Source of the DNA: Thermodesulfobacteriota bacterium
GTDB lineage: Bacteria; Desulfobacterota_D; UBA1144; Nemesobacterales; UBA2774
NCBI GenBank assembly: GCA_041753155.1
Contig: JBGSVA010000028.1
Location: forward strand, 11,960-75,959
Direction of reading: 5' to 3'
DNA length: 64,000 nt
Below are positions 1 through 64,000 of the stretch, in pieces (within the stretch, counting starts at the first letter, position 1; each line of letters opens with the position of its first letter). Both the position numbers and the translations under genes were made by a program. The notes beneath the pieces were generated by a model, which saw only the letters and a program-made list of their open reading frames with translations, was not told the origin of the DNA and searched no databases.

Positions 1-1668
1 GGCTGACGGCCCTATCTGACCGAGCGCCCATGCGGCTTCAGCGCGGACGGTCTCGTCAGGGTCTTTGAGGAGAGGAGCGATCTCCGGCACCTGAGCGTCG
101 GCGCCGGGGCCGATCTCTCCCAGGGCTTCGAGCGCCGCCGACCTTATGGCCGGGTTTCGGTCCTTCAGGATCGCCGCCACGGCGGGAGCCATGGGCCTCC
201 CCTTTTCCCCTCGCTCTCTGAAAAGAAATATCGCCGTACCGCGGAACTTAATTTGCTTCTTCTCAAGTAATCCCACGATCTCCTCTGACTGGGATTCCGT
301 GAATTCACCTATCGAGGCGAGCGCCAGCGCTGCGTTGGCTCTTATTATTTTATATGGGCTATCGAGTAATCCGATTAACGTGTCCGTAATCTCCGACCCG
401 CCTCCGGCCATCTCTCTTGAAACGAAGATCGCGTGATACCTGACCGTCTCATTTGTGCTTTTCACCTGCTTCAGGATTTGCGGGGCATAAGTTTTTCCGG
501 CATCCCCCATTTCGCTCAGGGTGTTCATCGCCGCTACGCGCACCTCGGGGTAGGGATCGTTGAGGAGCTTGGCTACCTGAGGGACTTTGTCCTTTGCGTT
601 CGTCCCCAGCTCGCCGAGCGCGGCGAGTGCTCCGAGCCTCGCATTGGAGTCGATGTCTTTAAGCAAATACACGACAGCGTCTATGGTGCCGCTCTGCCCT
701 ACCGCCGTCTTGCCTATCGTCGCCGCGGCCTGGTCCCTGACCCTGGTGTTTTTATCTTTCAACAGCTCTACGACGACGAGCCTCGAATCCTCCGGTATGT
801 CGCCTATGCTGCCGAGCGCCTTCAAAGCGCTGGTTCTAACGTATACGTTCTTTCTCTTAAGTAGACCTGTGAGCTCGTCTGCGTAATCCGCAGATGCTTT
901 CCCGAACGCCCCCAGGGCGGCAGCCGCTCTCTTGACGACATCCACGCCCTCATCATTAAGGAGTTTCGCGATACCGGCGCTCTCGGCGGCTCCCGCGGGT
1001 CCAAGGTGCCCGAGTACCTCCAGTGCCCCGGACCTCGCAGACGGGTTTTTGTCACTCAGCAGTTTCACTATTGCGGGTATCTGCCGTTTGGCGGCTTCCG
1101 GGTTTTTCGAAAGCAGCTCGACTGCGGCCATACTCACCTTGCTGCTGCTATCGCTTAGGAGCGGCACTACCGCCTGTACCTGCACAGGGCTGAGACCGCC
1201 TATGCTCACGAGCGCCTGGAGCGCAGTGTAGCGGATGTTGGGGTCTTCATCGGTCATGCTTTTCATGATTACGGGGATCAGGTCCCGCGCTGACTCTCCC
1301 ATCCCGCCCGCAGCCGTCAAAGCGGCCCTCCGTATTTGCGGGTTCTCGTCCTTGAGGAGCTGCGGGAGTTCCGGCATATCGCTCCTTTTCTTCGACTTTG
1401 CAAGCTCGTTTATCGCTTCTATCCTGACCTTGGGATCCGGGTCCTTCAGGGCCGTGCTGAGCCCCTCAAGCTGCCATGGTTCGAAAACGACAGTAGTTAC
1501 GATCTCGATCGCGGGCATTTTCTCGGATGCATAACCTGAAGGCGTGAAAAGGCATGCCGCTGCGATCGATATAGCGAGCAGTATTATGCGGGCGGGCCGC
1601 GGTCGGGGGGTATCCGAAGTATCCGCGCTTCGCTTTTCTGTGTGACTGCAACTGTATGGCAAGCTCAT
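1..1668 (-). CDS. HEAT-repeat (PBS-lyase HEAT-like) lipoprotein, partial: the C-terminal part runs off the window start
   Basis: Reverse-strand translation is open from an ATG at 1668..1666 down to position 1 and beyond, so it is absent from the ORF track (no stop in the window). N-terminus is MSLPYSCSH...RIILLAISIAAAC (signal peptide plus lipobox Cys). This is followed by more than 12 HEAT-like units with the motif LLKDxDxxVRxxAxxALGxIG, for example LKDPDETVRAEAAWALGQIGP and LLKDRNPAIRSAALEALGEIGP. An internal alternative start MPAIEI also exists. Confidence 0.8.
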   Translation of the reverse strand, partial: MSLPYSCSHTEKRSADTSDTPRPRPARIILLAISIAAACLFTPSGYASEKMPAIEIVTTVVFEPWQLEGLSTALKDPDPKVRIEAINELAKSKKRSDMPELPQLLKDENPQIRRAALTAAGGMGESARDLIPVIMKSMTDEDPNIRYTALQALVSIGGLSPVQVQAVVPLLSDSSSKVSMAAVELLSKNPEAAKRQIPAIVKLLSDKNPSARSGALEVLGHLGPAGAAESAGIAKLLNDEGVDVVKRAAAALGAFGKASADYADELTGLLKRKNVYVRTSALKALGSIGDIPEDSRLVVVELLKDKNTRVRDQAAATIGKTAVGQSGTIDAVVYLLKDIDSNARLGALAALGELGTNAKDKVPQVAKLLNDPYPEVRVAAMNTLSEMGDAGKTYAPQILKQVKSTNETVRYHAIFVSREMAGGGSEITDTLIGLLDSPYKIIRANAALALASIGEFTESQSEEIVGLLEKKQIKFRGTAIFLFRERGEKGRPMAPAVAAILKDRNPAIRSAALEALGEIGPGADAQVPEIAPLLKDPDETVRAEAAWALGQIGPSA

Positions 1669-1957
1669 TGAACATCTCCCTCGGTATGATCGTTATTTTT
1701 TTCGGGCGGGCTGCATGTTTCACTAACTATCGGGTACTGCAGGTTGTGCGGTGCAGATAAAAAGGGGTATCCCTGACGCTCCTATAGCTTCTATCGAGAT
1801 TGCTGACTTCTAAAATAGTATCCTATGTCTTCCTGCAGTCAATGATTATTCGCCGGGCTCGATAATCGAATGACCGTTTATACGGCTTTCTAAATCGAGT
1901 ATTATTTCTTCGCAGGGGGAGAATCAGGGGGCAAAGCTAGAGAGAGGAGTGATAAAG

Positions 1958-2389
1958 ATGTCCTACGAAAGGGATGATCGGGATTTACTGACGATGTTCA
2001 AAGACGGTTTAAACAAGGGCCTCAGGGTGATTAATGTAAGATCGAAAGAGGCATACGACACGCTTAAGATCAAGAATACGATCAGGCAGCTCGAGCGCAG
2101 GAGGAGGGACGCGGTCTACGATATGGGCGCTTCGGTCTACAGGACCTTCAAGCACACTGGGAAGGTCGTCGAGGATACAGTGGCCGCCAGGTGTGCGGAT
2201 ATAGATAGAATAGAATCCGAGATCGAGGGGTGGCGGGAGGATTTGAATCTCATCCATCTGAACGCCCGGAAGGCCCTCGGGAGCGTCAAGGCCCTCGCCA
2301 AGCCCAGGGTTGCCGCGTTCTGCGACTGCGGGGCCGAGATAGAGGAGGGGGCCAGGTACTGCGGTCAATGCTACAAGGAACTCAATTGA
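1958..2389 (+). CDS. Small zinc-ribbon protein (C-terminal CxC...CxxC)
   Basis: ATG at 1958 is preceded by the RBS AGAGAGGAG; the track ORF 1949 begins at an in-frame GTG. C-terminus is CDCGAEIEEGARYCGQC. The gene is divergent from the HEAT gene. Confidence 0.6.
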   Translation: MSYERDDRDLLTMFKDGLNKGLRVINVRSKEAYDTLKIKNTIRQLERRRRDAVYDMGASVYRTFKHTGKVVEDTVAARCADIDRIESEIEGWREDLNLIHLNARKALGSVKALAKPRVAAFCDCGAEIEEGARYCGQCYKELN

Positions 2390-2872
2390 CACGCCGGGGG
2401 TGCGCGTCTTATCTCTATACATCGCGGATTGGACCTGGCCTCCGGGTACACGTGAGGCAGGGATATAACCCATCTGCCGCGGAGGTTTTTTAGTTCGTCT
2501 TTACTGTCTAAGACGCAAACATTATTGAAATTATATTGACATTAAACCGATTACGATATAGAGTTTGAAAAGATGGGGTCATAAATTTCCATGACCGAAA
2601 AGGCAAACCATTCGAAAGGGTGGGACGCAAAGCCACGGGCCTGAATGCTCCGGACATGAGCATGATGGCGGCTGGGCCGCCGAAGTCGGGACATGCCTTA
2701 GTTCTTGCTCCTTAATTTGTACGTCTAACTTCCGGCTTAACCTGCTTATACGGCGCGGCGTAGTCCGTAAATCCTCACCGGGAATGTTTGCCGATATCCC
2801 GAAAACGGTTTTATGTCCGGCTCGTAATTCAGGACGCGCCGTTTCCGGGTGGTCGTAAGAGGATAAAGGGAT

Positions 2873-5800
2873 ATGTCGGGCGTAATTGTTTCCGGGTCAG
2901 GAAGGGTAAGGGTATCGGCGCGGCTCATAGGCAATGACTGCGAATTCTCCTGCGTCGTGCTGGACGGTGCGAAGGGGAGCGTCGGAATCCCGCGCGCAAT
3001 CCTCGACCAGCTCCGCGACTGTCTCCTCCGAACGGGCATCCGGGTAGACCTCCTCTCCGATTACACATTTTTAAACGGACATTACATCGAGCGGTTCGAA
3101 GAGCTTGCCGGGGAATGCGTGCTCGGTGTGCTGATACTGGACGGGCTCGGGCCCGAAGAGCTGTACGAGCTCGGGTATCTGAGGGGCCGTGGAAAATTCA
3201 TACTCACGTTCGGGAATAAAAATACCGCGGACGCAGACGGGACTGCTACAAACCTGAGCGGTGCCGCCGGAGAAAAGTCTACCGGCTTCGCTGCATATTC
3301 CGGGAAAGCGCAGGATCACGACGATGCGCGCTATTACTGTGACAAATTCATCAGCCGTCATATGTCTGACATCGCCGTCGCCGGGCCGGGAGAAGAAGCT
3401 GGTTCGGGCGGTGGGCCGGAAACGAGAATCGTGAACGATCTGAGCCGTGCGCTCCCGGGCGTTATCGACAGGTACGTATCGGATTCGCTCGGGGATGCCG
3501 GAAGCGGAGCGGAGGCGGAGAGCCTGCGCGGTAAGGCGCTCAGGATATCCGGGTACTTCGCGTCGAGGAGCGGATTCGGAATGTCCGATCTCGACGAGAT
3601 CTACGAAGGGCTTGTATCATGGGAATCCCGGACGGGGCGGAGCGCCCCTTCGCGCGTGCTCCGCTGTCTCGCTTCACTATACGCGGGTCTCGACTCTACC
3701 GGGACGGACGAGGACGCCGGGCGCAGGTGCGGGATGAAACTCGTCTCCATATACGAAAAGATAATCGAGGTGGAAAAACCGGGGCTTCTCGCAGGAGTCA
3801 CCGCAAAGAGGCTCGCCGACCTGCTCGTCACCCGTTCGTTCGCGGAAGATGCGGCCGGAGATATTGAGCGAGCGGCCGGGTTATACAAAGAAATCCTGGG
3901 TTTTTTTACGAAGGACAAATACCCCCGCGAGTCCGCGTCCGTCCGCAATAACCTCGGAGCCGCGTTAAACGCGCTTTGCCTCAAGACCGGAGAGCCCGAT
4001 TACGCGAGGCAGGCGGTGGAATTCATCGCGGAGTCCCTGTCGTCTGAAATATTCAAAAATTCCCCTTCCGACCGTGCGCTCTCATACCGGAACCTCGGCT
4101 CCGCATACGCGAGCCTCGCCATTCACGAAAACCCCCGCGAGAACTATCTGAAGGCCGCCGAAGCGCTCGGCCTCGCGCTCGGCATTTACAAATCATGCGA
4201 ACGGCAGGACGATATAGCCGAGACGTGCGGAGCCCTCGGGGACGTATATACGCGGCTTGCCGGGGAGAGCGGCGAGACGCCCTGTTATATGCAGGCATTG
4301 GGCTCTTACGAGGAAGCCCTTCGCATATATACGGCCGATGATTTCCCAGGCGAATACGCGGACATAATGACGAGGCTCGGCGACGCGCACGTCTCGCTCG
4401 CGCTAAAGCAGAGCAGCCCCCATGACTACGAGGAAGCCCTCAAGGCGTACGGGGAATCGCTCGGCGTTTATACCCGCCAAGGGGCGGCCGCCGAGGCCGA
4501 CGCGCTCAACGTCAGGATAGGCCGTGTCTACAAGGCTCTCGGCGACAGGGAGGCCGATTCGAATAACCCGGACAAGGCGATCGAATATTATGACGAGGCA
4601 TTACTTTATTACCCTGAAGAAACGGCCCGCGGGGAGCACGCCGCCTCCGGCAGGAAGCTCGGCGAGGCGTTTGAAAGGCTGTATAGAGAGAGCGGGGACG
4701 AAACGCATATAAGGAAGGCCATAGCCGCGTATTCGGAGGCGCTCTACGCCTCAGGCGCCGCCGGCGATCCCGGCACCCGTGATATCGAGCTCGCGCTGCG
4801 GGCCCTGTATACGGGGCTTGCGGATTATCTGGAAAGGTCGGGCGATCACGAGGGAGCGGCCGAATGCTGCAAGGGGCTTCTCGGTCTCTTAGACCCCCTC
4901 GATAACCCGATGGAATACGCGGAAGCCCAGAGGAGGCTGGGCGGTTTCCTTGCCGGCATACCGAAGCAGTACGAAAGGGCGCTTAATATCGAGCTCGCAA
5001 TAGATTCGTATAAGGAGGCGCTCGGCTTCTACGTGGAGGAATCCCATGCGGATGTGAGGAATGAGCTCCGCGGCCTCGTCGGAGGGCTGTTGACGGAGCT
5101 CGCCGGTTACGAGTCGCGGGACTTGAATAAGAGGATAGGTCTTTATCAGGAAGCGCTTGAGTATTATCCGTCAGGCCCCTGCCCGTACGAGCACGCCCTT
5201 ATGCAGAAGGCGCTCGGCGGGGCGCATTCCGAATTGAGCTTTGCGGAAGAGCCTTTTGAGAACGCATGCAAGGCTGTGGATTACTATAATAAGGCGCTCG
5301 AGTATCCGAGCCTCCGGGAGCACCGCCGGGAATTCGCTTCGGCGCAATATGATCTGGGTGCGCTCTATGCGCGTCTTTACGATATTTCAGGCGACAGGGA
5401 GTTCCTCGGCCGCTCGGTCTCAGCCTACGAGAAGGCGGCCGCGGTTTACACGCCTGAAGAATCGCCTGATGAATACGAGGCATCCGTGAAAGGGCTCGAA
5501 GGGGTGCGGGGTTTGATCTCGGAGACGGAAAGGGCCCTGGCCTCCGGTGACGAGTCCCCGGCCGTGGACGGTCCGGAGGAAGGCGAAAAACCGAAAGAGA
5601 GGACCGTGCTCAAGCTCGTCACAGAGGACGCGCATGAAAGGGAGGAAGGGCCTCCTCCAGGGGCTGGAGATGAGGATAACGAGATAATAACGCTCGCCCG
5701 CGAAATCGAATTCGATGACCCGGCGGAGGCGGCGGAGTATTTCGAGGAGAGTCTCAGGCGCATCTCGAAAGAGGAATTTCCCGCCGAGTACGCCTCTCTT

Positions 5801-7414
5801 AAGCTCGGCCTTGGCAGGGCGTACGGGGAGCTCGGGGAGACTACCGGGGGCGCGAATGACTTCAGAAAAGCGCTCAAGGCATACGAGGACTCCCTCGCGT
5901 TCTACACCCGGGAGAATTTCCCACTCGAGTTCGCCGAGGCCGTAAGCGGCTCAGCATCCTCGTGGATGCGGCTCGCTGACCAAACGGGGGACATCAAGGG
6001 CTACGAGCGCGCCGTCGCCTCATACAACGAGGCGCTCTGCGTCGTCACCAGGGAGTCAGCTCCGCTCGAGTGGGGAGGGATAAAGGAAAATCTCGGGAAC
6101 ATATACCGCACACTCGCCCAGATGAAGGGGGAAGCCGGAGAATACAGGAAGGCTGTCGCGGAATATAATGAAGCGCTCGAAGTCTTCGGCACCGGGGAGC
6201 ACCAGTCCGAGTACGGGAGGATTCAAAAACATATCGGCTTCGTATACGACGTTCTTGCGGGGGTGGAAGACCGCACGGAGGATTACACCCGGGCGCTCGA
6301 CGCGTTGACCAAGGCGCTCTCGGCTTACGGACTGGAGGACGCGCCCGCGGAATACGCGGAGATACATAAGTACATGGGCATCGCGTATGGCAGCATCGCG
6401 AGGAAGGACGGCGTGCCGGAATATTACGGGAAGGCGATAGACGCCTACGCGAAAGCGCTCTCGGTCATTACGTTCGAGACCTCCCCCAAGGATTACGGGC
6501 TCATAAAGAGGAACACGGCTTCCGCAATCGACAGCCTCTCCAAATTTTCGGACGCCGCCCAGGACATGAGATCCGCGGCTCAGTCCTACGAAGAAGCGCT
6601 CGGATACTATACGTGCGAGCGCATGCCCGCCGAATACGCGTCCATATTGAGCGGTCTCGGCACCCTGTACCAGCGCCTCGCCGAGAAGGAGGACGCCTCA
6701 GGGAGCTGCAGGAATGCCGTCAAGTGCTACGAGCGGCTGCTCAAGGTCTATAACTTAAAGGAATACCCGCTCGAATACGCCGCCACCGAGAACAACCTCG
6801 GGATCATCTACAGGACCCTCGCCGAGCAGGAGGAGAAGGGTAAGAACTGCAAGAGGGCGGTGAACGCGTACATGGAGGCGCTCAGGGTATATAACGATAA
6901 GGAGCACCCGGTACAGTACGGCTCGACGAAGAACAACCTCGGCACCGCTTACATGACCCTTGCCGACGTCGAGGATAAGGAGATCAACTGCAGGATGGCG
7001 CGGAGCGCGTTCGAGGAGGCGCTCAAGGTGAGGACTATTCAGAACTATCCGATGCAGTTCGCTGCGACCCAGAACAACCTGGGCGTCGTCTACAGGATGC
7101 TTTCCGAGGTCGAGGACAGGGCGAAGAATTGCAAGAGGGCGGTAAACGCATACGAGACCGCGCTCATAATTTATACGATCGACAGGTTCCCGATACAGTA
7201 CGCGACCACGCAGAACAACATCGGCGGGGCCTATACCACGCTCGCGGAGGAGGAAGACAGGTCGAGGAACTGCGACAGGGCGTCCGAGGCGTATCAGGAA
7301 GCGCTCAAGGTGTTTACGAAAAATTCCTACCCGTCCCAGCACGAGATCGTAAAAGCCAATCTGGAGCTCCTCTGCGAATTCAGCGGGCAGAGGGCTTCGA
7401 CGGCTGCTCCGTAA
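2873..7414 (+). CDS. Giant TPR-repeat protein (1513 aa) with an N-terminal alpha/beta (flavodoxin/TIR-like?) domain of unknown function; no P-loop NTPase seen
   Basis: Single 4.5-kb ORF with the RBS AAGAGGA. More than 25 KLC/TPR_12-type 42-44-aa repeats of pattern hP.EYA....NLG.AY..LA....D......A..AYEEAL.VYT. The N-terminal roughly 115 aa alternate beta strands (CVVLDG, IRVDLL, VLGVLILDG, KFILTF) with helices. No GxxxxGK[ST] motif anywhere. Confidence 0.85.
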   Translation: MSGVIVSGSGRVRVSARLIGNDCEFSCVVLDGAKGSVGIPRAILDQLRDCLLRTGIRVDLLSDYTFLNGHYIERFEELAGECVLGVLILDGLGPEELYELGYLRGRGKFILTFGNKNTADADGTATNLSGAAGEKSTGFAAYSGKAQDHDDARYYCDKFISRHMSDIAVAGPGEEAGSGGGPETRIVNDLSRALPGVIDRYVSDSLGDAGSGAEAESLRGKALRISGYFASRSGFGMSDLDEIYEGLVSWESRTGRSAPSRVLRCLASLYAGLDSTGTDEDAGRRCGMKLVSIYEKIIEVEKPGLLAGVTAKRLADLLVTRSFAEDAAGDIERAAGLYKEILGFFTKDKYPRESASVRNNLGAALNALCLKTGEPDYARQAVEFIAESLSSEIFKNSPSDRALSYRNLGSAYASLAIHENPRENYLKAAEALGLALGIYKSCERQDDIAETCGALGDVYTRLAGESGETPCYMQALGSYEEALRIYTADDFPGEYADIMTRLGDAHVSLALKQSSPHDYEEALKAYGESLGVYTRQGAAAEADALNVRIGRVYKALGDREADSNNPDKAIEYYDEALLYYPEETARGEHAASGRKLGEAFERLYRESGDETHIRKAIAAYSEALYASGAAGDPGTRDIELALRALYTGLADYLERSGDHEGAAECCKGLLGLLDPLDNPMEYAEAQRRLGGFLAGIPKQYERALNIELAIDSYKEALGFYVEESHADVRNELRGLVGGLLTELAGYESRDLNKRIGLYQEALEYYPSGPCPYEHALMQKALGGAHSELSFAEEPFENACKAVDYYNKALEYPSLREHRREFASAQYDLGALYARLYDISGDREFLGRSVSAYEKAAAVYTPEESPDEYEASVKGLEGVRGLISETERALASGDESPAVDGPEEGEKPKERTVLKLVTEDAHEREEGPPPGAGDEDNEIITLAREIEFDDPAEAAEYFEESLRRISKEEFPAEYASLKLGLGRAYGELGETTGGANDFRKALKAYEDSLAFYTRENFPLEFAEAVSGSASSWMRLADQTGDIKGYERAVASYNEALCVVTRESAPLEWGGIKENLGNIYRTLAQMKGEAGEYRKAVAEYNEALEVFGTGEHQSEYGRIQKHIGFVYDVLAGVEDRTEDYTRALDALTKALSAYGLEDAPAEYAEIHKYMGIAYGSIARKDGVPEYYGKAIDAYAKALSVITFETSPKDYGLIKRNTASAIDSLSKFSDAAQDMRSAAQSYEEALGYYTCERMPAEYASILSGLGTLYQRLAEKEDASGSCRNAVKCYERLLKVYNLKEYPLEYAATENNLGIIYRTLAEQEEKGKNCKRAVNAYMEALRVYNDKEHPVQYGSTKNNLGTAYMTLADVEDKEINCRMARSAFEEALKVRTIQNYPMQFAATQNNLGVVYRMLSEVEDRAKNCKRAVNAYETALIIYTIDRFPIQYATTQNNIGGAYTTLAEEEDRSRNCDRASEAYQEALKVFTKNSYPSQHEIVKANLELLCEFSGQRASTAAP
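6760..7330 (+). repeat. Four near-identical tandem 132-bp (44-aa) TPR repeat units at the 3' end of the TPR gene
   Basis: The protein units NCKRAVNAYMEALRVYNDKEHPVQYGSTKNNLGTAYMTLADVED, NCRMARSAFEEALKVRTIQNYPMQFAATQNNLGVVYRMLSEVED, NCKRAVNAYETALIIYTIDRFPIQYATTQNNIGGAYTTLAEEED and their neighbours are highly similar at DNA level. Confidence 0.7.
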
Positions 7415-7482
7415 GAGCCGCTTCCGCCCGAATCCGTAAAGTCTTTTACTTTCCCCGCACGACCGAATATATTATTAAAATC

Positions 7483-8025
7483 TTGAGGACTCCGCTCTGC
7501 ATTCTACTTTTCGTGACCCTGATTCTCGCGGGCGAATGGGCATTCGCCGTGGGGAAGGAAACGCTCGTCGATATAACGGGCGTCGCCGTCGTGGTGGACG
7601 AGGTGTCGCCTGTCGCGAGGGAGGACGGGCTCAGCGAGGCCGGAATAAAGGCGGTGGTCGAGGATAAACTCACCAGGGCCAACATCATGGTGCTCGAAGA
7701 CCGCGAGTGGTACAGCGTCTTCGGCGGCTCCTACCTCCTTATCAAAATAATAGCTTCGAAGGCCGTGAGCGGGGACAGGTACGCGGTCTACATAGACATG
7801 GAGCTCTATCAGACGGTCGTGCTGATGGGGAAGAGGCTCGGGCAGAATATCAACACGGCCGCAGCCACGTGGTCGATAGGCAAGCTCCTTTCCTGCAATT
7901 CCACCGTGATAGGGGACTGTGTAGAGGGTACTGTCGCGGAGCTCACCGGCCTCTTCATCAAGGATTACGTAGAGGTAAACACGCTGAAGTGGAAGCAGGA
8001 GCAGGAGAGGCTCCAGAAGAAGTGA
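7483..8025 (+). CDS. Secreted hypothetical protein (about 180 aa), probable TTG start
   Basis: The track ORF 7129..8025 overlaps the TPR gene at its 5' end. In frame at TTG 7483 is a clean signal peptide, MRTPLCILLFVTLILAGEWAFA|VGKE (AFA cleavage site). There is no strong RBS, so the start is uncertain. Confidence 0.45.
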   Translation: MRTPLCILLFVTLILAGEWAFAVGKETLVDITGVAVVVDEVSPVAREDGLSEAGIKAVVEDKLTRANIMVLEDREWYSVFGGSYLLIKIIASKAVSGDRYAVYIDMELYQTVVLMGKRLGQNINTAAATWSIGKLLSCNSTVIGDCVEGTVAELTGLFIKDYVEVNTLKWKQEQERLQKK

Positions 8026-8029
8026 GCGA

Positions 8030-9298
8030 CTACTTCCCGCCAAGGCGTTTGGCGATTTCTAAGCCTAGATTCATTTCCTTCACCTCATATTCACTGCTAG
8101 TATCCATATCTCTCACCTTCACGACGCCCCGTCCGAGCTCGTCTTCACCTATTATTAATGTCAACTTAGCCCCCAATTTGTCGGCGCGCTTGAACTGACT
8201 TTTCAGGCTCTTTCCGCCGTATTCCATCTCTATTAAATCTCCTTCTTTTCTGAGCATATACGCTATGATAAATGCCTTTTTCTGTGCTTTTTCTCCCAGG
8301 CATGCTAAGAAAACTAAATCTTTTCTTTTGAACTTTCTGTGGAGAGCTTTTTGACGCAAAAGAACGAGTCTTTCAATTCCAATAGCGAAGCCGACTGCTG
8401 GAGTTGGGGGCCCTCCAAGCTCCTTTACGAGCCCATCGTACCTGCCCCCGGCGGCCACGGCGTTCTGCGATCCCAGTTCCCCGGTCGTTATTTCGAACAC
8501 TGTCCGCGTATAATAGTCGAGTCCTCTAACTATTTTCGTGTTTGTCTTATAAGGGACTTGTATGTCATCGAGATATTCTTTGACTCTCTCGAAATGTTCA
8601 TGGCATTCCAGGCAGAGGTTGTCTATCATTTTGGGCGCCCCCTCAGCTATCTTCTTGCAATGTTGTTCCTTACAGTCGAGAATTCTGAGAGGGTTTGTTA
8701 CAAGCCTCCTTTGACAATCCACACATAATTCGTTCTTCAGAGGTGTGAAATATTCTATGAGTTTTTGCTTGAATTGAGGCCTGCAATTTTGGTCCCCAAG
8801 TGAGTTTAATTCGAGTGTGAGATGATTGGTGAGTTCTAACTCTTCTATTAACCTCCAAAGCATAGATATTAATTCAGCATCCGAGGAAGGTTCACCAGAC
8901 CCGAACAGCTCGGCCCCTATCTGGTAAAACCCCCTGAAGCGCCCCTTCTGAGGCCTTTCGTGCCTGAACATCATGCCCGTGTAGTAGAGCTTCGTGACCG
9001 GGGATTTGATCCACATCGAGTTCTCGATGTACGCCCTGACCACCCCAGCCGTGCCTTCGGGGCGCAGCGTGAGCGACGAGCCGTCCCTGTCGGTAAACGT
9101 GTACATCTCCTTCTCGACTATGTCGGTCGTCGTGCCGAGGCTCCGGGCGAATAGCTCGGTGAATTCTAAGACCGGTATCCTTATTTCGGAAAAACCGTAT
9201 GGTTTAAATACTTTTTTTGCTTTTATCTCTATATAATGCCACTTCTTGATTTCCTCCGGCAGTACGTCGTGGAACCCTCTTATCGATCTCGTTTCCAT
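8030..9298 (-). CDS. hisS: Histidine--tRNA ligase
   Basis: Class II aaRS motifs are present: RGFHDVLP, LRPEGTAGVVRAY, FRHERPQKGRFRGFYQ, GGRYDGL, and a C-terminal anticodon-binding domain. ATG at 9298 (METRSIRGFHD) is preceded by GGGAG; the track ORF extends to an upstream in-frame codon. Confidence 0.9.
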   Translation of the reverse strand: METRSIRGFHDVLPEEIKKWHYIEIKAKKVFKPYGFSEIRIPVLEFTELFARSLGTTTDIVEKEMYTFTDRDGSSLTLRPEGTAGVVRAYIENSMWIKSPVTKLYYTGMMFRHERPQKGRFRGFYQIGAELFGSGEPSSDAELISMLWRLIEELELTNHLTLELNSLGDQNCRPQFKQKLIEYFTPLKNELCVDCQRRLVTNPLRILDCKEQHCKKIAEGAPKMIDNLCLECHEHFERVKEYLDDIQVPYKTNTKIVRGLDYYTRTVFEITTGELGSQNAVAAGGRYDGLVKELGGPPTPAVGFAIGIERLVLLRQKALHRKFKRKDLVFLACLGEKAQKKAFIIAYMLRKEGDLIEMEYGGKSLKSQFKRADKLGAKLTLIIGEDELGRGVVKVRDMDTSSEYEVKEMNLGLEIAKRLGGK

Positions 9299-9514
9299 TG
9301 CGCTCCCTTTTGATTGACTGTATGTACCCCGCGCCGTCCGGGACGGCCTCTTTCTTACCCGAGATTGCCGCGGCCGCCGATTTATTATATCCAACGCCCG
9401 GTGCTATTTCTAATGAGCCCGGGAAACGTGAGGCGGGACCGCCCGGATTCGTCAACGCGCGAATATCACCATATAATAAATGCCGAAGCCGACTGACATC
9501 ACGCCGGATCTAAT

Positions 9515-10657
9515 ATGCGGAACGGAACCCCCGAGAGTGTATTCTACGTAGGAAGCCCGGAGCTCTTCTCGAAGGGCGCGAGCGCCATACACATAATGAA
9601 GATGTGCCAGGCGATGGGGAGGCTCGGCATAGCAGCGACCCTCCTCATCCCGGCTTACCGTACGCCCGGGGAAATGTTCCAGTACTACGGCGTGGAATCG
9701 AATTTCAGGATTGTCTCCTTCCCCTACTTCGGCAGGTCGTCCGTGAGGAATATATCCCACGGCGTCCTCGCCTCTATATACGCGGGGGTGCGCAGGAAGG
9801 AGTTCGACCTGGCAGTCACGAGGAACATCGTATTCGCCTCGATCGCGACTAACGTATTCGGCGTGCCGACTGTATACGACGCGCACCATCCGCTCGTGAC
9901 CGGCGCGCGCCTGCTCTTCAATTCTTTCAAGCGCTCGGAGCGGCTCGTCCGGTTCTCGACCAACTCGCGCGGGTTAGCCGAAATATACCTCCGGGAAGGC
10001 CTCCCTCCCGGGAAGCTCGTCGTCGCCCACAACGGGGTGGACCTCGAGGGATACAGGGCGCTCCCCGACAAAACCGGGGCCCGGGCCGGCCTCGGCCTGC
10101 CGCAAGACGAGAAGATAGTCTGCTACTCGGGCAACATATACGAGGGCAGGGGGATAGAGCACCTGATAGAGATCGCCCCCGGCATGAGCGGCGTGCTCTT
10201 CCTCATAGTTGGCGGGCTCGAGTCGGACGTCCAGCGCTGCCGCAGTCTCGCCCGTGAGAAGAGAGCGGAGAACATCAGGTTCACGAGCTACGTCCACAGC
10301 AATACGGTCCCGCTATATCTCGCGGCTTCGGACGTCCTCGTCATGCCCTACACCTCGCGCATGACCATAAGGGGCGGCACTCTTGCCAGCGACTTCACCT
10401 CCCCGATAAAGCTTTTCGAGTACATGGCGTCCGGGCGTCCTATTGTAGCTACATCCATCCCGTCCGTCTCGGAGATACTCGAGGACGGCGTGAACGCGCT
10501 CCTCGTTCCCCCCGACAGCCCCGAGGCGCTCGCGGCCGGCATAAAAAGGGCGCTCGACGACCCCGCGCTCGCGAATGCCCTATCCGGGAGGGCCGCATCC
10601 GACGTCAGGGGGTACACGTGGGAGGTGAGGGCCAAAAAATTACTCGGAATCGATTAG
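9515..10657 (+). CDS. Glycosyltransferase family 4 (GT-B, 'group 1')
   Basis: EX7E-region motifs: KLFEYMASGRPIVATSIPSVSEILEDGVNALLVPPD, plus YSGNIYEGRGIEHLIE. Confidence 0.8.
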   Translation: MRNGTPESVFYVGSPELFSKGASAIHIMKMCQAMGRLGIAATLLIPAYRTPGEMFQYYGVESNFRIVSFPYFGRSSVRNISHGVLASIYAGVRRKEFDLAVTRNIVFASIATNVFGVPTVYDAHHPLVTGARLLFNSFKRSERLVRFSTNSRGLAEIYLREGLPPGKLVVAHNGVDLEGYRALPDKTGARAGLGLPQDEKIVCYSGNIYEGRGIEHLIEIAPGMSGVLFLIVGGLESDVQRCRSLAREKRAENIRFTSYVHSNTVPLYLAASDVLVMPYTSRMTIRGGTLASDFTSPIKLFEYMASGRPIVATSIPSVSEILEDGVNALLVPPDSPEALAAGIKRALDDPALANALSGRAASDVRGYTWEVRAKKLLGID

Positions 10658-10751
10658 CTATTCAGGTTGTATAATTTTTAGGGTATTTTATCACTTCAAT
10701 TTTAATCGATTCTCATCAGGATTGAATTAAGCAGCGTGACAAGGTAAGGAA

Positions 10752-12263
10752 GTGAGGGTGATGCACAGGTATCTCTTTATATTTTTGTCTCTGATCGTCG
10801 CGGTCCAGGCGTCGGCTCAGGATGACGTCCGCGTGAACGAGATGTTCGATTACGCATTCTCCGAGAACGCCGCCACGGGGCAGAAGCAGGAGGAAGAGAA
10901 GGACGGGGAATTCGTCACGGGCGAGGAGGGGAAGGAGCGTCTCGGCTTAAACGCCTTCCTCCGCGACTCCGCCTTAATGTACGGGGGCCTCTGGGCGTCC
11001 AGGTTTTTCTACGTAAGGAACAAGAACAGCAGGATATTCGATACGTCCTTTTCCAAATGGTGGCACAACATCACGCAGTGGCCGGAATGGGACGACGGGG
11101 ACTCGTTCTTCACCAACTGGGTCACGCACCCCTCAATAGGCGCTGTGGAGTATCTCTTCTACAGGCAGATGGGGCACGGCTACCTGGTCTCCGCGCTCGG
11201 CGTGGTGCTTCAGAGCACGCTCTTCGAGTACACGATCGAGGGCACGGTCGAAGTCCCTTCGCTCGTCGACCTCGTATCGACGCCGCTCGTCGGCGTCCCT
11301 ATGGGGTTCGCGCTCGAGAAGTCCTCCGACTGGCTCGTATCCACAGACTTCGTTCCGGCGAAGATACTCGGCCACATACTGAACCCGTGGAAGAACTTCA
11401 TCTCCGACAGGAAGGTCGGTATCTATGACCCGTTCTCGGAGACGTTCTTTTCGGTGACCGGGCCCATAGTGTTCACGCCTAACAAGGACATCGCTATAGA
11501 CCTCGCTTACCCCTACTTCCTCGAGGAGCCGATCCCGATGGCCAGGTTCAGGGCGGACCTGGAGATACTGAACCTGAAAAAGAGCGAGGGCGGGCAGTTC
11601 GTATTCTATTCGCTCCGCGCGGACGTGCCTTCGAAGAACGGGCTCTGGGGCGTTTACGTGAGGGTAGCGCAGTCGGGCGTGAACGAGGTGGTGATCAACG
11701 GCGAGGAGGTGAGGGACGGGTTCGAATTCGCGAACGTGCTGGCGGGCGGCAAGTTCCTCCTCTGGAAGTCCCATAATTCCGCAGTCTCCGGGGGAGTCGA
11801 GCTTATTCTCCCGACCTCCTACAAGGACAACATAGACAGGCTCTCGACCGTCACGATGTTCAGAAGGAATTTCCCGATAAATTTACAGAAGGCGTGGACC
11901 GTGACGCCTTACGTTACAGCGGCCGCGTGGAGCGGCATATTCAACGTGCAGGCTATGGTGTCTGCCGACACTGTGCTCAACGCAAGCGAGCTCGAAGGTA
12001 ACGGGGCCGAGTTCAGGGTGAATTACGGGGCCTCGGCCGGGGCGAATTTCCCGGTGATCGCGTCCCCCGTGCTCTACGCGGAGTTCGGCGCGTACACGAC
12101 CCTCACGGCGGATACGTTCGAGAAGAACGATATGTTCATGACTTCGGGTGTGAGGTTCGGGAGGAAATTCAGCCCGGGCTTCGCGCTCCAGTTCCCCGTA
12201 GCCGGCGTCGACAGGGACATCGCCAGGTACAGCTACATGTTCGACTTCCAGATAAGGTTCTGA
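10752..12263 (+). CDS. Outer-membrane beta-barrel protein, paralog 1 (signal peptide, C-terminal Phe)
   Basis: Signal peptide MRVMHRYLFIFLSLIVAVQASAQD. C-terminus is ...FDFQIRF. About 40% identical to the downstream paralog across its length. The start may be the ATG at 10761. Confidence 0.75.
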   Translation: MRVMHRYLFIFLSLIVAVQASAQDDVRVNEMFDYAFSENAATGQKQEEEKDGEFVTGEEGKERLGLNAFLRDSALMYGGLWASRFFYVRNKNSRIFDTSFSKWWHNITQWPEWDDGDSFFTNWVTHPSIGAVEYLFYRQMGHGYLVSALGVVLQSTLFEYTIEGTVEVPSLVDLVSTPLVGVPMGFALEKSSDWLVSTDFVPAKILGHILNPWKNFISDRKVGIYDPFSETFFSVTGPIVFTPNKDIAIDLAYPYFLEEPIPMARFRADLEILNLKKSEGGQFVFYSLRADVPSKNGLWGVYVRVAQSGVNEVVINGEEVRDGFEFANVLAGGKFLLWKSHNSAVSGGVELILPTSYKDNIDRLSTVTMFRRNFPINLQKAWTVTPYVTAAAWSGIFNVQAMVSADTVLNASELEGNGAEFRVNYGASAGANFPVIASPVLYAEFGAYTTLTADTFEKNDMFMTSGVRFGRKFSPGFALQFPVAGVDRDIARYSYMFDFQIRF

Positions 12264-12348
12264 TTTTTTCCCTTGCGGATCTCTAATTATGTCATTTCGA
12301 CCAACAGGAGAAATCTGTCATTTGCCCGTTCGCCCTTTTATATTAATT

Positions 12349-12372
12349 CCTTCCCCTTATCAAGGGGGAAGG
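12349..12372 (+). terminator. Strong GC hairpin (CCTTCCCC..GGGGAAGG) about 85 nt downstream of the OMP paralog-1 stop
   Basis: Seen directly in the sequence. It is followed by GGGGGTTTT but has no canonical U-tract immediately after the stem. Confidence 0.35.
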
Positions 12373-12412
12373 TTAGGATGGGGGTTTTACCCTTCAATCA
12401 TGAATTTAGAAA

Positions 12413-12657
12413 TCCCGTTCGTCCTTCGGCACACAATGTGTGCTCATTTACGATTCCATCCAACTCCTTCGATAAAGGGGGATTCTCCACACTCGATTGA
12501 CACACGTTTGCCAGCGGATGCTAGCCGCCGCAGAACCTGCGCTCGTATACGATCCTGCTGAATCTCCTCAGCTCAAACCGGCAACGAAGCCCAACCCGTT
12601 CGTCCTGACCCTGCCGCTCGTTAGTTTGTTTCTACGATTCCATCCAACTCCTCCGTA
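12413..12657 (+). repeat. Two imperfect direct repeats of about 60 bp (cccgttcgtcct...tacgattccatccaactcct) in the 545-bp spacer between the OMP paralogs
   Basis: Copy 1 is 12413-12473; copy 2 is 12595-12657. The shared core ACGATTCCATCCAACTCCT is identical in both. Confidence 0.7.
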
Positions 12658-12809
12658 TTCACAATACTCCCGTATGTCCGCGGCGGCTCCCCGCCCGGAC
12701 GAATTTGGAGCATTCGTAAATTCTTCTTTTATTTCCGCTAAATAATTGTTACAATGTGCTATGCGCACGGACGCGGTTTCCCCGCCTCGGCCCGGGTGCT
12801 TAAGGGAGG

Positions 12810-14354
12810 ATGTGGTTGAAGGCGACGATTGTATGTACCGCTTTACTCATGCTTTTTCAGCTCGTCCCTGCCTCGGCCGAGGATAGTCCCTACCTTTACG
12901 CGGCCGGGGAATCCGTCACTCCCCACGAACCGGACGACGCCGTTCTCCCCGCGGCGGAGCCCGATGCTAATAGCCCCGCTCTCAAAATTAACGATACCAA
13001 CGAGCCCGCGCCTGCTCCAAATCTCAGGCCCCCCGGCTTCAAGACCTATATGGAAGACACGGCGATCTGGTACGGCGCGCAGTGGGCGGCGAGACTCTGG
13101 TGGGTGAGGGACAAGAACGTCAAAATATTCGACGGCTCGTTCCATACCTTCTGGGACAACCTCACGAGAGAGCCGCTATGGAACGACCAGGACGATTTCG
13201 TAGTCAACTGGGTGCTCCACCCGTTCTTCGGCATGCTCCACTACCAGTTCTACAGGGCGAGGGGGCATAGCGTGTGGGCGTCGGCCCTGGGCTCTGTCAT
13301 ACAGAGCACGCTCTTCGAATACGGGATCGAAGGCTGGGCCGTCAGGCCCTCCGGCCTCGACCTCATAGTCACGCCCGCTCTCGGCGTCCCGCTCGGATGG
13401 ACGATGGAGCAGCTCTCCGACTGGCTCATCGAGCAGGACAGCACGGCCGCTCAGGTCGCGGCATACGTCGCCAACCCCACGAGGATTTTCGTCAAGGACA
13501 CTGCCTTCGGGCTGATAAACCCGGTGACGGGCTCGTTCCAGTACCAGGGACAGTTCACTATATCGACGACCAAGGGCAAGGCGCTCGAGCTCGCGTATCC
13601 GCACTTCTTCGAGCCCCCTCTACCGCTCGGCAGGGTAGGCATAGACTTCGAGATAATCACACTTGAGGAACCGCTCGGCGGAGAGTTCATACTCTATCCG
13701 ATGAGGCTCGAGTTCCCTTCGGAGAGCAATTACTGGGGCGTGTACATGGACATTCCCTACGGGGGGGTGAACAACGTGACGGACGGGGATACGGAGATAA
13801 GGGACGGGTACGAGTTCGGGAACCTCATGGTCGGTGTGAAATCGCTCGCGATCAAGTCGAAAAGCTACGCCGCTTCTGCCGGCCTCGAAGTGTATTTCCC
13901 GACCACGTTCACGGACGACCAGCAGAGGCTCCAGCAGATAATAAAGTACAGGAGGGACTTCCAGATGTACCTCTACAAGGCTGTGACCGTTTCGCCGTAC
14001 ATCTCGGCTGGGGCGTGGAAAGGGCCGTTCAGCATACAGGGCGCACTGGGCTCGGACTTCATATTCAACGCTGAGGAATTCGAAGGGCAGGACTTCGAGT
14101 TCAGGGTCAATTACCACGCGGCTGCAGGGATCAACGTCCCCATGACGGGGTCGCCCATTGTTTACTGCGAGTTCGACGGCTACACGATAACGACCGACGA
14201 CAGCGCGGGCGGCGGCACCGACCTATTCATCACCCCCGGCATACGGTTCGGGCGCAAGATCAGCCCCGGCTTCGCGGTCCAGATCCCGGTCTACGGGCCT
14301 ACCGACGACATAGCCAACGCCGATTTCGTGTTCGACTTCCAGCTCAGATTTTGA
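12810..14354 (+). CDS. Outer-membrane beta-barrel protein, paralog 2
   Basis: RBS GGGAGGA. Signal peptide MWLKATIVCTALLMLFQLVPASAED. Blocks shared with paralog 1 include WxxxxxxIFDxSF, NWVxHP, QSTLFEY and GxRFGRKxSPGFAxQxPV. C-terminus is FDFQLRF. Confidence 0.8.
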   Translation: MWLKATIVCTALLMLFQLVPASAEDSPYLYAAGESVTPHEPDDAVLPAAEPDANSPALKINDTNEPAPAPNLRPPGFKTYMEDTAIWYGAQWAARLWWVRDKNVKIFDGSFHTFWDNLTREPLWNDQDDFVVNWVLHPFFGMLHYQFYRARGHSVWASALGSVIQSTLFEYGIEGWAVRPSGLDLIVTPALGVPLGWTMEQLSDWLIEQDSTAAQVAAYVANPTRIFVKDTAFGLINPVTGSFQYQGQFTISTTKGKALELAYPHFFEPPLPLGRVGIDFEIITLEEPLGGEFILYPMRLEFPSESNYWGVYMDIPYGGVNNVTDGDTEIRDGYEFGNLMVGVKSLAIKSKSYAASAGLEVYFPTTFTDDQQRLQQIIKYRRDFQMYLYKAVTVSPYISAGAWKGPFSIQGALGSDFIFNAEEFEGQDFEFRVNYHAAAGINVPMTGSPIVYCEFDGYTITTDDSAGGGTDLFITPGIRFGRKISPGFAVQIPVYGPTDDIANADFVFDFQLRF

Positions 14355-15237
14355 GGGGGGGGAACCTCTCTCGGTCTACTTCCAGGATTCCCTTCATATC
14401 CTCTCGACACGCTTAATGATTTACTATCCGGTCCTCGGCCCTTAGAAGAGCTGTAATGCGTCTATATCCGTACCTGCCATAAGTACATGCAAGACTTACT
14501 ATATCCCTTCTTAGGATCTCTCCTTCCCTGATTTGTTTGATTGATGTCGCCGGACCGAACGCGGTTGGTTAAGAACCCTGCATGCCCTCCGCTCCGATAC
14601 GCCCAGCTTCTGCTGTACATATACCGCACATGTATGTCTACGTTCGGTTCCCCATATAATACATAAGCATCTTTAGCAAGGGCTATAGTATTAAGACTAA
14701 AGTATTATATTAAAGACAATGACTAGTTCGTTTTTAAGTGAAAAGAAATACTTAAGTTTTATTCACATATTACCTTAACCTGTATATAATAATATTCGGG
14801 GTAGTATTAATTTTATAGTGGTCGGATATGATAAAAGGTTCCGCCTTAGACTATTCGGATCCACATTTCTATGTCGATATCATGCGAGGATATACAAGAA
14901 TGCTGTCTATCCGCTATCATGATAACCCTCTCGACACTCTTCTAACTGGTCCAGATTTGATCGGACAACCCCGCCAGGTTCTTGGCTATTCTGAACATTT
15001 TATTATGCTCTTATACTGTATTCGGTGACGTGTTGGGGGAGGGTATCAAATGCTAGCAATTATGAAAATTTTAGTGTCAGATTGCTCGCAAAATATGCAT
15101 ATACAAACTAAAAATTTTCTAACTGGTGAAATGAGTTATGCAAATAGAGGGATATGAGTACGACTAAATTAAATTTAGTAGAAATAATAAATTTATAAGA
15201 GATACTTGTACACGTACATCAAGTCGACAGGTAGGGC

Positions 15238-15951
15238 ATGATAATAATGGGCATGATTGAGAATACCAAAATTATGAAACCAACTCTTGACGAACCACTA
15301 TCGCTCAATCAAAACATCGATCAAAATACTCATAATCTTGTATTTGTATTAAGTATTAATTACGAAATTGTATTCGCGAATCCCAACCTTAAAAGTATTT
15401 TGTGTTATAAAGTCGAAGGTTTTCTGGGTACGAACTTTTTTCAACATGTTCATACTGACGATTGTGAGAGGGTAAAGGCCGAATTTGATAATACATTTAG
15501 AATTTTTTCCAAATTAATCAGACTGGATAATTATGAACTAAATGACGGCAACGTTTTTAAGTTAGCAGCAAAAGACCAGATTAAAACTTTCCTACAAAAC
15601 TATTCTAAATCACTCAGAACGCTGTCTGCAATTAGGCCGATTATGTTCAGAGTTAAACGAAAGAATGGAAAATGGTGCTGGCTTGAAAGCAGCGGTATCC
15701 CTTTTGTTGCTGAACATGGCGAGATCATGATAACGATTTCAGCTCGTGACGTCACAGGGAGCATTAAGCTGCAAAAGTTGCTTAAAATGAACTTGAGAAA
15801 GCTGAACAAAAAATACAGGTATGAGACTATAGTACGTACCGTAACACAGTATGTCCATAAATCGATAAATATACGGGAAGTATTCGAGAATGCCGTCGAT
15901 GCTATTCACAATAACGTACTGGGAGCGAAATATGTGTTTCGATTCATATAA
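15238..15951 (+). CDS. Sensor histidine kinase, N-terminal fragment (PAS plus the first half of a GAF domain), disrupted by an apparent frameshift
   Basis: PAS core RVKRKNGKWCWLESSGIPFVAEHGEIMITISARDVTG. The sequence ends inside a GAF domain (...VLGAKYVFRFI*), and the same GAF continues in another frame from about 15917. Confidence 0.7.
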   Translation: MIIMGMIENTKIMKPTLDEPLSLNQNIDQNTHNLVFVLSINYEIVFANPNLKSILCYKVEGFLGTNFFQHVHTDDCERVKAEFDNTFRIFSKLIRLDNYELNDGNVFKLAAKDQIKTFLQNYSKSLRTLSAIRPIMFRVKRKNGKWCWLESSGIPFVAEHGEIMITISARDVTGSIKLQKLLKMNLRKLNKKYRYETIVRTVTQYVHKSINIREVFENAVDAIHNNVLGAKYVFRFI

Positions 15952-16058
15952 TTGAAGACGGCAATGCGGTCATCAAGGCTTATAGGGGATACCCTGACAG
16001 ATTTATTGATAGAATAAGAATAATTCCATATCCCAAAGACTATACATGGAAGACCATA

Positions 16059-17489
16059 ATGGATGAGAAGTCCATATATTGTGCCAATGTGGACAGGGAT
16101 ACTATAGTGGGCAGAGTAGGAAGGGAAATCGGAGTTAGAAGCTATTTATCAATGCCTATTCATTCCAGGAATAGCGTGCTGGGTGTGATAAATATTAGCT
16201 CAAACAAAAATAATATATTCGACCAGGACGAGTTGATTCTGCTTGAACTTATAGCGCAGCAAATAGAAACCGCTATTAATAATGCAAGGAAGGTGGAAGA
16301 GTTAAGGAAGAGTGAAAAGCGTTTCAGGACCCTCTTTGAAAATGTGCCGACCGGGATGTTTAGAATCACTCCCGACGGCCAGTTGCTGGATGCGAATCCG
16401 GCGTTCGTAGGGATGCTGGGTTTTTCATCTACTGAGGAATTGGTCGTGCATGAGATTGATCGCCAGTATTTAAAGTCGGATGTCGACTGGAAGGAAGTTA
16501 AGAAGACCATAGAGCGGGACGGAGAGATAAAGGGTTTGGAATCGGTGTGGAATAAGCGGGACGGAACAAAGATATTTGTACTGGAGAATATTACAGTGAT
16601 TAGATCAACTGACGGGAATGTTTTATTTTACGAAGGAACAATTGAAGATATTACTAAACGTAAAGTAGCGGAAAATAAGTTGAAAGAGGTTAATTTAAAT
16701 CTGGAAATGGAGATTAGCAGAAGAACTGCTCAACTGATAAAAGCTAATGAGTACCTGCGAAAGGAAATATCCGAGAGGAGGCTGAAGGAAGAAGAGCTTA
16801 AGAAATCATACGACCAGCTTCGTGCACTGACAAAACACTTGGAGTCGGTACGCGAGGAAGAAAGAACCAAAATATCGCGGGAGGTCCACGATGAGCTGGG
16901 GCAGTCACTGACTGGTCTGAAAATTGACCTCGACTTGTTGAAGAAGCAGCTCAGCGAAAGCGGTAACAACCGCGAAAACGATAAACTAACTGAAGGGATT
17001 AGGAACATGGCATCTCTCATCGATTATAACATTCAGTCAGTTCGAAGAATAGCCATGGAGCTGAGGCCCGGCGTCCTCGATGATCTGGGAACGGTTGCAG
17101 CAATTGAATGGCAGTTACAGGATTTTGAGAAGAGAACGGGTATTAAGTGCCGGTTCAGTTCAGGAGTCGAGGATTTTCCATTGAGCCGTGAGGTATCGAC
17201 TGATTTATTTCGTATCTTTAAGGAGGTCATCACAAATGTCGCTCGTCATTCGAAAGCGACACTTGTCAAAGTGAGGTTGAAGGAGTATCGCAACAAATGT
17301 TTGCTCGAAGTTCAGGATAACGGAGTGGGGATCTCGAATGACGTCATTGTTGCTCCGCAGTCCCTGGGCTTACTCGGAATAAAGGAACGCGCATTGGGTA
17401 TCGGGGGAGATGTCAAGATAACGAGTGAATTTAATAAGGGAACAAAAATTATAGTAGTTGTCCCGAAAGGGAGGTGTTCTAATGATTAG
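16059..17489 (+). CDS. Sensor histidine kinase, C-terminal part (GAF C-half, PAS, HisKA_3, HATPase_c; NarX/DegS type)
   Basis: Motifs GVRSYLSMPIHSRNSVLGVINISS (GAF), FRTLFENVPTGMFRITPDGQLLDANPAF (PAS), EEERTKISREVHDELGQSLTGLKIDL (HisKA_3 H-box), QDNGVGIS and GLLGIKERA (HATPase). The reading frame is open upstream to about 15917 (IEDGNAVIKAYRGYPDRF...). Confidence 0.8.
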   Translation: MDEKSIYCANVDRDTIVGRVGREIGVRSYLSMPIHSRNSVLGVINISSNKNNIFDQDELILLELIAQQIETAINNARKVEELRKSEKRFRTLFENVPTGMFRITPDGQLLDANPAFVGMLGFSSTEELVVHEIDRQYLKSDVDWKEVKKTIERDGEIKGLESVWNKRDGTKIFVLENITVIRSTDGNVLFYEGTIEDITKRKVAENKLKEVNLNLEMEISRRTAQLIKANEYLRKEISERRLKEEELKKSYDQLRALTKHLESVREEERTKISREVHDELGQSLTGLKIDLDLLKKQLSESGNNRENDKLTEGIRNMASLIDYNIQSVRRIAMELRPGVLDDLGTVAAIEWQLQDFEKRTGIKCRFSSGVEDFPLSREVSTDLFRIFKEVITNVARHSKATLVKVRLKEYRNKCLLEVQDNGVGISNDVIVAPQSLGLLGIKERALGIGGDVKITSEFNKGTKIIVVVPKGRCSND

Positions 17490-18150
17490 AATATTAATTG
17501 CGGACGATCATCCGGTTGTAAGACTGGGTTTAAAATTAATACTCGAAAAAGAACCCGACATTTCTGTGAATAGTCAGGCGAGAAACGCACGCGAAGCTCT
17601 GGATCTGGTCGATGGAACGGAAATCGATGTCGTATTGCTCGATATATCGTTGCCAGACAGGAACGGACTCGACGTATTGCATCAGTTGAGGATAGAGCAC
17701 CCCGATATCAAGGTGTTAGTCATAAGTATGCATTCCGAAGACTTATATGCCATCAGAGTTCTAAAAGAAGGCGCATTTGGGTATGTGACAAAGGACAGTG
17801 CACCGGAGGAACTTGTGAAAGCCGTCAGAAAAGTTGTATCCGGCGGTAAATATATAAGTTCGTCCCTTGGTGAGAAACTGGTTTACGGACTGACAAGCGA
17901 GATTGAAAGTACCCCCGATCATTCACTGTCCAACCGTGAATTTCAAGTGATGTGTATGATCGCTTCCGGAAAGACAATAAAAGAAATATCAAAAGTACTT
18001 TATTTGAGTGGAAAGACCGTAAGTACATACCGATCACGTATTTTAAAAAAAATGAATTTGAAGAATAATGCCGAATTAATCACTTATACGATAAGGAATA
18101 ACCTGCTCCAAGTCTTGATTCCCGGCATCTGTATGTCTATTCTGATTTAA
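17482..18150 (+). CDS. LuxR/NarL-family response regulator (REC plus HTH)
   Basis: RBS GGGAGG. MIRILIADDHPVVRLGLK...DVVLLDISLPDRNGL (receiver domain). C-terminal LuxR HTH: NREFQVMCMIASGKTIKEISKVLYLSGKTVSTYRSRILKKM. Confidence 0.85.
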   Translation: MIRILIADDHPVVRLGLKLILEKEPDISVNSQARNAREALDLVDGTEIDVVLLDISLPDRNGLDVLHQLRIEHPDIKVLVISMHSEDLYAIRVLKEGAFGYVTKDSAPEELVKAVRKVVSGGKYISSSLGEKLVYGLTSEIESTPDHSLSNREFQVMCMIASGKTIKEISKVLYLSGKTVSTYRSRILKKMNLKNNAELITYTIRNNLLQVLIPGICMSILI

Positions 18151-18432
18151 TCATACAAGGCCGATTCCTCGGAATTACGCGCCCATTTCAACCCTGTTTC
18201 CCACCCGGATGATTTCTTCATTTTATCAAATAAGCATGAGAACAGGGTGATTACCGTATGTTCCTAAACGCCCGTTTTAACCTCTCGGAGTTATTCACCT
18301 GGCCTGGCTATTTGTAGGACGGGCCCTACAGGTCAACTATCCATAATCCTATATGATTAAGAGTCTTTCGCTGATATTCAAATGGTAAACGGTGTTCTAT
18401 GCTGGACTTAAGTGTCTGGTCAAGAGGAGCAG

Positions 18433-18807
18433 ATGAAGGTCTTGGTGGTGGATGATTCTAAGATAATTCGTGATAGATTGGTCAATTTGCTGTCTGGGAT
18501 AAAGGGAGTAGAAACTGTGGCTCAGGCTGAAAACGCAAAAATAGCGATGTCGACCTATCGGACCATCAAACCAGAAGTTTTAATATTGGACATACGCATG
18601 CGTGGAGTAAACGGAATAGAGCTGTTAAAACAGATTAAGAACGAGCAGCATGCCTCCAAGGTTATCATGCTGACAAATTTTCCTTACCCCCAATACAAGA
18701 AAAAATGCATTGAGGTGGGTGCGGATTATTTTCTAGACAAGTCTACTGAGTTCGATGAGATAAATGTAATTATACGGAGTATGGTGGAGGAATACGGACA
18801 TATATAG
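18433..18807 (+). CDS. Single-domain CheY-like receiver protein
   Basis: RBS AGAGGAG. MKVLVVDDSKIIRDRL...LILDIRMRGVNGIELL...KVIMLTNF. No output domain. Confidence 0.8.
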   Translation: MKVLVVDDSKIIRDRLVNLLSGIKGVETVAQAENAKIAMSTYRTIKPEVLILDIRMRGVNGIELLKQIKNEQHASKVIMLTNFPYPQYKKKCIEVGADYFLDKSTEFDEINVIIRSMVEEYGHI

Positions 18808-18822
18808 TTGGCGAGGAGGCGT

Positions 18823-19404
18823 ATGAGCAGGGTTATTGATAGATATCGTCTTGCTTCAGAAATTGAGGACTCGATTTATTCAGACGAATGGCCGGAACCG
18901 TCCCGATGCAAGCTATGGTATGCAGTCTACGCTATTGTAAGGCACGAAAAAGCTGTCAACACTGCGCTTATTAATAATAACATTGAGACATTCTTGCCGT
19001 TGAGAGAGGTTGTCAGTCAATGGAAAGACCGGAGAAAGAAAGTCCGTATTCCGCTATTTCCGGGATACATGTTTGTGAGGATATTCGATAAAGATTCGCG
19101 CAGCATATTCTGTGTTTTGAACACGAAAGGGGTTGTCAGAATTCTGGGTTCAAATGGAAGCTTTCAGCCTGTGCCTGCTCAGCAGATCGATTCGGTAAAA
19201 CGCCTCCTGGAAACGAATGTTGAGTACGACCCTTATCGATATTTGGTCAAAGGGAAAGAAGTTACGTTGGTAAATGGACCACTTAATGGTGTAACTGGAA
19301 GGATTGTGGATAGAAAGGGTCAGAAAAAGTTGATTGTATCGATCGATATTATTAAGCGTTCAATCTCGGTAACGGTTGATCCGGCCGATGTCGAGCTTGT
19401 ATAG
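18823..19404 (+). CDS. NusG-family transcription antiterminator paralog (UpxY/RfaH/TaA-like; NGN plus KOW)
   Basis: RBS GGAGG. NGN domain: WYAVYAIVRHEKAV...LFPGYMFVR. KOW domain: KGKEVTLVNGPLNGVTGRIVDRKGQKKLIVSIDII. Confidence 0.8.
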   Translation: MSRVIDRYRLASEIEDSIYSDEWPEPSRCKLWYAVYAIVRHEKAVNTALINNNIETFLPLREVVSQWKDRRKKVRIPLFPGYMFVRIFDKDSRSIFCVLNTKGVVRILGSNGSFQPVPAQQIDSVKRLLETNVEYDPYRYLVKGKEVTLVNGPLNGVTGRIVDRKGQKKLIVSIDIIKRSISVTVDPADVELV

Positions 19405-19562
19405 AAAGTTGTACCGATGGGAGGAGCAATTGATTTTAGAATCGGACTTGATGTAAGTGAGGTGGCGAAGCTGTACCGAGGACGGAAGTCAGGGGTGCTG
19501 GATCATAAACAACGATGATTATATGTCATATGTACTTACGCATAATCATGCAGGAGATTGTA

Positions 19563-20570
19563 ATGTGTAACAAAATATCATTCTTTATATTTTTCTTTGC
19601 TGCTATGATAGCAGGTTGCGGCGGAGGAGGAGGGACGGTGAACACCTCTCGGGTGTCCCGGCAGGACTTTCAGTCTTCTCAAGAAGTCGGTAATATTAAT
19701 TCCCGTCTTCTTTCACAGCCTATTCCTGCAAATACCTCAGCGCCGGACGGATATCTGATAGGACCTGCCGATTTACTCGAGATAAAGGTTTTCGAGTCTG
19801 AGGAACTGACCAGTACAGTGCGTGTAAGTTCAAAGGGAGAAATCACCCTGCCACTCCTCAATAGTATCTATGTCGACGGGCTCACTGCACGCGATGCAGA
19901 AGTCAAAATCGAAAACCTCCTAAGGGAGGACGAGTATATAGATAACCCTCATGTGGGTGTATTCGTTAAGGAATACAGGAGCAAAGTTGTGTCTGTGATG
20001 GGTTATGTAAATCAGCCTGGGGTCTACGAGTTACTCGATAGGAGAACTTTACTTGATGCTTTAGCATCGGCGAAGGGGTTAAACGACAAAGCGGGAAACT
20101 TGGTTTATGTGACGAGAACCGAAGGCGACGGGAGTAAAGATACTTATCTGGTTGATCTTGATGAACTTATTACCAGCAAAACTCCCGAGAATAATATAGA
20201 ACTCAAACCCGGAGATCTGGTTTTTGTACCGGAAGCAGCGAATGTATTTGTTGAAGGAGCCGTTGACAGACCAGGCGCATATCCTATTACTGAAGGTAAA
20301 ACTACTCTCAGTGAAGTAGTCACAATGGCCGGCGGGGTTTCGAGTGTTGCGGATAAGGGTGATATAAAGCTGATCCGGAATCTCGGCAACGGAGGCAAAG
20401 AGGTGATGGATCTTGATATGAATAGGATACGTAAGGGTGAGGACGAAGACCCTATTCTTAATGGAGAGGATGCAATCGTGGTAGGGGCCAGCTCAATTAA
20501 AAGTTTTATCTACGGCTTTAAAATCAATCTATTTGGTTTCGGTGGGGTTGGCTTCGAACCTCCCAGGTAA
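19563..20570 (+). CDS. Polysaccharide export lipoprotein, Wza/Poly_export family
   Basis: RBS AGGAG. Lipoprotein signal MCNKISFFIFFFAAMIAGC. PES motif GPADLLEIKVFESEELTSTVRVSSKGEITLPLL, followed by SLBB-like repeats. Confidence 0.8.
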   Translation: MCNKISFFIFFFAAMIAGCGGGGGTVNTSRVSRQDFQSSQEVGNINSRLLSQPIPANTSAPDGYLIGPADLLEIKVFESEELTSTVRVSSKGEITLPLLNSIYVDGLTARDAEVKIENLLREDEYIDNPHVGVFVKEYRSKVVSVMGYVNQPGVYELLDRRTLLDALASAKGLNDKAGNLVYVTRTEGDGSKDTYLVDLDELITSKTPENNIELKPGDLVFVPEAANVFVEGAVDRPGAYPITEGKTTLSEVVTMAGGVSSVADKGDIKLIRNLGNGGKEVMDLDMNRIRKGEDEDPILNGEDAIVVGASSIKSFIYGFKINLFGFGGVGFEPPR

Positions 20571-20613
20571 TTTATGGATTTGAGGAGTGAATGAAATGAG
20601 GAGTAATTGAAAT

Positions 20614-22908
20614 ATGGATAAGAAAATGAATCGTACAGGAAAGCAAATAACTAAAGTAGAGGTCCTGGATTTAGATGACCGGAAAAAAGATATACAGTCT
20701 ACTGTAAATCATCCGGACTATGATTTATACATTGATGAGGGATCAAGCCTGAATGAATATATAAGCGTTATCAAAAGGAGAAAAAAGGTCGTATTGGCAT
20801 GTTTATTTATATCAATACTCATTGTCGGTGTTGCATCCATTACGATGCAGAAAATATATAAAGCTACAACAACTATCGAAATTGCACCCGACGATCCCAA
20901 AGTGACGGGTTTTCAGGAGGTAATGGAAGTTAAAATCCAGGAACAGGATGAGTTCTACGAAACTCAATATAAGTTATTAAAAAGCAGGTCTCTGGCTAGA
21001 GACGTAACGAACAAATTAAATCTGAAAGCACATCCGGAATTCGATCCTAATAAAAAGCCCGGAGTACTAACCATCATAAAAGATGCAATCGCAGGTTTGA
21101 TAATGAAAATTACGGCTTCGGGGAAAGACGAATATCCGATTCAAGGTCTTAAGGAGCTATCCGAAGAAGAGAGATTAACTGATGCATTTTTACGCCGGGT
21201 GAGTGTTGCACCCGACAGGGATTCCAGACTGGTCGAAGTGAGTTTTGAGAGCATCGATCCCAAACTATCGGCAAAAGCTGTAAATACCCTGGCGAATCAG
21301 TATATTGAATGGGTATTGGAAAAAAAACACGGTGTGACGAAGGCTGCGGTTCAATCCCTCAACACACAGCTTAAGAGACTAAAGGAGAAGCTCAAAGAAA
21401 CCCAGGATGAACTTAGCGAATTCGCAAAGAAGTGGGATATAGTATCTTTGGATAAGGATCTCAATCTTACCTATAAGCAGCTCGCGGATTTAAACGAGGC
21501 ACTTGCAAAAGCGGAAACCGAAAGGCTGTCCCAGGAGGCGATCTTTGAAGAAACAAAAGCAGGGAACTATGAATTATTACCGCAAGTTATGAGTGATCCT
21601 TCTATTCGTCAGCTCAAAACTGAGTATGTGAAGCTTCAATCGCAGTACGACAATCTCGATGCAAGATATGGTGTGAATTATCCTGATATGAAAGAGATAA
21701 GTGCTCAAGTTACAAGGGTTCGATATGAATTAGAAAGCCAGTTAAACGAAATTTCACGGAGCATTAAAAAAGGTTACGAGGCAGCAAAGAAAAAAGAGGA
21801 TATACTCAGACAAAGAACAGATGTACAGAAAACACGTGCTATGGAGCTAAATGAAGTGGCAGTACAATACCAGATTCTGCAGAGAGAGGTTGACACGAAT
21901 AAAACAATTTACCAGGACCTGCTCCAGAGACTAAAAGAAACTGAAGTAACGTCGGGAATAAGGGCAACTAACGTACAAGTCATTGACTATGCTTCCCCTC
22001 CGCTCAAACCATACAAGCCAAATATCTTATTTAATGTTTTGATCGCGGGTATCATGGGATTAATGACAGGGGTTATGCTTGCTTTCGGATTTGAACACTT
22101 TGATAGAACAATTCGCGATGAGGAAGACATTAAAAGAAGATTCCCGATTCCGTTTATGGGTAAGATACCGGCTGCCAGCAGAAGTGAAGTCGGTATTCTT
22201 AGTAAGATTGTTTACACAAACCCGCTGTCCAATATATCCGAAGCTTTCCGGGTGCTTAAAACATCAGTTCTATATACAACCCGAAATGACAGTGCTCCCA
22301 AAGCACTTCTTGTAACAAGCACTCAGCCATTGGAAGGGAAGACTACGGTATCCTGTAACTTGGCGCTTACCATGGTTCAGTCGGGATTAAAAGTAATACT
22401 TGTCGATGCGGATTTAAGAAGACCTAGCCTTCATAAGATTTTTATGGCAAACGTTAAGAACGGGAGTGGAATGAGTACATACCTGAGCGGTAAGACAAAT
22501 ATTGAAAGTATTATTTATCATACCGAAATTGATGGCCTTGATGTAATACCCGTCGGTCCTATAATGCAGAATCCCGCCGATTTAATCGATTCCAAACCAA
22601 TGAAACAATTAATCGAACGATTGGTCAAAGACTACGATAACGTTATTCTGGATGGTATCCCGGTCATGGAATTGGCTGACACACGTCTGCTTTCCAGACA
22701 GGTTGACGGTGTTCTTCTTGTCGCCAGCATGGGGATCGCACACAGAGATGCGTTCAAGAATAGCATAGAAGAACTCATGAAAGTCGGGGCAAGAATAATC
22801 GGAGTTGTCATAAACAGAGTCGACATAGGAAGCATGTTTGGAGGTTCCTATAACTATAATTATAGGCCGGAAGATAAAGAAAAGAAGAAAACAACGGTGC
22901 AAGTGTAA
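20614..22908 (+). CDS. Wzc-like polysaccharide co-polymerase / BY-kinase (PCP-2a)
   Basis: RBS GAGGAG. N-terminal Wzz-type TM and coiled-coil region, then a C-terminal CpsD/CapB P-loop (LVTSTQPLEGKTTVSCNLA, VILVDADLRRP), then a Tyr-rich tail GGSYNYNYRPED. Confidence 0.85.
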   Translation: MDKKMNRTGKQITKVEVLDLDDRKKDIQSTVNHPDYDLYIDEGSSLNEYISVIKRRKKVVLACLFISILIVGVASITMQKIYKATTTIEIAPDDPKVTGFQEVMEVKIQEQDEFYETQYKLLKSRSLARDVTNKLNLKAHPEFDPNKKPGVLTIIKDAIAGLIMKITASGKDEYPIQGLKELSEEERLTDAFLRRVSVAPDRDSRLVEVSFESIDPKLSAKAVNTLANQYIEWVLEKKHGVTKAAVQSLNTQLKRLKEKLKETQDELSEFAKKWDIVSLDKDLNLTYKQLADLNEALAKAETERLSQEAIFEETKAGNYELLPQVMSDPSIRQLKTEYVKLQSQYDNLDARYGVNYPDMKEISAQVTRVRYELESQLNEISRSIKKGYEAAKKKEDILRQRTDVQKTRAMELNEVAVQYQILQREVDTNKTIYQDLLQRLKETEVTSGIRATNVQVIDYASPPLKPYKPNILFNVLIAGIMGLMTGVMLAFGFEHFDRTIRDEEDIKRRFPIPFMGKIPAASRSEVGILSKIVYTNPLSNISEAFRVLKTSVLYTTRNDSAPKALLVTSTQPLEGKTTVSCNLALTMVQSGLKVILVDADLRRPSLHKIFMANVKNGSGMSTYLSGKTNIESIIYHTEIDGLDVIPVGPIMQNPADLIDSKPMKQLIERLVKDYDNVILDGIPVMELADTRLLSRQVDGVLLVASMGIAHRDAFKNSIEELMKVGARIIGVVINRVDIGSMFGGSYNYNYRPEDKEKKKTTVQV

Positions 22909-23140
22909 ATCGAAGATCATAGGATTTTCAAATGTTACAAATATTATCACCGTTTACTGATCTTTGTTTAATTCATAGATAGCTAACCTAGTGAGATCGG
23001 AATGCAGATACGGCAGGGTTTGAAACACTTCTGCAATCATTAACTATTTCCGCTTTTGCAATACCATTTGCTTATTATCCCTTAAATACAAGAAAAAATA
23101 TGATTACAAATCCGGTTATGTTCCGGGATTCCGATTAATC

Positions 23141-24628
23141 ATGAACCTGCTTAATTTAAGAACACAAGAGCAATATACAAAAGTCGGCTTTAACAATCGT
23201 ACTTTGGAAAAGATGCGATGGGTGGAGATCACTCACATGTTGCTTGATATTGTTTTTATTCTTTTAAGCACCTCTGTGGTTTTTGTTATACGGTTTGTGC
23301 CAGGTTTGTATAGCGACGGCCTGCTTGATAACGGCATCCTCTCACTTACCAGATATGAATATTTTACCAATTACATAGGTTTTCTGATTATCTATCTTGT
23401 ACTCGTAATCCTCCTGTTCAATAACTATGACCTCTATTCCACAACTGCCATAAGGTTATGGTTGGACGAGGTATTATTGGTATTTAAATGTATTTCTATG
23501 GGTGCACTGGTGCTCATGGTGGTTTTGTATTTGTCTAAGCAGCAGATTTCGCGTTTCGTCGTAGTTTCAGGTTGGGCCTTAAATATCTTCGCTGTAATAG
23601 GTTGGAGGTATATAAAACACAAAATTGTTGAAAGGAAAATCAAAAATGGCGACGGATTAAGGAGCGTTCTTATCGTAGGCGCCGGAAGGGTTGGAAATAA
23701 GCTCGCCGAAATCCTAGAAAATAATGATCATTTGGGATTAAAGGTAGTAGGCTTTGTGGATGATTACAAAGAAGGCGAAAGTATTTTGGGCAGGGTAAAA
23801 GACATGCCCAGGATTTTACAGAGGCAATTTATTGATGAGGTCTTTGTCACGATACCTTCTGAGAGGGAATTGGTTAAAAGAGTTACAAATCAGGCTTTGA
23901 TTCACAAAGCCGATGTAAAGGTCATACCGGACCTTCTTGACGGCATTGTTTCTCTCAACCGTCCTTTATCTCTGGGATTTTTCGGTGAACTGCCAGTAAT
24001 GGAAATATACCGAAAACCTATTCCCGAGCTCGGTCTATTCCTCAAAGGGTCGATCGATATTTTAATCGGGTTTGCAATGTTAGCGATTACATGTCCGATC
24101 CTTATTGCGGTTGCCATCTTAATTAAAATAGACTCCCGCGACGGGCCTGTTATATACAGTTCGCGACGGGTGGGTAAGAAGGGGAAACTTTTCAATTGCT
24201 ATAAGTTCCGTACGATGTTGGTAAATGCTGATGAGATGAAGCAGGAGCTCAGAGATCTCAACGAGAGAAGCGGGCCGTTTTTCAAAATCAAAGACGATCC
24301 CCGAATAACGAAAGTAGGAAAATTCTTAAGAAAGTACAGCTTGGACGAGCTTCCTCAGATCTTTAATCTCTTGGCGGGAAATATGAGTGTTGTAGGGCCG
24401 AGGCCCCATCCGTTGGATGATTTTAAACTCTACGATATTAAAGATTATAGGAGACTCGATGTAAAACCTGGCATAACGAGTCTATGGGCGGTGGAAGCAA
24501 GGAACGATCCTTCTTTTGAGCGCAATATGGAGCTTGACCTATATTATATTGAGAACTGGGATATCTGGCTTGATCTGAAAATAATATTGAAAACTATTCC
24601 GACCGTGCTTAAAGGCTCAGGTACCTAA
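23141..24628 (+). CDS. Undecaprenyl-phosphate sugar phosphotransferase (WbaP/CpsE-type initiating enzyme)
   Basis: N-terminal TMs plus the bacterial sugar-transferase motif: PVIYSSRRVGKKGKLFNCYKFRTM, SLDELPQIFNLLAGNMSVVGPRPH. Confidence 0.9.
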   Translation: MNLLNLRTQEQYTKVGFNNRTLEKMRWVEITHMLLDIVFILLSTSVVFVIRFVPGLYSDGLLDNGILSLTRYEYFTNYIGFLIIYLVLVILLFNNYDLYSTTAIRLWLDEVLLVFKCISMGALVLMVVLYLSKQQISRFVVVSGWALNIFAVIGWRYIKHKIVERKIKNGDGLRSVLIVGAGRVGNKLAEILENNDHLGLKVVGFVDDYKEGESILGRVKDMPRILQRQFIDEVFVTIPSERELVKRVTNQALIHKADVKVIPDLLDGIVSLNRPLSLGFFGELPVMEIYRKPIPELGLFLKGSIDILIGFAMLAITCPILIAVAILIKIDSRDGPVIYSSRRVGKKGKLFNCYKFRTMLVNADEMKQELRDLNERSGPFFKIKDDPRITKVGKFLRKYSLDELPQIFNLLAGNMSVVGPRPHPLDDFKLYDIKDYRRLDVKPGITSLWAVEARNDPSFERNMELDLYYIENWDIWLDLKIILKTIPTVLKGSGT

Positions 24629-24698
24629 ACAGGCTGTGATTCTATACCTTTAACAGTTTATTTACATTGGCGAATCAACCAAGGGGCTGTCAATTCAA

Positions 24699-26024
24699 TT
24701 GCAGAATCTGATCAAGAAAATCCGTTTTGGCGCAAACAGCAGCGTTGGCAAAAATATCATTTCACTCTATCTATTGCTGGTATCCTACTACGTTCTGCCG
24801 CTCATCACTGTTCCTTATCTTGTGCGCATGTTGGGACCGGAGAAGTTCGGACTTGTGGCTTTCGGCCAGAGCCTGATAACATTTTTCGTGTTATTTGTTA
24901 ACTATGGTTTTGACCTCACAGCAACAAGGCAAATATCGATTAATCGTGAGAGTGATGAACAAGTAAGCCGTATTTCGTGCAGTGTGTGGTTTGCCAAAGC
25001 CCTTTTAGCGTCATTTGGATTCATCGTCCTGATAATATTGATCTTATTTGTTCGGAAAATGAATCAGAATTCCATGCTCTTGTTACTTCTGTTCGGAACT
25101 GCCGTTGGGAATATGCTGTTTCCGAATTGGCTCTTTTTAGGACTCGAGAGGATGAAAGCTATTTCTGTGATTAATATAACAATGCGAGTATTCACAACTT
25201 TGTCGGTATTCATTCTTATTCGAGACCCTGAGGATTACCTGCTCTATGCGGGGCTACTTTCATTTCAATGGATATTTGCAGGCATAAGCGGCGTTTGGTT
25301 CGCAATTGCAAGACTGAAGATTAGAATTACTATTCCGGAAGCACGCAATATTTTTCAGGTGATGTCGGATGGTTGGAGTTTGTTTGTATCGAATATAGCT
25401 CAGAGTATCTACTATTCGGGAAATAGCTTCATTCTGGGTTTTTTAACATCAAATTATTCGGCGGTAGGTTACTACAGCGCAGCTGAAAAAATTGTGCTTT
25501 CACTCGTTGGGTTGTACAGACCGGTAGCTCAGGCAGCTTATCCCTGGTTCTGCAAGATGGCTTCATCATCTAAAAATTCGGTTCTCCTCTGGGGGAAGAG
25601 ATTGATCTATGTTCTGGGGGGGTTGGGTCTTGTGGCATCTTTAACCATTTTTTTTGGTGCCCATATCATAGTCAAGGTAATTCTGGGGCCGGGATACGGT
25701 CCTTCTGTAGCTGTTCTCCAGATTCTGTCGGCGTTACCATTTGTAATTGCGCTCTCCGACGTGCTTAGCAATCAGATAATGCTATCGTTTAGCAAGGACA
25801 GACTTTATGCTCTGATCCGTGTATTTACCGCTCTGTTACACGTTGTGCTTGCTTTATTGCTCGTTCCCAGATTACAAGAAAACGGTATAGCGTTAGTGTT
25901 TATTTTAAGTCAGTCATTCATTCTGGTTTCCACTTTTCTTTTCTTGTGGTATTGGGAACTGACTCCTCTCCATTATAAAATCGACAAGAAGATCCCCCAC
26001 AGTTCCTTTAATTCTGGAAACTGA
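24699..26024 (+). CDS. Wzx-type oligosaccharide flippase (MOP superfamily)
   Basis: Twelve-TM profile: NIISLYLLLVSYYVLPLITVPYLVRMLGPEKFGLVAFGQSL. The in-frame start is TTG at 24699, with no ATG until TM1. Confidence 0.75.
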   Translation: MQNLIKKIRFGANSSVGKNIISLYLLLVSYYVLPLITVPYLVRMLGPEKFGLVAFGQSLITFFVLFVNYGFDLTATRQISINRESDEQVSRISCSVWFAKALLASFGFIVLIILILFVRKMNQNSMLLLLLFGTAVGNMLFPNWLFLGLERMKAISVINITMRVFTTLSVFILIRDPEDYLLYAGLLSFQWIFAGISGVWFAIARLKIRITIPEARNIFQVMSDGWSLFVSNIAQSIYYSGNSFILGFLTSNYSAVGYYSAAEKIVLSLVGLYRPVAQAAYPWFCKMASSSKNSVLLWGKRLIYVLGGLGLVASLTIFFGAHIIVKVILGPGYGPSVAVLQILSALPFVIALSDVLSNQIMLSFSKDRLYALIRVFTALLHVVLALLLVPRLQENGIALVFILSQSFILVSTFLFLWYWELTPLHYKIDKKIPHSSFNSGN

Positions 26025-26136
26025 CCTTTAAACAGCTATGTAGTGATACAGGTATAAGAGCGCATGTTATAAAAAGCTTACTGTCATAAAACGCTGAGAA
26101 TGAATTAAATCGAGCGTGATAGAGGAGGGTATTGAA

Positions 26137-26328
26137 ATGAAGACAATCAGAACAAATGATAAATGTGAGACATGCGGCGGATTCCTGACATTTGAAGTCA
26201 GGGATGAATACACTGATGACAGGAACACTGTAACGAGTACAGGTGTATGGAAATGCACTCTGTGTGAAAGAGCGACAGTGGGACTCGTGGTGAGAAGCCT
26301 CGTTATCAAAGTGGCAGTCGGAAGTTAG
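26137..26328 (+). CDS. Small zinc-ribbon protein (63 aa; CxxC...CxxC)
   Basis: Strong RBS GAGGAGGG 9 nt upstream. MKTIRTNDKCETCGG...VWKCTLCERATV. It lies between wzx and a GT4 gene. Confidence 0.45.
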   Translation: MKTIRTNDKCETCGGFLTFEVRDEYTDDRNTVTSTGVWKCTLCERATVGLVVRSLVIKVAVGS

Positions 26329-26385
26329 TCAATCATTCTGTTACACCCGTTGGTTCCTTTAAAATATGCCCTTAGGATAAACATC

Positions 26386-27648
26386 ATGCATATCATTTTA
26401 GTAGAGCCGTTCGCACATAGAGTAGGCCATTATGGTGATTTAAGCTGCCGTTTAGCCTGTGGTCTTTCAAAAAATTCAGTCCCAGTAACTGCTGTGACTT
26501 TCCAGGGTTTCCTAGTCGGATGTGTGTCCGAATTGGATAAAACAAAATTTAAACACATGGATTTTATTTCGAATTCTCCCTCGATTCTAGTTTTAACAGT
26601 TAAAGCGATTATTAGTTTTTTACAGTTCATCAGCAATACTGTACAGCTCATCAGTAATACACAGATTATAGTCCGAATAATACACATTTTGGAAACGTTC
26701 CTTACGTTAAAGTTTGCAGAAAGGTTAAATAAAGACGAAAATTCCACTCTCATGTTCTGTTACGACGGAGAACTTATAGGATTTTTAACCTACGCTTTAT
26801 ACTGCAGCCATAAGAAATTAGTCTATAAAATCATGGACTATTCGAGAACTTTTCCTGAAAAGAGACTCAAACTGAAAATCAAAAGATATATTGAGAATCG
26901 ACTATGCAGGAAAGCATTGGAAAGAAACAAATTGGTATTTATATGTAATACGTTACAGTTGCTCCAGGGATATATGAAAACAGGATTTCCCGGAGAGTGT
27001 GTTTATACGACTCCACTCGGGATTGTAGAACGGAGAGAGAAATTGGAAAAGTCCAAGGCCAGAAGCTTTCTGAAACTACCTATGGATGATGTTTTGCTCC
27101 TTGTTTTTGGTGTAGGTCACGGCGGCAAGAATTTTGATACAATTCTAAAAGCCAATCAAGGCGGAAACAGTGGGTGCCGAATAATATTTGCAGGCAAGAT
27201 TTTACCCTCCTGTACCAACCACCCCCGGCAACTGGCGAAGAAATATAACTGTGAAAAGAACGTGATAATCTTAGATGAGTTTATTCCTTCACATAAAGTC
27301 CCATACTATTTCTCTGCGGCTGATGGCTTGCTCCTTTCGTATAAAAAGGATTTCGTTGTGGACAGCGGTGTTTTGTTACAAGGAGTAGGATTTGACTTGC
27401 CTGTCATAGCAAGTAATTCCGGTTGGATCGGTCAAATTGTCAGGGAAAACGAGCTTGGTATTACGTTTACTCCGGAGAATAGTTCATCTTTAAGATCGGC
27501 AATGACCGAATTTATTGACTTGGGTGAAAGCAGCCGGTACAGGATGGTTAAAAATGTAACAAAATGTGCCGAAAGCTTATCCAGGAGTAATGTAGTTGAG
27601 GAATATATCAACTTATTCAAAAAAACAATCGGGGTCTCAACTTTATGA
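26386..27648 (+). CDS. Glycosyltransferase family 4
   Basis: GT-B C-terminal domain: LLLVFGVGHGGKNFD...FSAADGLLLSYK...LLQGVGFDLPVIASNSGWIGQIV. The probable start is MHIILVEPF; the track ORF begins 36 nt earlier. Confidence 0.65.
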   Translation: MHIILVEPFAHRVGHYGDLSCRLACGLSKNSVPVTAVTFQGFLVGCVSELDKTKFKHMDFISNSPSILVLTVKAIISFLQFISNTVQLISNTQIIVRIIHILETFLTLKFAERLNKDENSTLMFCYDGELIGFLTYALYCSHKKLVYKIMDYSRTFPEKRLKLKIKRYIENRLCRKALERNKLVFICNTLQLLQGYMKTGFPGECVYTTPLGIVERREKLEKSKARSFLKLPMDDVLLLVFGVGHGGKNFDTILKANQGGNSGCRIIFAGKILPSCTNHPRQLAKKYNCEKNVIILDEFIPSHKVPYYFSAADGLLLSYKKDFVVDSGVLLQGVGFDLPVIASNSGWIGQIVRENELGITFTPENSSSLRSAMTEFIDLGESSRYRMVKNVTKCAESLSRSNVVEEYINLFKKTIGVSTL

Positions 27649-28865
27649 AGAGACAAGAATCTTTAACCGGCACGAAAGTGGCATGGCTCATCCCCTCGAT
27701 GGCAAGGAATTTTTTTCACTGGCTGCCATTAATTGAGGAATTTTCTAATATTTTTCCGGACACTACTGTTTTTACGGGTCTTTGTCCCGAGGATATTTCC
27801 AGCGAAACAGTGTCGTTTAACCTCAAGATTGTTGGGAAAACAAGGTTCATCAAACTAGGAAAGAAAGAATCGCGTTACGAGAAGGTCATTATAGTTCCAC
27901 CGCTGGACATTCCGTTTCATCTGTTAAAATTCCTTCCGCAAGTTATTTTAACGTATGGGTTTTCAATATGGACGGTTATTGTGTTACTCCTTAAACCATT
28001 TACCGGGTGGCGGGTAATTGTTGTTTATGAAGGCAGCACTCCAACTGTAGATGACAGGGAATCAAAGTTACGTACATTCGGACGTAAGTTAATGACCACG
28101 GGATCTGATGCGTTCCTGACAAATACTCACTCCGGCAAGTCATACCTTGTTGAATTTCTGAAAGCGAATAAAGAACTTGTATTCGTACGTCCCTATTTGC
28201 TTCCGGACATTAAATATCTGACTCAAAAGGAAGTGGATGTGAAAAAACTGCTCGTGGATGCGCCGCGACCTGTTTTTCTTTACGTCGGATTAATAATTCA
28301 GCGCAAGGGTCTTAAATTCCTCATAGAAGCCTTCGCTGCATTAAAAAGAAAAGGATACGATGAATACACCCTCGTGATCGTGGGGGACGGCCCGCAGCGT
28401 GGAGAGCTTGAGGACATAGTCAAAAAACGAGAAATCGAAAAGCAGGTGAGATGGATGGGCTGGTTTGATTATAATAGCCTAGGATATTTCTATAATTCAT
28501 CGGATATATTCGTATTCCCGACTTATGAAGACACATGGGGCTTGGTTGTGCTTGAAGCAATGGCATTTGCAAAACCTGTCTTGTGTTCTAAGCTGGCAGG
28601 AGCTCAGGAAATGATCCAAGAAGGAGAGAACGGCTATACTTTTAATCCCGATTGTGATACGCCTGACGCTCTAGCCGAAATTATTAAAAGATTTATTGAT
28701 AACCCGGACATTATACGCCCTATGGGAGAGAAGTCAAAAATACTGGTCTCGTCTCACACTCCCAGAGCTGTTGCTGATTATCTGAAATGTATTATCGAGT
28801 TCGCTTTGGGGTTGAGGGACAGAAGCTCCGGGAAATTTGCCGAATACCCTCAAAAACAACATTAA
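27645..28865 (+). CDS. Glycosyltransferase family 4
   Basis: FLYVGLIIQRKGLKFLIEAF...VFPTYEDTWGLVVLEAMAFAKPVLCSKLAGAQEMIQEGENGYTF. The start overlaps the upstream stop (ATGA). Confidence 0.85.
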   Translation: MKRQESLTGTKVAWLIPSMARNFFHWLPLIEEFSNIFPDTTVFTGLCPEDISSETVSFNLKIVGKTRFIKLGKKESRYEKVIIVPPLDIPFHLLKFLPQVILTYGFSIWTVIVLLLKPFTGWRVIVVYEGSTPTVDDRESKLRTFGRKLMTTGSDAFLTNTHSGKSYLVEFLKANKELVFVRPYLLPDIKYLTQKEVDVKKLLVDAPRPVFLYVGLIIQRKGLKFLIEAFAALKRKGYDEYTLVIVGDGPQRGELEDIVKKREIEKQVRWMGWFDYNSLGYFYNSSDIFVFPTYEDTWGLVVLEAMAFAKPVLCSKLAGAQEMIQEGENGYTFNPDCDTPDALAEIIKRFIDNPDIIRPMGEKSKILVSSHTPRAVADYLKCIIEFALGLRDRSSGKFAEYPQKQH

Positions 28866-28929
28866 TTATATCCCTGCACTCAGTACCGGCAGTTTAGTCG
28901 TTCCCTGTGTCTTTGAGGCAGAAAATAAG

Positions 28930-31470
28930 ATGAACATGTATCAGGAATTCGGAAGAGCTTTAAAAGAAACCGAATATACGATCCTTCACGGATGGCAATC
29001 TTTGCCCGATTATCACAAATCCGATCTCGATATAGCTATCAACCCTCGGCATCTAAAAATACTGGAAAAGTCGCTTTTGGGTTTTGAATCCGCCAGACTG
29101 GTGCAAATGCTTCAGCACGAATCTACCTGTTTCCATTTTATATTGGCTGCCAAAAACGGAAAAGGAATAAAATATCTGCAAATCGATGCGGCTACGGACT
29201 ACAGGAGAAACGGGCTGATTTATTTTTCCTCGGAAGAGTTAACCCGGGCCAGACAGAAATGGAAGGGATTCTGGGTGTCTTCCCCTGAGATGGAATTGGC
29301 TTATCTGCTCGTTAAGAAAACACTTAAAGGTGAAACACCGGAACACCAAAAGAAAAGACTCGAATACTTGATAGGGGAGCTAGGTGAGATGAGTTCTACT
29401 ATGATATCAACAGAGCTCTTTGGGAATGAGTTCGGACCGATAGTAATTTCCTGGATATATAAGGAAAATTGGAGTGTCCTGGAATCGAATGTACCCAAAT
29501 TGAAAAGAGCGCTGATGATGGAGACCGTAAAAAAGGACCCCTTAAATCCTTTCAAATACTGGATTAATGAAGCAAATCGCATCCTGAGAAGGTGGCTTAA
29601 TCCAACCGGATTGTTTATAGCGGTACTTGGTCCGGACGGGGTGGGGAAAAGCACCTTAATTAAAAGATTGGAACATGAGCTATCGGTTGCGTTCCGACGT
29701 ACGGAGAACTTCCATCTGAGACCCGGGGTGTTAGGCAAGAAACCAGAGGGCGAACCTGTGACCGACCCTCATGGAAAGCCTACTCGTTCTTATTTGCTCT
29801 CGACTCTAAAGATCCTGTATTACTTCACTGATTACACTTTGGGTTATCTATTCAAAATCTATCCTAAAATCATAAGATCGACCATGGTTATTTCTGACAG
29901 ATATTGCGATGACTTACTGGTTGATCCAGTCCGTTATAGGTATGGAGGATCATTCTGGTTCGTTAAACTCATGTGTTATTTTATCCCCAGGCCCCGTTTA
30001 TATTTGGTGTTGGATATTCCCGCGGACAAGATTCTGAAGCGTAAGCAGGAGGTTGGAGAAGAGGAATTGATTCGTCAGCGAAAGGCATATATGGACCTGG
30101 CGGTAAGGCTCCCTAATGCTTTTATTCTGGATTCCGGAGGGACCCCGGAAAAGGTGGCGGATGATGCTTCGGAAATCATAACGAATTATCTGCACAACAG
30201 ATATATGGAGCGGAGCGGGTCATTTTTCCCGAATAATGACAAAATGAATACTCTTGCCTGGCTGACTTCCGTACTGTCAGCCAACCCCCGTGGATCTTTT
30301 TTCACCATCAAGGGTGCTGGAAACAGAGATAAGAGTTTGGTTTGGGAAACTACTTACGAATTCAAATATTTACCGGTCAAGGACGGCCGCGCATATTTAC
30401 TACCCCTGAAACGGAAACCGGCCGAAAACGGTCTTTTGCTTTATAACGCACAGAGTGAAAAAGCAAAAGCGGTAAAAGCCCTTCTGAAGAAACGTTACAT
30501 CATCGGTTTAAGCAGTCTTTTGTTGAATTCAGTAAGTGTTATGACAAGCCGTAGTTTAAATATCCGTGAGAAGAGCGAGGTATTGATCTTTGAATATTTA
30601 AAGGAAGTAATGAATCTGGGAGAGCTCGATTTCGCACTCTCTCTAGGTACTCCGGGACCCCATCGAAAACCTGTTATACAAATCAATAACGGGGAGGGTA
30701 TAGTTGTCGGTTATGTCAAGGTCGGGTGGAATGAGGTTACAAATTCGCTTGTAAGAAATGAAGCTGATACAATCAAAAAACTGTCCTGCACATCTTTTAA
30801 TTCCTTCGGAATGCCTTCCGTTTTACATGCAGGTTGGTGGCATGATCGATACTTTACAATACTATCCTCACCTGAGGGCCATCTCTTACCAGCATCTAAA
30901 ACGCTGAATATTATGTACATGAATGTCATAAATGATTTAGCGGACTTCAATACACGGAGTATGCTCGTCCGGGAGAGCGATTTCTGGGCGGTTCTATTAA
31001 ACAGAGTGAATAAAGTTAAGAACGGGTACTTTCGCTCTGTTTTGAAGCAAAAAGGTATACCGCGAATAGAGAAGGCATTAAACAATATATCGCTCCCGTT
31101 TCATATGTCCCACGGGGACTTTGCTCCCTGGAACACATATACCGGGAACGACAAGATCTTTCTCTATGACTGGGAATATGCACGTCCGTACGTGCCTGCG
31201 GGCTATGATTTATTTCATTATATTTTCCAGACTAATGTTTTTCTCGAAAAAAGAAATTCCGATGAGCTGTATAGAGCTGTATTGAGCGATAGTCTTAACA
31301 GTTTAACGAAAAAGTATTGGGAGAAACTCGGAGTAAGTACGGACTCCCGGAATACGCTTTTCCTCTTATATTTACTGGATAGATTTTCGATTGCTGCTTC
31401 GGAAGGGGCCGGGAGTTTTCAAGAGCTGAATCAATTTTCCAAGATAATTATGCTGTTAACCGATATTTAA
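28930..31470 (+). CDS. Three-domain fusion enzyme: N-terminal LicD/MNT-like nucleotidyltransferase-fold domain, central P-loop (thymidylate-kinase-like) kinase domain, C-terminal APH/choline-kinase-like phosphotransferase domain
   Basis: N-terminus: YTILHGWQSLPDYHKSDLDIAIN (G...[SD]DxDxhh NTase signature). Central: IAVLGPDGVGKSTLIKRL (Walker A), MVISDRYCDDL (Walker B with DRY, as in dTMP kinase), LID KRKQEVGEEELIRQRKAY. C-terminus: HMSHGDFAPWN and LYDWEYA (APH/ChoK Brenner and DFG-like motifs). Start taken at MNMYQ, after the overlap with the upstream gene. Confidence 0.6.
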   Translation: MNMYQEFGRALKETEYTILHGWQSLPDYHKSDLDIAINPRHLKILEKSLLGFESARLVQMLQHESTCFHFILAAKNGKGIKYLQIDAATDYRRNGLIYFSSEELTRARQKWKGFWVSSPEMELAYLLVKKTLKGETPEHQKKRLEYLIGELGEMSSTMISTELFGNEFGPIVISWIYKENWSVLESNVPKLKRALMMETVKKDPLNPFKYWINEANRILRRWLNPTGLFIAVLGPDGVGKSTLIKRLEHELSVAFRRTENFHLRPGVLGKKPEGEPVTDPHGKPTRSYLLSTLKILYYFTDYTLGYLFKIYPKIIRSTMVISDRYCDDLLVDPVRYRYGGSFWFVKLMCYFIPRPRLYLVLDIPADKILKRKQEVGEEELIRQRKAYMDLAVRLPNAFILDSGGTPEKVADDASEIITNYLHNRYMERSGSFFPNNDKMNTLAWLTSVLSANPRGSFFTIKGAGNRDKSLVWETTYEFKYLPVKDGRAYLLPLKRKPAENGLLLYNAQSEKAKAVKALLKKRYIIGLSSLLLNSVSVMTSRSLNIREKSEVLIFEYLKEVMNLGELDFALSLGTPGPHRKPVIQINNGEGIVVGYVKVGWNEVTNSLVRNEADTIKKLSCTSFNSFGMPSVLHAGWWHDRYFTILSSPEGHLLPASKTLNIMYMNVINDLADFNTRSMLVRESDFWAVLLNRVNKVKNGYFRSVLKQKGIPRIEKALNNISLPFHMSHGDFAPWNTYTGNDKIFLYDWEYARPYVPAGYDLFHYIFQTNVFLEKRNSDELYRAVLSDSLNSLTKKYWEKLGVSTDSRNTLFLLYLLDRFSIAASEGAGSFQELNQFSKIIMLLTDI

Positions 31471-31484
31471 CCGGGAAAAGCTTT

Positions 31485-32717
31485 ATGCAAAAAAGACTTA
31501 AGGTATTGATTTCCGCCTATGCTTGTGAGTCCGGAAAAGGCTCTGAGCCCGGAATAGGATGGAATTGGGTAAAACAAATCGGCCGATTCCATGACGTGTG
31601 GGTTATTACACGGTCGACCAACCGGGTATCTATTGAGCGGGAAAGCCCCTATATGCCACCAAATATCCACTGGTTATATTTTGATTTTCCCGGATGGGCC
31701 AGGTTTTGGAAGAAAGGCCAGCGCGGAGTTTATTTATATTATTACTTATGGCAAATAGCGGTTTATTTTCTGGCAAGACGGATACATAAGGGAGTTAATT
31801 TCGACATAATCCATCATTTAACATTCGGTGTTTATTGGCTTCCGAGCTTTCTATCACTTCTCCCTGCACCTTTTATATACGGTCCTCTGGGCGGCGCCGA
31901 ATCGGCACCTAAGGAGTTTTACAGTAGCTTCAGTCTCAGGGGTAAGATTTATGAATGGTTGAGAAATACGGCAAGATGGATCGGTGAGAAAGACCCTTTC
32001 GTGCTGATAAGTATCAGGAGAGCAAGGTTAGTTTTGGCGAGAGTGAGGGATACGGGTGAACGACTCTCTTTTCTCGGAGCAAAAGATGTGCGTTATTGCT
32101 CGGACTTTGGAATCAGCGTTGAGGAGATTGAAAGACTGGGTGCGATAAACGGCAAGAGACCCGAGCAGCTCGTGGTGATAAGTGTCGGCAGACTGCTGCA
32201 TTGGAAAGGCTTTCATCTGGGACTCAAGGCCTTTTCCAGGTTTGTGACCGAATTTCCCTCTAGTGAATACTGGTTTGTGGGGGACGGACCGGAGCGGCGA
32301 AATTTAGAATTAATGGCGGAAGGGTTGCACATAGCGGATAAAGTAAAGTTTTATGGCGTGCTTACTCGGCACGAGGTCTTAAAAAGGCTTTCTGAATCCG
32401 AAATGTTAGTTCATCCGAGCCTTCATGACTCTGGTGGTTGGGTATGTATTGAAGCAATGGCTTTAGGGAAGCCCGTGTTATGCCTTGATCTGGGGGGACC
32501 TGCAATGCAGGTATCCCGGGAGACGGGATTTAAGCTCCCGGCTGGCACTCCTGAACAATCTGTCGACGACCTGACGAATGCGATGAAACAACTGGCAGGG
32601 GATTTCAGCCTGGGCAGGAGAATGGGCGAAGCCGCACGGAAAAGGGCTTTGGACTATTTTGAATGGGATAAAAAGGGCGAATGGATAAACAAAATCTATC
32701 AGGAAGTGGCAGTTTAA
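31485..32717 (+). CDS. Glycosyltransferase family 4
   Basis: MQKRLKVLISAYACESGKGSEPGIGWNW...VHPSLHDSGGWVCIEAMALGKPVLCLDLGGPAMQV. Confidence 0.8.
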   Translation: MQKRLKVLISAYACESGKGSEPGIGWNWVKQIGRFHDVWVITRSTNRVSIERESPYMPPNIHWLYFDFPGWARFWKKGQRGVYLYYYLWQIAVYFLARRIHKGVNFDIIHHLTFGVYWLPSFLSLLPAPFIYGPLGGAESAPKEFYSSFSLRGKIYEWLRNTARWIGEKDPFVLISIRRARLVLARVRDTGERLSFLGAKDVRYCSDFGISVEEIERLGAINGKRPEQLVVISVGRLLHWKGFHLGLKAFSRFVTEFPSSEYWFVGDGPERRNLELMAEGLHIADKVKFYGVLTRHEVLKRLSESEMLVHPSLHDSGGWVCIEAMALGKPVLCLDLGGPAMQVSRETGFKLPAGTPEQSVDDLTNAMKQLAGDFSLGRRMGEAARKRALDYFEWDKKGEWINKIYQEVAV

Positions 32718-32718
32718 G

Positions 32719-34197
32719 ATGAATTGGGCAAGTAAATATCCTGAAATCAAGCCTGCAATTATTGTGGCCGGCGCATCAGTCCTGATTGGCTTTTTTGCCT
32801 TGGAGATATCGAATCGGTTCGATTACTATATGGTTCTAATCTGTGTTTTGGGAGTTCCAACGGGCTTTCTTGTCTTAAGGTCTATATTTATTTCAAGCTT
32901 CAGATTAAAGGAATTGTTCGTACGGCTTAAATGGTGTCATTACCTTTGGTTTTTAGTTTTCATGAGCGGACTCGTTTTTCGTATAAGAGATACGGATACA
33001 GTTCAACAAAACCCGTTAGATCTCTGGGCTCTTTATAGGATAGGTGTAATGGGGTTCATAGGCTATGTGCTGCTCATGAGGCTGGCTATGCATAAAACGG
33101 ACTGGTTATCTTCTCTGTTCAGGGGTTCTGTAGGACTATTCGCAGGATTTGCGCTGGTTGCTCTGCTTTCCACCGCGTGGTCTGTCTATCCCATGTGGAC
33201 ACTTTATAAGTCCCTTGAATACATAATCAGTCTGTCCCTTATCGCTGCAATAATATTCTCGGCAAAATCAATACCTGATTTCAAGGTGCTTTTCGACTTG
33301 ACCTGGGTATTGTTAGGCCTGCTCGCGGCCAGCGCCTGGATCGGGATTTTAATATGGCCTGATATTGCAATGCGCAGGGATGTTGGAGTTCTGGGGAGTC
33401 AGCTTTCTGGAGTAATTCCTGCGATGGAAACTAATCAAGTGGGAGAGCTGGGCGCAATACTGTGTATTGTAGCGTTCAACCGCATTCTGTTCATGAAAGA
33501 CAAAAGATTATATTTCGTAATCTTTCTTGCAGCTATGGCTACATTGATAATCGCGCAGAGCAGAACACCTATTGCGGGTTTTCTCGTGGCTGTACCTCTG
33601 ATGCTGTTTGCTTCCAGAAGAATCGGCCCTTTTGCTTTCACAATTATGCTGATGTTCTTGGTGCTCAACTTTACCGGTATAACGGATACGTTCTGGGAAT
33701 ATTTTCAGCGTGGACAGGATCGGGAGCATTTTTCATCTTTTTCGGGAAGGACCTACGGTTGGGCTTTGGGGTGGGAACTCTTTAAGGCCAATCCTTTGGT
33801 AGGTTACGGTGCGTATGCCGGAGGAAGATTTGTGGTGCTGACTGAGCTGGGGGGAGTGGGAGATTGGTCTTCAATCCTAAATACATGGCTGGAAATTCTT
33901 CTTGGAGTGGGATTGATAGGTGCTATTTTTACAGTAGCAGCTTTTCTGAGGACATGGAAAAATCTTTTGGAGGCTACGTTTTCGAGCAGGAACGGAACGC
34001 TGCTTCATTGTTTAGCTGTGGAAGGTGTGGGCATACTTGCCCTTATCTCTGTACGTTCAATGTTTACAACCAATATATTTTGGCATCCTCCTTTGCTTTT
34101 CTTCCTTGTTCTGGGGTATACAGAATTTTTATACAGGCATTACAAGTGCGTAAACTTCAGAAAACCTTTTCTTAGAAAATCGTTAATGACTAACTGA
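32719..34197 (+). CDS. Wzy-type polymerase / O-antigen ligase family membrane protein
   Basis: At least ten TM segments with a large periplasmic loop containing the Wzy_C-like block LIIAQSRTPIAGFLVAVPLMLF. It sits among GTs next to wzx. Confidence 0.7.
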   Translation: MNWASKYPEIKPAIIVAGASVLIGFFALEISNRFDYYMVLICVLGVPTGFLVLRSIFISSFRLKELFVRLKWCHYLWFLVFMSGLVFRIRDTDTVQQNPLDLWALYRIGVMGFIGYVLLMRLAMHKTDWLSSLFRGSVGLFAGFALVALLSTAWSVYPMWTLYKSLEYIISLSLIAAIIFSAKSIPDFKVLFDLTWVLLGLLAASAWIGILIWPDIAMRRDVGVLGSQLSGVIPAMETNQVGELGAILCIVAFNRILFMKDKRLYFVIFLAAMATLIIAQSRTPIAGFLVAVPLMLFASRRIGPFAFTIMLMFLVLNFTGITDTFWEYFQRGQDREHFSSFSGRTYGWALGWELFKANPLVGYGAYAGGRFVVLTELGGVGDWSSILNTWLEILLGVGLIGAIFTVAAFLRTWKNLLEATFSSRNGTLLHCLAVEGVGILALISVRSMFTTNIFWHPPLLFFLVLGYTEFLYRHYKCVNFRKPFLRKSLMTN

Positions 34198-34556
34198 GAA
34201 TATAGCCGGTATCCACACAGTATTAATAATCCTTGAGAAAATCATCACTGAAATATGTTTCAGAACCGAGAGGAGATCACGTCCATAGAAAAAGCAAATT
34301 GACAACAGTATCAATGGTTCATGCTTTGAACATGGGAATGGAATGTCCTTATTGCAAATGTGATGCGTCGGAGTTAGAACGGATATATTTGGTGTAAAAC
34401 CATTCGGGAATCAGGGACTCATGGGTAGGGGATACAAGATACGGAAGAGGTTAAGATGGTATATATGGTACGCCGAACTAATCTTCACAATTTACTAGGG
34501 TAAATACTGCAAACAGCCGATATCGAGGGTGAACTCCTTTATTTCACCAGAAAATC

Positions 34557-35744
34557 ATGAGAGTGCTTGTCGCACATAACTATTATCAGCAGCCGGGTGG
34601 TGAGGATACGGTATTCGCTGCCGAAACGGAGCTTCTCCGGAGGTATGGTCATGAGGTTGTCGAGTACACGGAAAGGAATGAGAGAATCAATTCCATGAAT
34701 ATCGGTACTGTGGCTCTGAAAATGATATGGTCTCTTAGCTCGAAAAAAAAAATAATTGAAATACTCGACAGGACAAAACCCGATGTCGCGCACTTCCATA
34801 ATACATTTTTACTCATATCACCATCTGCGTATTATGCGTGTAAAGATAGGAATGTGCCCGTAATACAATCACTTCACAATCCGAGACTTCTTTGTCCGGC
34901 GGCAAATCTTTATCGTGACGGTAAGGTGTGTGAAGACTGTGTGGGTAAAACATTACCTTGGCCTGGGGTGGTGCACGGCTGTTACCGGCACTCAAGGTCT
35001 CAAACAGCACTCGTCGCAACAATGCTGACACTACACCGGATGCTCGGGACCTGGGACCGGGTTATTGATACTTTTATCGTATTCACTGAGTTTTACAGGA
35101 AAAAATTCATAGAGGGGGGACTCCCTCCGGAGAAAATTGCTCTTAAGCCACACTTCGTTGATCCCGACCCGGGTTGTCGTAACGGGCGGAAAGGGGAATA
35201 CGCACTCTACATCGGAAGGCTCGACAGGGAAAAGGGTATTAATACTTTACTCAAGGCATGGCGGCACAATACTAACGTCCCGCTGAAGATCAGAGGGGAC
35301 GGGAATCTATTAGGCGAGGTCGCCGAATATATAAACAGAAACAACCTGAAATCGGTAGAGATTGTAAGACGTCTCAAGAGGGCGGAGCTCAATGAGTTAA
35401 TCAAAAATGCACGGTTCCTTGTTTGGCCGTCGGAAGGGTATTACGAAACGTTCGGGTTAGTGGCAATCGAATCATTTGCGTGCGGTGTACCGGTAATCGC
35501 TTCAAGGGCAGGGGCATTGGCGGAGAATGTTAGAGACGGGTATACAGGACTTCATTTTACGCCGGGTGATACAGATGATTTATCAGCGAAGGTGAATTGG
35601 GCATGGAATCACCCGGAGGAAATGGCCCTTATGGGGAGGGCCGCCCGAAGAGAGTATGAAACGAATTACAGCTCTGAAAAAAATTACAGGATACTCCTCG
35701 GAATATACGAAAAGGCTATAAGTGAGAAAAAGGTCCGGCATTAA
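34557..35744 (+). CDS. Glycosyltransferase family 4
   Basis: MRVLVAHNYYQQPGGEDTV...LYIGRLDREKGINTLL...VWPSEGYYETFGLVAIESFACGVPVIASRAGALAENV. Confidence 0.85.
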   Translation: MRVLVAHNYYQQPGGEDTVFAAETELLRRYGHEVVEYTERNERINSMNIGTVALKMIWSLSSKKKIIEILDRTKPDVAHFHNTFLLISPSAYYACKDRNVPVIQSLHNPRLLCPAANLYRDGKVCEDCVGKTLPWPGVVHGCYRHSRSQTALVATMLTLHRMLGTWDRVIDTFIVFTEFYRKKFIEGGLPPEKIALKPHFVDPDPGCRNGRKGEYALYIGRLDREKGINTLLKAWRHNTNVPLKIRGDGNLLGEVAEYINRNNLKSVEIVRRLKRAELNELIKNARFLVWPSEGYYETFGLVAIESFACGVPVIASRAGALAENVRDGYTGLHFTPGDTDDLSAKVNWAWNHPEEMALMGRAARREYETNYSSEKNYRILLGIYEKAISEKKVRH

Positions 35745-35836
35745 AAAGACACCGAATATGTGCAGGTTGCGGGTTGCCCGGGGGTATTCAATTCCTTTCT
35801 CCGGCGTAAAACATAAAACTTTTATATTGGAGACGG

Positions 35837-36610
35837 ATGATGATCGTGAATAATTGGGACAGATACAGGATACTCGGGGTCAACGTATCAGCCGTTCAGA
35901 TAGGTGATGTAATCCGTCAGATGGACGAATGGATTGAAGAGAGGAGCTTCGGACATTATATAGCGGTAACCAATACCCATGTTATAACGGAGTCCTGGTT
36001 CAACCCGGAATATAAAAAGGTTCTTAATACCGCAGATTTTGTGGTTCCTGACGGGATGCCGCTCGTGTGGCTTGGAAGGTTAGGGGGGTATTCGCTCAAA
36101 CGCAGGGTTTATGGTCCGGAATTGATGGAAAGCTTCTTATTGGATAAAAAAGGGCGTAAACGCAGACACTTCCTGTATGGGGGCAAGCCCGGTGTTCCCG
36201 AGAGACTTATGGAAAACCTATCGGGGAGTTGTCCCGACTTAGAGTTCGTCGGAAGTTATTCGCCTCCTTTCCGCCCGCTTACATCAGAAGAGGACAGGGC
36301 GGTGGTCGATAGGGTAAATAGTCTGGGACCGGATGTTGTCTGGGTAGGACTGGGAGCGCCGAAGCAGGAGATATGGATGCACGAGCATAGGCATAGCCTC
36401 CGTGTGCCGCTTATGGTGGGTGTAGGGGCGGCATTCGATTTCCTCGCCGGCGTTAAATCTCAGGCCCCTTCGCTACTAAGGGAAAACGGGTTTGAGTGGT
36501 TATGGCGCTTGATGAGTGAACCGCAGCGTTTATGGCGCAGATATCTGCTCTACGGACCGCTCTTTGTCGGTTTGGTAATGCTCGAGAAGATGAAAATATT
36601 AAAGTTCTAA
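35837..36610 (+). CDS. WecB/TagA/CpsF-family glycosyltransferase (GT26)
   Basis: ILGVNVSAV...HYIAVTNTHVITES...ADFVVPDGMPLVWLGRLGG...VWVGLGAPKQEIWM. Confidence 0.8.
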   Translation: MMIVNNWDRYRILGVNVSAVQIGDVIRQMDEWIEERSFGHYIAVTNTHVITESWFNPEYKKVLNTADFVVPDGMPLVWLGRLGGYSLKRRVYGPELMESFLLDKKGRKRRHFLYGGKPGVPERLMENLSGSCPDLEFVGSYSPPFRPLTSEEDRAVVDRVNSLGPDVVWVGLGAPKQEIWMHEHRHSLRVPLMVGVGAAFDFLAGVKSQAPSLLRENGFEWLWRLMSEPQRLWRRYLLYGPLFVGLVMLEKMKILKF

Positions 36611-36654
36611 GTTTAAATTCCCCGAAGTTAAATAAATTTAAGGAGGGATAAATT

Positions 36655-37707
36655 ATGAAACGAAGAATTTTGGTCACTGGCGGAAGCGGATTCATAGGAT
36701 CTCATTTATCCGAAAGGTTACTTGAGACCGGGAACGAGGTAATCTGCGTCGATAATTTTTTTACCGGGACGAAACATAACATTATACACTTGATGGGGAA
36801 TCCCTTCTTCGATGTCATCCGGCATGATATATGCTTTCCCCTCTATATGGAAGTGGACGCAATCTATAATCTTGCCTGTCCGGCATCTCCGATACACTAT
36901 CAGTTCGACCCAGTACAAACGACTAAGGTCAATGTTCTTGGCGCTATAAATATGCTGGGTCTGGCAAAAAGACTGAAAGTCAGGATTTTTCAAGCCTCGA
37001 CTAGTGAAGTCTACGGTGACCCGGCCGTACATCCACAGACCGAAAGCTACTGGGGCAATGTAAACCCGATAGGTACCAGGTCGTGTTATGATGAAGGGAA
37101 AAGATGTGCCGAGACCCTCTTTTTCGACTACAACCGTCAACACGGTATAGATATAAGAGTGGCCAGGATCTTCAATACCTACGGTCCCAGAATGCACCCC
37201 AAGGACGGAAGAGTCATAAGCAATTTCATCGTACAGGCCCTTATGGGGAATCCCATAACGATTTATGGAGACGGAATGCAGACCAGGTCGTTCTGTTATG
37301 TTGATGATATGGTAAACGGCATAATCAGTCTTATGAATCTTCCGGAAAAATTTACCGGCCCTGTAAACCTCGGTAATCCGGTTGAGAAAACGATCGTGGA
37401 ATTGGCGAATATGATTATTGAACTTACGGGTTCGGGATCTAAAATTGTATTTAAGCCGCTCCCGTCCGACGACCCTGTGAGAAGAAGGCCGGATATTAAA
37501 CTTGCGACGGAAAAGCTCGATTGGGCACCGAATGTTGAGCTAGAAACCGGGCTGAGAAATACAATCGGTTATTTCGATGAGTTACTCCGTTCAGGTGGAA
37601 GGAAGGATCTGGAGTTTAACTTAAGAGAACATTCAGATGAGAGATGGGAGAAGGATAAATTAAGCGATATGCCGTTAAATAAATCCGCATCGTCCGCTTC
37701 CTTGTAG
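36655..37707 (+). CDS. uxs: UDP-glucuronate decarboxylase (UDP-xylose synthase, extended SDR)
   Basis: [23 protein letters not shown]...VDNFFTG...[19 protein letters not shown]...[11 protein letters not shown]...[11 protein letters not shown]. Very close to the UXS/ArnA-decarboxylase signature. Confidence 0.85.
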
Positions 37708-37836
37708 GGTGCTCGTCATAGGTTGTTCTGTTAAGTTCCATAAGAATACAGTTTAGTTGATTCAAATAAGATACGTTCCGTATCTAAGCAAGCCCGTAGT
37801 TTGTCATCCTAAAAAACAAGTTTTCCGGTCGGGAAC

Positions 37837-38826
37837 ATGAGTCGGATTTGTCCAAAGATTAGTCTGGGTATGCCCGTCTTTAACGGGAAAAATTATATCG
37901 AGCAGGCGATTATCTCGATCCTGGAACAGACCTATTCCGATTTCGAGCTAATTATATCCGACAACGCTTCGGATGACGGTACGGAAGATATATGTCGTTA
38001 TTACACGGGAATTGACGATCGAGTGCGATATTTCCGTAACGACGCAAATATTGGTGCCGCAATGAACTTTAACCGTACGGTCTTGCACGCGAAAGGTGAA
38101 TTTTTTAAGTGGGCGGCCCACGACGACATGCTCGCCCCGGATTACCTTAATCTGTGTCTTCAAGTCCTCGAGAATGATGAGTCCCTGATTCTTTGTTTCC
38201 CGAAAACTATATTGGTGGATGATTGCGGGCACACGATAGAGCGCTACGAAGTAAGTATGAAAAATATCTCTTCGGAGAGCCCGGTCGTCAGATTCAGGGA
38301 TCTCGTGCTCATCAGCCACTGGGGTGTTGAGATTTTCGGTTTGTTTAGGAAGCGCGTTTTAGATGCCGGAGAGCTGCTTGCCGGTTATCCCGGGTCTGAC
38401 AGGACGTTTATGGCTGAACTGAGCTTGATTGGCCGATTTTATGAAATTCCCGAATATCTATTCTTTTCAAGGGACCATCGTGAGAGATCTACCAGGATCG
38501 GAACTATTCATTCACGCGCAGGCTGGTGGGATACAAAAAATTCCGGTCAAACAGTGTTTCCGCAATGGAGGCTATATCTAGAGCTTATAAGGTGTGTGAA
38601 TTCAGCCCAGTTAGCAGGCAGGGAACGAAGGGCATGCTATATGACTTTGATAAAGTGGCTCACTTCTAACCTGAATTGGGTGTTGATGTTGATAGACCTG
38701 GCTGTTGCAGTAGAGCCGAGATCGTGGGAGTTTGTCCTGGGGCTCAAGAGGAAATTCTTAAAAAAAGGAAAAAATAAAGTTCGGAAAACGAAAGATGATT
38801 TAATTTCCCAGAATTCGAAGTCTTAA
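37837..38826 (+). CDS. Glycosyltransferase family 2
   Basis: PVFNGKNYIEQAIISILEQTYSDFELIISDNASDDGT; DXD motif AAHDDMLAPDY. Confidence 0.8.
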   Translation: MSRICPKISLGMPVFNGKNYIEQAIISILEQTYSDFELIISDNASDDGTEDICRYYTGIDDRVRYFRNDANIGAAMNFNRTVLHAKGEFFKWAAHDDMLAPDYLNLCLQVLENDESLILCFPKTILVDDCGHTIERYEVSMKNISSESPVVRFRDLVLISHWGVEIFGLFRKRVLDAGELLAGYPGSDRTFMAELSLIGRFYEIPEYLFFSRDHRERSTRIGTIHSRAGWWDTKNSGQTVFPQWRLYLELIRCVNSAQLAGRERRACYMTLIKWLTSNLNWVLMLIDLAVAVEPRSWEFVLGLKRKFLKKGKNKVRKTKDDLISQNSKS

Positions 38827-38881
38827 CACTGAAGTTCCTGTAATAAAATTCTTAAAAAACAAAGCTAAGGAGGAATAGGCT

Positions 38882-39658
38882 ATGAAAGTGGCTATTCTTG
38901 CCGGAGGTTACGGGTCGCGTCTTGCTGAAGAGACAGAGGTTAAACCAAAGCCTATGGTAGAGATAGGCGGGCATCCGATTCTCTGGCACATAATGATGCA
39001 TTATGCACATTACGGTTATGACGAATTCATAATCGCTCTCGGATACAAGGGCGAAGTTATAAAGAAGTACATGGTCGATTATTGTTCCCTGAAAAACGAT
39101 CTTAAGGTCAAGCTCAGAACGGGCGAGATAGAGAAAAATGGGACGAGTTCTAACCCTGACTGGACAGTTGAGCTGGTCGACACGGGTGTGCCGACTCAAA
39201 CGGGCGGCCGGATTAAACGTCTTGCTCCTAATATAAAGAACGAGACATTCATGTTGACCTGGGGGGACGGTGTATCCGATGTTGATCTGGACGCTCTCTT
39301 GCAGTTCCATCGTTCGCACGGGAAGCTGGCTACCATGACGGCTGTTCGACCCCCGGCACGTTACGGGCACCTTGATCTGAATGGAAGCAGGGTTTTAGTG
39401 TTCTCGGAAAAACCACAAACTGAGGAAGGATGGATAAACGGTGCGTTTTTTGTCCTCGAGCCGGGAGTTTTCGATTACATAGAAGGGGACGAGGTTGTCT
39501 GGGAGCGTGAGCCTCTCGAGCGGCTTGCGAGGGATGGTCAGCTTATGGCATACAAGCATTATTCATTCTGGCAATGCATGGACACTTTAAGGGAAAAACA
39601 TCTGCTGGAGAAGTTCTGGCAGAGCGGAAACCCACCTTGGAAAATCTGGAGGGATTGA
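38882..39658 (+). CDS. rfbF: Glucose-1-phosphate cytidylyltransferase
   Basis: MKVAILAGGYGSRLAEETEVKPKPMVEIGGHPILWHIMMHYAHYGYDEFIIALGYKG: near-canonical RfbF/DdhA N-terminus. Confidence 0.85.
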   Translation: MKVAILAGGYGSRLAEETEVKPKPMVEIGGHPILWHIMMHYAHYGYDEFIIALGYKGEVIKKYMVDYCSLKNDLKVKLRTGEIEKNGTSSNPDWTVELVDTGVPTQTGGRIKRLAPNIKNETFMLTWGDGVSDVDLDALLQFHRSHGKLATMTAVRPPARYGHLDLNGSRVLVFSEKPQTEEGWINGAFFVLEPGVFDYIEGDEVVWEREPLERLARDGQLMAYKHYSFWQCMDTLREKHLLEKFWQSGNPPWKIWRD

Positions 39659-39659
39659 C

Positions 39660-40718
39660 ATGAGAATATTGGTCACAGGACACAGAGGATATATAGGTGC
39701 CGTTTTGGTGCCCATGCTGCTGAAAGCGGGGCATGAGGTTACCGGACTCGATAGCGATCTTTACGAGGGATGCGATTTCGGCAATTTCCAGTCGGATGTC
39801 CCGTTTATAAGGAAAGATATACGGGACGTCGAGGTTGACGATCTTGAAGGGTACGACGCCGTTTTGCACCTGGCCGGACTGTCGAATGATCCCCTTGGAG
39901 ACCTTAATCCGCGATTGACTTACGAGATTAACTATTTGGCGTCCCTGAATCTCGCCAGGTTGGCCAAGACCGTCGGGATAGAGCGTTTCGTCTTTTCCTC
40001 GTCTTGCAGTAACTATGGAGCTTCGGGAGAAAACATTATAGATGAGGAAGCCGAATTCAAGCCGGTTACTCCGTATGGCCGTTCAAAAGTCCTTGTCGAA
40101 CGAACTGTATCCGGTCTGGCGGACTCGGGATTCAGCCCGACCTTTCTGAGAAATGCAACGGCTTATGGTCTTTCCCCGCGTCTTCGCTTCGACCTGGTGC
40201 TGAATAACCTGGTTGCCTGGGCGTACACGACCGGCGAGGTGCATCTGAAGAGCGACGGGACTCCCTGGCGCCCGATTGTCCATATTGAGGATATATCCCG
40301 TGCATTCATTGCGGTTCTCAACGCACCTCGCGAGCTTGTGCACAACGAGGCGTTTAATGTAGGAACCAGGGAGGAGAATTATCAGATTAGAGAACTGGCG
40401 GAAATCGTGAAAGAAACCGTGCCGGGCTCCCGTATCGACTTTGCCGAGGGAGCCGGACCCGATAAGCGGTGCTACCGTGTGGACTGCGGTAAGTTGAAGC
40501 GGACCCTGCCGGAATTCGAGCCCATATGGAATGCAAGGCTGGGAGCAGAGCAGTTATACGAGGCGTATAAACGGATCGGGCTCAGGCTCGAAGATTTCGA
40601 AGGGCCTAGATACAAGCGCATAGATCATATAAAGGAGCTTATAGCAAATAGAGAATTGGGTCCCGATTTGCGCTGGAATGAGATTGAAGAACCAAAAACT
40701 GCAGCATCTGCGGAGTGA
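39660..40718 (+). CDS. NAD-dependent epimerase/dehydratase (extended SDR), probable CDP-sugar modifying enzyme
   Basis: [16 protein letters not shown] (Rossmann GxxGxxG variant). Catalytic SSCSNYG...[10 protein letters not shown] (YxxxK). Located directly after rfbF. Confidence 0.75.
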
Positions 40719-40723
40719 TAAAG

Positions 40724-41956
40724 ATGGTATACGAAAATATTTCAAAATGCCGTTCATGCGGCCATAACGAACTTGATCTGGTGATCTCATTCGGCGAGAC
40801 ACCGCTTGCGGACAGGCTTCTGACCCCTGACAGCTTGAATCGTTCGGAATTGAAAGTACCGCTCGATCTGGTTTTTTGTCCCAATTGCTCCCTTGTGCAG
40901 ATTACGGAAACGGTATCGCCGGAGATACTCTTCTGCCAGGACTACCCCTATTTCTCTTCGACATCGGAGACGCTTCTCCGCCATTCTCGAGAGAATGCCG
41001 TGGAGCTGATCGTATCGAGGCATCTTGACTCCGAGAGCTTAGTAATCGAGGTCGCGAGCAATGACGGCTACATGCTTAGAAACTTTGTTGAATGTGATAT
41101 CCCTGTTCTGGGTATTGATCCTGCACGGGGTCCTGCCGGCGCGGCAAGGAAAGCGGGGATCCACACGCTCTGTACGTTTTTCAATACGGACCTCGGAAAG
41201 ATGCTGGCTGACAACGATATGCTTGCCGATGTTGTTATCGCCAATAACGTGCTCGCCCACGTGGCTGATCTGAACGGGTTCGTCGAGGCCATAAAAATAG
41301 TTTTAAAAGATGACGGCTGCGCCGTCATCGAGGTCCCGTATTTATCCGATCTGATTCAGAAATGTGAATTCGACACCATCTATCATCAGCATCTATGTTA
41401 CTTTTCGGTTACGGCGCTCGACAGGCTTTTCAGGGCGCGCGGGTTTTATCTTAACAAAGTCAGAAGAATTCCGATACACGGGGGCTCCCTTCGTCTATTT
41501 GTGGAGAAGCATGAATGCGTGGATAAGAGTGTCGTGCAGATGTTAAAAGAGGAGCGTGATGCGGGGATGAATGATCTGGATTTCTATTCCAGGTTTGCAG
41601 ATCGGGTAGATGTTATCCGGAACGCTCTCTCTGTGATGATCAGGGAAATCAAGGAAAACAACATGAGAATTGCTGCATACGGTGCAGCCGCTAAGGCTAC
41701 GACGCTGCTTAGTTACTGTGGGATCGGCAGGGATTACCTGGAATATATAGTGGATTTAAATACATTCAAACACGGACGGTACATGGGAGGGAGCCATTTA
41801 CCCATACTTCCCACTCACAAATTGCTCGACGACATGCCGGATTATGTTTTGTTGCTGGCCTGGAATTTTGCCGAGGAAATCTTGAGACAACAAGAAGCGT
41901 ATATTCAGAGAGGTGGAAAGTTTATTGTCCCTATCCCGCATCCTACTGTTCTCTAG
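40724..41956 (+). CDS. Zinc-ribbon / class I SAM methyltransferase with a C-methyltransferase-type C-terminal domain (TylC3/NovU-like architecture)
   Basis: RBS GGAG. N-terminal [10 protein letters not shown]...CPNCSLVQ. MTase motif [17 protein letters not shown]-terminal Rossmann-like block [14 protein letters not shown]...[23 protein letters not shown]. Confidence 0.75.
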
Positions 41957-42073
41957 ACGTAATGACGGGGAATATCCCGCATATGTATTACTTGATGACA
42001 AGCCGGAATATTTGTGTCGATCACATGGAATTATGCATAGGGACTACTAAACCAGCGGGAAACCCGGAGACGG

Positions 42074-43219
42074 ATGAGAAGAAGTTCATTGTACCGCTTC
42101 CGTATGCGTCTGTCATTCAGTGGATTAAAACATAATATGTATACATCAATGCTGCATAGATTGTACAGAAGAGGAGTGTCAAAATTCTTCAATAGCATTC
42201 CAAGAAATAAATTTGTGCATGGCGTTACCGAGGGGCTTCAATTTGATGAGCTCAACGAATTGTGTCTTGATTACATTAAACATCCGTTAAAGGATGTTTC
42301 GTATTGCCACCTATCGGGCTGGAAAAAATCGAATACATATCGATTGTTGCTTGAAACAGAGAAAGGAGATAATTGGAGTTTAATCTATAAAAATGCCCTA
42401 TACCGGCAGGATATAATCCCAGCCCTTAACAATTTCCCGATAAATCCCGGACCCCCGGAATATGCAATATACAGTAATGCCGATGGAGAGATTATTAAAT
42501 ATCTTCCAACAATTTACAGATGCCGTGAAATACATACCGGCTCGCATTACATGTATCTGATGCAGGATTTGAATGCGAATTACAGACCGGCCGGAGGTAA
42601 GAGAGATATACTTTGCATATCTGCCGAATTGACCAAATTGTACGGCATCTTCGGGGACTATAGGTTCGATGAAGATTCATTGATTCTATATAACAGGGAA
42701 TTATCCGCGAGGCTTCAAGCCTACATCATCGGCAACCTGGAGCGTTATGTCAGTGTGACAAATAGTAAAACCGTTTCTGCGGTTTGTAGAAATTGGCAGA
42801 AAATTGCCGGCTTGTACGAAGATAAATACGATTATTTCCGGCTAAACTCGATAATCCACGGTGATTCGAACCTCGCAAATATACTTGTACACAGAAAATA
42901 TGGTGACAGGATAAAATTTATAGACTGGGAATGGGCGGGGGTAGGGCTTCCTCATCAGGACCTCGCATCTCTCCTTAAAAGAGCAAAGCCAAACGTAGAG
43001 GAAGACGCACTTGAAATTTTCTCAAAAAACAATCGCTCCATTTCTATCGGTGAGCATAAAAGATTGTATGAGGTCTGTCAGATGGAGCGCGGTCTGATAG
43101 ATTCTGCCTTCTTTGCCAATCAGAGCGCAAACTCTACCGACAGGACGAAAATCGATATCGTGGGTTACATCGAAGATTCCGCATCAAGGGTCATGAGAGC
43201 TTATTATAAGTTGGTATAG
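42074..43219 (+). CDS. APH/CotS/choline-kinase-like small-molecule kinase
   Basis: IIHGDSNLANILV (HGDxxxxN catalytic loop) and FIDWEWAG (DFG-equivalent). Confidence 0.7.
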   Translation: MRRSSLYRFRMRLSFSGLKHNMYTSMLHRLYRRGVSKFFNSIPRNKFVHGVTEGLQFDELNELCLDYIKHPLKDVSYCHLSGWKKSNTYRLLLETEKGDNWSLIYKNALYRQDIIPALNNFPINPGPPEYAIYSNADGEIIKYLPTIYRCREIHTGSHYMYLMQDLNANYRPAGGKRDILCISAELTKLYGIFGDYRFDEDSLILYNRELSARLQAYIIGNLERYVSVTNSKTVSAVCRNWQKIAGLYEDKYDYFRLNSIIHGDSNLANILVHRKYGDRIKFIDWEWAGVGLPHQDLASLLKRAKPNVEEDALEIFSKNNRSISIGEHKRLYEVCQMERGLIDSAFFANQSANSTDRTKIDIVGYIEDSASRVMRAYYKLV

Positions 43220-43283
43220 GGACTTAACCTTTTTCTCTTAAAAACGTATATTTTCGAATTTTTAAGAATTTTAATATCAGATC

Positions 43284-44348
43284 ATGTTTGAGACTGACGA
43301 GTTCGAACTTTGGAATTTAGCCCCTGAAAGCACAGCCATAATCGGGGCTCAAAGAATATTTAATGTTCTTGGACGATTAAAACACCCCGAAAAAATTAAA
43401 AGAGCCACATATTCCATTAACAACGATCCCGAAAGAGCAATTTTTTTTAAATACTTGGAAAACAAATCCGAGAGGCTCATGTGTCCGGGCGATTTTAACA
43501 TAGATACGATACTAATTGAGGATCTCGGTCCTGAAAACCAAATACGCTTCAGATTAGACCTTGGCTCGGAAGAAAAGGAATATATAATCGGCTTCTCGAC
43601 ATATTTTACAAATGGGAAACTTCCGTATTATCGGCTCGACTTGTCAGCCGCAAATTATCCGCATGAGGTCGGACAGATTGTCGACGGTAAATGGCAACGG
43701 AGGAGAGATGAACGATCCGAGCCTTGTCTCGAAATTCTGAAACAGGATTCGGGGCACGACCGAATAATACTCTTCGGACGCCATGACTGGACTTCAGGTT
43801 ATGAAATTACGGCGAGGCTCTGTGTAACTGCCTGGACGCACGTTACACATAATGTGGGGTTGCTTTTTAAGTGGAACCCTCATCTACAGGGAGACGGCAC
43901 TTGCCTGCCTATTCAGTGGACAACAGGGTTGGGATATTATTATTCTCTGTCCAAGGGGCTGAGAATCCGTTTCGGTCGTAATGTGCATTTCGATAGTAAC
44001 GGCAATAAACGGGGCGATTATGTCTTGAAGGAAAAACCTCTTTCACCTTATTATTATGTCAAAGGAAACATAATTAAGCTTTACCGCTGGTTTTTGAAGC
44101 TGATAAAAGTTAATTCTCCGTTTACGTATGATCCATTTTCCCAAATTATTCCCGGAAGAAAGTATCTGTTCAGAATGTTAGTTCATCCTGAAAAATATAC
44201 CCTTACAGTATGGGAAGAAGGGAAGAATGAGCCGTCCCCTCAGTTAGAAGTAAAAAAGCCTGTTGAAATTCTTCCCAAAGGGTCGGTCGGGATAATCGCC
44301 TATAATTGCGGTGTGAGAGTTTATGACTTCCAAGTTTCTCCGGTTTAA
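43284..44348 (+). CDS. Hypothetical cytoplasmic protein; possible concanavalin-like (LamG/DUF1080-like) beta-sandwich
   Basis: No signal peptide. C-terminal KGSVGIIAYNCGVRVYDFQVSPV resembles the terminal strand of DUF1080/LamG jelly-roll domains. Weak call. Confidence 0.4.
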   Translation: MFETDEFELWNLAPESTAIIGAQRIFNVLGRLKHPEKIKRATYSINNDPERAIFFKYLENKSERLMCPGDFNIDTILIEDLGPENQIRFRLDLGSEEKEYIIGFSTYFTNGKLPYYRLDLSAANYPHEVGQIVDGKWQRRRDERSEPCLEILKQDSGHDRIILFGRHDWTSGYEITARLCVTAWTHVTHNVGLLFKWNPHLQGDGTCLPIQWTTGLGYYYSLSKGLRIRFGRNVHFDSNGNKRGDYVLKEKPLSPYYYVKGNIIKLYRWFLKLIKVNSPFTYDPFSQIIPGRKYLFRMLVHPEKYTLTVWEEGKNEPSPQLEVKKPVEILPKGSVGIIAYNCGVRVYDFQVSPV

Positions 44349-44410
44349 ATTGTTACAAAATATGAATGCGAACAGGTATGAAACGTGACGAGTTCAATAC
44401 AGAGGATCTT

Positions 44411-45964
44411 ATGAAGGGGCTTAATTGTTACCGTAATGTGTTTGTGGCCCTCGTGATTTTCTCTTTGTTGGTCAGAACTGTATCCGAAGCGGAAGAGTTT
44501 CACCAACCCCATGATTCGAAATATCTTATCTTAATGATAAGTGATGGTTGGGGGATAAAACACATAGAGGCAACGGGTAAATACACCGGCCGTACTCCGG
44601 TGTATCAGTCATGGGACTTACATTGGATGTCGACCTTCCCGGCGGGCGGGAGCTATGACCCGGATTCTGTTTGGTCGGACTTTGACTATCTAAAAAGCGG
44701 GGCGACCGACAGTTCCGCATCGGCGACCGCATTATATACCGGTCTTAAAACCAAACCTTCAATGCTTGGCGTATCGCCCGAGAGTCAACGGTTGTTTACA
44801 ATTGCGGAAAAGGCCAGGATGCTTTATATGGCTGTCGGTGCCGTAAGTACGGTACAAATATCACATGCGACTCCCGGCGCCTGGTACGCACACAATGATT
44901 ACCGGTTTAACTCTTATGCGATAGCGGAGGAGGGACTTTTCGGAGACCCTCAAGCGACTTACGACAAATGGGATTGGAACCAACGAGTAAGACATTTCGC
45001 TCAAACCGTTTTTAAATGGTTGCCGAGATCGCGGAAAGTATTTAAGGACTTATATTCCGGAGATTATGGCCCCTCTCAGCCAGTTGACGTATTAATCGGC
45101 GCTGACGGCACTGGTTACTCGGGTGAGAGTTATCTAAATGATTACATCCGTGAGAAGCTTAGGAAGGAGAGCTCGCAGCCTGATAAACATATTTTCATTG
45201 AGAGCGTTGGCGGAGAATATAACGGGGCGCGTCTCATGGAACTGTCTGAAAACAGTAATATTGCGAGACTTGTTGGTATATTCGGACACGGTTACCGTTT
45301 AGCCGACGGGTCTGGATATAATCCCGAAAACCCTACGCTTGCCGAAATGACCGCATCGGCATTAACGGTGCTCGTTCGTAACCCTAATGGTTTCGTATTA
45401 CTTGTCGAGGGGGGAGCGGTCGATTATGCGGGACATGACAATAATATGGACCGGTTAATAGGAGAACAAACCGAATTTGACGAAGCTGTGCAAGCGGTCG
45501 TTGATTGGGTCGAAGACCCTTCTAATGGCAGCAATTGGAATAATACTCTTGTCATTGTTACCGGAGACCATGAGACCGGTTACCTTACCGCCGGTCCCGG
45601 TGTATTCCCGAATCAGCCGCTCGGTGAAGTTAGCGGCAGAACCGTATCTTTAGAGAAAGAGATGGAAGGGAGTTGTTGCCGCGCCAGCTGGGAAGACGGC
45701 GATAATAATAATATGCTTGATGAAGACGAAACCGTATACTGGGCCTGGAATACGCGCAGCCATACAAATAATCTGGTGCCTCTGTATGCAAAAGGTCTGG
45801 GCTCGGGACTATTCGCGACCTTTGCAATAAATATCGATCCCGTGCGCGGGCCCTACGTCGATAATACAGATGTTCATAAGGTTATGGATGCTGTAATATC
45901 GCGTCCAATATCAAGGAACAGTATTGATATGAACTTAGCCGACACCCAGCATCAGCCACAATAG
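44411..45964 (+). CDS. Alkaline phosphatase (PhoA family), secreted
   Basis: RBS AGAGGA. Signal peptide MKGLNCYRNVFVALVIFSLLVRTVSEA. ILMISDGWG. Active-site region TDSSASATALYTG (PhoA DSAASATA). VTGDHETG. Confidence 0.75.
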   Translation: MKGLNCYRNVFVALVIFSLLVRTVSEAEEFHQPHDSKYLILMISDGWGIKHIEATGKYTGRTPVYQSWDLHWMSTFPAGGSYDPDSVWSDFDYLKSGATDSSASATALYTGLKTKPSMLGVSPESQRLFTIAEKARMLYMAVGAVSTVQISHATPGAWYAHNDYRFNSYAIAEEGLFGDPQATYDKWDWNQRVRHFAQTVFKWLPRSRKVFKDLYSGDYGPSQPVDVLIGADGTGYSGESYLNDYIREKLRKESSQPDKHIFIESVGGEYNGARLMELSENSNIARLVGIFGHGYRLADGSGYNPENPTLAEMTASALTVLVRNPNGFVLLVEGGAVDYAGHDNNMDRLIGEQTEFDEAVQAVVDWVEDPSNGSNWNNTLVIVTGDHETGYLTAGPGVFPNQPLGEVSGRTVSLEKEMEGSCCRASWEDGDNNNMLDEDETVYWAWNTRSHTNNLVPLYAKGLGSGLFATFAINIDPVRGPYVDNTDVHKVMDAVISRPISRNSIDMNLADTQHQPQ

Positions 45965-46096
45965 GAGTATACGCATGCAGCAAGCTAAAGAAACCAGGTG
46001 TTTAGGTATACCGGATTAATAATAAATTTGTTGTAGCGCAGTGCAGCTATCTTTTTGCCCCATCCTGTCAGCTAAAGGTTAATATCAAAAACAGTT

Positions 46097-48337
46097 ATGA
46101 CATTATATATTACTCTAGCGCCTATCACTCTTATATATATTTTTTTGTCTCTTTTGTCTTGCGGGAATGACTCCGGTGGTGAGAAAAGTGAATGGCCATA
46201 TCTCTCAAGCAAGCACGGTGACATTCCCAAGCCCGGGCCGTCTAAACAACAAACTGCAAGCCTGATATTCGATGCTGATAACGATAGCGTTAATGATTTT
46301 GTAATAGGCAGCCGGCGGAAGGGACCCTCCGTTTTCCTTTATAGTCGCTCAGCGGACGGATGGAAGAAATACATTATAGAGGATGATACTCTTCCAATCG
46401 AGGCCGGTGGAGCTTTCTACGACATGGACGGTGACGGCGACCTTGATATTGTTTTAGGGGCTGATGCGTCGGATAACAAAATATGGTGGTGGGAAAATCC
46501 CTACCCGGATTTTGACCCGGAAATACCATGGAAGAGGTACATTTTAAAAGATACCGGCGCAAAAAAACATCACGATCAAATCTTCGGAGACTTTGACGGA
46601 GACGGGCAGGCGGAACTGGTTTTCTGGAATCAGGGTGCTAACAAGCTTTTCATATCGGATATTCCCTCAGATCCGAAAAATACGGAGCCTTGGCCCTATA
46701 CCGAAATATTTACGAGTGAGTCCGAATCCGAAGGCCTCGCATCGGGAGACATCGATCTGGACGGCAAGCGGGACATTGTGGGAGGGGGGCGCTGGTTTAA
46801 ACACCTCGGAGGAAATCTCTACGAGCCTGAGATCATAGACGACGACCAACGATTTTCACGGGCTGCCGTTGGCCAATTAATTAAAGGGGGGCGGCCGGAG
46901 GTTTTATTTGTCGTAGGTGATGGGGTAGGGTTCCTAAAGTGGTATGAATGGGAAGATGGCAGGTGGACAGGGCACGATCTGCTGGAAATTGAAGTCGATC
47001 ACGGGCACTCGATTGAAATCGAAGATATGGACGGGGACGGGAATCCGGATATCTTCTGTGCGGAAATGAGGCTCGACGGTAAGAACGAAGATGCGAAAAC
47101 ATGGATATTTTACGGCGACGGCGGCGGCAACTTTACGAAAAGAGAGATTGCTGCCGGGTTCGACAATCATGAATCGAAGGTAGGCGATCTGGACGGCGAC
47201 GGCGATCCCGATATTCTAGTTAAACCCTACAACTGGGATACCCCCCGTATAGATATACTGCTTAACAATTGGGGTTGGAAACGCCACGTGATTGATGCGG
47301 ATAAGCCTTGGCGTAGCATATTTATTACATCAGCTGACCTGGATGGAGACGGGGAAAAAGACATTATCACGGGTGGCTTCTGGTATAAGAATCCCGGTTC
47401 AATCGATGGAAAATGGGAACGCATTCCGATCGGCGGATCATGTAATAATATGGCCCTGGTTTTTGATTTTGACGGTGACGGGTATATGGACATCTTGTGC
47501 ACCGAAGGTAAGGGTTCTGATCCCAATTCCACTCTCTTATGGGCCCGGAATGACGGCTCCGGAAATTTTGATATGATGAAAAATATCCCCGGAGCCGATG
47601 GAGATTTCCTGCAGGGTGTTGCCGCGGCTCGTTCTCAAAACGGAACGATTCAAATTGCGCTTTCCTGGCACGAAGAGGGTAAGGGGATTCAGATGTTGAC
47701 TGTCCCGTCGGACCCTTCAGGTGATCGGTGGAGCATGCTAAAAGTATCCGATTTTTCTCAGGATGAGGCCTTGAGCTCAGGGGATATAGACCGGGATGGT
47801 GATGCGGACATACTCCTGGGTACGAAGTGGCTCCGGAATAACGGTTCGTCCTGGGAGGTTATGACGATATTCGACACAGACGGTCCCCCCGACCGCAATA
47901 TTCTCGCGGATATCAACCGGGACGGTAAGCTCGATGCAGTGGTTGGATTCGAAGCGATCAGCAAACCCGGAAAGCTCGTTTGGTATGAGCAAAATGGCCA
48001 TCCGTCGGCTCCCCTGTGGGAGGAACACCTGATCGGGGTAATAACGGGGCCTATGAGTCTCGATGTCGGGGATTTAGATAACGACGGAGACCTCGACGTC
48101 GTTGCAGGTGAGCACAATATCGAGGAGCCGTCGAGGGCGAAGCTCTACTTCTTTGAAAATGAAGACGGCAGAGGGACAAGCTGGGTAAGACACATAGTAC
48201 ATATAGGTGACGAGCATCACGACGGTGCTCAGCTCGTGGATATTGACGGTGACGGGGACCTCGATATCATCTCGATCGGCTGGACTCATCCGAATGTAAT
48301 TCTTTATGAAAATAAACCGCATCTGCAAACCCAATAA
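46097..48337 (+). CDS. FG-GAP/VCBS-repeat beta-propeller lipoprotein
   Basis: Lipobox LSLLSCG. More than 10 Ca-binding-loop repeats of type DxDGDGxxDIhhG (DMDGDGDLDIVLGA, DFDGDGQAELVFWN, DLDGDGDPDILVK, DIDGDGDLDIISIG, and others). Confidence 0.8.
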   Translation: MTLYITLAPITLIYIFLSLLSCGNDSGGEKSEWPYLSSKHGDIPKPGPSKQQTASLIFDADNDSVNDFVIGSRRKGPSVFLYSRSADGWKKYIIEDDTLPIEAGGAFYDMDGDGDLDIVLGADASDNKIWWWENPYPDFDPEIPWKRYILKDTGAKKHHDQIFGDFDGDGQAELVFWNQGANKLFISDIPSDPKNTEPWPYTEIFTSESESEGLASGDIDLDGKRDIVGGGRWFKHLGGNLYEPEIIDDDQRFSRAAVGQLIKGGRPEVLFVVGDGVGFLKWYEWEDGRWTGHDLLEIEVDHGHSIEIEDMDGDGNPDIFCAEMRLDGKNEDAKTWIFYGDGGGNFTKREIAAGFDNHESKVGDLDGDGDPDILVKPYNWDTPRIDILLNNWGWKRHVIDADKPWRSIFITSADLDGDGEKDIITGGFWYKNPGSIDGKWERIPIGGSCNNMALVFDFDGDGYMDILCTEGKGSDPNSTLLWARNDGSGNFDMMKNIPGADGDFLQGVAAARSQNGTIQIALSWHEEGKGIQMLTVPSDPSGDRWSMLKVSDFSQDEALSSGDIDRDGDADILLGTKWLRNNGSSWEVMTIFDTDGPPDRNILADINRDGKLDAVVGFEAISKPGKLVWYEQNGHPSAPLWEEHLIGVITGPMSLDVGDLDNDGDLDVVAGEHNIEEPSRAKLYFFENEDGRGTSWVRHIVHIGDEHHDGAQLVDIDGDGDLDIISIGWTHPNVILYENKPHLQTQ

Positions 48338-48494
48338 ATATATTCTAATAAAGAATGAAACCGGAATCAGTTAATTTTGATAATTTACATTTCGATTTCG
48401 GCGTTCAGTACTCTTTACTGTGTATGTAGCAGTAAATTTTTTGTAAATATTAACTGGATTTTCGGCTTCGATATCAAAGCTGAGGCTAATTAAT

Positions 48495-49595
48495 ATGCCG
48501 GTAAAAGGGAAAACATCTTCCAAAATTATCCTGGTCATGATGTCGATAATCTTTACATTGATTTTCGCGGAGATTATCTTGAGATATTATTATTTCGGCA
48601 AGCTTTCGATTGTGAATACCAATGCCGACCGTCTGAAGTTTTATCGTGAGGACGAAAAACTAGGTTGGTCCCCGATCCCAAAATCAGAAGGACATTTCTC
48701 AAATCCGAGACAGGGACTTAATGCTTATATTAAGCATAACGCAAATGGGATAAGAGTAAACGATAATTCCTTTGAAAGCAGGGGAAAGTCCATATTGATA
48801 GTTGGCGACTCTGTAACTGCCGGTTTTGAAGTGGACAATAATGAAACATATTCTGCAATTTTAGAAAAGCTCTTTTTTGAAAACGGTTGCAATTACCGAG
48901 TTTATAATGCTGGGGTAAGCGGTTATGGAACTGACCAATCATTGTGGAACCTGGAAAGACTGTTAAGCATTGTCAGACCTGATTATGTTATTTACATGTT
49001 TACCAGTAATGATTTCGTTGATAATAGAAGAATTAAAAAAGCTAACACGAAATGGGGAAAACCGACATTCGTGTTAAGTAAAGGGGAGCTCATTTTAAAG
49101 AACGGGCCTTCGAGGAAATTTGAGATTTCTTATTTCGCTTACGTTAATTATGCCGATGAAGGCTATGAAATTACTGAGGGATATATAAATGAACCACTTC
49201 GAATGACTATGCAATTTATTAAAGATAATCTTGCTCTGTTTTATCCCTTAAAAACTATATATTCATTCTTACAAATTTCTCAGGAGAGTCGTATGGAGAA
49301 ACAAGCTGTCTATGAAGACTTCAAAATTCTGGAGCTGATATTAAAAAAAATGAAACGACCTGAAGTTGAATTGTATTTTACGTCATATCCTTCTGAAGAT
49401 TTAAAAGTATACGTTAAAGATTTCAGAAGAATAGCGGACAAACTCAACATATCATACCTGAATATTTATCCTTATTTCCCCGGACAATTGGAGAAATATC
49501 ATTGGAAGAAGGATACGCACTGGAACGAGAAAGGTCATCACCAAGCGGCGACTGCGTTGTATGATCTTCTGAAACCGCGCTTGTGCAAGCAATAG
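48495..49595 (+). CDS. Membrane-anchored SGNH/GDSL-family hydrolase (polysaccharide O-acyl esterase/transferase-like), paralog A
   Basis: N-terminal TM IILVMMSIIFTLIFAEIILRY. Block I ILIVGDSVTAGF, block III YNAGVSGYGTDQ, block V KKDTHWNEKGH. Confidence 0.7.
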   Translation: MPVKGKTSSKIILVMMSIIFTLIFAEIILRYYYFGKLSIVNTNADRLKFYREDEKLGWSPIPKSEGHFSNPRQGLNAYIKHNANGIRVNDNSFESRGKSILIVGDSVTAGFEVDNNETYSAILEKLFFENGCNYRVYNAGVSGYGTDQSLWNLERLLSIVRPDYVIYMFTSNDFVDNRRIKKANTKWGKPTFVLSKGELILKNGPSRKFEISYFAYVNYADEGYEITEGYINEPLRMTMQFIKDNLALFYPLKTIYSFLQISQESRMEKQAVYEDFKILELILKKMKRPEVELYFTSYPSEDLKVYVKDFRRIADKLNISYLNIYPYFPGQLEKYHWKKDTHWNEKGHHQAATALYDLLKPRLCKQ

Positions 49596-49688
49596 GTGCC
49601 GAGCTTAGCGTTCTGTAGGCGCTATTTGTTAAAAATAATTACAACTAACAGGGTGTGACAAATTCATCACAAGAGGAGTGGAGTATAT

Positions 49689-50666
49689 ATGAAGTCCAGG
49701 AAAACCCTTAAAAATTTACTCGCCATTATGATTATATTGGTAGTCCTCTTTGCAATATGCGAAGCATTCATCAGAGTCTATCTTCACTACAACACTGTTT
49801 ACGATATAGAGATGACCCGCTACGCAATGAATGTAAAGGAGGATTCTGAGAACCCAAAAATAGGACACGTACACAAACCCGGGAGCAATATGGAGCTCAT
49901 GGACGTGAACGTATCAATAAATTCGGATGGGCTCAGAGACAGGGATTATCCCATAGAGAGGGGGGACGCTTTCAGGATGATATTCCTCGGAGACTCGCTA
50001 ACGTTCGGCTGGGGGGTCGAGCATGAAGACACGTTCCAGAACATACTTGAGGAGAAGATCGATAAAGCCGCGCCAACAGAGATCATAAACTTCGGCACCG
50101 GGAACTACAACACGGAGCAAGAAGTAAACTTGTTTTTCGAAAAGGGGGTTAAATACAATCCCGACAAGGTGGTGCTCTTTTACTTCATTAACGACGCCGA
50201 GGCCACACCCGAGAAATCGGGTCTCTGGTTCCTCGGCCACTCGCACCTTATATCCTTTTACTGGTCCAGGATCAACTCTCTTATGAACAATATTTTCGCC
50301 TCAAAAAGCTATAAAGACTATTATACTGCCCTTTACATGGACGATCAGAAGGGGTGGATAAATTCCAAAAAGGCTATGCTTGAGCTCAGGGACTATTGCC
50401 TTGAGAACGCCATCGCAATCCAGGTGGTACTCCTGCCCGAGCTCCATGATACGAATAACCTTATATTCGGCGAAGTATATAATAAAATATCGCTTTTTCT
50501 ACAGCAGAGCGGAATAGAGTACATGAGTTTGGCAAAGCTATTCTCAGACCATGGGGATCAAATGGAACTGTGGGTTAGCTACGACGATGCTCACCCCAAT
50601 AACCTCGCCCATGGTAAGATTGCTGAAACGTTAGTGGAATTCATTTCTGAAAAGGAGACAAAATAA
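49689..50666 (+). CDS. Membrane-anchored SGNH/GDSL-family hydrolase, paralog B
   Basis: RBS AGAGGAG. TM LLAIMIILVVLFAICEAFI. MIFLGDSLTFGWG (GDS block), FGTGNYNT, YDDAHPNN (DxxH). Confidence 0.75.
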   Translation: MKSRKTLKNLLAIMIILVVLFAICEAFIRVYLHYNTVYDIEMTRYAMNVKEDSENPKIGHVHKPGSNMELMDVNVSINSDGLRDRDYPIERGDAFRMIFLGDSLTFGWGVEHEDTFQNILEEKIDKAAPTEIINFGTGNYNTEQEVNLFFEKGVKYNPDKVVLFYFINDAEATPEKSGLWFLGHSHLISFYWSRINSLMNNIFASKSYKDYYTALYMDDQKGWINSKKAMLELRDYCLENAIAIQVVLLPELHDTNNLIFGEVYNKISLFLQQSGIEYMSLAKLFSDHGDQMELWVSYDDAHPNNLAHGKIAETLVEFISEKETK

Positions 50667-50800
50667 TGCTGAGTAACTTCTTCTCCAAATACAAATACTA
50701 TCTTATAGGTGCCCTCTTAGTTTTCATCGTCCTTACCGTGGTATTGATTGTTTTTTCCACAGGGCCTCAGATGGGAGCGTTTAATTACCAGGTATTCTAG
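50666..50800 (+). CDS. Small single-TM membrane protein (44 aa), translationally coupled to the upstream SGNH gene (TAATG overlap)
   Basis: RBS AAGGAG 8 nt upstream. MLSNFFSKYKYYLIGALLVFIVLTVVLIVFSTGPQMGAFNYQVF. Below the 60-aa cutoff of the ORF track. Confidence 0.45.
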   Translation: MLSNFFSKYKYYLIGALLVFIVLTVVLIVFSTGPQMGAFNYQVF

Positions 50801-51169
50801 AATCTGATTCTCTTAGAATAACTATCTGTGCAGCAGAAGAGGACACTTTGCACTCACTTCACATGGATAGGATGAATCGAGAGTCCGCACAGATGATTTC
50901 ATAGGATTATTGTATAAACTCTAAATCACGCACCTAAGTATTTGTCCTGATTTCGCTTTATCTATAACTAAACAGGTTTTGCAATAGAAATACGCTGGAA
51001 CATAGAATGCTTTCGACCGATATTATGTAAGAGAGCTTGCTCTTTGGTGGCTGCATCATTTTTCTGTGTTAAGCGGGAAAACATCTTAGATATTGACTGA
51101 ACTACAGCTTCAATAGTAGTGACTTTTATTCGAAATTTTTGCAATGAGGATTACTAGAGGTTAATTGAT

Positions 51170-52288
51170 ATGCAGAAACGTAGGGATAAATTTTCCAGAA
51201 CTGTCCTAGTTTCCTTAATCGTAATAATTATTACGCTAATCGTTACATTGTTTTTTGCTGAAATTGCCTTGAGATTTTATCATTATGGACAGCTCTCGAT
51301 TGTTAAGAACGATGATGCCAGCCGTATAAAGCTTAATCGTTATGACGAAGAACTGGGCTGGACTAATATTCCTAATTTTGAAGGATATCTCTCAGACCCA
51401 AAAGAAAGCTTCAATGGATTTGTTAAATTCGATGAAAACGGAATTAGAGTGAACGATAATGACTTTAATGCCAAGGGTGAGGTGATATTAATGGTTGGTG
51501 GCTCAATAACCGGCGGTTTTGAAGTTGACAACAATGAAACATATTCAGCTGTTCTAGAAAGGCTATTTTTCGAAAATGGTTGCAATTATAGAGTTTATAA
51601 TGCCGGGGTAAATGGTTATGGGACCGACCAATCATTGTGGACATTAGAGCGACTGTTAAATATTATCCATCCTAAGTACGTCATTTATATGTTTAGCAGT
51701 GATGACTTCGTAAATAATAGGACTATAAAGATTTCGAATACTTTGTGGGGAAAACCAGCATTTTTATTGAGTAACGAGGAACTTGTTTTAATAAATAAAC
51801 CTCCGAAAGATGTTGAAATTTCTTATTATGCCTATATTAAATACACAGATGATGGCTATGATATCACTGAGGGATACATTAATGCAATAAACTTGACTAT
51901 AATGTCATTTATAAAAAGAAATTTTGCTCTGTATTATCCCTTAAGAAATATATCTACATATTTGAAAATTTCTCCAGAGAATAGAATGGAGGAAAAAGTT
52001 AGGCATGAAGACGTTAAGGTACTGGAACTTATTTTAAAACGCATGAATCAAGACGGTATCGAATTATTTGTTACATCGAACACAGGTAAAAGTGAGGTAG
52101 AATACATTGATGATTTGGTAATAATATCGGATGATCTTGGGATATCATACTTAAATATTTTTCCATTCTTCACCGAAGAACCGGGGATTTATCATTGGAA
52201 GACTGACAAACATTGGAATGAAAAAGGTCATCTCCAAGCGGCGACTGCGTTGTATGAGGTTCTGAATCCCCGCTTGTGCGAGCAATAG
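51170..52288 (+). CDS. Membrane-anchored SGNH/GDSL-family hydrolase, paralog C (block I is GGS instead of GDS)
   Basis: About 60% identical to paralog A. ILMVGGSITGGF, YNAGVNGYGTDQ, KTDKHWNEKGH. The last roughly 90 nt are nearly identical to the 3' end of paralog A. Confidence 0.75.
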   Translation: MQKRRDKFSRTVLVSLIVIIITLIVTLFFAEIALRFYHYGQLSIVKNDDASRIKLNRYDEELGWTNIPNFEGYLSDPKESFNGFVKFDENGIRVNDNDFNAKGEVILMVGGSITGGFEVDNNETYSAVLERLFFENGCNYRVYNAGVNGYGTDQSLWTLERLLNIIHPKYVIYMFSSDDFVNNRTIKISNTLWGKPAFLLSNEELVLINKPPKDVEISYYAYIKYTDDGYDITEGYINAINLTIMSFIKRNFALYYPLRNISTYLKISPENRMEEKVRHEDVKVLELILKRMNQDGIELFVTSNTGKSEVEYIDDLVIISDDLGISYLNIFPFFTEEPGIYHWKTDKHWNEKGHLQAATALYEVLNPRLCEQ

Positions 52289-52487
52289 ATAGAGCTGTTC
52301 AGAAAAACGTCTAAACATAAATATTCCGAATCCATCTTAAACTTTAGATTTAATCTCAATTATAGAGGAAACCGGATCCTTAGATACTGATACGATAAGT
52401 TTCTACAAATTTGGTCTATAATAATCTGCGTTTTTATTAAGGACTTCTAAATTCTGCGATCCTAGATATATTAGGAGATGAGGCAGC

Positions 52488-53792
52488 ATGAGGTCAGAGG
52501 CGACCGAGTTACTCGAAACAAGCGCCATGGAAAAATATACTTGTCCCGGATGTTACGAAAAGTCAGTATCGGTTTTTTATGAGGTCAGGGGCGTACCGGT
52601 ACACAGTGTTCTGCTTCTAGATACAAGGGGACAGGCACTAAAATATCCCACTGGGGAAATTATACTCGGGTTTTGTCAGTCGTGTGGATTTGTCTCGAAC
52701 TATGCATTTGACCCGAAGCTACATGAATATTCGCCGAAATATGAGTCTTCCCAGGCGTTTTCATCCACTTTTAACAGTTTCTCAAAACGCCTCGCTGAAC
52801 ATCTTGTCGAACGATATGATCTCCATAGTAAGAATATTATAGAGATAGGCTGCGGGCAGGGTGAGTTCATTCGTATTCTGGCGGAGCTCGGAGGTAATCA
52901 CGGCATAGGGTATGACCCGGCTTATGACGGCCGTCGAAGTTATAACAGTCCGGATGCTTCCTCTAACATCGTTACGCTTCCTAAGATAAGTGAGGGACCA
53001 TTGAATAAAGCTCATCCCGAATCTTGCAGGGGATGCGTAACTTTCGTTCCTGAATTTTATGGAGAGAAATCTCAAATACAAATTCCGCATTTTATATGCT
53101 GCAAAATGACGCTCGAGCATATTAAGAATACTTCTCATTTTATACATACTGTCAGGCAATCCCTGGGTGAACATAGCGATGCTGTCGTTTTTTTTCAAGT
53201 GCCGGATTTTACACGCATTATGGACGAGCTTGCATTTTGGGACATTTACTACGAGCATTGTTCATATTTCAGTCCTGGTTCTCTGGCCCATCTATTCCGT
53301 ATGAGCGGTTTTGAGGTAAAGGACATATGGACCGATTATGACGATCAATACCTTATGATAGAAGCCGGAACGAATGGAACCGGAGACGCAAATTCTTTAG
53401 CGATAGAAAATGATATCGGGGAGCTGAGAAGCAAAGTAGACTACTTTAAGAATAATTACAGGCAAAAGCTTGATGCCTGGAAACGGTATTTGAATGAAAT
53501 AAAGGTGAAGAATCTTAAAGCGGTTGTTTGGGGATCGAGCTCGAAAGGAGTCTCCTTTCTGACAACATTAAAGATTCAATATCATGAGTTGGAATACGTA
53601 GTGGATATAAACCCTTATAGACAGGGAAGCTATATTGCGGGTACCGGTCAAAGGATTGTTTCCCCCGAATTTATGACGGACTACAAACCCGACGTCGTTA
53701 TCGTGATGAATCCGGTTTATTATGACGAAATAAATCGTGTTCTCGAAGGGCTGAAATTAAAGCCCGAGATTGTTACTGTCAATGAGGTGTAG
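52488..53792 (+). CDS. Zinc-ribbon / SAM methyltransferase with a C-methyltransferase-type C-terminal domain, paralog 2
   Basis: RBS GGAGATGAGG. CPGCYEKS...CQSCGFVS. IIEIGCGQGEFIRIL (motif I). C-terminal AVVWGSSSKGVSFL...YVVDINPYRQGSYIAGTGQRIVSP...VVIVMNPVYYDEI. Confidence 0.75.
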   Translation: MRSEATELLETSAMEKYTCPGCYEKSVSVFYEVRGVPVHSVLLLDTRGQALKYPTGEIILGFCQSCGFVSNYAFDPKLHEYSPKYESSQAFSSTFNSFSKRLAEHLVERYDLHSKNIIEIGCGQGEFIRILAELGGNHGIGYDPAYDGRRSYNSPDASSNIVTLPKISEGPLNKAHPESCRGCVTFVPEFYGEKSQIQIPHFICCKMTLEHIKNTSHFIHTVRQSLGEHSDAVVFFQVPDFTRIMDELAFWDIYYEHCSYFSPGSLAHLFRMSGFEVKDIWTDYDDQYLMIEAGTNGTGDANSLAIENDIGELRSKVDYFKNNYRQKLDAWKRYLNEIKVKNLKAVVWGSSSKGVSFLTTLKIQYHELEYVVDINPYRQGSYIAGTGQRIVSPEFMTDYKPDVVIVMNPVYYDEINRVLEGLKLKPEIVTVNEV

Positions 53793-54142
53793 GAGTCTTA
53801 TTCTGCTCGGCTGTATATCTCGCACCGGATAAAAGTAAATCATCTCATGCGCGACCGTGTAAATAATTTGAATCCTTCCACTTTACAACTGCTAATTACT
53901 CGCCTGGATAAGCTGTATAAGGAATATCATCCTTCATAGTTAGCATATTCCGATTTCATATCTGTGGTATTAAAAAGATTATTTCAAAGCTGTCTACATG
54001 GAATGTATCTAATATTATGCCAAGTATTTATATTTGGTTTACCTCATTTTTCCTGTTATCTATGACGAATGGCTAATTAGAACACACTATTGCGTCAAGA
54101 AGATTAACTTTATTTCAAATATAATTTGTCGGGGAACGAGTC

Positions 54143-55321
54143 ATGATTATCAGATGCCCTATATGCAGATCTACCAATTATCTTAAGTTTCTGTCGATTA
54201 AACAAGTGCCTGTGCATTGCAATCTGATGTGTAAAGACCGTAATGCCGCCTTAAATGTGGATAAAGGTGATATTGATTTGACACTTTGCAGACAGTGCGG
54301 ACATGTATTTAATTCATCGTTCAATCCGGACTTTATGGAATACACAGGCAATTATGAAAATTCTTTACATTTTTCAGAAAGGTTCAGAGAGTATACGAAT
54401 TGGCTTGCAGAACAGTTAATTGAACGTTATTCGCTTTCTGATAAGAAAATAGTTGAAATAGGCTGCGGACAAGGGGATTTTTTAAAATTGATTTGTGAAA
54501 GGGGAGGGAATACTGGAATTGGATTTGATCCGAGTTACAGGCACGAAATGAACACGACGAGAAATCATCATTCTGTTAAGATTATAAATGACTATTTTTC
54601 AGACCGGTTAGCCGAACCGCAGGTGGATTTTATCATCTGTCGGCATGTACTCGAACATATATACTCCCCTATGAAATTCTTGAAAATGATAAACAGGACA
54701 GTTGATAATCGGGCAAATACAAAATTGTTTTTTGAGGTTCCGAGTTTGTTATGGACTCTCCGCGATCTTTCGATATGGGATATCATTTATGAGCATTATT
54801 CATACTTTAGCCCATATTCGCTAAGACAGTTATTTATTAGATGCGGTTTCTCAGTTCGTGGGATTTACGAAACGTACGAGAAGCAGTTTCTTTGTATTGA
54901 AGCTTCCAGGTCCTCGCATCGCAATGGTAAATTTAAGCTTGACCGCAATGGCATCAAGGATCTGGAAAATTATGCGAGTGAACTTAGTGAAAAATACAAA
55001 ACCAAGATTAGCGAATCAAAAAACTTACTAGCTGATTCAAAGCATGCTAAAAAGAAGACTGTATTATGGGGTGCGGGTTCCAAGGGGGTAACATTCTTAA
55101 ATCTACTGAATATTGGTAATCAAATCCGTTATGTTGTAGACATTAATCCTCGCAAGCAAGGTATGTATATTGCCGGTACCGGGCAAAAAATCGTAGGGCC
55201 GGCGTTTTTAAATATTTATAAACCGGATTGTATAATTGTTATGAATCCGATCTATATGAACGAGATTAAGCACTACACGAATAATGAGCTGGGATTATCT
55301 ATTGAGCTACATACTGTATAA
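54143..55321 (+). CDS. Zinc-ribbon / SAM methyltransferase with a C-methyltransferase-type C-terminal domain, paralog 3
   Basis: CPICRST...CRQCGHVF. IVEIGCGQGDFLKLI. TVLWGAGSKGVTFL...YVVDINPRKQGMYIAGTGQKIVGP...CIIVMNPIYMNEI. Confidence 0.75.
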   Translation: MIIRCPICRSTNYLKFLSIKQVPVHCNLMCKDRNAALNVDKGDIDLTLCRQCGHVFNSSFNPDFMEYTGNYENSLHFSERFREYTNWLAEQLIERYSLSDKKIVEIGCGQGDFLKLICERGGNTGIGFDPSYRHEMNTTRNHHSVKIINDYFSDRLAEPQVDFIICRHVLEHIYSPMKFLKMINRTVDNRANTKLFFEVPSLLWTLRDLSIWDIIYEHYSYFSPYSLRQLFIRCGFSVRGIYETYEKQFLCIEASRSSHRNGKFKLDRNGIKDLENYASELSEKYKTKISESKNLLADSKHAKKKTVLWGAGSKGVTFLNLLNIGNQIRYVVDINPRKQGMYIAGTGQKIVGPAFLNIYKPDCIIVMNPIYMNEIKHYTNNELGLSIELHTV

Positions 55322-55729
55322 TACGTATATCTTACTGCTGGCTGACTTGAGATATAACATCGAACCCAGTGTGAGTTAGGATATGCCCGAGCACAGCAAC
55401 AACGCCGCCTGCGCCGGTGCAGTAAGAATATTCGAATCTATCAGACACGAATCACATCTTGGGACAAGAATAATCCTTAACACCTTGACATCACAGTAAT
55501 AAATCACAGTAATAAATGGTTATAACTTTCATTTCTCTGAATAAGATTAGGCATTGTTTTCTTAAAATATTCAACAGATTTTTATAAGGGCATTACTCGG
55601 GTCGGAAAGGTATTACGTTTGGGACTTAGGGGCCGCTGATACGAGCCACGGCGCCAGGACGATGTTGAACGCTCGTCGGTATCAGTATTATGTAACTTTT
55701 GCTTTTGCTGATCATGGGTAAATACCTCG

Positions 55730-56386
55730 ATGAAATATCTTAGTAAAAATAGTTCAATTATAGACATGTCTAGAGGAAATCGAGTCTTGCATCTGGGCTG
55801 TATAGGATTTACTGATCTGGGAACTTCGGAAAGGGTCAATATGGCTAAAAAAACTCTTCATTGGTCACTTACTCAAATTGCTGATGTGGTGGGAGTTGAT
55901 TATAGCAAAGAGGAGATTGAGGAATATAATAGGTTGGGTATTTTCGACAATATCATTAATGGCAATGTGGAAAAATTGGATCGATTAAACCTCAAGGAAA
56001 AATTTGATGTTATAGTTGCCGGCGATATAATTGAACATATCGCTAACCCGGGTTTGATGCTGGAAGGGTTAAAACGGTTTTGCCATGCCAACACTCAATT
56101 GGTGTTAACAACTCCTAATGCTTTCGGTTTAGCCAACTATATAAGATATGCTATGGGACAATTTAGAGAAGGCAGGGAACACGTAATGACGTTTAATATC
56201 CAAAATATGGAAAACCTGCTAAGCAGATATAATTATACGATTGAGGAGGCAAATACTTGTTATCAACAGTGTGCAGAACGATTTGGCGTCTTGTTTACAA
56301 TTGGTAAAAAGTTTTTTGAAATTTTCCCGCGGCTTGGCGGCACTATATTTATTGTGGCCAAATTAAATGAAACAACAGAAAAGTGA
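55730..56386 (+). CDS. Class I SAM-dependent methyltransferase (Methyltransf_11/23-like)
   Basis: RVLHLGCIGF (motif I), FDVIVAGDIIEHIANP (motif II/III). Confidence 0.65.
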   Translation: MKYLSKNSSIIDMSRGNRVLHLGCIGFTDLGTSERVNMAKKTLHWSLTQIADVVGVDYSKEEIEEYNRLGIFDNIINGNVEKLDRLNLKEKFDVIVAGDIIEHIANPGLMLEGLKRFCHANTQLVLTTPNAFGLANYIRYAMGQFREGREHVMTFNIQNMENLLSRYNYTIEEANTCYQQCAERFGVLFTIGKKFFEIFPRLGGTIFIVAKLNETTEK

Positions 56387-56900
56387 TTATTCGATATACG
56401 ATCGGTTTACATCTACTCACGATGTCGGATTAAGGTGTCCGGAACTAAAGAATCGGTATAACTCTCGATTTGGACAATTTACTCTAACGCCCGTAATGCC
56501 GACATACTTGTAATATACAATTCGCTCTAGATCACATCGGTCGAGTATGTCTCTGTTATAGTACCGCTCTGACGGCCTATGAATATATCAATGCATACGT
56601 ATCGTGGGAAAATAAGACAGAAGGCCCGTATATATAGATATTAAGTATTATCTCACATGTAAAGGCTTTATTTTAGTTCTGAGGTGTTAAAACAGGCTTA
56701 CTTCAGTTGACGTTAACATCCTAGTATTTCAAATTCGCCACAGTCAAAATTCAAATAACACGATCAATCACTCTAAATGAATATAGCTGTTTCACACCCC
56801 TCTGGAACCCCGTGTCTGCATTGATAAAGTGACAAACCCGAGGTTTTCGCTATTATCGCAACGTAAAATAATTCAATATTAATAGGTGCTTTAACAATAC

Positions 56901-56946
56901 TCCGGCACTTCGACCTGTCGGGAAATTAGAATGCCGGATTTTTTTT
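56901..56946 (+). terminator. Rho-independent terminator-like hairpin (TCCGGCA..TGCCGGA) followed by a T8 run
   Basis: Seen directly in the sequence. It lies about 515 nt downstream of the nearest + gene stop (56386). Confidence 0.5.
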
Positions 56947-56949
56947 GCG

Positions 56950-56993
56950 TTTACAAAAAAAAGAGTAGGTATATAATTAAAACTGTGTATAAT
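56950..56993 (+). promoter_or_regulatory. Sigma70-like promoter candidate (TTTACA, 16-nt spacer, TATAAT; second TGTGTATAAT just downstream) ahead of the secreted-protein gene
   Basis: Hexamers read directly from the sequence. Usable only if the host uses sigma70-type -35/-10 elements. Confidence 0.3.
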
Positions 56994-57195
56994 TGCTGAA
57001 CAGAAATTAGATTTGCAGGCTGAAAAGGGCAAACTGCTAGAAATGGCAGGACGCAAAGCTTCTGGCCTAAATCGTGATTTCTCCCCTTACCATTTCATTT
57101 CGTTAACACGGGGATCGTCATGGACATGGCAGCAGGGTTACCGGCTTGGAGGTACCTCTTCAAGTCTGCAATTTCGGGATTAGAGGAGGAACCGA

Positions 57196-59340
57196 ATGTT
57201 CTTATCGTCCAACATATTTATAGCTATAATTAGATTATCAGCAGTTTTGTTGTTTATTTTTCTCAGTCCGTACAGTATCCGCGCTGCTGAATTCACCCTA
57301 GCATGGCAGGACAACTCAAACAACGAAGATGGCTTTAACGTTGAACGTGGATTAAGCGAGAGCGGTCCGTTCGATATAATTTCAACATTAGGACCCAATT
57401 CAACTTCTTACACCGATTCGTCAATATCTCAGAATATTAAATATTGCTACAAATTAACCGCCTTCAATATAAACGGCAACACCTCAAGCAGTGCTGTGTG
57501 TGCAACCCACCCTCCGGTTGAAGATGGCTCTAACCAGGCACATGGTGTCTTGCATGTTGATTTCGAAGTATATGGAGCAGGCGAAGACCCTGAGAATTGG
57601 AAAGATACAGAGAGACATAACAGTTTTAGGGAAGATCCCAACCTCTTTAAAACGAGAAATGTTGGAAATACTATCGCTTTCGGAACGGACTCCGGAGACC
57701 CGAATATCCACTCGCATTACATCGGCGAAGACGCACTTGGTTGGACGAACTATATCTACACCGGGAAGATGTTCATTTCGAACACAGACGCGGGGGTTGG
57801 GCCAACATTTTTCAGCCGTTATCCGGAAGAGCTCGATGTTTACTACCGGCTCAGAAGATATGCCCAGAGTCCCAAATTTCATATTGCTGCGCATGGTACT
57901 TCGGTTAAGGGGGATATAGATTCCGAGGTTAGCCCTGCTGCTGACAGTTGGTATAGATTCCATATCGAGGTAGAAGATACGGGGTCGCAGACGAATATCC
58001 GGGCAAAAATTTGGAAGGATGGGGAAGCGGAGCCCGAAGAGTTCCAGATTATAGCATATGATGACAGCGGGACGAGGATTACTTCCGGTACGATAGGTGT
58101 ATGGAGCATGGGTAATGGCTCCAAACTATTTGATGACCTGGGGGTCTCGAAGCTTAATCCGGACGGAAATGAGGTGCAGGTAAACAATCCGCCTATCGCA
58201 TCATTTGAAATGGACCCGTCGGGAACTGCACTAGCCGGGAAAACCGTAACGTTTGACGCATCAGGGAGTATTGACCCTGATGGTGACCCGTTAACCTACA
58301 CCTGGGACTTCGGGGACGGCTCTAATGCGGCCGGAGTAACTGCGAGCCATAAATTCGCTGATCCGGGAACTTTTGAGGTTTCATTAACGGCGAGTGACTC
58401 TAAGTTGTCTGATACCCTTATATCCACAATTACCATTGATCTTCCCGCCAATTCCGTCCCTGTGGCCGTAATTGCCGTTGAGCCCGGGACTTCAGCTCTG
58501 GCCGGGGAAACCCTGTATTTCGACGCTGGTGAGAGTAGCGATCCTGATGGTCATCCACTGGACTACACATGGGATTTCGGGGACGGAACTACCGCAACGG
58601 GCGCAGAGGTAAGCCACAGCTTTTCTGAGCCCGGCATCTACGAAGTGTTATTGATTGTCGATGACGGTCAATTGAATGATACTGAAATCATTGAAATAGC
58701 TATTGAAGAGCTGCCACAATCCATACTAGTTTCCGAAAATTTTGAGAATTATGAAGCGGGGAAAGACCCTGATTTCTGGATGGATACCGTAAGGCATAAC
58801 AGTTTCAGAGAAGACGCCAGCCTCTTTAAAACGAAAGCGGTCGGAAATAACATTGCCTTCGTAACAGACTCCGTAGACCCCAATATTCACTCGCATTACG
58901 ACGGCGACGGCGCACTTGATTGGACGAACTATATCTACACAGGGAGGATGTTCATTACGTCCACAGGGGGAGGAATAGGGGTTACTTTCAACAGTAAATT
59001 TCCATCTGGGAAAAATGTTTACTATCGTCTCAGGAGATATGAGCAAGAGCCCAAGTTCCATATAGCCCCGCACGGGACTTCGGTCAATGGAGATATAGAT
59101 TCCGAGGTTATACCCGTCGCCAATAGTTGGTATCGATTCCGTATAGAGGTCGAAGATACGGGAGCACAGACGAATATTCGAGCAAAGATTTGGAAGGATG
59201 GCGAAGAGGAGCCCATAGAGTTTCAGATAGACGCTTATGATGACAGCGGGACGAGAATCACTACGGGTACGGTAGGGGTTTGGAGCATGGGTAAAGGCTC
59301 CAAATACTTCGATGACCTGCAGGTAAGGCCAAGATTATAA
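57196..59340 (+). CDS. Secreted multidomain protein: signal peptide, FN3, LamG/DUF1080-like beta-sandwich, two PKD domains, second LamG/DUF1080-like domain
   Basis: RBS GGAGGA. Signal peptide ...LLFIFLSPYSIRA|AEF. PKD motifs TVTFDASGSIDPDGDPLTYTWDFGDGS and TLYFDAGESSDPDGHPLDYTWDFGDGT. The two roughly 215-aa domains are about 70% identical (...IRAKIWKDGEAEPEEFQIIAYDDSGTRITSGTIGVWSMG versus ...IRAKIWKDGEEEPIEFQIDAYDDSGTRITTGTVGVWSMG). Confidence 0.8.
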   Translation: MFLSSNIFIAIIRLSAVLLFIFLSPYSIRAAEFTLAWQDNSNNEDGFNVERGLSESGPFDIISTLGPNSTSYTDSSISQNIKYCYKLTAFNINGNTSSSAVCATHPPVEDGSNQAHGVLHVDFEVYGAGEDPENWKDTERHNSFREDPNLFKTRNVGNTIAFGTDSGDPNIHSHYIGEDALGWTNYIYTGKMFISNTDAGVGPTFFSRYPEELDVYYRLRRYAQSPKFHIAAHGTSVKGDIDSEVSPAADSWYRFHIEVEDTGSQTNIRAKIWKDGEAEPEEFQIIAYDDSGTRITSGTIGVWSMGNGSKLFDDLGVSKLNPDGNEVQVNNPPIASFEMDPSGTALAGKTVTFDASGSIDPDGDPLTYTWDFGDGSNAAGVTASHKFADPGTFEVSLTASDSKLSDTLISTITIDLPANSVPVAVIAVEPGTSALAGETLYFDAGESSDPDGHPLDYTWDFGDGTTATGAEVSHSFSEPGIYEVLLIVDDGQLNDTEIIEIAIEELPQSILVSENFENYEAGKDPDFWMDTVRHNSFREDASLFKTKAVGNNIAFVTDSVDPNIHSHYDGDGALDWTNYIYTGRMFITSTGGGIGVTFNSKFPSGKNVYYRLRRYEQEPKFHIAPHGTSVNGDIDSEVIPVANSWYRFRIEVEDTGAQTNIRAKIWKDGEEEPIEFQIDAYDDSGTRITTGTVGVWSMGKGSKYFDDLQVRPRL
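57590..59335 (+). repeat. Intragenic direct duplication of about 600 bp (about 57590-58190 and about 58770-59335), roughly 80% nt identity
   Basis: DNA-level alignment by eye of the two LamG-like domain coding segments, for example cattcactcgcattacgacggcgacggcgcacttgattggacgaactatatctaca against catccactcgcattacatcggcgaagacgcacttggttggacgaactatatctaca. Confidence 0.7.
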
Positions 59341-59353
59341 AGGGAGGAAAATA

Positions 59354-61555
59354 ATGGTCAGGTATGTACCGTTTAACTTTCGCTCACTTGTAGTAGCAAT
59401 TCTAATTGTCATGGCGGTTAGTGATGAGGCCCTGTCAGATACCTTAATATACGTGGATAATCAAAATCCGTCCGCTTCCGATTCAAATCCTGGAACAAGC
59501 ACAGCTCCCCTGAAAACTCTAAAAAAGGCTGTTCAGTTAGCTGAGGTCAGTAACAAGCAAAATATCCCCGTAACCGTTTTTGTTCACTCAGGCACATATA
59601 GAGAGTCTTTAGCTCTTAATGCCAGCAGCACAAGTAAACCTGCTGCTATGATATTTCAGGCAGTACCATTGAATAGTGCAATCGTGTCCGGCTCGGATGT
59701 CTGGACAGGGTGGCAAAGACAAGGCAGTACGAATACCTATACCCTTAGCTGGCCTCATAACTGGGGTATTACTTATAGAGGAACGACGACCCCACAGATA
59801 GTAGGACGTAGAGAGATGGTATTTGTAAATGGCACATCGTTAAAGCAAGTCCTTTCGTTGACTAACTTAACAAATAATTCTTTTTTTGTAGATGAAGCTG
59901 CCGATAAGATTTATATCTCTACAGGGACTAATGTTACCAGTGCAAAAGTCGAGGTTGCTATTCGTCCTGGACTGTTTGTTGTAAATAGCAGGACGAATAT
60001 AACTATAAAAGGGTTTGTATTTCAACACGACACTTCTTGGGGAGATCTTAGTGCGGTACGAATGGATAAGGTCTCAAACATTCTTATAGAAGATACTGAT
60101 TTTCTTTGGAATGGCTGGGGAGGACTTCGTATTAATGCGTTTGATAATGTAACTGTTCGCAGGACTGTCGCTAATCATAACGGAGGTCGGGGAACGGAAA
60201 TGGTGAGAGGCACGAACCTCCTTATGGAAGATAATGAGACTTCCTATAATAACTGGCGAGGATTTTCAGGGGGTTATACCGGTCACAATGTCGCAGGCGC
60301 AAAGCATTTAAGGGTTCATGGTGCAGTATATAAGAACCACATATCTTTAGATAATAAGGCTCGAGGATTCTGGCTGGATTTTGACAGTGAAGACGTTATC
60401 TTTGACGGACTCATTTTACGTGGTAATCTGGAGGCCGGAATAAGCGTTGAAGCCAATCAGGGGCCTATTGTAATTAAGAACAGTGCTATCTGTGATAATA
60501 CTATATATGGCGGCATCATCTCTTCCAACTCCGAGAATGTGACTGTCCTGGACAGTGTCATTTATAATAATATCAATAGTCAGCTCAGATGGTTTGGGGC
60601 ATCAAACTCAAGACCGGTTAGCAATTGGGAAACAGGAGAGGAATATAACCTATTCGCTAAAAATTGGACTATTCAGGGTAATATCATAGCGGGAACCACC
60701 TCGCAACATTTTTTAATGAATGTTACGGATTCTCCCGCTGATGGATTTATAAATACACTGACGGCAAATAACAATATTTACTGGAATCCTGTTCTTATTA
60801 AGGGTTTCAGAGCGAATGGTGATTCTGATTTCAATGGGTGGAGATCCAGAACAGGACAGGAAAGCAAATCGGTCTTCACTGACCCCACGAAAGCCAGTTT
60901 AACTAGTAAACAAAAAGAACTTTTGGATGTATGTATGAGCCAGAACGTCGCTATCCACTCGGTAACCGCGTCGGCTGTCACACATAATTCTGCGGAAATA
61001 ACCTGGACCACTGGTGTGCCCGCCAACAGCAGGGTGGAGTACGGACCCACACAATCGTACGGCAGCCTGAGCACGATCGATCCGGCGCTCGTCATTCATC
61101 ACAAAGTGATACTGTCGGGCATCAGTCCGAAAACGACATACCATTTTAGAGTGATATCCAAAGATCAGTCGGGTAATACCCATGTTTCGAATGATTTTAC
61201 ATTCACTACACCGCAATTTACAGACAACGTTGCTCCCTCCACCCCTACGGTACTCACGGCAATTGTGATATCCAGTTCCCAGATCAATCTGTCATGGGGT
61301 GCTTCTACGGATAATGTCGGAGTAACCGGGTACCGTATATACCGAAATGGCTCTGTAGTTACCACAACCACTGAAACATTCTATTCGGATACCGGTCTCA
61401 CGGCGTCTACCAAATACAATTATACCGTTACGGCATTTGACGCGGCGGGTAATGAGTCAGCGAAATCCGGACAGGTTTCTGCGACCACGTTAGCGGGTTC
61501 ATCCGGGTCGCCCCCTTCTGCGCCGAGCAATCTCGAAGTGAATCCCCAACCATAA
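59354..61555 (+). CDS. Secreted right-handed parallel beta-helix (pectin-lyase-fold) protein with two C-terminal FN3 domains; candidate polysaccharide lyase/hydrolase/epimerase
   Basis: RBS GGGAGGA. Signal peptide LVVAILIVMAVSDEALSD. PbH1-like turns with repeated N[IV]T...G motifs (NITIKGFVFQHD, NVTVRRTVANHNGGRG, NVTVLDSVIYNN). FN3 motifs VTGYRIYRNGS...TKYNYTVTAFDAAGNES. Confidence 0.75.
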   Translation: MVRYVPFNFRSLVVAILIVMAVSDEALSDTLIYVDNQNPSASDSNPGTSTAPLKTLKKAVQLAEVSNKQNIPVTVFVHSGTYRESLALNASSTSKPAAMIFQAVPLNSAIVSGSDVWTGWQRQGSTNTYTLSWPHNWGITYRGTTTPQIVGRREMVFVNGTSLKQVLSLTNLTNNSFFVDEAADKIYISTGTNVTSAKVEVAIRPGLFVVNSRTNITIKGFVFQHDTSWGDLSAVRMDKVSNILIEDTDFLWNGWGGLRINAFDNVTVRRTVANHNGGRGTEMVRGTNLLMEDNETSYNNWRGFSGGYTGHNVAGAKHLRVHGAVYKNHISLDNKARGFWLDFDSEDVIFDGLILRGNLEAGISVEANQGPIVIKNSAICDNTIYGGIISSNSENVTVLDSVIYNNINSQLRWFGASNSRPVSNWETGEEYNLFAKNWTIQGNIIAGTTSQHFLMNVTDSPADGFINTLTANNNIYWNPVLIKGFRANGDSDFNGWRSRTGQESKSVFTDPTKASLTSKQKELLDVCMSQNVAIHSVTASAVTHNSAEITWTTGVPANSRVEYGPTQSYGSLSTIDPALVIHHKVILSGISPKTTYHFRVISKDQSGNTHVSNDFTFTTPQFTDNVAPSTPTVLTAIVISSSQINLSWGASTDNVGVTGYRIYRNGSVVTTTTETFYSDTGLTASTKYNYTVTAFDAAGNESAKSGQVSATTLAGSSGSPPSAPSNLEVNPQP

Positions 61556-62077
61556 AATATATGGCGTATAAGGCTGGTTACGGGTTTGTATGTGCAGTAA
61601 TTTAGTATTCAAATGTAGATCCGGATTATCTATTCACTGAAGCTGTCTTCCTCGATCATCAAAATAAACACAGTTTGTCTGACAGTTTATCTCAGGGAGT
61701 CTATTTTGATGCCGTATTTTTTTGTTGTGCTCCTCTCATCAAAGTCTCGGGGTACCATAAATGGAAAAGGAGCCTATTACCAGGAGCAATGCGTTAAAAG
61801 TTCTATTACATGTTGCTAAATCCATCCTTCTGATGTTCGTAGCGGCTGCTGTAGCGCTAATAATGACGCGTTTTCTGCTGTACTTAATCGGGAATTAACA
61901 CCATCCAAAACCGCCCCCCCTGGAATTAACGAGTCGGGGTATCCGGGACCGGTTATACTCCATCCTATAATTAATTCTCTTCTAAACGGTCTGGCCTCAA
62001 AACCTCCCCAATATTTCAATTAATTTTCTATAAGGGTTGGGAATAGTCTTTATGTTTTTCCGAGCCCGAAAATCTAG

Positions 62078-62341
62078 TCTCACATTAAGTTCCCAAGGAG
62101 GAAATGGGGACTTGCAGTTCAAAGTAGCGGAATAGAAGATGTGGTATTCCATGAAATATGACGTACTTCCGGTACGAGGCTGATCGAATTAGGGGTTCCG
62201 CTTCATTCTGTTAGTAAGCTATTAGGCCATGCGAGTATTAAAACAAACGAACGAACATATAGCCACCCATATAAGAGTATTAGAAGGGGTGTTGAGCTAT
62301 TGGATAAGCAGGATTCACAAGAAGCATGGGAAAGCGATTAA
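62078..62341 (+). pseudogene. Tyrosine recombinase (phage-integrase family) C-terminal remnant with an in-frame TGA at the catalytic Arg position
   Basis: Translation ...VVFHEI*RTSGTRLIELGVPLHSVSKLLGHASIKTNERTYSH... matches the integrase C-terminal consensus (HxLRHT...LLGHxxxxxTxxYxH, with the nucleophile Tyr in TYSH). There is no N-terminal or core domain upstream. TAG at 62075 closes the frame upstream and TGA lies at 62159. Confidence 0.7.
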
Positions 62342-62400
62342 CATCCTATTGGCAAATTGAACTTTGATAGGGTTTTCGAGCACAGGATATTCCCGATGCG

Positions 62401-62814
62401 TCAAATAACCTCAAGGGTTCCCTTCATCCCCTTCTTCAGATGGGAGCCGAACAAGCCCTTCTTGCCGCAGTAGAACCGGAACTTGCCGGTCTTGAGCGGT
62501 GTGAACGTCACCGTAACGTCTTCGCCCGAAGGTATATCGACGTCGACATCGAGCCCCGACGCGGGGTCATCGATGGTGAAATTATGGGGGGCGAGGGACG
62601 TGACGCTCCTGAGCGTCAATTCGACGGGCTTCCCCGCCTTAACTTTTATGGTGTCGGGATCGAATGAATAGCTGTCGACGACGATCTCCACCTTCTGGAC
62701 GTCGGCCTCCGGGGAGGGCGGGCTTTCCTGCGTTTGCCCGGCGTCCGCCCCTGACGAGGCGTAAGCGGAAAAAAGGATCAATAAAAAGGGAAGGATTAAT
62801 GCTGTGAATTTCAT
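62401..62814 (-). CDS. Secreted cupredoxin-like (type-1 copper) protein
   Basis: ATG at 62814 with GGAGG 7 nt upstream. Signal peptide MKFTALILPFLLILFSAYASSGADA. Ligand pattern HNF...FYCGKKGLFGSHLKKGM (Cys...His...Met). The longer track ORF (start 63051) has an Arg/Ser-rich, non-proteinlike N-terminus. Confidence 0.65.
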   Translation of the reverse strand: MKFTALILPFLLILFSAYASSGADAGQTQESPPSPEADVQKVEIVVDSYSFDPDTIKVKAGKPVELTLRSVTSLAPHNFTIDDPASGLDVDVDIPSGEDVTVTFTPLKTGKFRFYCGKKGLFGSHLKKGMKGTLEVI

Positions 62815-62878
62815 CTGTGACCTCCTTTTACCTGCGGCTCCCGAGTAACGGAAGGTGCGGTCCCTGACGGAGCCCAGT

Positions 62879-63160
62879 TCACTCGGACTGGATGGAGACG
62901 TAGTTCTGCACGTCCTTGTCGTAGGCGGTTTTTTGGCTCTGGCATTTCGTCTGGTCGCCAGCGTTGGCGTCCATGCACTGGTCAAGCGCGCTCCTCGATT
63001 TCTCGACCGACTGACGCGCCTCGTTGAGCGACTGCTTCTTCTTCGATTCATTCATCGGGTTGTCTATAGCGATATCCTTCCCTGTCTTGAGCGTGGTGCA
63101 GCAGACAGCAGGGAGGATCGAGACGACGGTCAGCGATATCAGGAGAATGCGGCGGATCAC
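62879..63160 (-). CDS. Small lipoprotein (93 aa)
   Basis: GTG start. Signal peptide plus lipobox ILLISLTVVSILPAVCC. GGGGG-type RBS upstream. The + strand alternative is a shadow. Confidence 0.45.
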   Translation of the reverse strand: MIRRILLISLTVVSILPAVCCTTLKTGKDIAIDNPMNESKKKQSLNEARQSVEKSRSALDQCMDANAGDQTKCQSQKTAYDKDVQNYVSIQSE

Positions 63161-63382
63161 TTTATTACCCCCGGGATATTTGTTCGACCGGAGTTGCGGT
63201 CGGTTGCAACATTATAATCGATATTTGCGTGTACCGCTAATAGAGGGACGGAGGGTTTTGGAACATGGCGGGGGCGCACCGGGTAGGGAATATTCCGGAC
63301 AGGTGAATCTCTCACCTGCCCGGAATTCCATCATCGCCCTTTTAGGAGTTCGGATGCCGGATATGACTAATGGGTAACCTTA

Positions 63383-63820
63383 TTAGGCGTTGAAGCGGTT
63401 GAAGTATTCACCGAAAAGCGAGAAAGCCTTTTCGATGTTTTCCTGCGCCATGGAGCGGGCGTCCTTCGCGAACTTCTCGGTCATGGTCTTGGCCGTCTGT
63501 ATCTGCTCTTTGCGGAATGTGATATAGCGGTCGAGATGATCGGATACCTTCTTGACGCTCCCGTCGTAAGGAAGATCCTTTACGAACGGCAGGTCCTTCG
63601 GGAAGTCCTTGTAGAACCCGCTGACGTTGGTCACGAATTCCTTTTCGAGGTCGAACATATGCTCGGCCTGCGCGCTGAACGCCTTAAGGTTCTGCTCGAA
63701 GAGCGAAAACGTAAAATCGAGGCCGTTAAGATAGTTCTCTTTTACGAGACCTGAAAATTCCTTTACCGGCTCTGTAAATTCCTTTACCTTTGAAGCTGAC
63801 TTCTTTGTAGTTTCGGACAT
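63383..63820 (-). CDS. Phasin-like (PHA-granule-associated-type) helical protein
   Basis: Start taken at MSETTKKSASKVKEF, with GGAGG upstream. Low-complexity helical sequence with the KxF.E..K pattern and AQAEHMFDLEKEF. The track ORF starts 81 nt earlier at GTG with an odd N-terminus. The start coordinate may be off by 1 nt. Confidence 0.5.
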   Translation of the reverse strand: MSETTKKSASKVKEFTEPVKEFSGLVKENYLNGLDFTFSLFEQNLKAFSAQAEHMFDLEKEFVTNVSGFYKDFPKDLPFVKDLPYDGSVKKVSDHLDRYITFRKEQIQTAKTMTEKFAKDARSMAQENIEKAFSLFGEYFNRFNA

Positions 63821-64000
63821 GGCGAAACCTCCTGATATTTTTTCTAAGAACAATATAAACAGGAAACGGGCGTTGTCAAGTATGTTTATTCGCAATTGCA
63901 CAAATCAATATTTGTTGCAGGGCAAGGCGTTGCGTATATTAAGGCAGTGTTAAGAGACGCATATGCTAATAATGCGGCCAGTCTCGCCGGAATCATGATC

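Follow-up and report, generated by a model that had tools for sequence, protein, structure and literature searches.

O-antigen and capsule clusters of low GC content are exchanged between strains, as in the enterobacterial rfb/cps clusters that lie between conserved flanking genes. The capsular polysaccharide loci of Bacteroides carry an UpxY antiterminator, and in deltaproteobacteria such as Geobacter, c-di-GMP-I (GEMM-I) riboswitches are found upstream of genes for extracellular proteins. Here, we analyze a 64,000-nt stretch of DNA (the window) from an uncultured bacterium of the class Candidatus Dadabacteria (phylum Thermodesulfobacteriota), and conclude that positions 14355–62400 are very likely a horizontally acquired surface-polysaccharide island of ~48 kb, which entered a single time in the ancestor of the window's clade. 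The island is a clear but ordinary case of a horizontally acquired polysaccharide locus, which is a well-known kind.

Composition and probable insertion site of the block

The GC content is 0.569 for positions 1–14354, 0.431 for 14355–62400 and 0.522 for 62401–64000. Over segments of 200 nt, it falls on the left from 0.61 (14200–14399) through 0.49 (14300–14499) to 0.30–0.33 (14600–14899), and rises on the right from 0.405 (62200–62399) to 0.57 (62400–62599). A sequence-only reading of the window had placed a drop after 14354 and a return to about 60% near 62400; both steps are present, but the right flank is not at ~60% throughout, with 0.57 over ~700 nt and then 0.39–0.52. Despite this fall, the right-flank stretch is native as judged by its 79–91% identity to relatives. 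GC3 is 0.34–0.59 in 33 island ORFs compared with 0.56–0.84 in seven backbone ORFs (Mann-Whitney p = 3e-5), a gap of ~30 points; with sequences of this size, tetranucleotide z-score profiles do not tell island and backbone apart. The GC of other polysaccharide loci in island-free relatives is also partly low, hence low GC alone is insufficient proof of acquisition, and it may partly be a trait of this locus class and not only a donor signature. Within the block, 33 + strand ORFs of at least 100 aa cover 90% of 15238–61555, which agrees with the single-strand array proposed earlier, although the proposed count of more than 35 consecutive genes is reached (36) only with three upstream backbone genes. 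Two of the gene overlaps listed in that reading, 27645/27648 and 40715/40718, are true 4-nt overlaps, but 32717/32719 and 39658/39660 are 1-nt spacings and position 50666 is followed by a 503-nt gap.

Two native genes, DUF3943 paralog 2 (end at 14354) and a cupredoxin gene (stop at 62401), converge on the spacer that the block occupies. This site is empty in five related Dadabacteria MAGs (L001, L003, L004, L005 and L006), in which the homologs of the two genes are 0.16–2.1 kb apart, the DNA between them has native GC, and homology to the window stops 4–10 nt past 14354 and restarts at 62401–62414. The empty site of L006 holds 158 bp; those of L003 and L001 hold an FkbM-like methyltransferase, with or without a GT2. 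The block is found at the same site only in the window's own clade, in two further assemblies (L002 and L007/L022); L002 is a TPA MAG and L007 an ENA megahit contig of 62.9 kb, and the two were assembled independently. L002 and L007 have a common left junction, at which homology runs through the DUF3943-2 stop and restarts at window position 15037, with differing filler between these points. The right junction is visible in the window only, and the contigs of the other carriers stop earlier. The proposal of horizontal acquisition is hence supported by synteny with relatives, and both a uniform composition and a universal presence at the locus are contradicted.

Joining of a foreign low-GC contig into a Dadabacteria contig during assembly or binning would fit an abrupt GC step in a metagenome-assembled genome. 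Such an artefact is extremely improbable, given that two further independent assemblies have the block at the same place and that its right and left flanks map to adjacent genes in five relatives, which is not expected of a random chimera.

In neighbour-joining trees of four flanking regions, the carriers form one clade, with the window and L002 grouped in three trees and L007 in the only region that it covers, and the empty-site genomes form a sister clade and an outgroup. Because of this arrangement, one gain would explain the presence pattern, compared with at least three loss events. The opposite view, that the cluster was ancestral at this locus and lost elsewhere, with a low GC intrinsic to polysaccharide loci by selection or mutation, gains some weight from the Wza/Wzc loci of island-free relatives, which are partly low in GC (0.39–0.45 in the variable part in L020; 0.41–0.50 in the polysaccharide locus of L021 versus 0.51–0.58 in its flanks), and from the closest named Wzc homologs, which are from Dadabacteria or Thermodesulfobacteriota. 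We nevertheless consider it unlikely, as the sister clade and both more divergent genomes have empty sites, which would take at least three clean deletions, and as the native-GC content of these sites differs between L006, L003 and L001. The GC3 gap, the recombinase and IS remnants at the edges and the presence of the cluster in unrelated contexts also argue against it.

In L010/L023, the same cluster is collinear from the kinase through to the beta-helix gene and has a second context, in which the upstream genes are GFO_IDH, an amino-acid permease and GLUCM-like. L025, on a contig that stops just past Wzc, has the kinase-to-Wzc module only; ABC-transporter genes lie upstream of it, which makes this a third context. 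In L024 the 3' end of an IS3-family transposase adjoins the kinase gene. The cluster GC is 0.40–0.43 in the window, L024 and L025, and 0.49 in the L025 flank. Since collinear copies with the same sensor-kinase start occupy different contexts, the cluster appears to behave as a discrete unit. The closest homologs with a named source, including all named Wzc homologs, belong to the window's own class or phylum (Dadabacteria/Thermodesulfobacteriota), which makes a related donor probable.

Gene content and proposed working

All genes and the riboswitch described in this section are on the + strand. The first gene is a PAS-GAF-PAS-HisKA_3-HATPase sensor histidine kinase (15238–17489, Pfam), which is split into two ORFs (15238–15951 and 16059–17489) by a +2-nt indel near 15936, seen as a tblastn frame switch and in the nucleotide alignment. 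The kinase is intact in relatives at 747–749 aa (intact ORFs in L002 and L007), and the frameshift could be an assembly error. It is followed by a NarL/LuxR-type response regulator with a receiver and a GerE helix-turn-helix (17458–18150; Pfam Response_reg 101.7 bits, GerE 66.5 bits), a stand-alone receiver-domain response regulator (18412–18807; Response_reg 89.7 bits) and an UpxY-family NusG-like antiterminator (18808–19404; NCBIfam NF033644 128.2 bits, cutoff 100; Pfam NusG). RfaH, LoaP and NusG identities were tried for the latter gene, and all of their models scored under their cutoffs. The export machinery consists of a Wza-type outer-membrane polysaccharide export protein (OPX; 19515–20570, Pfam Poly_export and SLBB) and a Wzc-type copolymerase with a tyrosine autokinase domain (PCP-2a; 20614–22908; Pfam Wzz, GNVR and AAA_31; NCBIfam TIGR01007 166 bits, cutoff 108), the C-terminal tail of which reads ...SYNYNYRPED...

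The assembly genes start with an initiating polyprenyl-phosphate glycosyl-1-phosphate transferase of the WbaP/WcaJ class (23141–24628; Pfam Bac_transf 218.6 bits; NCBIfam TIGR03025 393 bits, cutoff 295.55) and a Wzx-type flippase (24699–26024; Pfam Polysacc_synt 165 bits). Two GT4 glycosyltransferases with the 4-nt overlap (26350–27648 and 27645–28865, Pfam Glycos_transf_1) precede a conserved protein of ~850 aa without family assignment (28837–31470), which is kept at the same position in L007, L010 and L024. Its central region is P-loop kinase-like (Pfam Thymidylate_kin 24 bits, under cutoff; E = 3e-6 to PDB thymidylate kinases). Its C-terminal part has an HGDF...DWE motif, read by eye, that is like that of APH-type phosphotransferases, and from these features we infer a possible role in glycan or precursor phosphorylation. 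Downstream are another GT4 (31485–32717; Glycos_transf_1 104 bits), a Wzy-type polymerase (32719–34197; Pfam Wzy_C 51.4 bits, cutoff 31.7), a further GT4 (34557–35744, Pfam), a WecG/TagA-family GT26 (35837–36610, Pfam), an SDR epimerase/dehydratase (36655–37707; Pfam, NCBIfam) and a GT2 (37837–38826, Pfam). The island glycosyltransferases are seven in number: five GT4, one GT26 and one GT2. A CDP-sugar module (38882–41956) combines a glucose-1-phosphate cytidylyltransferase (38882–39658; NCBIfam TIGR02623 360 bits, cutoff 300), an SDR epimerase/dehydratase (39660–40718) and an NDP-sugar C-methyltransferase (40715–41956; Pfam Methyltransf_13 and Methyltransf_14). The Wzx/Wzy pathway with its own regulators that had been read from the block is thus borne out by Pfam and NCBIfam matches.

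The distal part holds an APH-like phosphotransferase (42074–43219, Pfam), a 354-aa protein (43284–44348) with no family match and no PDB sequence match, an alkaline-phosphatase-family enzyme (44366–45964, Pfam) and an FG-GAP/VCBS repeat beta-propeller protein (46097–48337; Pfam FG-GAP_3 181 bits), which is found with the cluster in L022 and L023 too. Three SGNH/GDSL esterase or acyltransferase paralogs follow (48495–49595, 49689–50666 and 51170–52288, Pfam), of which the first and third form a duplicate pair that has diverged (72–77% in direct repeats D2 and D4); L022 has two copies and L023 none. Of the three SAM-dependent methyltransferases (52488–53792, 54143–55321 and 55730–56386, Pfam), the second and third have an epimerase gene between them in L022 that is missing in the window (gene table, blastn). 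A promoter-like site (56950–56977, TTTACA-16-TATAAT) is followed 40 nt downstream by a c-di-GMP-I (GEMM-I) riboswitch aptamer (57018–57145; Rfam RF01051 67 bits, gathering score 35), which in turn precedes by 50 nt a gene for a PKD-domain protein (57196–59340, Pfam; internal 1179-nt repeat), and L022 has a homologous aptamer at 20793–20910. The next gene encodes a right-handed beta-helix and fibronectin-III protein (59354–61555, Pfam), and direct repeats D1 and D3 lie within 57196–61555. The PKD and beta-helix proteins are probably secreted, given their hydrophobic N-termini, and the latter may be an enzyme that modifies or cleaves polysaccharide, or else a matrix protein. The ORF lists also contain a possible small hydrophobic protein of 45 aa (61761–61898), whose length is kept while its residues diverge; it lies where conservation with L014 ends, L014 matching the window as far as 61953 and diverging beyond.

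Judging from the functions of these families, the WbaP-class phosphotransferase would start a repeat unit on a polyprenyl phosphate carrier, and the five GT4, the GT26 and the GT2 would extend it. One sugar of the unit may be derived from CDP-glucose and then C-methylated, and the unit may be decorated by the methyltransferases, kinases and SGNH acyl-esterases. Wzx would then flip it across the membrane and Wzy would polymerise it, with Wzc and Wza expected to handle chain length and export. Expression would be controlled by the PAS/GAF sensor kinase (frameshifted here) with the LuxR-type regulator, the UpxY-family antiterminator could keep RNA polymerase processive through the long same-strand array, and the riboswitch would gate the last two genes, for the putatively secreted PKD and beta-helix proteins. 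The locus is not one intact operon: its sensor kinase carries a frameshift, and a separate promoter-like site and a riboswitch precede the final two genes.

Edge remnants and mosaicism

The decayed integrase reported at the right edge is confirmed as a tyrosine recombinase C-terminal remnant (62138–62341, + strand; sequence, translations and Pfam). Its conceptual translation, with one in-frame TGA read as Arg, matches positions 127–170 of the 172 in the Pfam Phage_integrase profile at 39.3 bits, and reads ...FHEI*RTSGTRLIELGVPLHSVSKLLGHASIKTNERTYSH..., the TGA being at the expected HxxR arginine. The ~67 codons make up approximately the last quarter of an integrase, with nothing recognisable of the rest of the gene upstream in the sequence or its translations. 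Since only this last quarter survives, the link of the integrase to the insertion is circumstantial. At the left edge, directly after the DUF3943 paralog-2 stop, three-frame translations reveal a decayed IS3-family transposase fragment (14372–14640, − strand; OrfB N-terminal HTH region) spread over two frames with stops, the stitched peptide of which matches Pfam HTH_21 at 44.7 bits. L002 and L007 have no match between window positions 14372 and 15036 and so are without this remnant, which makes it a later arrival in the window. No direct repeat of 12 nt or more is shared between the two edges, no tRNA gene was found in the window or in 12 related loci, and the scanned ORFs include none for conjugation or mobilisation. 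Together, the recombinase remnant on the right and the IS3-family remnant on the left point to a possible recombinase- or IS-mediated insertion.

Identity to L002/L007 is 93–97% in the backbone and mostly 90–99% in the island (87–99% over 22–33 kb), compared with 73–89% in a divergent left tract (11.5–21.5 kb; 77–88% by 500-nt segments, with one segment at 95%) and in a distal stretch (51.1–53.8 kb). The left tract extends over both DUF3943 paralogs (DUF3943-1/2), the left junction and the genes for regulation and export, and across it L002 and L007 share ~96% identity. Compared across all genomes, DUF3943-2 shows an unusual degree of divergence. Given that the divergent tract spans the left junction, a later between-strain exchange by homologous recombination is suggested. 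The island as sequenced here shows decay (frameshifted kinase, missing epimerase) as well as recombination mosaicism.

Homologous recombination in the flanking genes might also have brought in the block itself, from a donor already carrying it at the site, in which case the integrase remnant would be an unrelated relic. We give this route a minor but real chance: a divergent tract over the left junction amid sequence mostly >90% identical to L002/L007, the absence of att repeats and the divergence of DUF3943-2 are all consistent with it, but it covers spread and reshuffling within the clade without explaining how the block first reached a site left empty in every outgroup. It also leaves the copies in unrelated contexts unexplained, and the right flank is not comparable among carriers.

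Comparison with known loci and islands

As in the Group 1 capsule and colanic-acid-type loci of Proteobacteria, the island has Wza, Wzc (PCP-2a), a WbaP-class transferase, Wzx, Wzy, several glycosyltransferases and NDP-sugar genes on one strand. It differs from these loci in its host, a Dadabacteria MAG, and in its far greater length of 48 kb, which includes an extensive tail encoding methyltransferases, kinases, SGNH esterases and putatively secreted repeat proteins. Among its ORFs of at least 100 aa, none was identified as a Wzb-type phosphatase. With enterobacterial rfb/cps-like clusters it shares a GC far under the genome level, conserved flanks, strain-variable content and recombination tracts over the junction. 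However, in close relatives no other polysaccharide cluster takes the place of the island at the site, which is empty or holds one or two small genes, no JUMPStart/ops element was found, and the same cluster is present at unrelated loci too.

The deviant composition, the absence in relatives and the tyrosine recombinase at one edge with an IS fragment at the other resemble integrase-associated genomic islands, although such islands are tRNA-adjacent and att-flanked, whereas here a ~67-codon integrase with an in-frame stop is seen with neither att repeats nor a tRNA target. The Bacteroides capsular loci likewise encode an UpxY-family NusG paralog at the head of a long same-strand cluster; in the island, which belongs to another phylum, this gene comes after a two-component system instead of first and no UpxZ partner was identified. 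As with the GEMM-I riboswitches of Geobacter, genes for predicted secreted PKD and beta-helix proteins are preceded by a full-length RF01051 aptamer, itself downstream of a promoter-like site, but here the aptamer is embedded in a polysaccharide island that was very likely acquired.

Composition and occupancy of the insertion site

The polysaccharide gene cluster at 14355-62400 (the island) differs sharply in composition from the DNA on either side (the backbone). Pooled GC is 0.569 for 1-14354, 0.431 for 14355-62400 and 0.522 for 62401-64000. At 1-kb resolution it runs at 0.54-0.61 across 1-14000, with a single dip to 0.47 at 8-9 kb, at 0.34-0.52 across 15000-62000, and at 0.49-0.51 beyond 62000. 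Both edges are steps: in 200-nt windows GC falls from 0.61 through 0.49 to 0.30 inside about 300 nt of the stop codon at 14354, which ends the second of two DUF3943 paralogs (DUF3943-2), and rises from 0.405 to 0.57 exactly at 62400. Codon usage deviates as well, with a GC3 of 0.34-0.59 in 33 island ORFs versus 0.56-0.84 in seven backbone ORFs (Mann-Whitney p = 3e-5). Pooled GC, step positions and GC3 thus all bear out the drop after 14354 and the rise near 62400 reported in the sequence-only reading, while the return to about 60% GC on the right holds for the step only: 0.57 is kept for about 700 nt and GC declines after that. This declining flank is 79-91% identical to relatives and is therefore native. 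Tetranucleotide z-scores, which are noisy at such lengths, correlate at 0.36 between backbone and island, 0.37 between the backbone halves and 0.38 between the island halves, and so do not tell island from backbone; the correlations of relatives' loci with the backbone, 0.65-0.83, are inflated by homology.

The 33 island ORFs with 100 aa or more occupy 90% of 15238-61555, and every one lies on the + strand. More than 35 consecutive + strand genes had been counted in the block, a number that is reached only once three upstream + strand backbone genes are added. Of five junctions listed as tight, two do overlap by 4 nt, two are spaced by 1 nt, and 50666 precedes a 503-nt gap.

Scanning GTDB species genomes with the DUF3943-2 protein returned six homologous loci, all from metagenome-assembled genomes, labelled Candidatus Dadabacteria (two; a class within Thermodesulfobacteriota in the NCBI taxonomy), Thermodesulfobacteriota, 'delta proteobacterium', 'uncultured bacterium' and 'uncultured Spirochaetia bacterium' (one each). 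In five of them homology to the window ends at 14357-14364 and restarts at 62401-62414, leaving flank-to-flank gaps of 2.1 kb (L001), 0.8 kb (L003), 1.9 kb (L004), 1.85 kb (L005) and 0.16 kb (L006). Hence the island is absent from this locus in close relatives whose flanks are contiguous. The short gaps have native GC and hold nothing in L006, an FkbM-like methyltransferase gene in L003, and an FkbM-like methyltransferase and a GT2 gene in L001. From zero to two small native-GC genes separate DUF3943-2 from the cupredoxin gene on the right in these empty sites (L001 11624-13550; L003 6930-7706), so the spacer is variable even without the island. L001 also has a second, short copy of the cupredoxin 3' end.

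The sixth locus, L002, comes from the nearest relative, whose TPR gene is 95% identical, and contains the start of the block up to the contig end. A further carrier, the 62.9-kb ENA contig of loci L007 and L022, was reached through a Wzc homolog search; its order is GT4, DUF3943-1, DUF3943-2, island, and collinearity extends over window positions 15037 to about 60000. In both carrier assemblies homology passes the DUF3943-2 stop and rejoins the window at 15037. The junctions are sharp, lying no more than about 10 nt from the stop codons on either side. The block stands at the same site in three independent assemblies and both flanks are adjacent in five relatives, which rules out an assembly chimera.

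Neighbour-joining trees were built for four flanking regions; L006, which has the lowest blastn identity, matched only in part and was left out of each. The window and L002 cluster together in all three trees that hold both, and L007 joins them in the only region it covers, with L001, L003 and L004 as sister clade and L005 as outgroup. A single gain explains this distribution of carriers and empty sites, whereas loss of an ancestral island needs at least three independent clean deletions. The proposed synteny comparison with relatives lacking the block therefore came out as expected, with flanking genes 0.16-2.1 kb apart in five genomes and carriers in one clade; together with the composition, it supports horizontal acquisition of the entire polysaccharide locus. 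Relatives without the island at this site carry their own Wzc elsewhere, merely 40-50% identical (P0056, P0097), in loci that are also partly low-GC. Polysaccharide loci of this lineage are thus repeatedly low in GC, so that low GC alone could not establish transfer; synteny does establish it.

Remnants of mobility genes at the edges

A decayed integrase had been placed at the right edge and is indeed found there. The frame at 62138-62341 (67 codons; translation DVVFHEI*RTSGTRLIELGVPLHSVSKLLGHASIKTNERTYSH...) matches the C-terminus of Pfam Phage_integrase with 39.3 bits, covering positions 127-170 of the 172-position profile when its in-frame TGA is taken as Arg; no upstream part of a tyrosine-recombinase gene is recognisable before 62138. 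L014, a locus on a JGI contig with an 85% identical beta-helix protein, aligns with the window to 61953 and then continues into different low-GC DNA. The conserved cluster therefore ends near 61953, with 61953-62400 as a separate relic. A 45-codon hydrophobic ORF past the last island gene (61761-61898; L014 2848-2985) keeps its exact length although about half of its residues differ, and may encode a small membrane protein.

On the left, fragments of an IS3-family OrfB N-terminus lie in two frames at 14372-14640 (-; Pfam HTH_21 44.7 bits). They were considered as a mark of the original insertion and rejected: the remnant is absent from L002 and L007, which carry unrelated filler at its site and both rejoin the window at 15037. 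The IS3 element thus arrived later.

The edges share no att-like direct repeat of at least 12 nt. The longest words shared between 14301-15300 and 61501-62500 are 11 nt direct and 10 nt inverted, no better than chance, so the suggested search for such repeats gave a negative answer. No tRNA gene was found within the window or in 12 related loci, nor any tRNA-like sequence after the island end in L014. Of four features by which a genomic island is judged, three are thus present, namely deviant composition and codon usage, absence from relatives, and border mobility genes (as remnants only, the integrase C-terminus and the IS3-type HTH_21); att repeats and a tRNA target are absent. The scanned ORFs contain no relaxase, T4SS or coupling-protein domains, the integrase is only the 67-codon remnant, and the island is not an ICE or IME.

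Predicted pathway and its regulation

Profile matches confirm the Wzx/Wzy pathway that had been recognised in the block. The initiating polyprenyl-phosphate sugar-phosphate transferase is of the WbaP class (TIGR03025 393 bits, cutoff 295.55), the Wzx flippase (Polysacc_synt 165 bits) and the Wzy polymerase (Wzy_C 51.4 bits) both exceed their cutoffs, the OPX protein (Wza) has Poly_export and SLBB domains, and the PCP-2a tyrosine autokinase (Wzc) combines Wzz, GNVR and P-loop domains (TIGR01007 166 bits, cutoff 108). Glycosyltransferases comprise five GT4, one WecG/TagA GT26 and one GT2. No Pfam match to a Wzb-type phosphotyrosine phosphatase occurs among the 33 ORFs of the island that reach 100 aa; such an enzyme could be encoded elsewhere in the genome. 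Genes predicted to serve precursor supply and decoration encode two SDR enzymes, a glucose-1-phosphate cytidylyltransferase (TIGR02623 360 bits, cutoff 300), a C-methyltransferase of Methyltransf_13/14 architecture, three further methyltransferases, an APH-like kinase, an alkaline-phosphatase-family enzyme, three SGNH esterases and the protein of about 850 aa described next. From the established roles of these families, the island is predicted to make and export a polysaccharide, which would be a Wzx/Wzy-dependent, Wza/Wzc-exported, heavily decorated heteropolysaccharide.

A protein of about 850 aa without family assignment is conserved in the cluster core (window 28837-31470, L007 18304-20844, L010 17454-20009, L024 13478-16018). 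Its middle is P-loop kinase-like with weak thymidylate-kinase similarity, and its C-terminus has an HGDF...DWE motif that, as we read it by eye, resembles APH-type phosphotransferases.

The block's own regulators, also noted earlier, are a PAS-GAF-PAS-HisKA_3 sensor kinase (15238-17489), a LuxR-type and a receiver-only response regulator, and an UpxY-family antiterminator (NF033644 128.2 bits, cutoff 100; the RfaH, LoaP and NusG models stay under their cutoffs). A +2-nt indel near 15936 (ATGTGTTTCG in the window versus ATGT--TGCA in L007) splits the kinase gene, which is intact in L002 (749 aa) and L007 (747 aa); the window's copy is a pseudogene unless the indel is an assembly error. The UpxY paralog would keep transcription processive, as its family role suggests. 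A leader element on which it would act was not found, and the ops/JUMPStart core GGCGGTAG has three matches against 1.4 expected, none of them in a leader. Promoter and terminator scans gave counts not above those of shuffled sequence, and their positions alone are used, as hints.

The distal module consists of an FG-GAP/VCBS propeller gene, an 809-nt gap with a promoter-like site (56950-56977) and a c-di-GMP-I riboswitch (RF01051; 57018-57145, +), a PKD-domain protein gene and a beta-helix/fn3 protein gene. The riboswitch scores 67 bits against a gathering threshold of 35 and matches model positions 1-87 of 87; by its family it is predicted to bind c-di-GMP and control the genes downstream, and the secreted distal proteins would be made in response to c-di-GMP. 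A homologous aptamer in L022 (20793-20910), which scores as the GGC variant, stands immediately before the beta-helix gene because L022 lacks the PKD gene; L023 has no aptamer at threshold. The backbone holds a second riboswitch of the c-di-GMP-I clan (2593-2685, +; GGC variant RF03167, 64.7 bits, gathering 59), about 190 nt upstream of the gene for a 1513-aa TPR-repeat protein (2873-7414). The propeller protein (46097-48337) has nearly full-length homologs of about 60% identity in very distant taxa, including MAGs labelled Methanosarcinales, ANME-2, Chloroflexota, Anaerolineales and Methylomirabilis, an unusually high conservation across domains.

History after acquisition and copies elsewhere

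Identity of the window to L002 and L007 is 93-97% in the backbone; in the island at 22-33 kb it ranges over 87-99% and mostly exceeds 90%. Across 11500-21500 it is only 77-88%, apart from a single 500-nt window at 95%, whereas between L002 and L007 themselves identity in this tract is about 96%, but 88% in DUF3943-2. The divergent tract, which spans the left junction of the island, points to homologous exchange among island-bearing strains and to a recombination import from a divergent one.

Gene content varies at the distal end. L022 has neither GDSL2, the second of the three SGNH esterase genes (49689-50666), nor the PKD gene; it has a 347-aa epimerase, which the window lacks, between the last two methyltransferases, and a 73%-identical allele of GDSL3 and of the methyltransferase gene MT2. 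L023 has no GDSL genes. Given this variation and the kinase frameshift, the island appears to be undergoing reshuffling and partial erosion. Internal duplications occur as well: GDSL1 and GDSL3 (within 48495-52288) are paralogs 72-77% identical and 2693 nt apart, and the PKD gene contains, at 57560-59314, a 1179-nt tandem duplication of about 80% identity.

Two backbone genes also vary. The two DUF3943 paralogs stand in tandem at 10752-14354, and the second is 84-88% identical between otherwise close genomes versus 92-96% for its neighbours, consistent with diversifying change in a surface protein. The histidyl-tRNA synthetase gene hisS (8030-9394, -) has a GC of 0.48 and GC3 of 0.56, versus a GC of 0.57-0.61 in hisS of all six relatives. 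Its nucleotide identity is 70-74% to each relative including L002, whose neighbouring genes are 93-95% identical, and the best match of its protein in a large database reaches no more than 76% identity. It looks as if a lower-GC allele of an unsampled lineage had replaced this single gene in place.

The cluster also occurs in other genomic contexts. A 77.7-kb Logan contig (SRR21285598_4786; L010 and L023), with a Wzc 77% identical to that of the window, keeps the same gene order from sensor kinase to beta-helix protein at about 68% nucleotide identity; upstream lie unrelated genes, for GFO_IDH_MocA, an amino-acid permease and a GLUCM-like protein. In L025 (ERZ27237539 k141_1597474; Wzc 73% identical) the kinase-to-Wzc module adjoins an ABC-transporter operon, after which the contig ends, and in L024 (Wzc 72% identical) the kinase gene is preceded, at a distance of about 160 nt, by the 3' end of an IS3-family transposase. 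The window, L024 and L025 have a cluster GC of 0.40-0.43 (flank of L025, 0.49); in L010/L023 it is 0.49-0.51 and does not contrast with the flank. The L010/L023 lineage is rejected as direct donor, with GC of 0.49-0.51 versus 0.43 in the window and only about 68% nucleotide identity.

In all three unrelated insertion contexts the cluster begins with the same kinase gene, and its left end repeatedly has IS3-family elements. One tentative reading, to which we give limited credence, is that the cluster (about 47 kb) is a mobile, self-regulated 'matrix cassette' that moved whole between Dadabacteria by an IS3 or tyrosine-recombinase route without classical att repeats. The cluster's own sensor system and antiterminator would then travel along, together with a c-di-GMP-gated secreted-protein module, and a single transfer could supply a recipient with a complete, regulated biofilm-matrix phenotype.

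A full-text literature search returned only community surveys and no papers on polysaccharide loci or genomic islands in Dadabacteria. Here, we describe a well-resolved gain of a complete, self-regulated exopolysaccharide locus in this class, known only from metagenomes; the case offers sharp junctions, empty-site controls and copies in other contexts. The genes also suggest a link between c-di-GMP sensing and matrix-associated secreted proteins in Dadabacteria. The results suggest that surface polysaccharides in this lineage vary by the same processes as in cultured bacteria, namely island gain, junction-crossing recombination and gene decay. The island leaves general concepts unchanged; it exemplifies a familiar phenomenon cleanly and with good controls, in a class that has been little studied. 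Judged from its genes, the locus is predicted to work like the Wzx/Wzy loci of the group 1 capsule and colanic-acid type; its UpxY antiterminator is in the style of Bacteroides loci and its GEMM-I riboswitch in that of Geobacter, and its population behaviour resembles what is generally known of low-GC O-antigen and capsule clusters.

Follow-up and report, generated by a model that had tools for sequence, protein, structure and literature searches.

A nucleotidyltransferase, P-loop kinase and APH-like kinase fused in one protein of a Wzx/Wzy-type polysaccharide cluster

In a 64,000-nucleotide stretch of Thermodesulfobacteriota DNA (the window), one gene of a Wzx/Wzy-type polysaccharide cluster encodes a single genuine polypeptide with three catalytic domains: a Pol-beta-fold nucleotidyltransferase (NT), a dTMP-kinase-like P-loop kinase (PK) and an APH/choline-kinase-like kinase. 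These are the folds that an earlier note on this DNA had assigned, and judging by the alignments all three domains keep their catalytic residues. Comparison of 84 loci from more than ten phyla reveals that the unit of NT and PK is near-constant (81 of 84), and that the tri-domain protein joins two genes, [NT-PK] and [APH-like], in Rosetta-stone fashion. The features are located in Table 1.

Table 1. Positions of the tri-domain gene, its domains and the neighbouring cluster genes in the window
Feature	Position	Strand	Remarks
Upstream part of Wzx/Wzy cluster	19515..28865	+	Wza 19515, Wzc 20614, initiating phosphoglycosyl transferase (PGT) 23141, Wzx 24699, GT4 26350, GT4 27645
NT-PK-APH tri-domain protein gene	28930..31470	+	complete ORF, 846 aa + stop; ATG 28930, stop 31468-31470
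NT domain, Pol-beta superfamily, helical C-terminal half	28930..29604	+	residues 1-225
PK domain, derived from dTMP kinase	29605..30225	+	residues 226-432
Alpha/beta N-terminal extension of APH-like protein	30226..30609	+	residues 433-560; LINK HMM and secondary structure
APH/choline-ethanolamine-kinase-fold kinase domain	30610..31467	+	residues 561-846
GT4 glycosyltransferase (GT4a), distinct GT4 subfamily, steadiest module neighbour	31485..32717	+	58-59/84 loci
Wzy-like polymerase (Wzy_C) of conserved cassette	32719..34197	+
Second cassette GT4 (GT4b)	34557..35744	+	48-49/84 loci
WecG/TagA/CpsF-family glycosyltransferase of cassette	35837..36610	+	46-47/84 loci

The reading frame and its homologues

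The open reading frame is intact, and its product is 846 residues long rather than 847, a length that had been reached by including the stop codon in the count. The longest possible reading, from a TTG at 28837, would overlap the upstream GT4 gene, whose end is at 28865; homologues start at the position of the ATG at 28930 (P0001, for example, has 846 residues and 91% identity), and this ATG is preceded by a GAGG at a distance of 11 nt. Could the frame nevertheless be a mis-joined assembly of separate genes? Among 8000 candidates scored 477 are homologues, and the best 120 of these 477 are nearly all full length, with E-values down to 0. The same fusion, which the earlier note had proposed to seek in other genomes, is found at 15 genome loci independent of one another, and over 100 proteins that span the full length come from different assemblies. 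With full-length homologues so plentiful, the 846-residue frame is no mis-join. The protein has zero predicted transmembrane segments and is predicted to be soluble. The full-length AF2 model (pLDDT 89.4, pTM 0.87) suggests that the three domains form a compact assembly, which likewise argues against an artefact.

Conserved motifs and fold relationships of the three domains

All motifs quoted in the earlier note are present: the NT motif GWQSLPDYHKSDLDIAI at residues 21-37; Walker A GPDGVGKST at 234-242 (nt 29629-29655), DRY at 323-325 (nt 29896-29904) and the LID RKQE at 371-374; and HGDFAPWN at 728-735 with DWEY at 747-750. In 50 homologues with identities of 38-91%, the residues of these motifs vary little or not at all. 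Invariant in the family alignments are D32/D34/D86, the P-loop G-x-D-G-x-G-K-S-T, D323-R324-Y325 and K597/E611/D730/N735/D747.

The NT domain shows the alpha/beta NTase core fold of the Pol-beta superfamily, whose hG[GS]-x9-13-Dh[DE]h motif and third carboxylate are found here, the motif as L-H-G21-W22-x9-D32-L-D34-I. Since G-S is replaced by a nearly invariant G-W, motif I is present in a variant form. Conserved residues comprise H20-G21-W22, D32-x-D34 (nt 29023-29031), D86 (nt 29185-29187), D90/Y91/R92 and, in helix 119-133, E122/Y125/K129/K133. No variation is seen at D32, D34 or D86 among 28 sequences, and from its spacing and strand position D86 is probably the third carboxylate. The earlier note had described the signature of the domain as Pol-beta/MNT/LicD-type. 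PF04991 is unmatched at E<=0.05 in 50 full-length members and at E<=1 in 28 N-terminal domains, and LicD and FKRP are absent among the fold matches; we reject a LicD/fukutin/FKRP identity on Pfam and fold rank. NTP_transf_5 (PF14907) is matched by one of the 28 N-terminal domains (E 1.6e-4) and one of the 50 full-length members (E 0.0054), the window protein itself being unmatched, and the NT sequence profile finds nothing meaningful in the PDB.

By fold comparison the closest structures are MenT, JHP933, ANT(2'') and LnuA. Identity between the NT domain and ANT(2'')-Ia, LnuA, MenT or JHP933 (DUF1814) is 11-12% and their Pfam families are unmatched; the NT domain differs from them in its G-W for G-S in motif I and in lacking toxin-antitoxin or resistance surroundings. 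The DUF1814/AbiEii/MenT family has four motifs, of which the C-terminal III and IV are family-specific (PMC7450476). The window protein does not show this set of four motifs, III and IV included, with a cognate antitoxin gene. A MenT/AbiEii-like toxin or an anti-phage defence gene is about as implausible as the assembly artefact: AbiEii Pfam matches are absent from the 50 full-length members and the 28 N-terminal domains, the PADLOC match is limited to a P-loop fragment, and an antitoxin-like partner gene is absent from surroundings devoted to EPS synthesis. We give these readings next to no credence and regard them as effectively refuted.

The PK domain retains the dTMP kinase (TMK) hallmarks of a P-loop with Asp, DRY and LID (G234-P-D236-G-V-G-K240-S-T, D323-R324-Y325 and R371-K372, invariant or nearly so); its P-loop Asp and DRY align with LDGSGKTT and DRY of Thermus thermophilus TMK, and its structure is nearer to TMK than to APS kinase. 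PF02223 is matched by all 50 homologues at E<=0.05 (best 1.7e-10). Also invariant are D328/D332/R335-Y336-R337 and the LID R371-K372-x-E374, together with H262, P280 and H281 of a family-specific Pro/Gly-rich loop (residues 262-290). Should the gene then be taken at face value, as a housekeeping thymidylate kinase or an aminoglycoside-resistance phosphotransferase or nucleotidyltransferase? Databases do name members of the family "thymidylate kinase", "dTMP kinase, partial", "phosphotransferase" or "hypothetical", and ANT(2'') and APHs are among the structural neighbours. However, the window protein falls below the cut-offs of PF02223 (24.1 bits versus 27) and TIGR00041 (23 bits versus 83.25), and PK, unlike Tmk, carries the 25-residue Pro/Gly-rich insert with its invariant His residues and is near-constantly fused to an NTase within EPS clusters of more than ten phyla. 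Resistance-gene surroundings are absent. The thymine/dTMP-recognition residues (an F..R segment, and AYQG beyond DRY) also seem not to be conserved: when PK is aligned by HMM with TMK of T. thermophilus, LLFSADR stands against ILYYFTD and AYQG against VDPV, in a stretch of low confidence. Given this apparent replacement of AYQG by VDPxR, the acceptor of PK may be non-nucleotide. The face-value annotation is accordingly very hard to sustain.

Between PK and the third domain, residues 433-560 are not a mere linker, as the extension, some 125 residues long, is conserved and travels with the kinase in separate APH-like genes; the LINK HMM matches stand-alone APH-like ORFs in L019, L020, L021, L026, L034, L049 and L065. 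The fusion junction lies at about residue 432/433. The kinase domain has a bilobal protein-kinase-like fold with the ChoK-type motif HGDxxxxN...DWEY...DLFH, and conserves K580, K597, E611, H728-G-D730-x4-N735 (nt 31111-31134), D747-W-E749-Y (nt 31168-31179) and D760/H763. Of these, the catalytic residues K597, E611, H728-G-D730-F-A-P-W-N735 and D747-W-E749 show little or no variation; from their secondary-structure position, K597 and E611 probably form the Lys-Glu pair. The window protein scores 13 bits against the APH Pfam cut-off of 23.2. Among the homologues 23/50 match APH (best 8.1e-11) and 13/50 Choline_kinase (best 2.2e-5), and the family profile matches pneumococcal LicA (E 5.8e-6). 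Fold neighbours of the domain act on amino alcohols, sugars, antibiotics, steroids and proteins. A second APH-like ORF of the window (42074..43219) is no paralogue of this domain, having only the DWE motif in common with it (BLASTP E 0.38); relatives of that ORF were not found in the PDB.

A conserved cassette with alternative fusion partners

The window cluster runs in the order Wza, Wzc, PGT, Wzx, two GT4, the tri-domain gene, GT4, Wzy, GT4 and WecG; besides the Wzc tyrosine kinase it also encodes a two-component system. Over the 84 loci the conserved cassette consists of Wzx, NT-PK, APH, GT4a, Wzy, GT4b and WecG. In the 81 loci with an NT-PK ORF, the APH-like kinase is fused in 15 (one in permuted order), encoded by an adjacent gene in 37 and found at some other place within the locus in 9. 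Another 12 loci, whose flanks are long enough to judge, have NT-PK and no APH-like gene. Thus the view that one enzyme unites all three domains is true of the window protein, but the fusion is lineage-specific and the APH-like kinase is mostly a separate neighbouring gene. NT-PK is also joined to a Wzx-like protein of 11-12 transmembrane segments (P0152, P0155, L066, L082, L083) and to a hexapeptide O-acetyltransferase, a tailoring enzyme (L041, L042, L056, L057). All-against-all ORF clustering of the 84 loci finds as recurrent only glycosyltransferases, Wzx-like proteins, Wzy, Wzc/Wza, PGT and NAD-dependent epimerases. An NAD-dependent epimerase/dehydratase is thereby the sole further recurrent soluble enzyme of the cassette beyond glycosyltransferases and assembly proteins, and this clustering found no conserved enzyme of cytidylyltransferase type. 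Methyltransferase genes lie near the module in L001, L002 and L004.

Among cassettes studied experimentally, the Myxococcus xanthus EPS Wzx/Wzy pathway (EpsZ, EpsH-Wzy, EpsA, EpsY, EpsV) comes nearest when judged by the best NCBIfam matches. The matches, all below cut-off, pair GT4a with EPS_EpsH, WecG with EPS_EpsA and Wza with EpsY, and EpsH and Wzy are adjacent in M. xanthus as they are in the cassette here (PMC7484181). The eps locus is not a characterised equivalent, as NT-PK and APH-like genes are absent from its gene list, the hypothetical MXAN_7447 left aside. As the earlier note had supposed, no characterised enzyme of the tri-domain architecture was found in Pfam, NCBIfam, the PDB or the literature, and a full-text search found no paper describing an NT-PK(-APH) family.

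Possible roles in polysaccharide tailoring

What does the module do? We tentatively favor, at somewhat less than even confidence, a cytoplasmic, membrane-proximal module that adds a phosphate-linked substituent to the lipid-linked repeat unit. It would act at the cytoplasmic membrane face, on the undecaprenyl-diphosphate-linked repeat unit, before flipping. The APH/ChoK-like kinase would phosphorylate a small alcohol or a sugar hydroxyl and the NT domain would carry out the transfer step at the glycan. The fused TMK-like domain would act on the nucleotide part, most simply by converting NMP to NDP, a role suggested by its retention of the TMK-specific P-loop Asp and DRY. Other NTase-fold glycan modifiers use NDP-X donors and release NMP. 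LicD-family enzymes of this fold take a phospho-alcohol or a sugar phosphate from an NDP conjugate and attach it to a glycan (PMC2794190, PMC11666461). That the APH-like kinase is fused in 15, adjacent in 37 and elsewhere within the locus in 9 of the 81 loci suggests functional coupling, and the Wzx-like and O-acetyltransferase fusions point to a link with the membrane and with the glycan. The lack of predicted transmembrane segments fits the proposed location. Against this model, neither sequence nor fold rank identifies the NT domain as LicD, and the cassette is without a conserved cytidylyltransferase-type enzyme that would make NDP-X from the kinase product. The nearest NT structures nucleotidylylate hydroxyls using NTPs. 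Because 12 loci carry NT-PK without an APH-like gene, the three activities need not form one linear pathway. Activation and transfer of a phospho-substituent, as the earlier note had envisaged, would be compatible with the data.

Known systems resemble the tailoring module in part. The LicA/LicC/LicD phosphocholine pathway of Streptococcus pneumoniae and Haemophilus influenzae differs in its transferase, the NT domain here matching neither PF04991 nor the LicD/FKRP fold; it has no counterpart to the fused TMK-like domain, and its LicC-type cytidylyltransferase and choline permease are not conserved in the cassette. WbdD of E. coli O9a is a kinase-methyltransferase chain terminator, and WaaP and KdkA are glycan kinases. 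Like the APH-like domain these have a protein-kinase-like fold, and they phosphorylate a glycan hydroxyl at the cytoplasmic side; WbdD moreover unites several domains, and with them a second tailoring activity, in one protein. WbdD, however, works in O-antigen systems that depend on an ABC transporter and has neither an NTase nor a P-loop kinase; sequence similarity was not detected.

Alternatively, the three domains may make a nucleotide-activated donor in solution, to be used by GT4a or another transferase: the kinase would yield X-P, the NTase NDP-X, and PK would either provide the nucleotide or attach a further phosphate, for instance at the 3'-OH as in PAPS. Such a logic operates in the C. 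jejuni O-methyl phosphoramidate (MeOPN) pathway, where Cj1418 is a kinase, Cj1416 a cytidylyltransferase and Cj1415 a P-loop 3'-kinase, comparable to PAPS synthase, and in the bifunctional HldE and Fkp. All three catalytic domains would then serve one linear route, GT4a is directly downstream as the steadiest neighbour, and the methyltransferase genes recurring in the cassette (the three loci named above) recall the MeOPN pathway, in which a kinase, a nucleotidyltransferase and a P-loop kinase likewise serve capsule decoration, often with methyltransferase genes close by. Yet the folds differ at each step of the MeOPN pathway (Cj1418 lacks the APH fold, Cj1416 resembles GlmU and Cj1415 resembles APS kinase), no sequence relationship was found to these enzymes, and two or three activities are fused here. 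HldE and Fkp share with the module a kinase-nucleotidyltransferase fusion serving polysaccharide synthesis, but their folds are others (the kinase is of PfkB or GHMP type, the NTase resembles cytidylyltransferases or GlmU), and their products are nucleotide sugars. We know of no Pol-beta-fold enzyme that makes NDP-sugars or NDP-alcohols, PK resembles TMK more than APS kinase, the Wzx-like membrane-protein fusions favor action at the membrane over action in solution, and 12 loci carry NT-PK without APH. Donor synthesis in solution is therefore a possibility that we find doubtful.

The NT domain could instead transfer NMP from NTP directly to a sugar hydroxyl of the repeat unit, with the chemistry of ANT(2'') and LnuA on antibiotics, giving a nucleotide-decorated polysaccharide, with both kinases remodelling or preparing the modified site. 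All three carboxylates of the DxD...D triad are retained, and binding of a nucleoside-monophosphate moiety would come naturally to a TMK-like domain. We regard this as improbable: to our knowledge there is no nucleotidylated bacterial exopolysaccharide, an NMP kinase cannot phosphorylate the phosphate of a phosphodiester-linked NMP, and the hG[GS] motif is here the variant H-G-W. More broadly, the module may install an undescribed EPS decoration, an NMP/NDP or pyrophosphate-linked group on the lipid-linked repeat unit, or make a PAPS-like 3'-phospho-NDP-X donor, which we consider unlikely.

Lastly, the NTase and/or the kinases may nucleotidylylate or phosphorylate the assembly proteins (Wzx, Wzy, Wzc, glycosyltransferases) and not the glycan. 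MenT-type NTases auto-phosphorylate (PMC11375011), which offers a precedent. The Wzx fusions would fit regulation of the flippase equally well. The C-terminal motifs are, on the other hand, of the small-molecule ChoK/APH type, the O-acetyltransferase fusion places NT-PK among tailoring enzymes, and the cluster already has its tyrosine kinase and two-component system. We know of no TMK-derived domain acting as a protein kinase, and a regulatory role has, in our estimate, little likelihood.

Tailoring of polysaccharides sets the charge and antigenicity of the bacterial surface, its recognition by phages and the immune system, and its material properties. Clustered at 50% identity, NT domains give about 2,170 representatives, and the family occurs in at least a dozen phyla, among them Acidobacteriota, Bacteroidota, Pseudomonadota, Planctomycetota, Verrucomicrobiota, Chloroflexota and Cyanobacteriota. 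A family mis-annotated as thymidylate kinase and tied to one conserved Wzx/Wzy cassette thus points to a widespread, uncharacterised modification of sugar polymers. The near-constant NT-PK unit, with the APH-like kinase, the Wzx-like flippase and the O-acetyltransferase as alternative fusion partners, provides a testable hypothesis, and several cultured carriers exist (Devosia elaeis S37, Thalassotalea litorea, Flavivirga jejuensis, Larkinella bovis and Inmirania thermothiophila). If its chemistry is new, the module would represent a novel type of glycan-tailoring reaction and new roles for the Pol-beta fold and TMK-like kinases. Were either the undescribed decoration or the PAPS-like donor real, a conserved EPS of more than ten phyla would bear a previously unrecognised chemical signature, produced by a transferase of the Pol-beta fold in concert with a kinase derived from TMK.

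The reading frame and its domains

The longest mechanical call of the target ORF begins at a TTG (28837) and thereby overlaps the preceding GT4 gene (end at 28865); the ATG, which has a GAGG 11 nt on its 5' side, is the start shared by homologues. The encoded protein lacks a hydrophobic segment and is therefore cytoplasmic. In a collection of 5.8 billion proteins we find 477 homologues among 8000 candidates scored. The best 120 of the 477, nearly all 780-890 aa long with query coverage >90% and identities of 38-91%, occur in independently assembled genomes of Thermodesulfobacteriota, Tectomicrobia, Chloroflexi and Binataceae and in the isolate Inmirania thermothiophila; source records name homologues 'thymidylate kinase', 'phosphotransferase', 'dTMP kinase, partial' or 'hypothetical protein'. 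Thus the fusion, which the earlier note proposed to look for in other genomes, is present full-length in independent assemblies, and as it also recurs across loci, mis-assembly of separate genes is effectively excluded.

Coordinates of the target ORF, of motifs in its product and of further features of the window
Feature	Position	Strand	Remarks
Target ORF	28930..31470	+	one reading frame, 846 codons + stop
NT motif GWQSLPDYHKSDLDIAI	residues 21-37		target protein
P-loop motif GPDGVGKST	residues 234-242		target protein
DRY	residues 323-325		target protein
HGDFAPWN	residues 728-735		target protein
DWEY	residues 747-750		target protein
NusG-family paralogue	18808-19404	+	directly upstream of wza
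Second, stand-alone APH-family ORF	42074-43219	+	381 aa; PF01636 E 2e-8
354-aa ORF	43284-44348		after second APH ORF; no Pfam match
Alkaline-phosphatase-family protein	44366-45964		after 354-aa ORF

Sequence methods by themselves are weak for this protein. Alone, it yields sub-threshold Pfam scores for Thymidylate_kin (24.1 vs 27 bits) and APH (13 vs 23.2 bits), no Pfam match in residues 1-225, and only a sub-threshold dTMP kinase match in NCBIfam. Over 50 homologues, Pfam detects Thymidylate_kin in all 50, APH in 23 (best 8e-11), Choline_kinase in 13 and NTP_transf_5 in one, and the family profile matches PDB entries of thymidylate kinases (E 2e-8) and of the pneumococcal choline kinase LicA (E 5.8e-6). 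These matches bear out the P-loop kinase (PK) and APH-like kinase domains described in the earlier note, whose quoted motifs all lie at the expected positions. The same note gave the first domain, here the nucleotidyltransferase (NT), a Pol-beta/MNT/LicD-type signature. A profile search found no sequence relatives of NT among solved structures; a separate predicted model of residues 1-226 (pLDDT 93.8) matches Pol-beta-superfamily nucleotidyltransferases, and Foldseek concurs (JHP933, E 1.6e-5). LicD, FKRP and fukutin are absent from both fold-match lists, and PF04991 was never matched in Pfam searches of 50 full-length homologues and 28 N-terminal domains. The fold named in the note is thus correct, whereas its specific 'LicD-type' label lacks support.

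The module is compact and soluble, and each of its three domains conserves its catalytic residues. Over 50 sequences, the invariant or nearly invariant positions are H20, W22, D32, D34, D86, D90, Y91, R92, E122, Y125, K129 and K133 in NT; G234, D236, G237, G239, K240, S241, T242, H262, P280, H281, D323, R324, Y325, D328, D332, R335, Y336, R337, R371, K372 and E374 in PK; and K580, K597, E611, H728, G729, D730, N735, D747, E749, D760 and H763 in the APH-like kinase. Judged by these residues, all three domains look catalytically competent. PK retains two features typical of dTMP kinase (TMK), the P-loop Asp (GPDGxGKST, aligned with LDGSGKTT of TMK) and DRY, which in TMK structures contact the 3'-OH and phosphate of the acceptor nucleotide, and its VDPV aligns, at low confidence, with the thymine-recognising AYQG. 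This combination suggests an acceptor that is probably nucleotide-like but other than dTMP. A thymidylate kinase at face value is effectively excluded by the sub-threshold family scores and the fused, cassette setting, as are a resistance enzyme and, PADLOC being negative, a MenT-like toxin. The C-terminal motif HGDFAPWN...DWEY...YDLFHY is closer to the choline-kinase/LicA type than to APH(3'), going by the motifs of those kinases and the LicA profile match.

Gene neighbourhoods of the module

The comparison of gene neighbourhoods is the most informative result of our analysis. Four distant homologues (Inmirania, a Deltaproteobacteria MAG, a Chloroflexi MAG and one further MAG) share the order fusion, GT4 (~411 aa), Wzy-like (~490 aa), optional methyltransferase, GT4 (~390 aa) and WecG (~257 aa). 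When one genome was scanned for each GTDB species, at least 248 relatives were confirmed and 80 loci returned, spread over Acidobacteriota, Bacteroidota, Alpha-, Beta- and Gammaproteobacteria, Planctomycetota, Verrucomicrobiota, Chloroflexota, Cyanobacteriota, Actinomycetota, Spirochaetota, Nitrospirota, Bacillota, Omnitrophota and others. HMMs of residues 1-222 (NT), 223-432 (PK), 433-560 (LINK) and 561-846 (APH) and of window neighbour genes were run against every ORF of 84 loci. NT and PK share one ORF in 81, the other three being truncated or frameshifted. The APH-like part is fused to NT-PK in 15 of the 81 (once permuted, APH-NT-PK), separate and directly downstream in 33 (two convergent), directly upstream in four (Methylotenera and others), elsewhere in the locus in nine, absent although flanks reach at least 2.5 kb on both sides in 12, and not assignable at contig ends in eight. 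LINK accompanies the stand-alone APH-like gene and is thus the N-terminal extension of that protein, placing the fusion junction at about residue 432/433. An exhaustive search of 1.84 billion representatives with the NT HMM gave 2174 clusters with E<=1e-3, 1156 of them with E<=1e-10, in two main length classes, ~430-480 and ~810-890 aa; the family is therefore large, with NT-PK its near-constant unit. The permuted ORF (locus L072, 9842-13076), preceded by a PK-only ORF, arose either by a separate fusion or by a duplication with a frameshift; a Terriglobia MAG carries a tandem pair of NT-PK genes (L060, 9827-12754).

NT-PK is tightly coupled genetically with the APH-like kinase and with GT4a, the first cassette glycosyltransferase (window 31485), which recurs in 59 of the 84 loci; the second, GT4b, recurs in 48, WecG in 46, PGT in 45 and Wzc in 51. 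Few further recurrent families emerged from all-against-all clustering: NAD-dependent epimerases and a Wzx-like 11-12-TM protein, which is present in 37 loci and often encoded immediately upstream of NT-PK. This Wzx-like (MOP-family) protein is, in several Acidobacteriota and Planctomycetota, physically coupled to the module, in frame with NT-PK with or without APH, at the N-terminus (proteins P0152, 1312 aa, and P0155, 1356 aa; loci L011, 8297-12496, L044 and L079) or the C-terminus (L066, L082, L083), the end varying with lineage. In Burkholderiales/Pelomicrobium-type MAGs (L041, L042, L056, L057) NT-PK carries a C-terminal hexapeptide-repeat acetyltransferase (e.g. L042, 9881-11752), within a different Wzx/Wzy cluster (GDP-mannose dehydratase, pyruvyl transferase, Wzy, DUF748/AsmA protein); these four loci lack an APH-like gene. 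The fusion partners of NT-PK, kinase, acetyltransferase and flippase, are thus tailoring and membrane-export functions. Wzx/Wzy clusters are the exclusive setting of the module. A regulatory role, in which it would modify proteins, is very unlikely.

The rest of the polysaccharide region

A Methyltransf_23 SAM methyltransferase lies between Wzy and GT4b in three loci (L002, L004, L005) and directly after the fusion in Inmirania (L001). The 360-bp Wzy-GT4b gap of the window (34197-34557) holds no ORF of at least 150 aa; the window has therefore apparently lost the methyltransferase. The NusG paralogue, preceded by a PAS/GAF histidine kinase and a LuxR-type response regulator (15238-18150), resembles an RfaH/LoaP-like antiterminator dedicated to the EPS operon; a ~218-aa family occupies its position in 18 of the 84 loci (e.g. 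L002, 491-1072; L005). The second APH-family protein shares only the DWE motif with the target C-terminal domain (BLASTP E 0.38), which rules it out as a relative, and has no sequence relatives in PDB. With this protein and the alkaline-phosphatase-family protein nearby, the cluster may carry a second phosphate-related tailoring step.

At 38882-41956 and 52488-56386 lie an NDP-hexose branch (NTP_transferase, epimerase/dehydratase, C-methyltransferase with Methyltransf_13/14 domains), then two more Methyltransf_23+Methyltransf_14 proteins and a small SAM methyltransferase; C- or O-methylated deoxy sugars are probable constituents of the polymer. Downstream of the cluster (46097-52288 and 57196-61555) are encoded an FG-GAP repeat protein, three paralogous GDSL-like acylhydrolases, a PKD-domain protein and a beta-helix/fn3 protein whose N-terminal domain is of the purple-acid-phosphatase type; these may be secreted polymer modifiers or degraders. 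G+C is 0.51-0.60 over window 1-14000 (TPR protein, HisRS, GT4, two DUF3943 proteins) and 0.38-0.50 across the polysaccharide region (14000-64000), the region being either an island acquired horizontally or an instance of the low G+C frequent in surface-polysaccharide loci.

Glycan tailoring as the proposed function

We infer that the module adds a phosphate-containing group to the Und-PP-linked repeat unit at the cytoplasmic face. Tentatively, and at somewhat less than even chances, we favor a division of labor in three steps: the ChoK/APH-like kinase would phosphorylate an alcohol or sugar hydroxyl, NT would carry out transfer at the glycan, and the TMK-derived domain would convert a nucleotide by-product or intermediate, in the simplest case NMP to NDP. 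For NTase-fold glycan modifiers (LicD, FKRP, MNN4) the donors are NDP conjugates and NMP is set free (PMC2794190, PMC11666461), and conversion of such a by-product by PK would explain why an NMP-kinase-like domain is welded to an NTase-fold transferase. Against this, NT is distinct from LicD, with NTP-using enzymes as its closest structures; the cassettes of the 84 clustered loci conserve no cytidylyltransferase-type step; and NT-PK also occurs without an APH-like gene. A soluble donor-synthesis route, in which a kinase, the NTase and a second kinase act in turn, has precedents in the C. jejuni O-methyl phosphoramidate pathway, PAPS synthesis and HldE/Fkp, and we consider it rather unlikely; direct O-nucleotidylylation of the glycan by NT, as by ANT(2''), is very unlikely.

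The earlier note's view that the architecture is not characterized holds: no Pfam, NCBIfam or PADLOC model covers NT-PK-APH, and full-text literature searches returned nothing on it. In the closest studied cassette, that of M. xanthus EPS, the module is absent from the listed genes. The chemistry itself has a small chance of being new. The folds are ordinary; what has no earlier description is how they are combined, and that this combination keeps its place in an EPS cassette from phylum to phylum. We class NT-PK-APH as a putative glycan-tailoring enzyme module.
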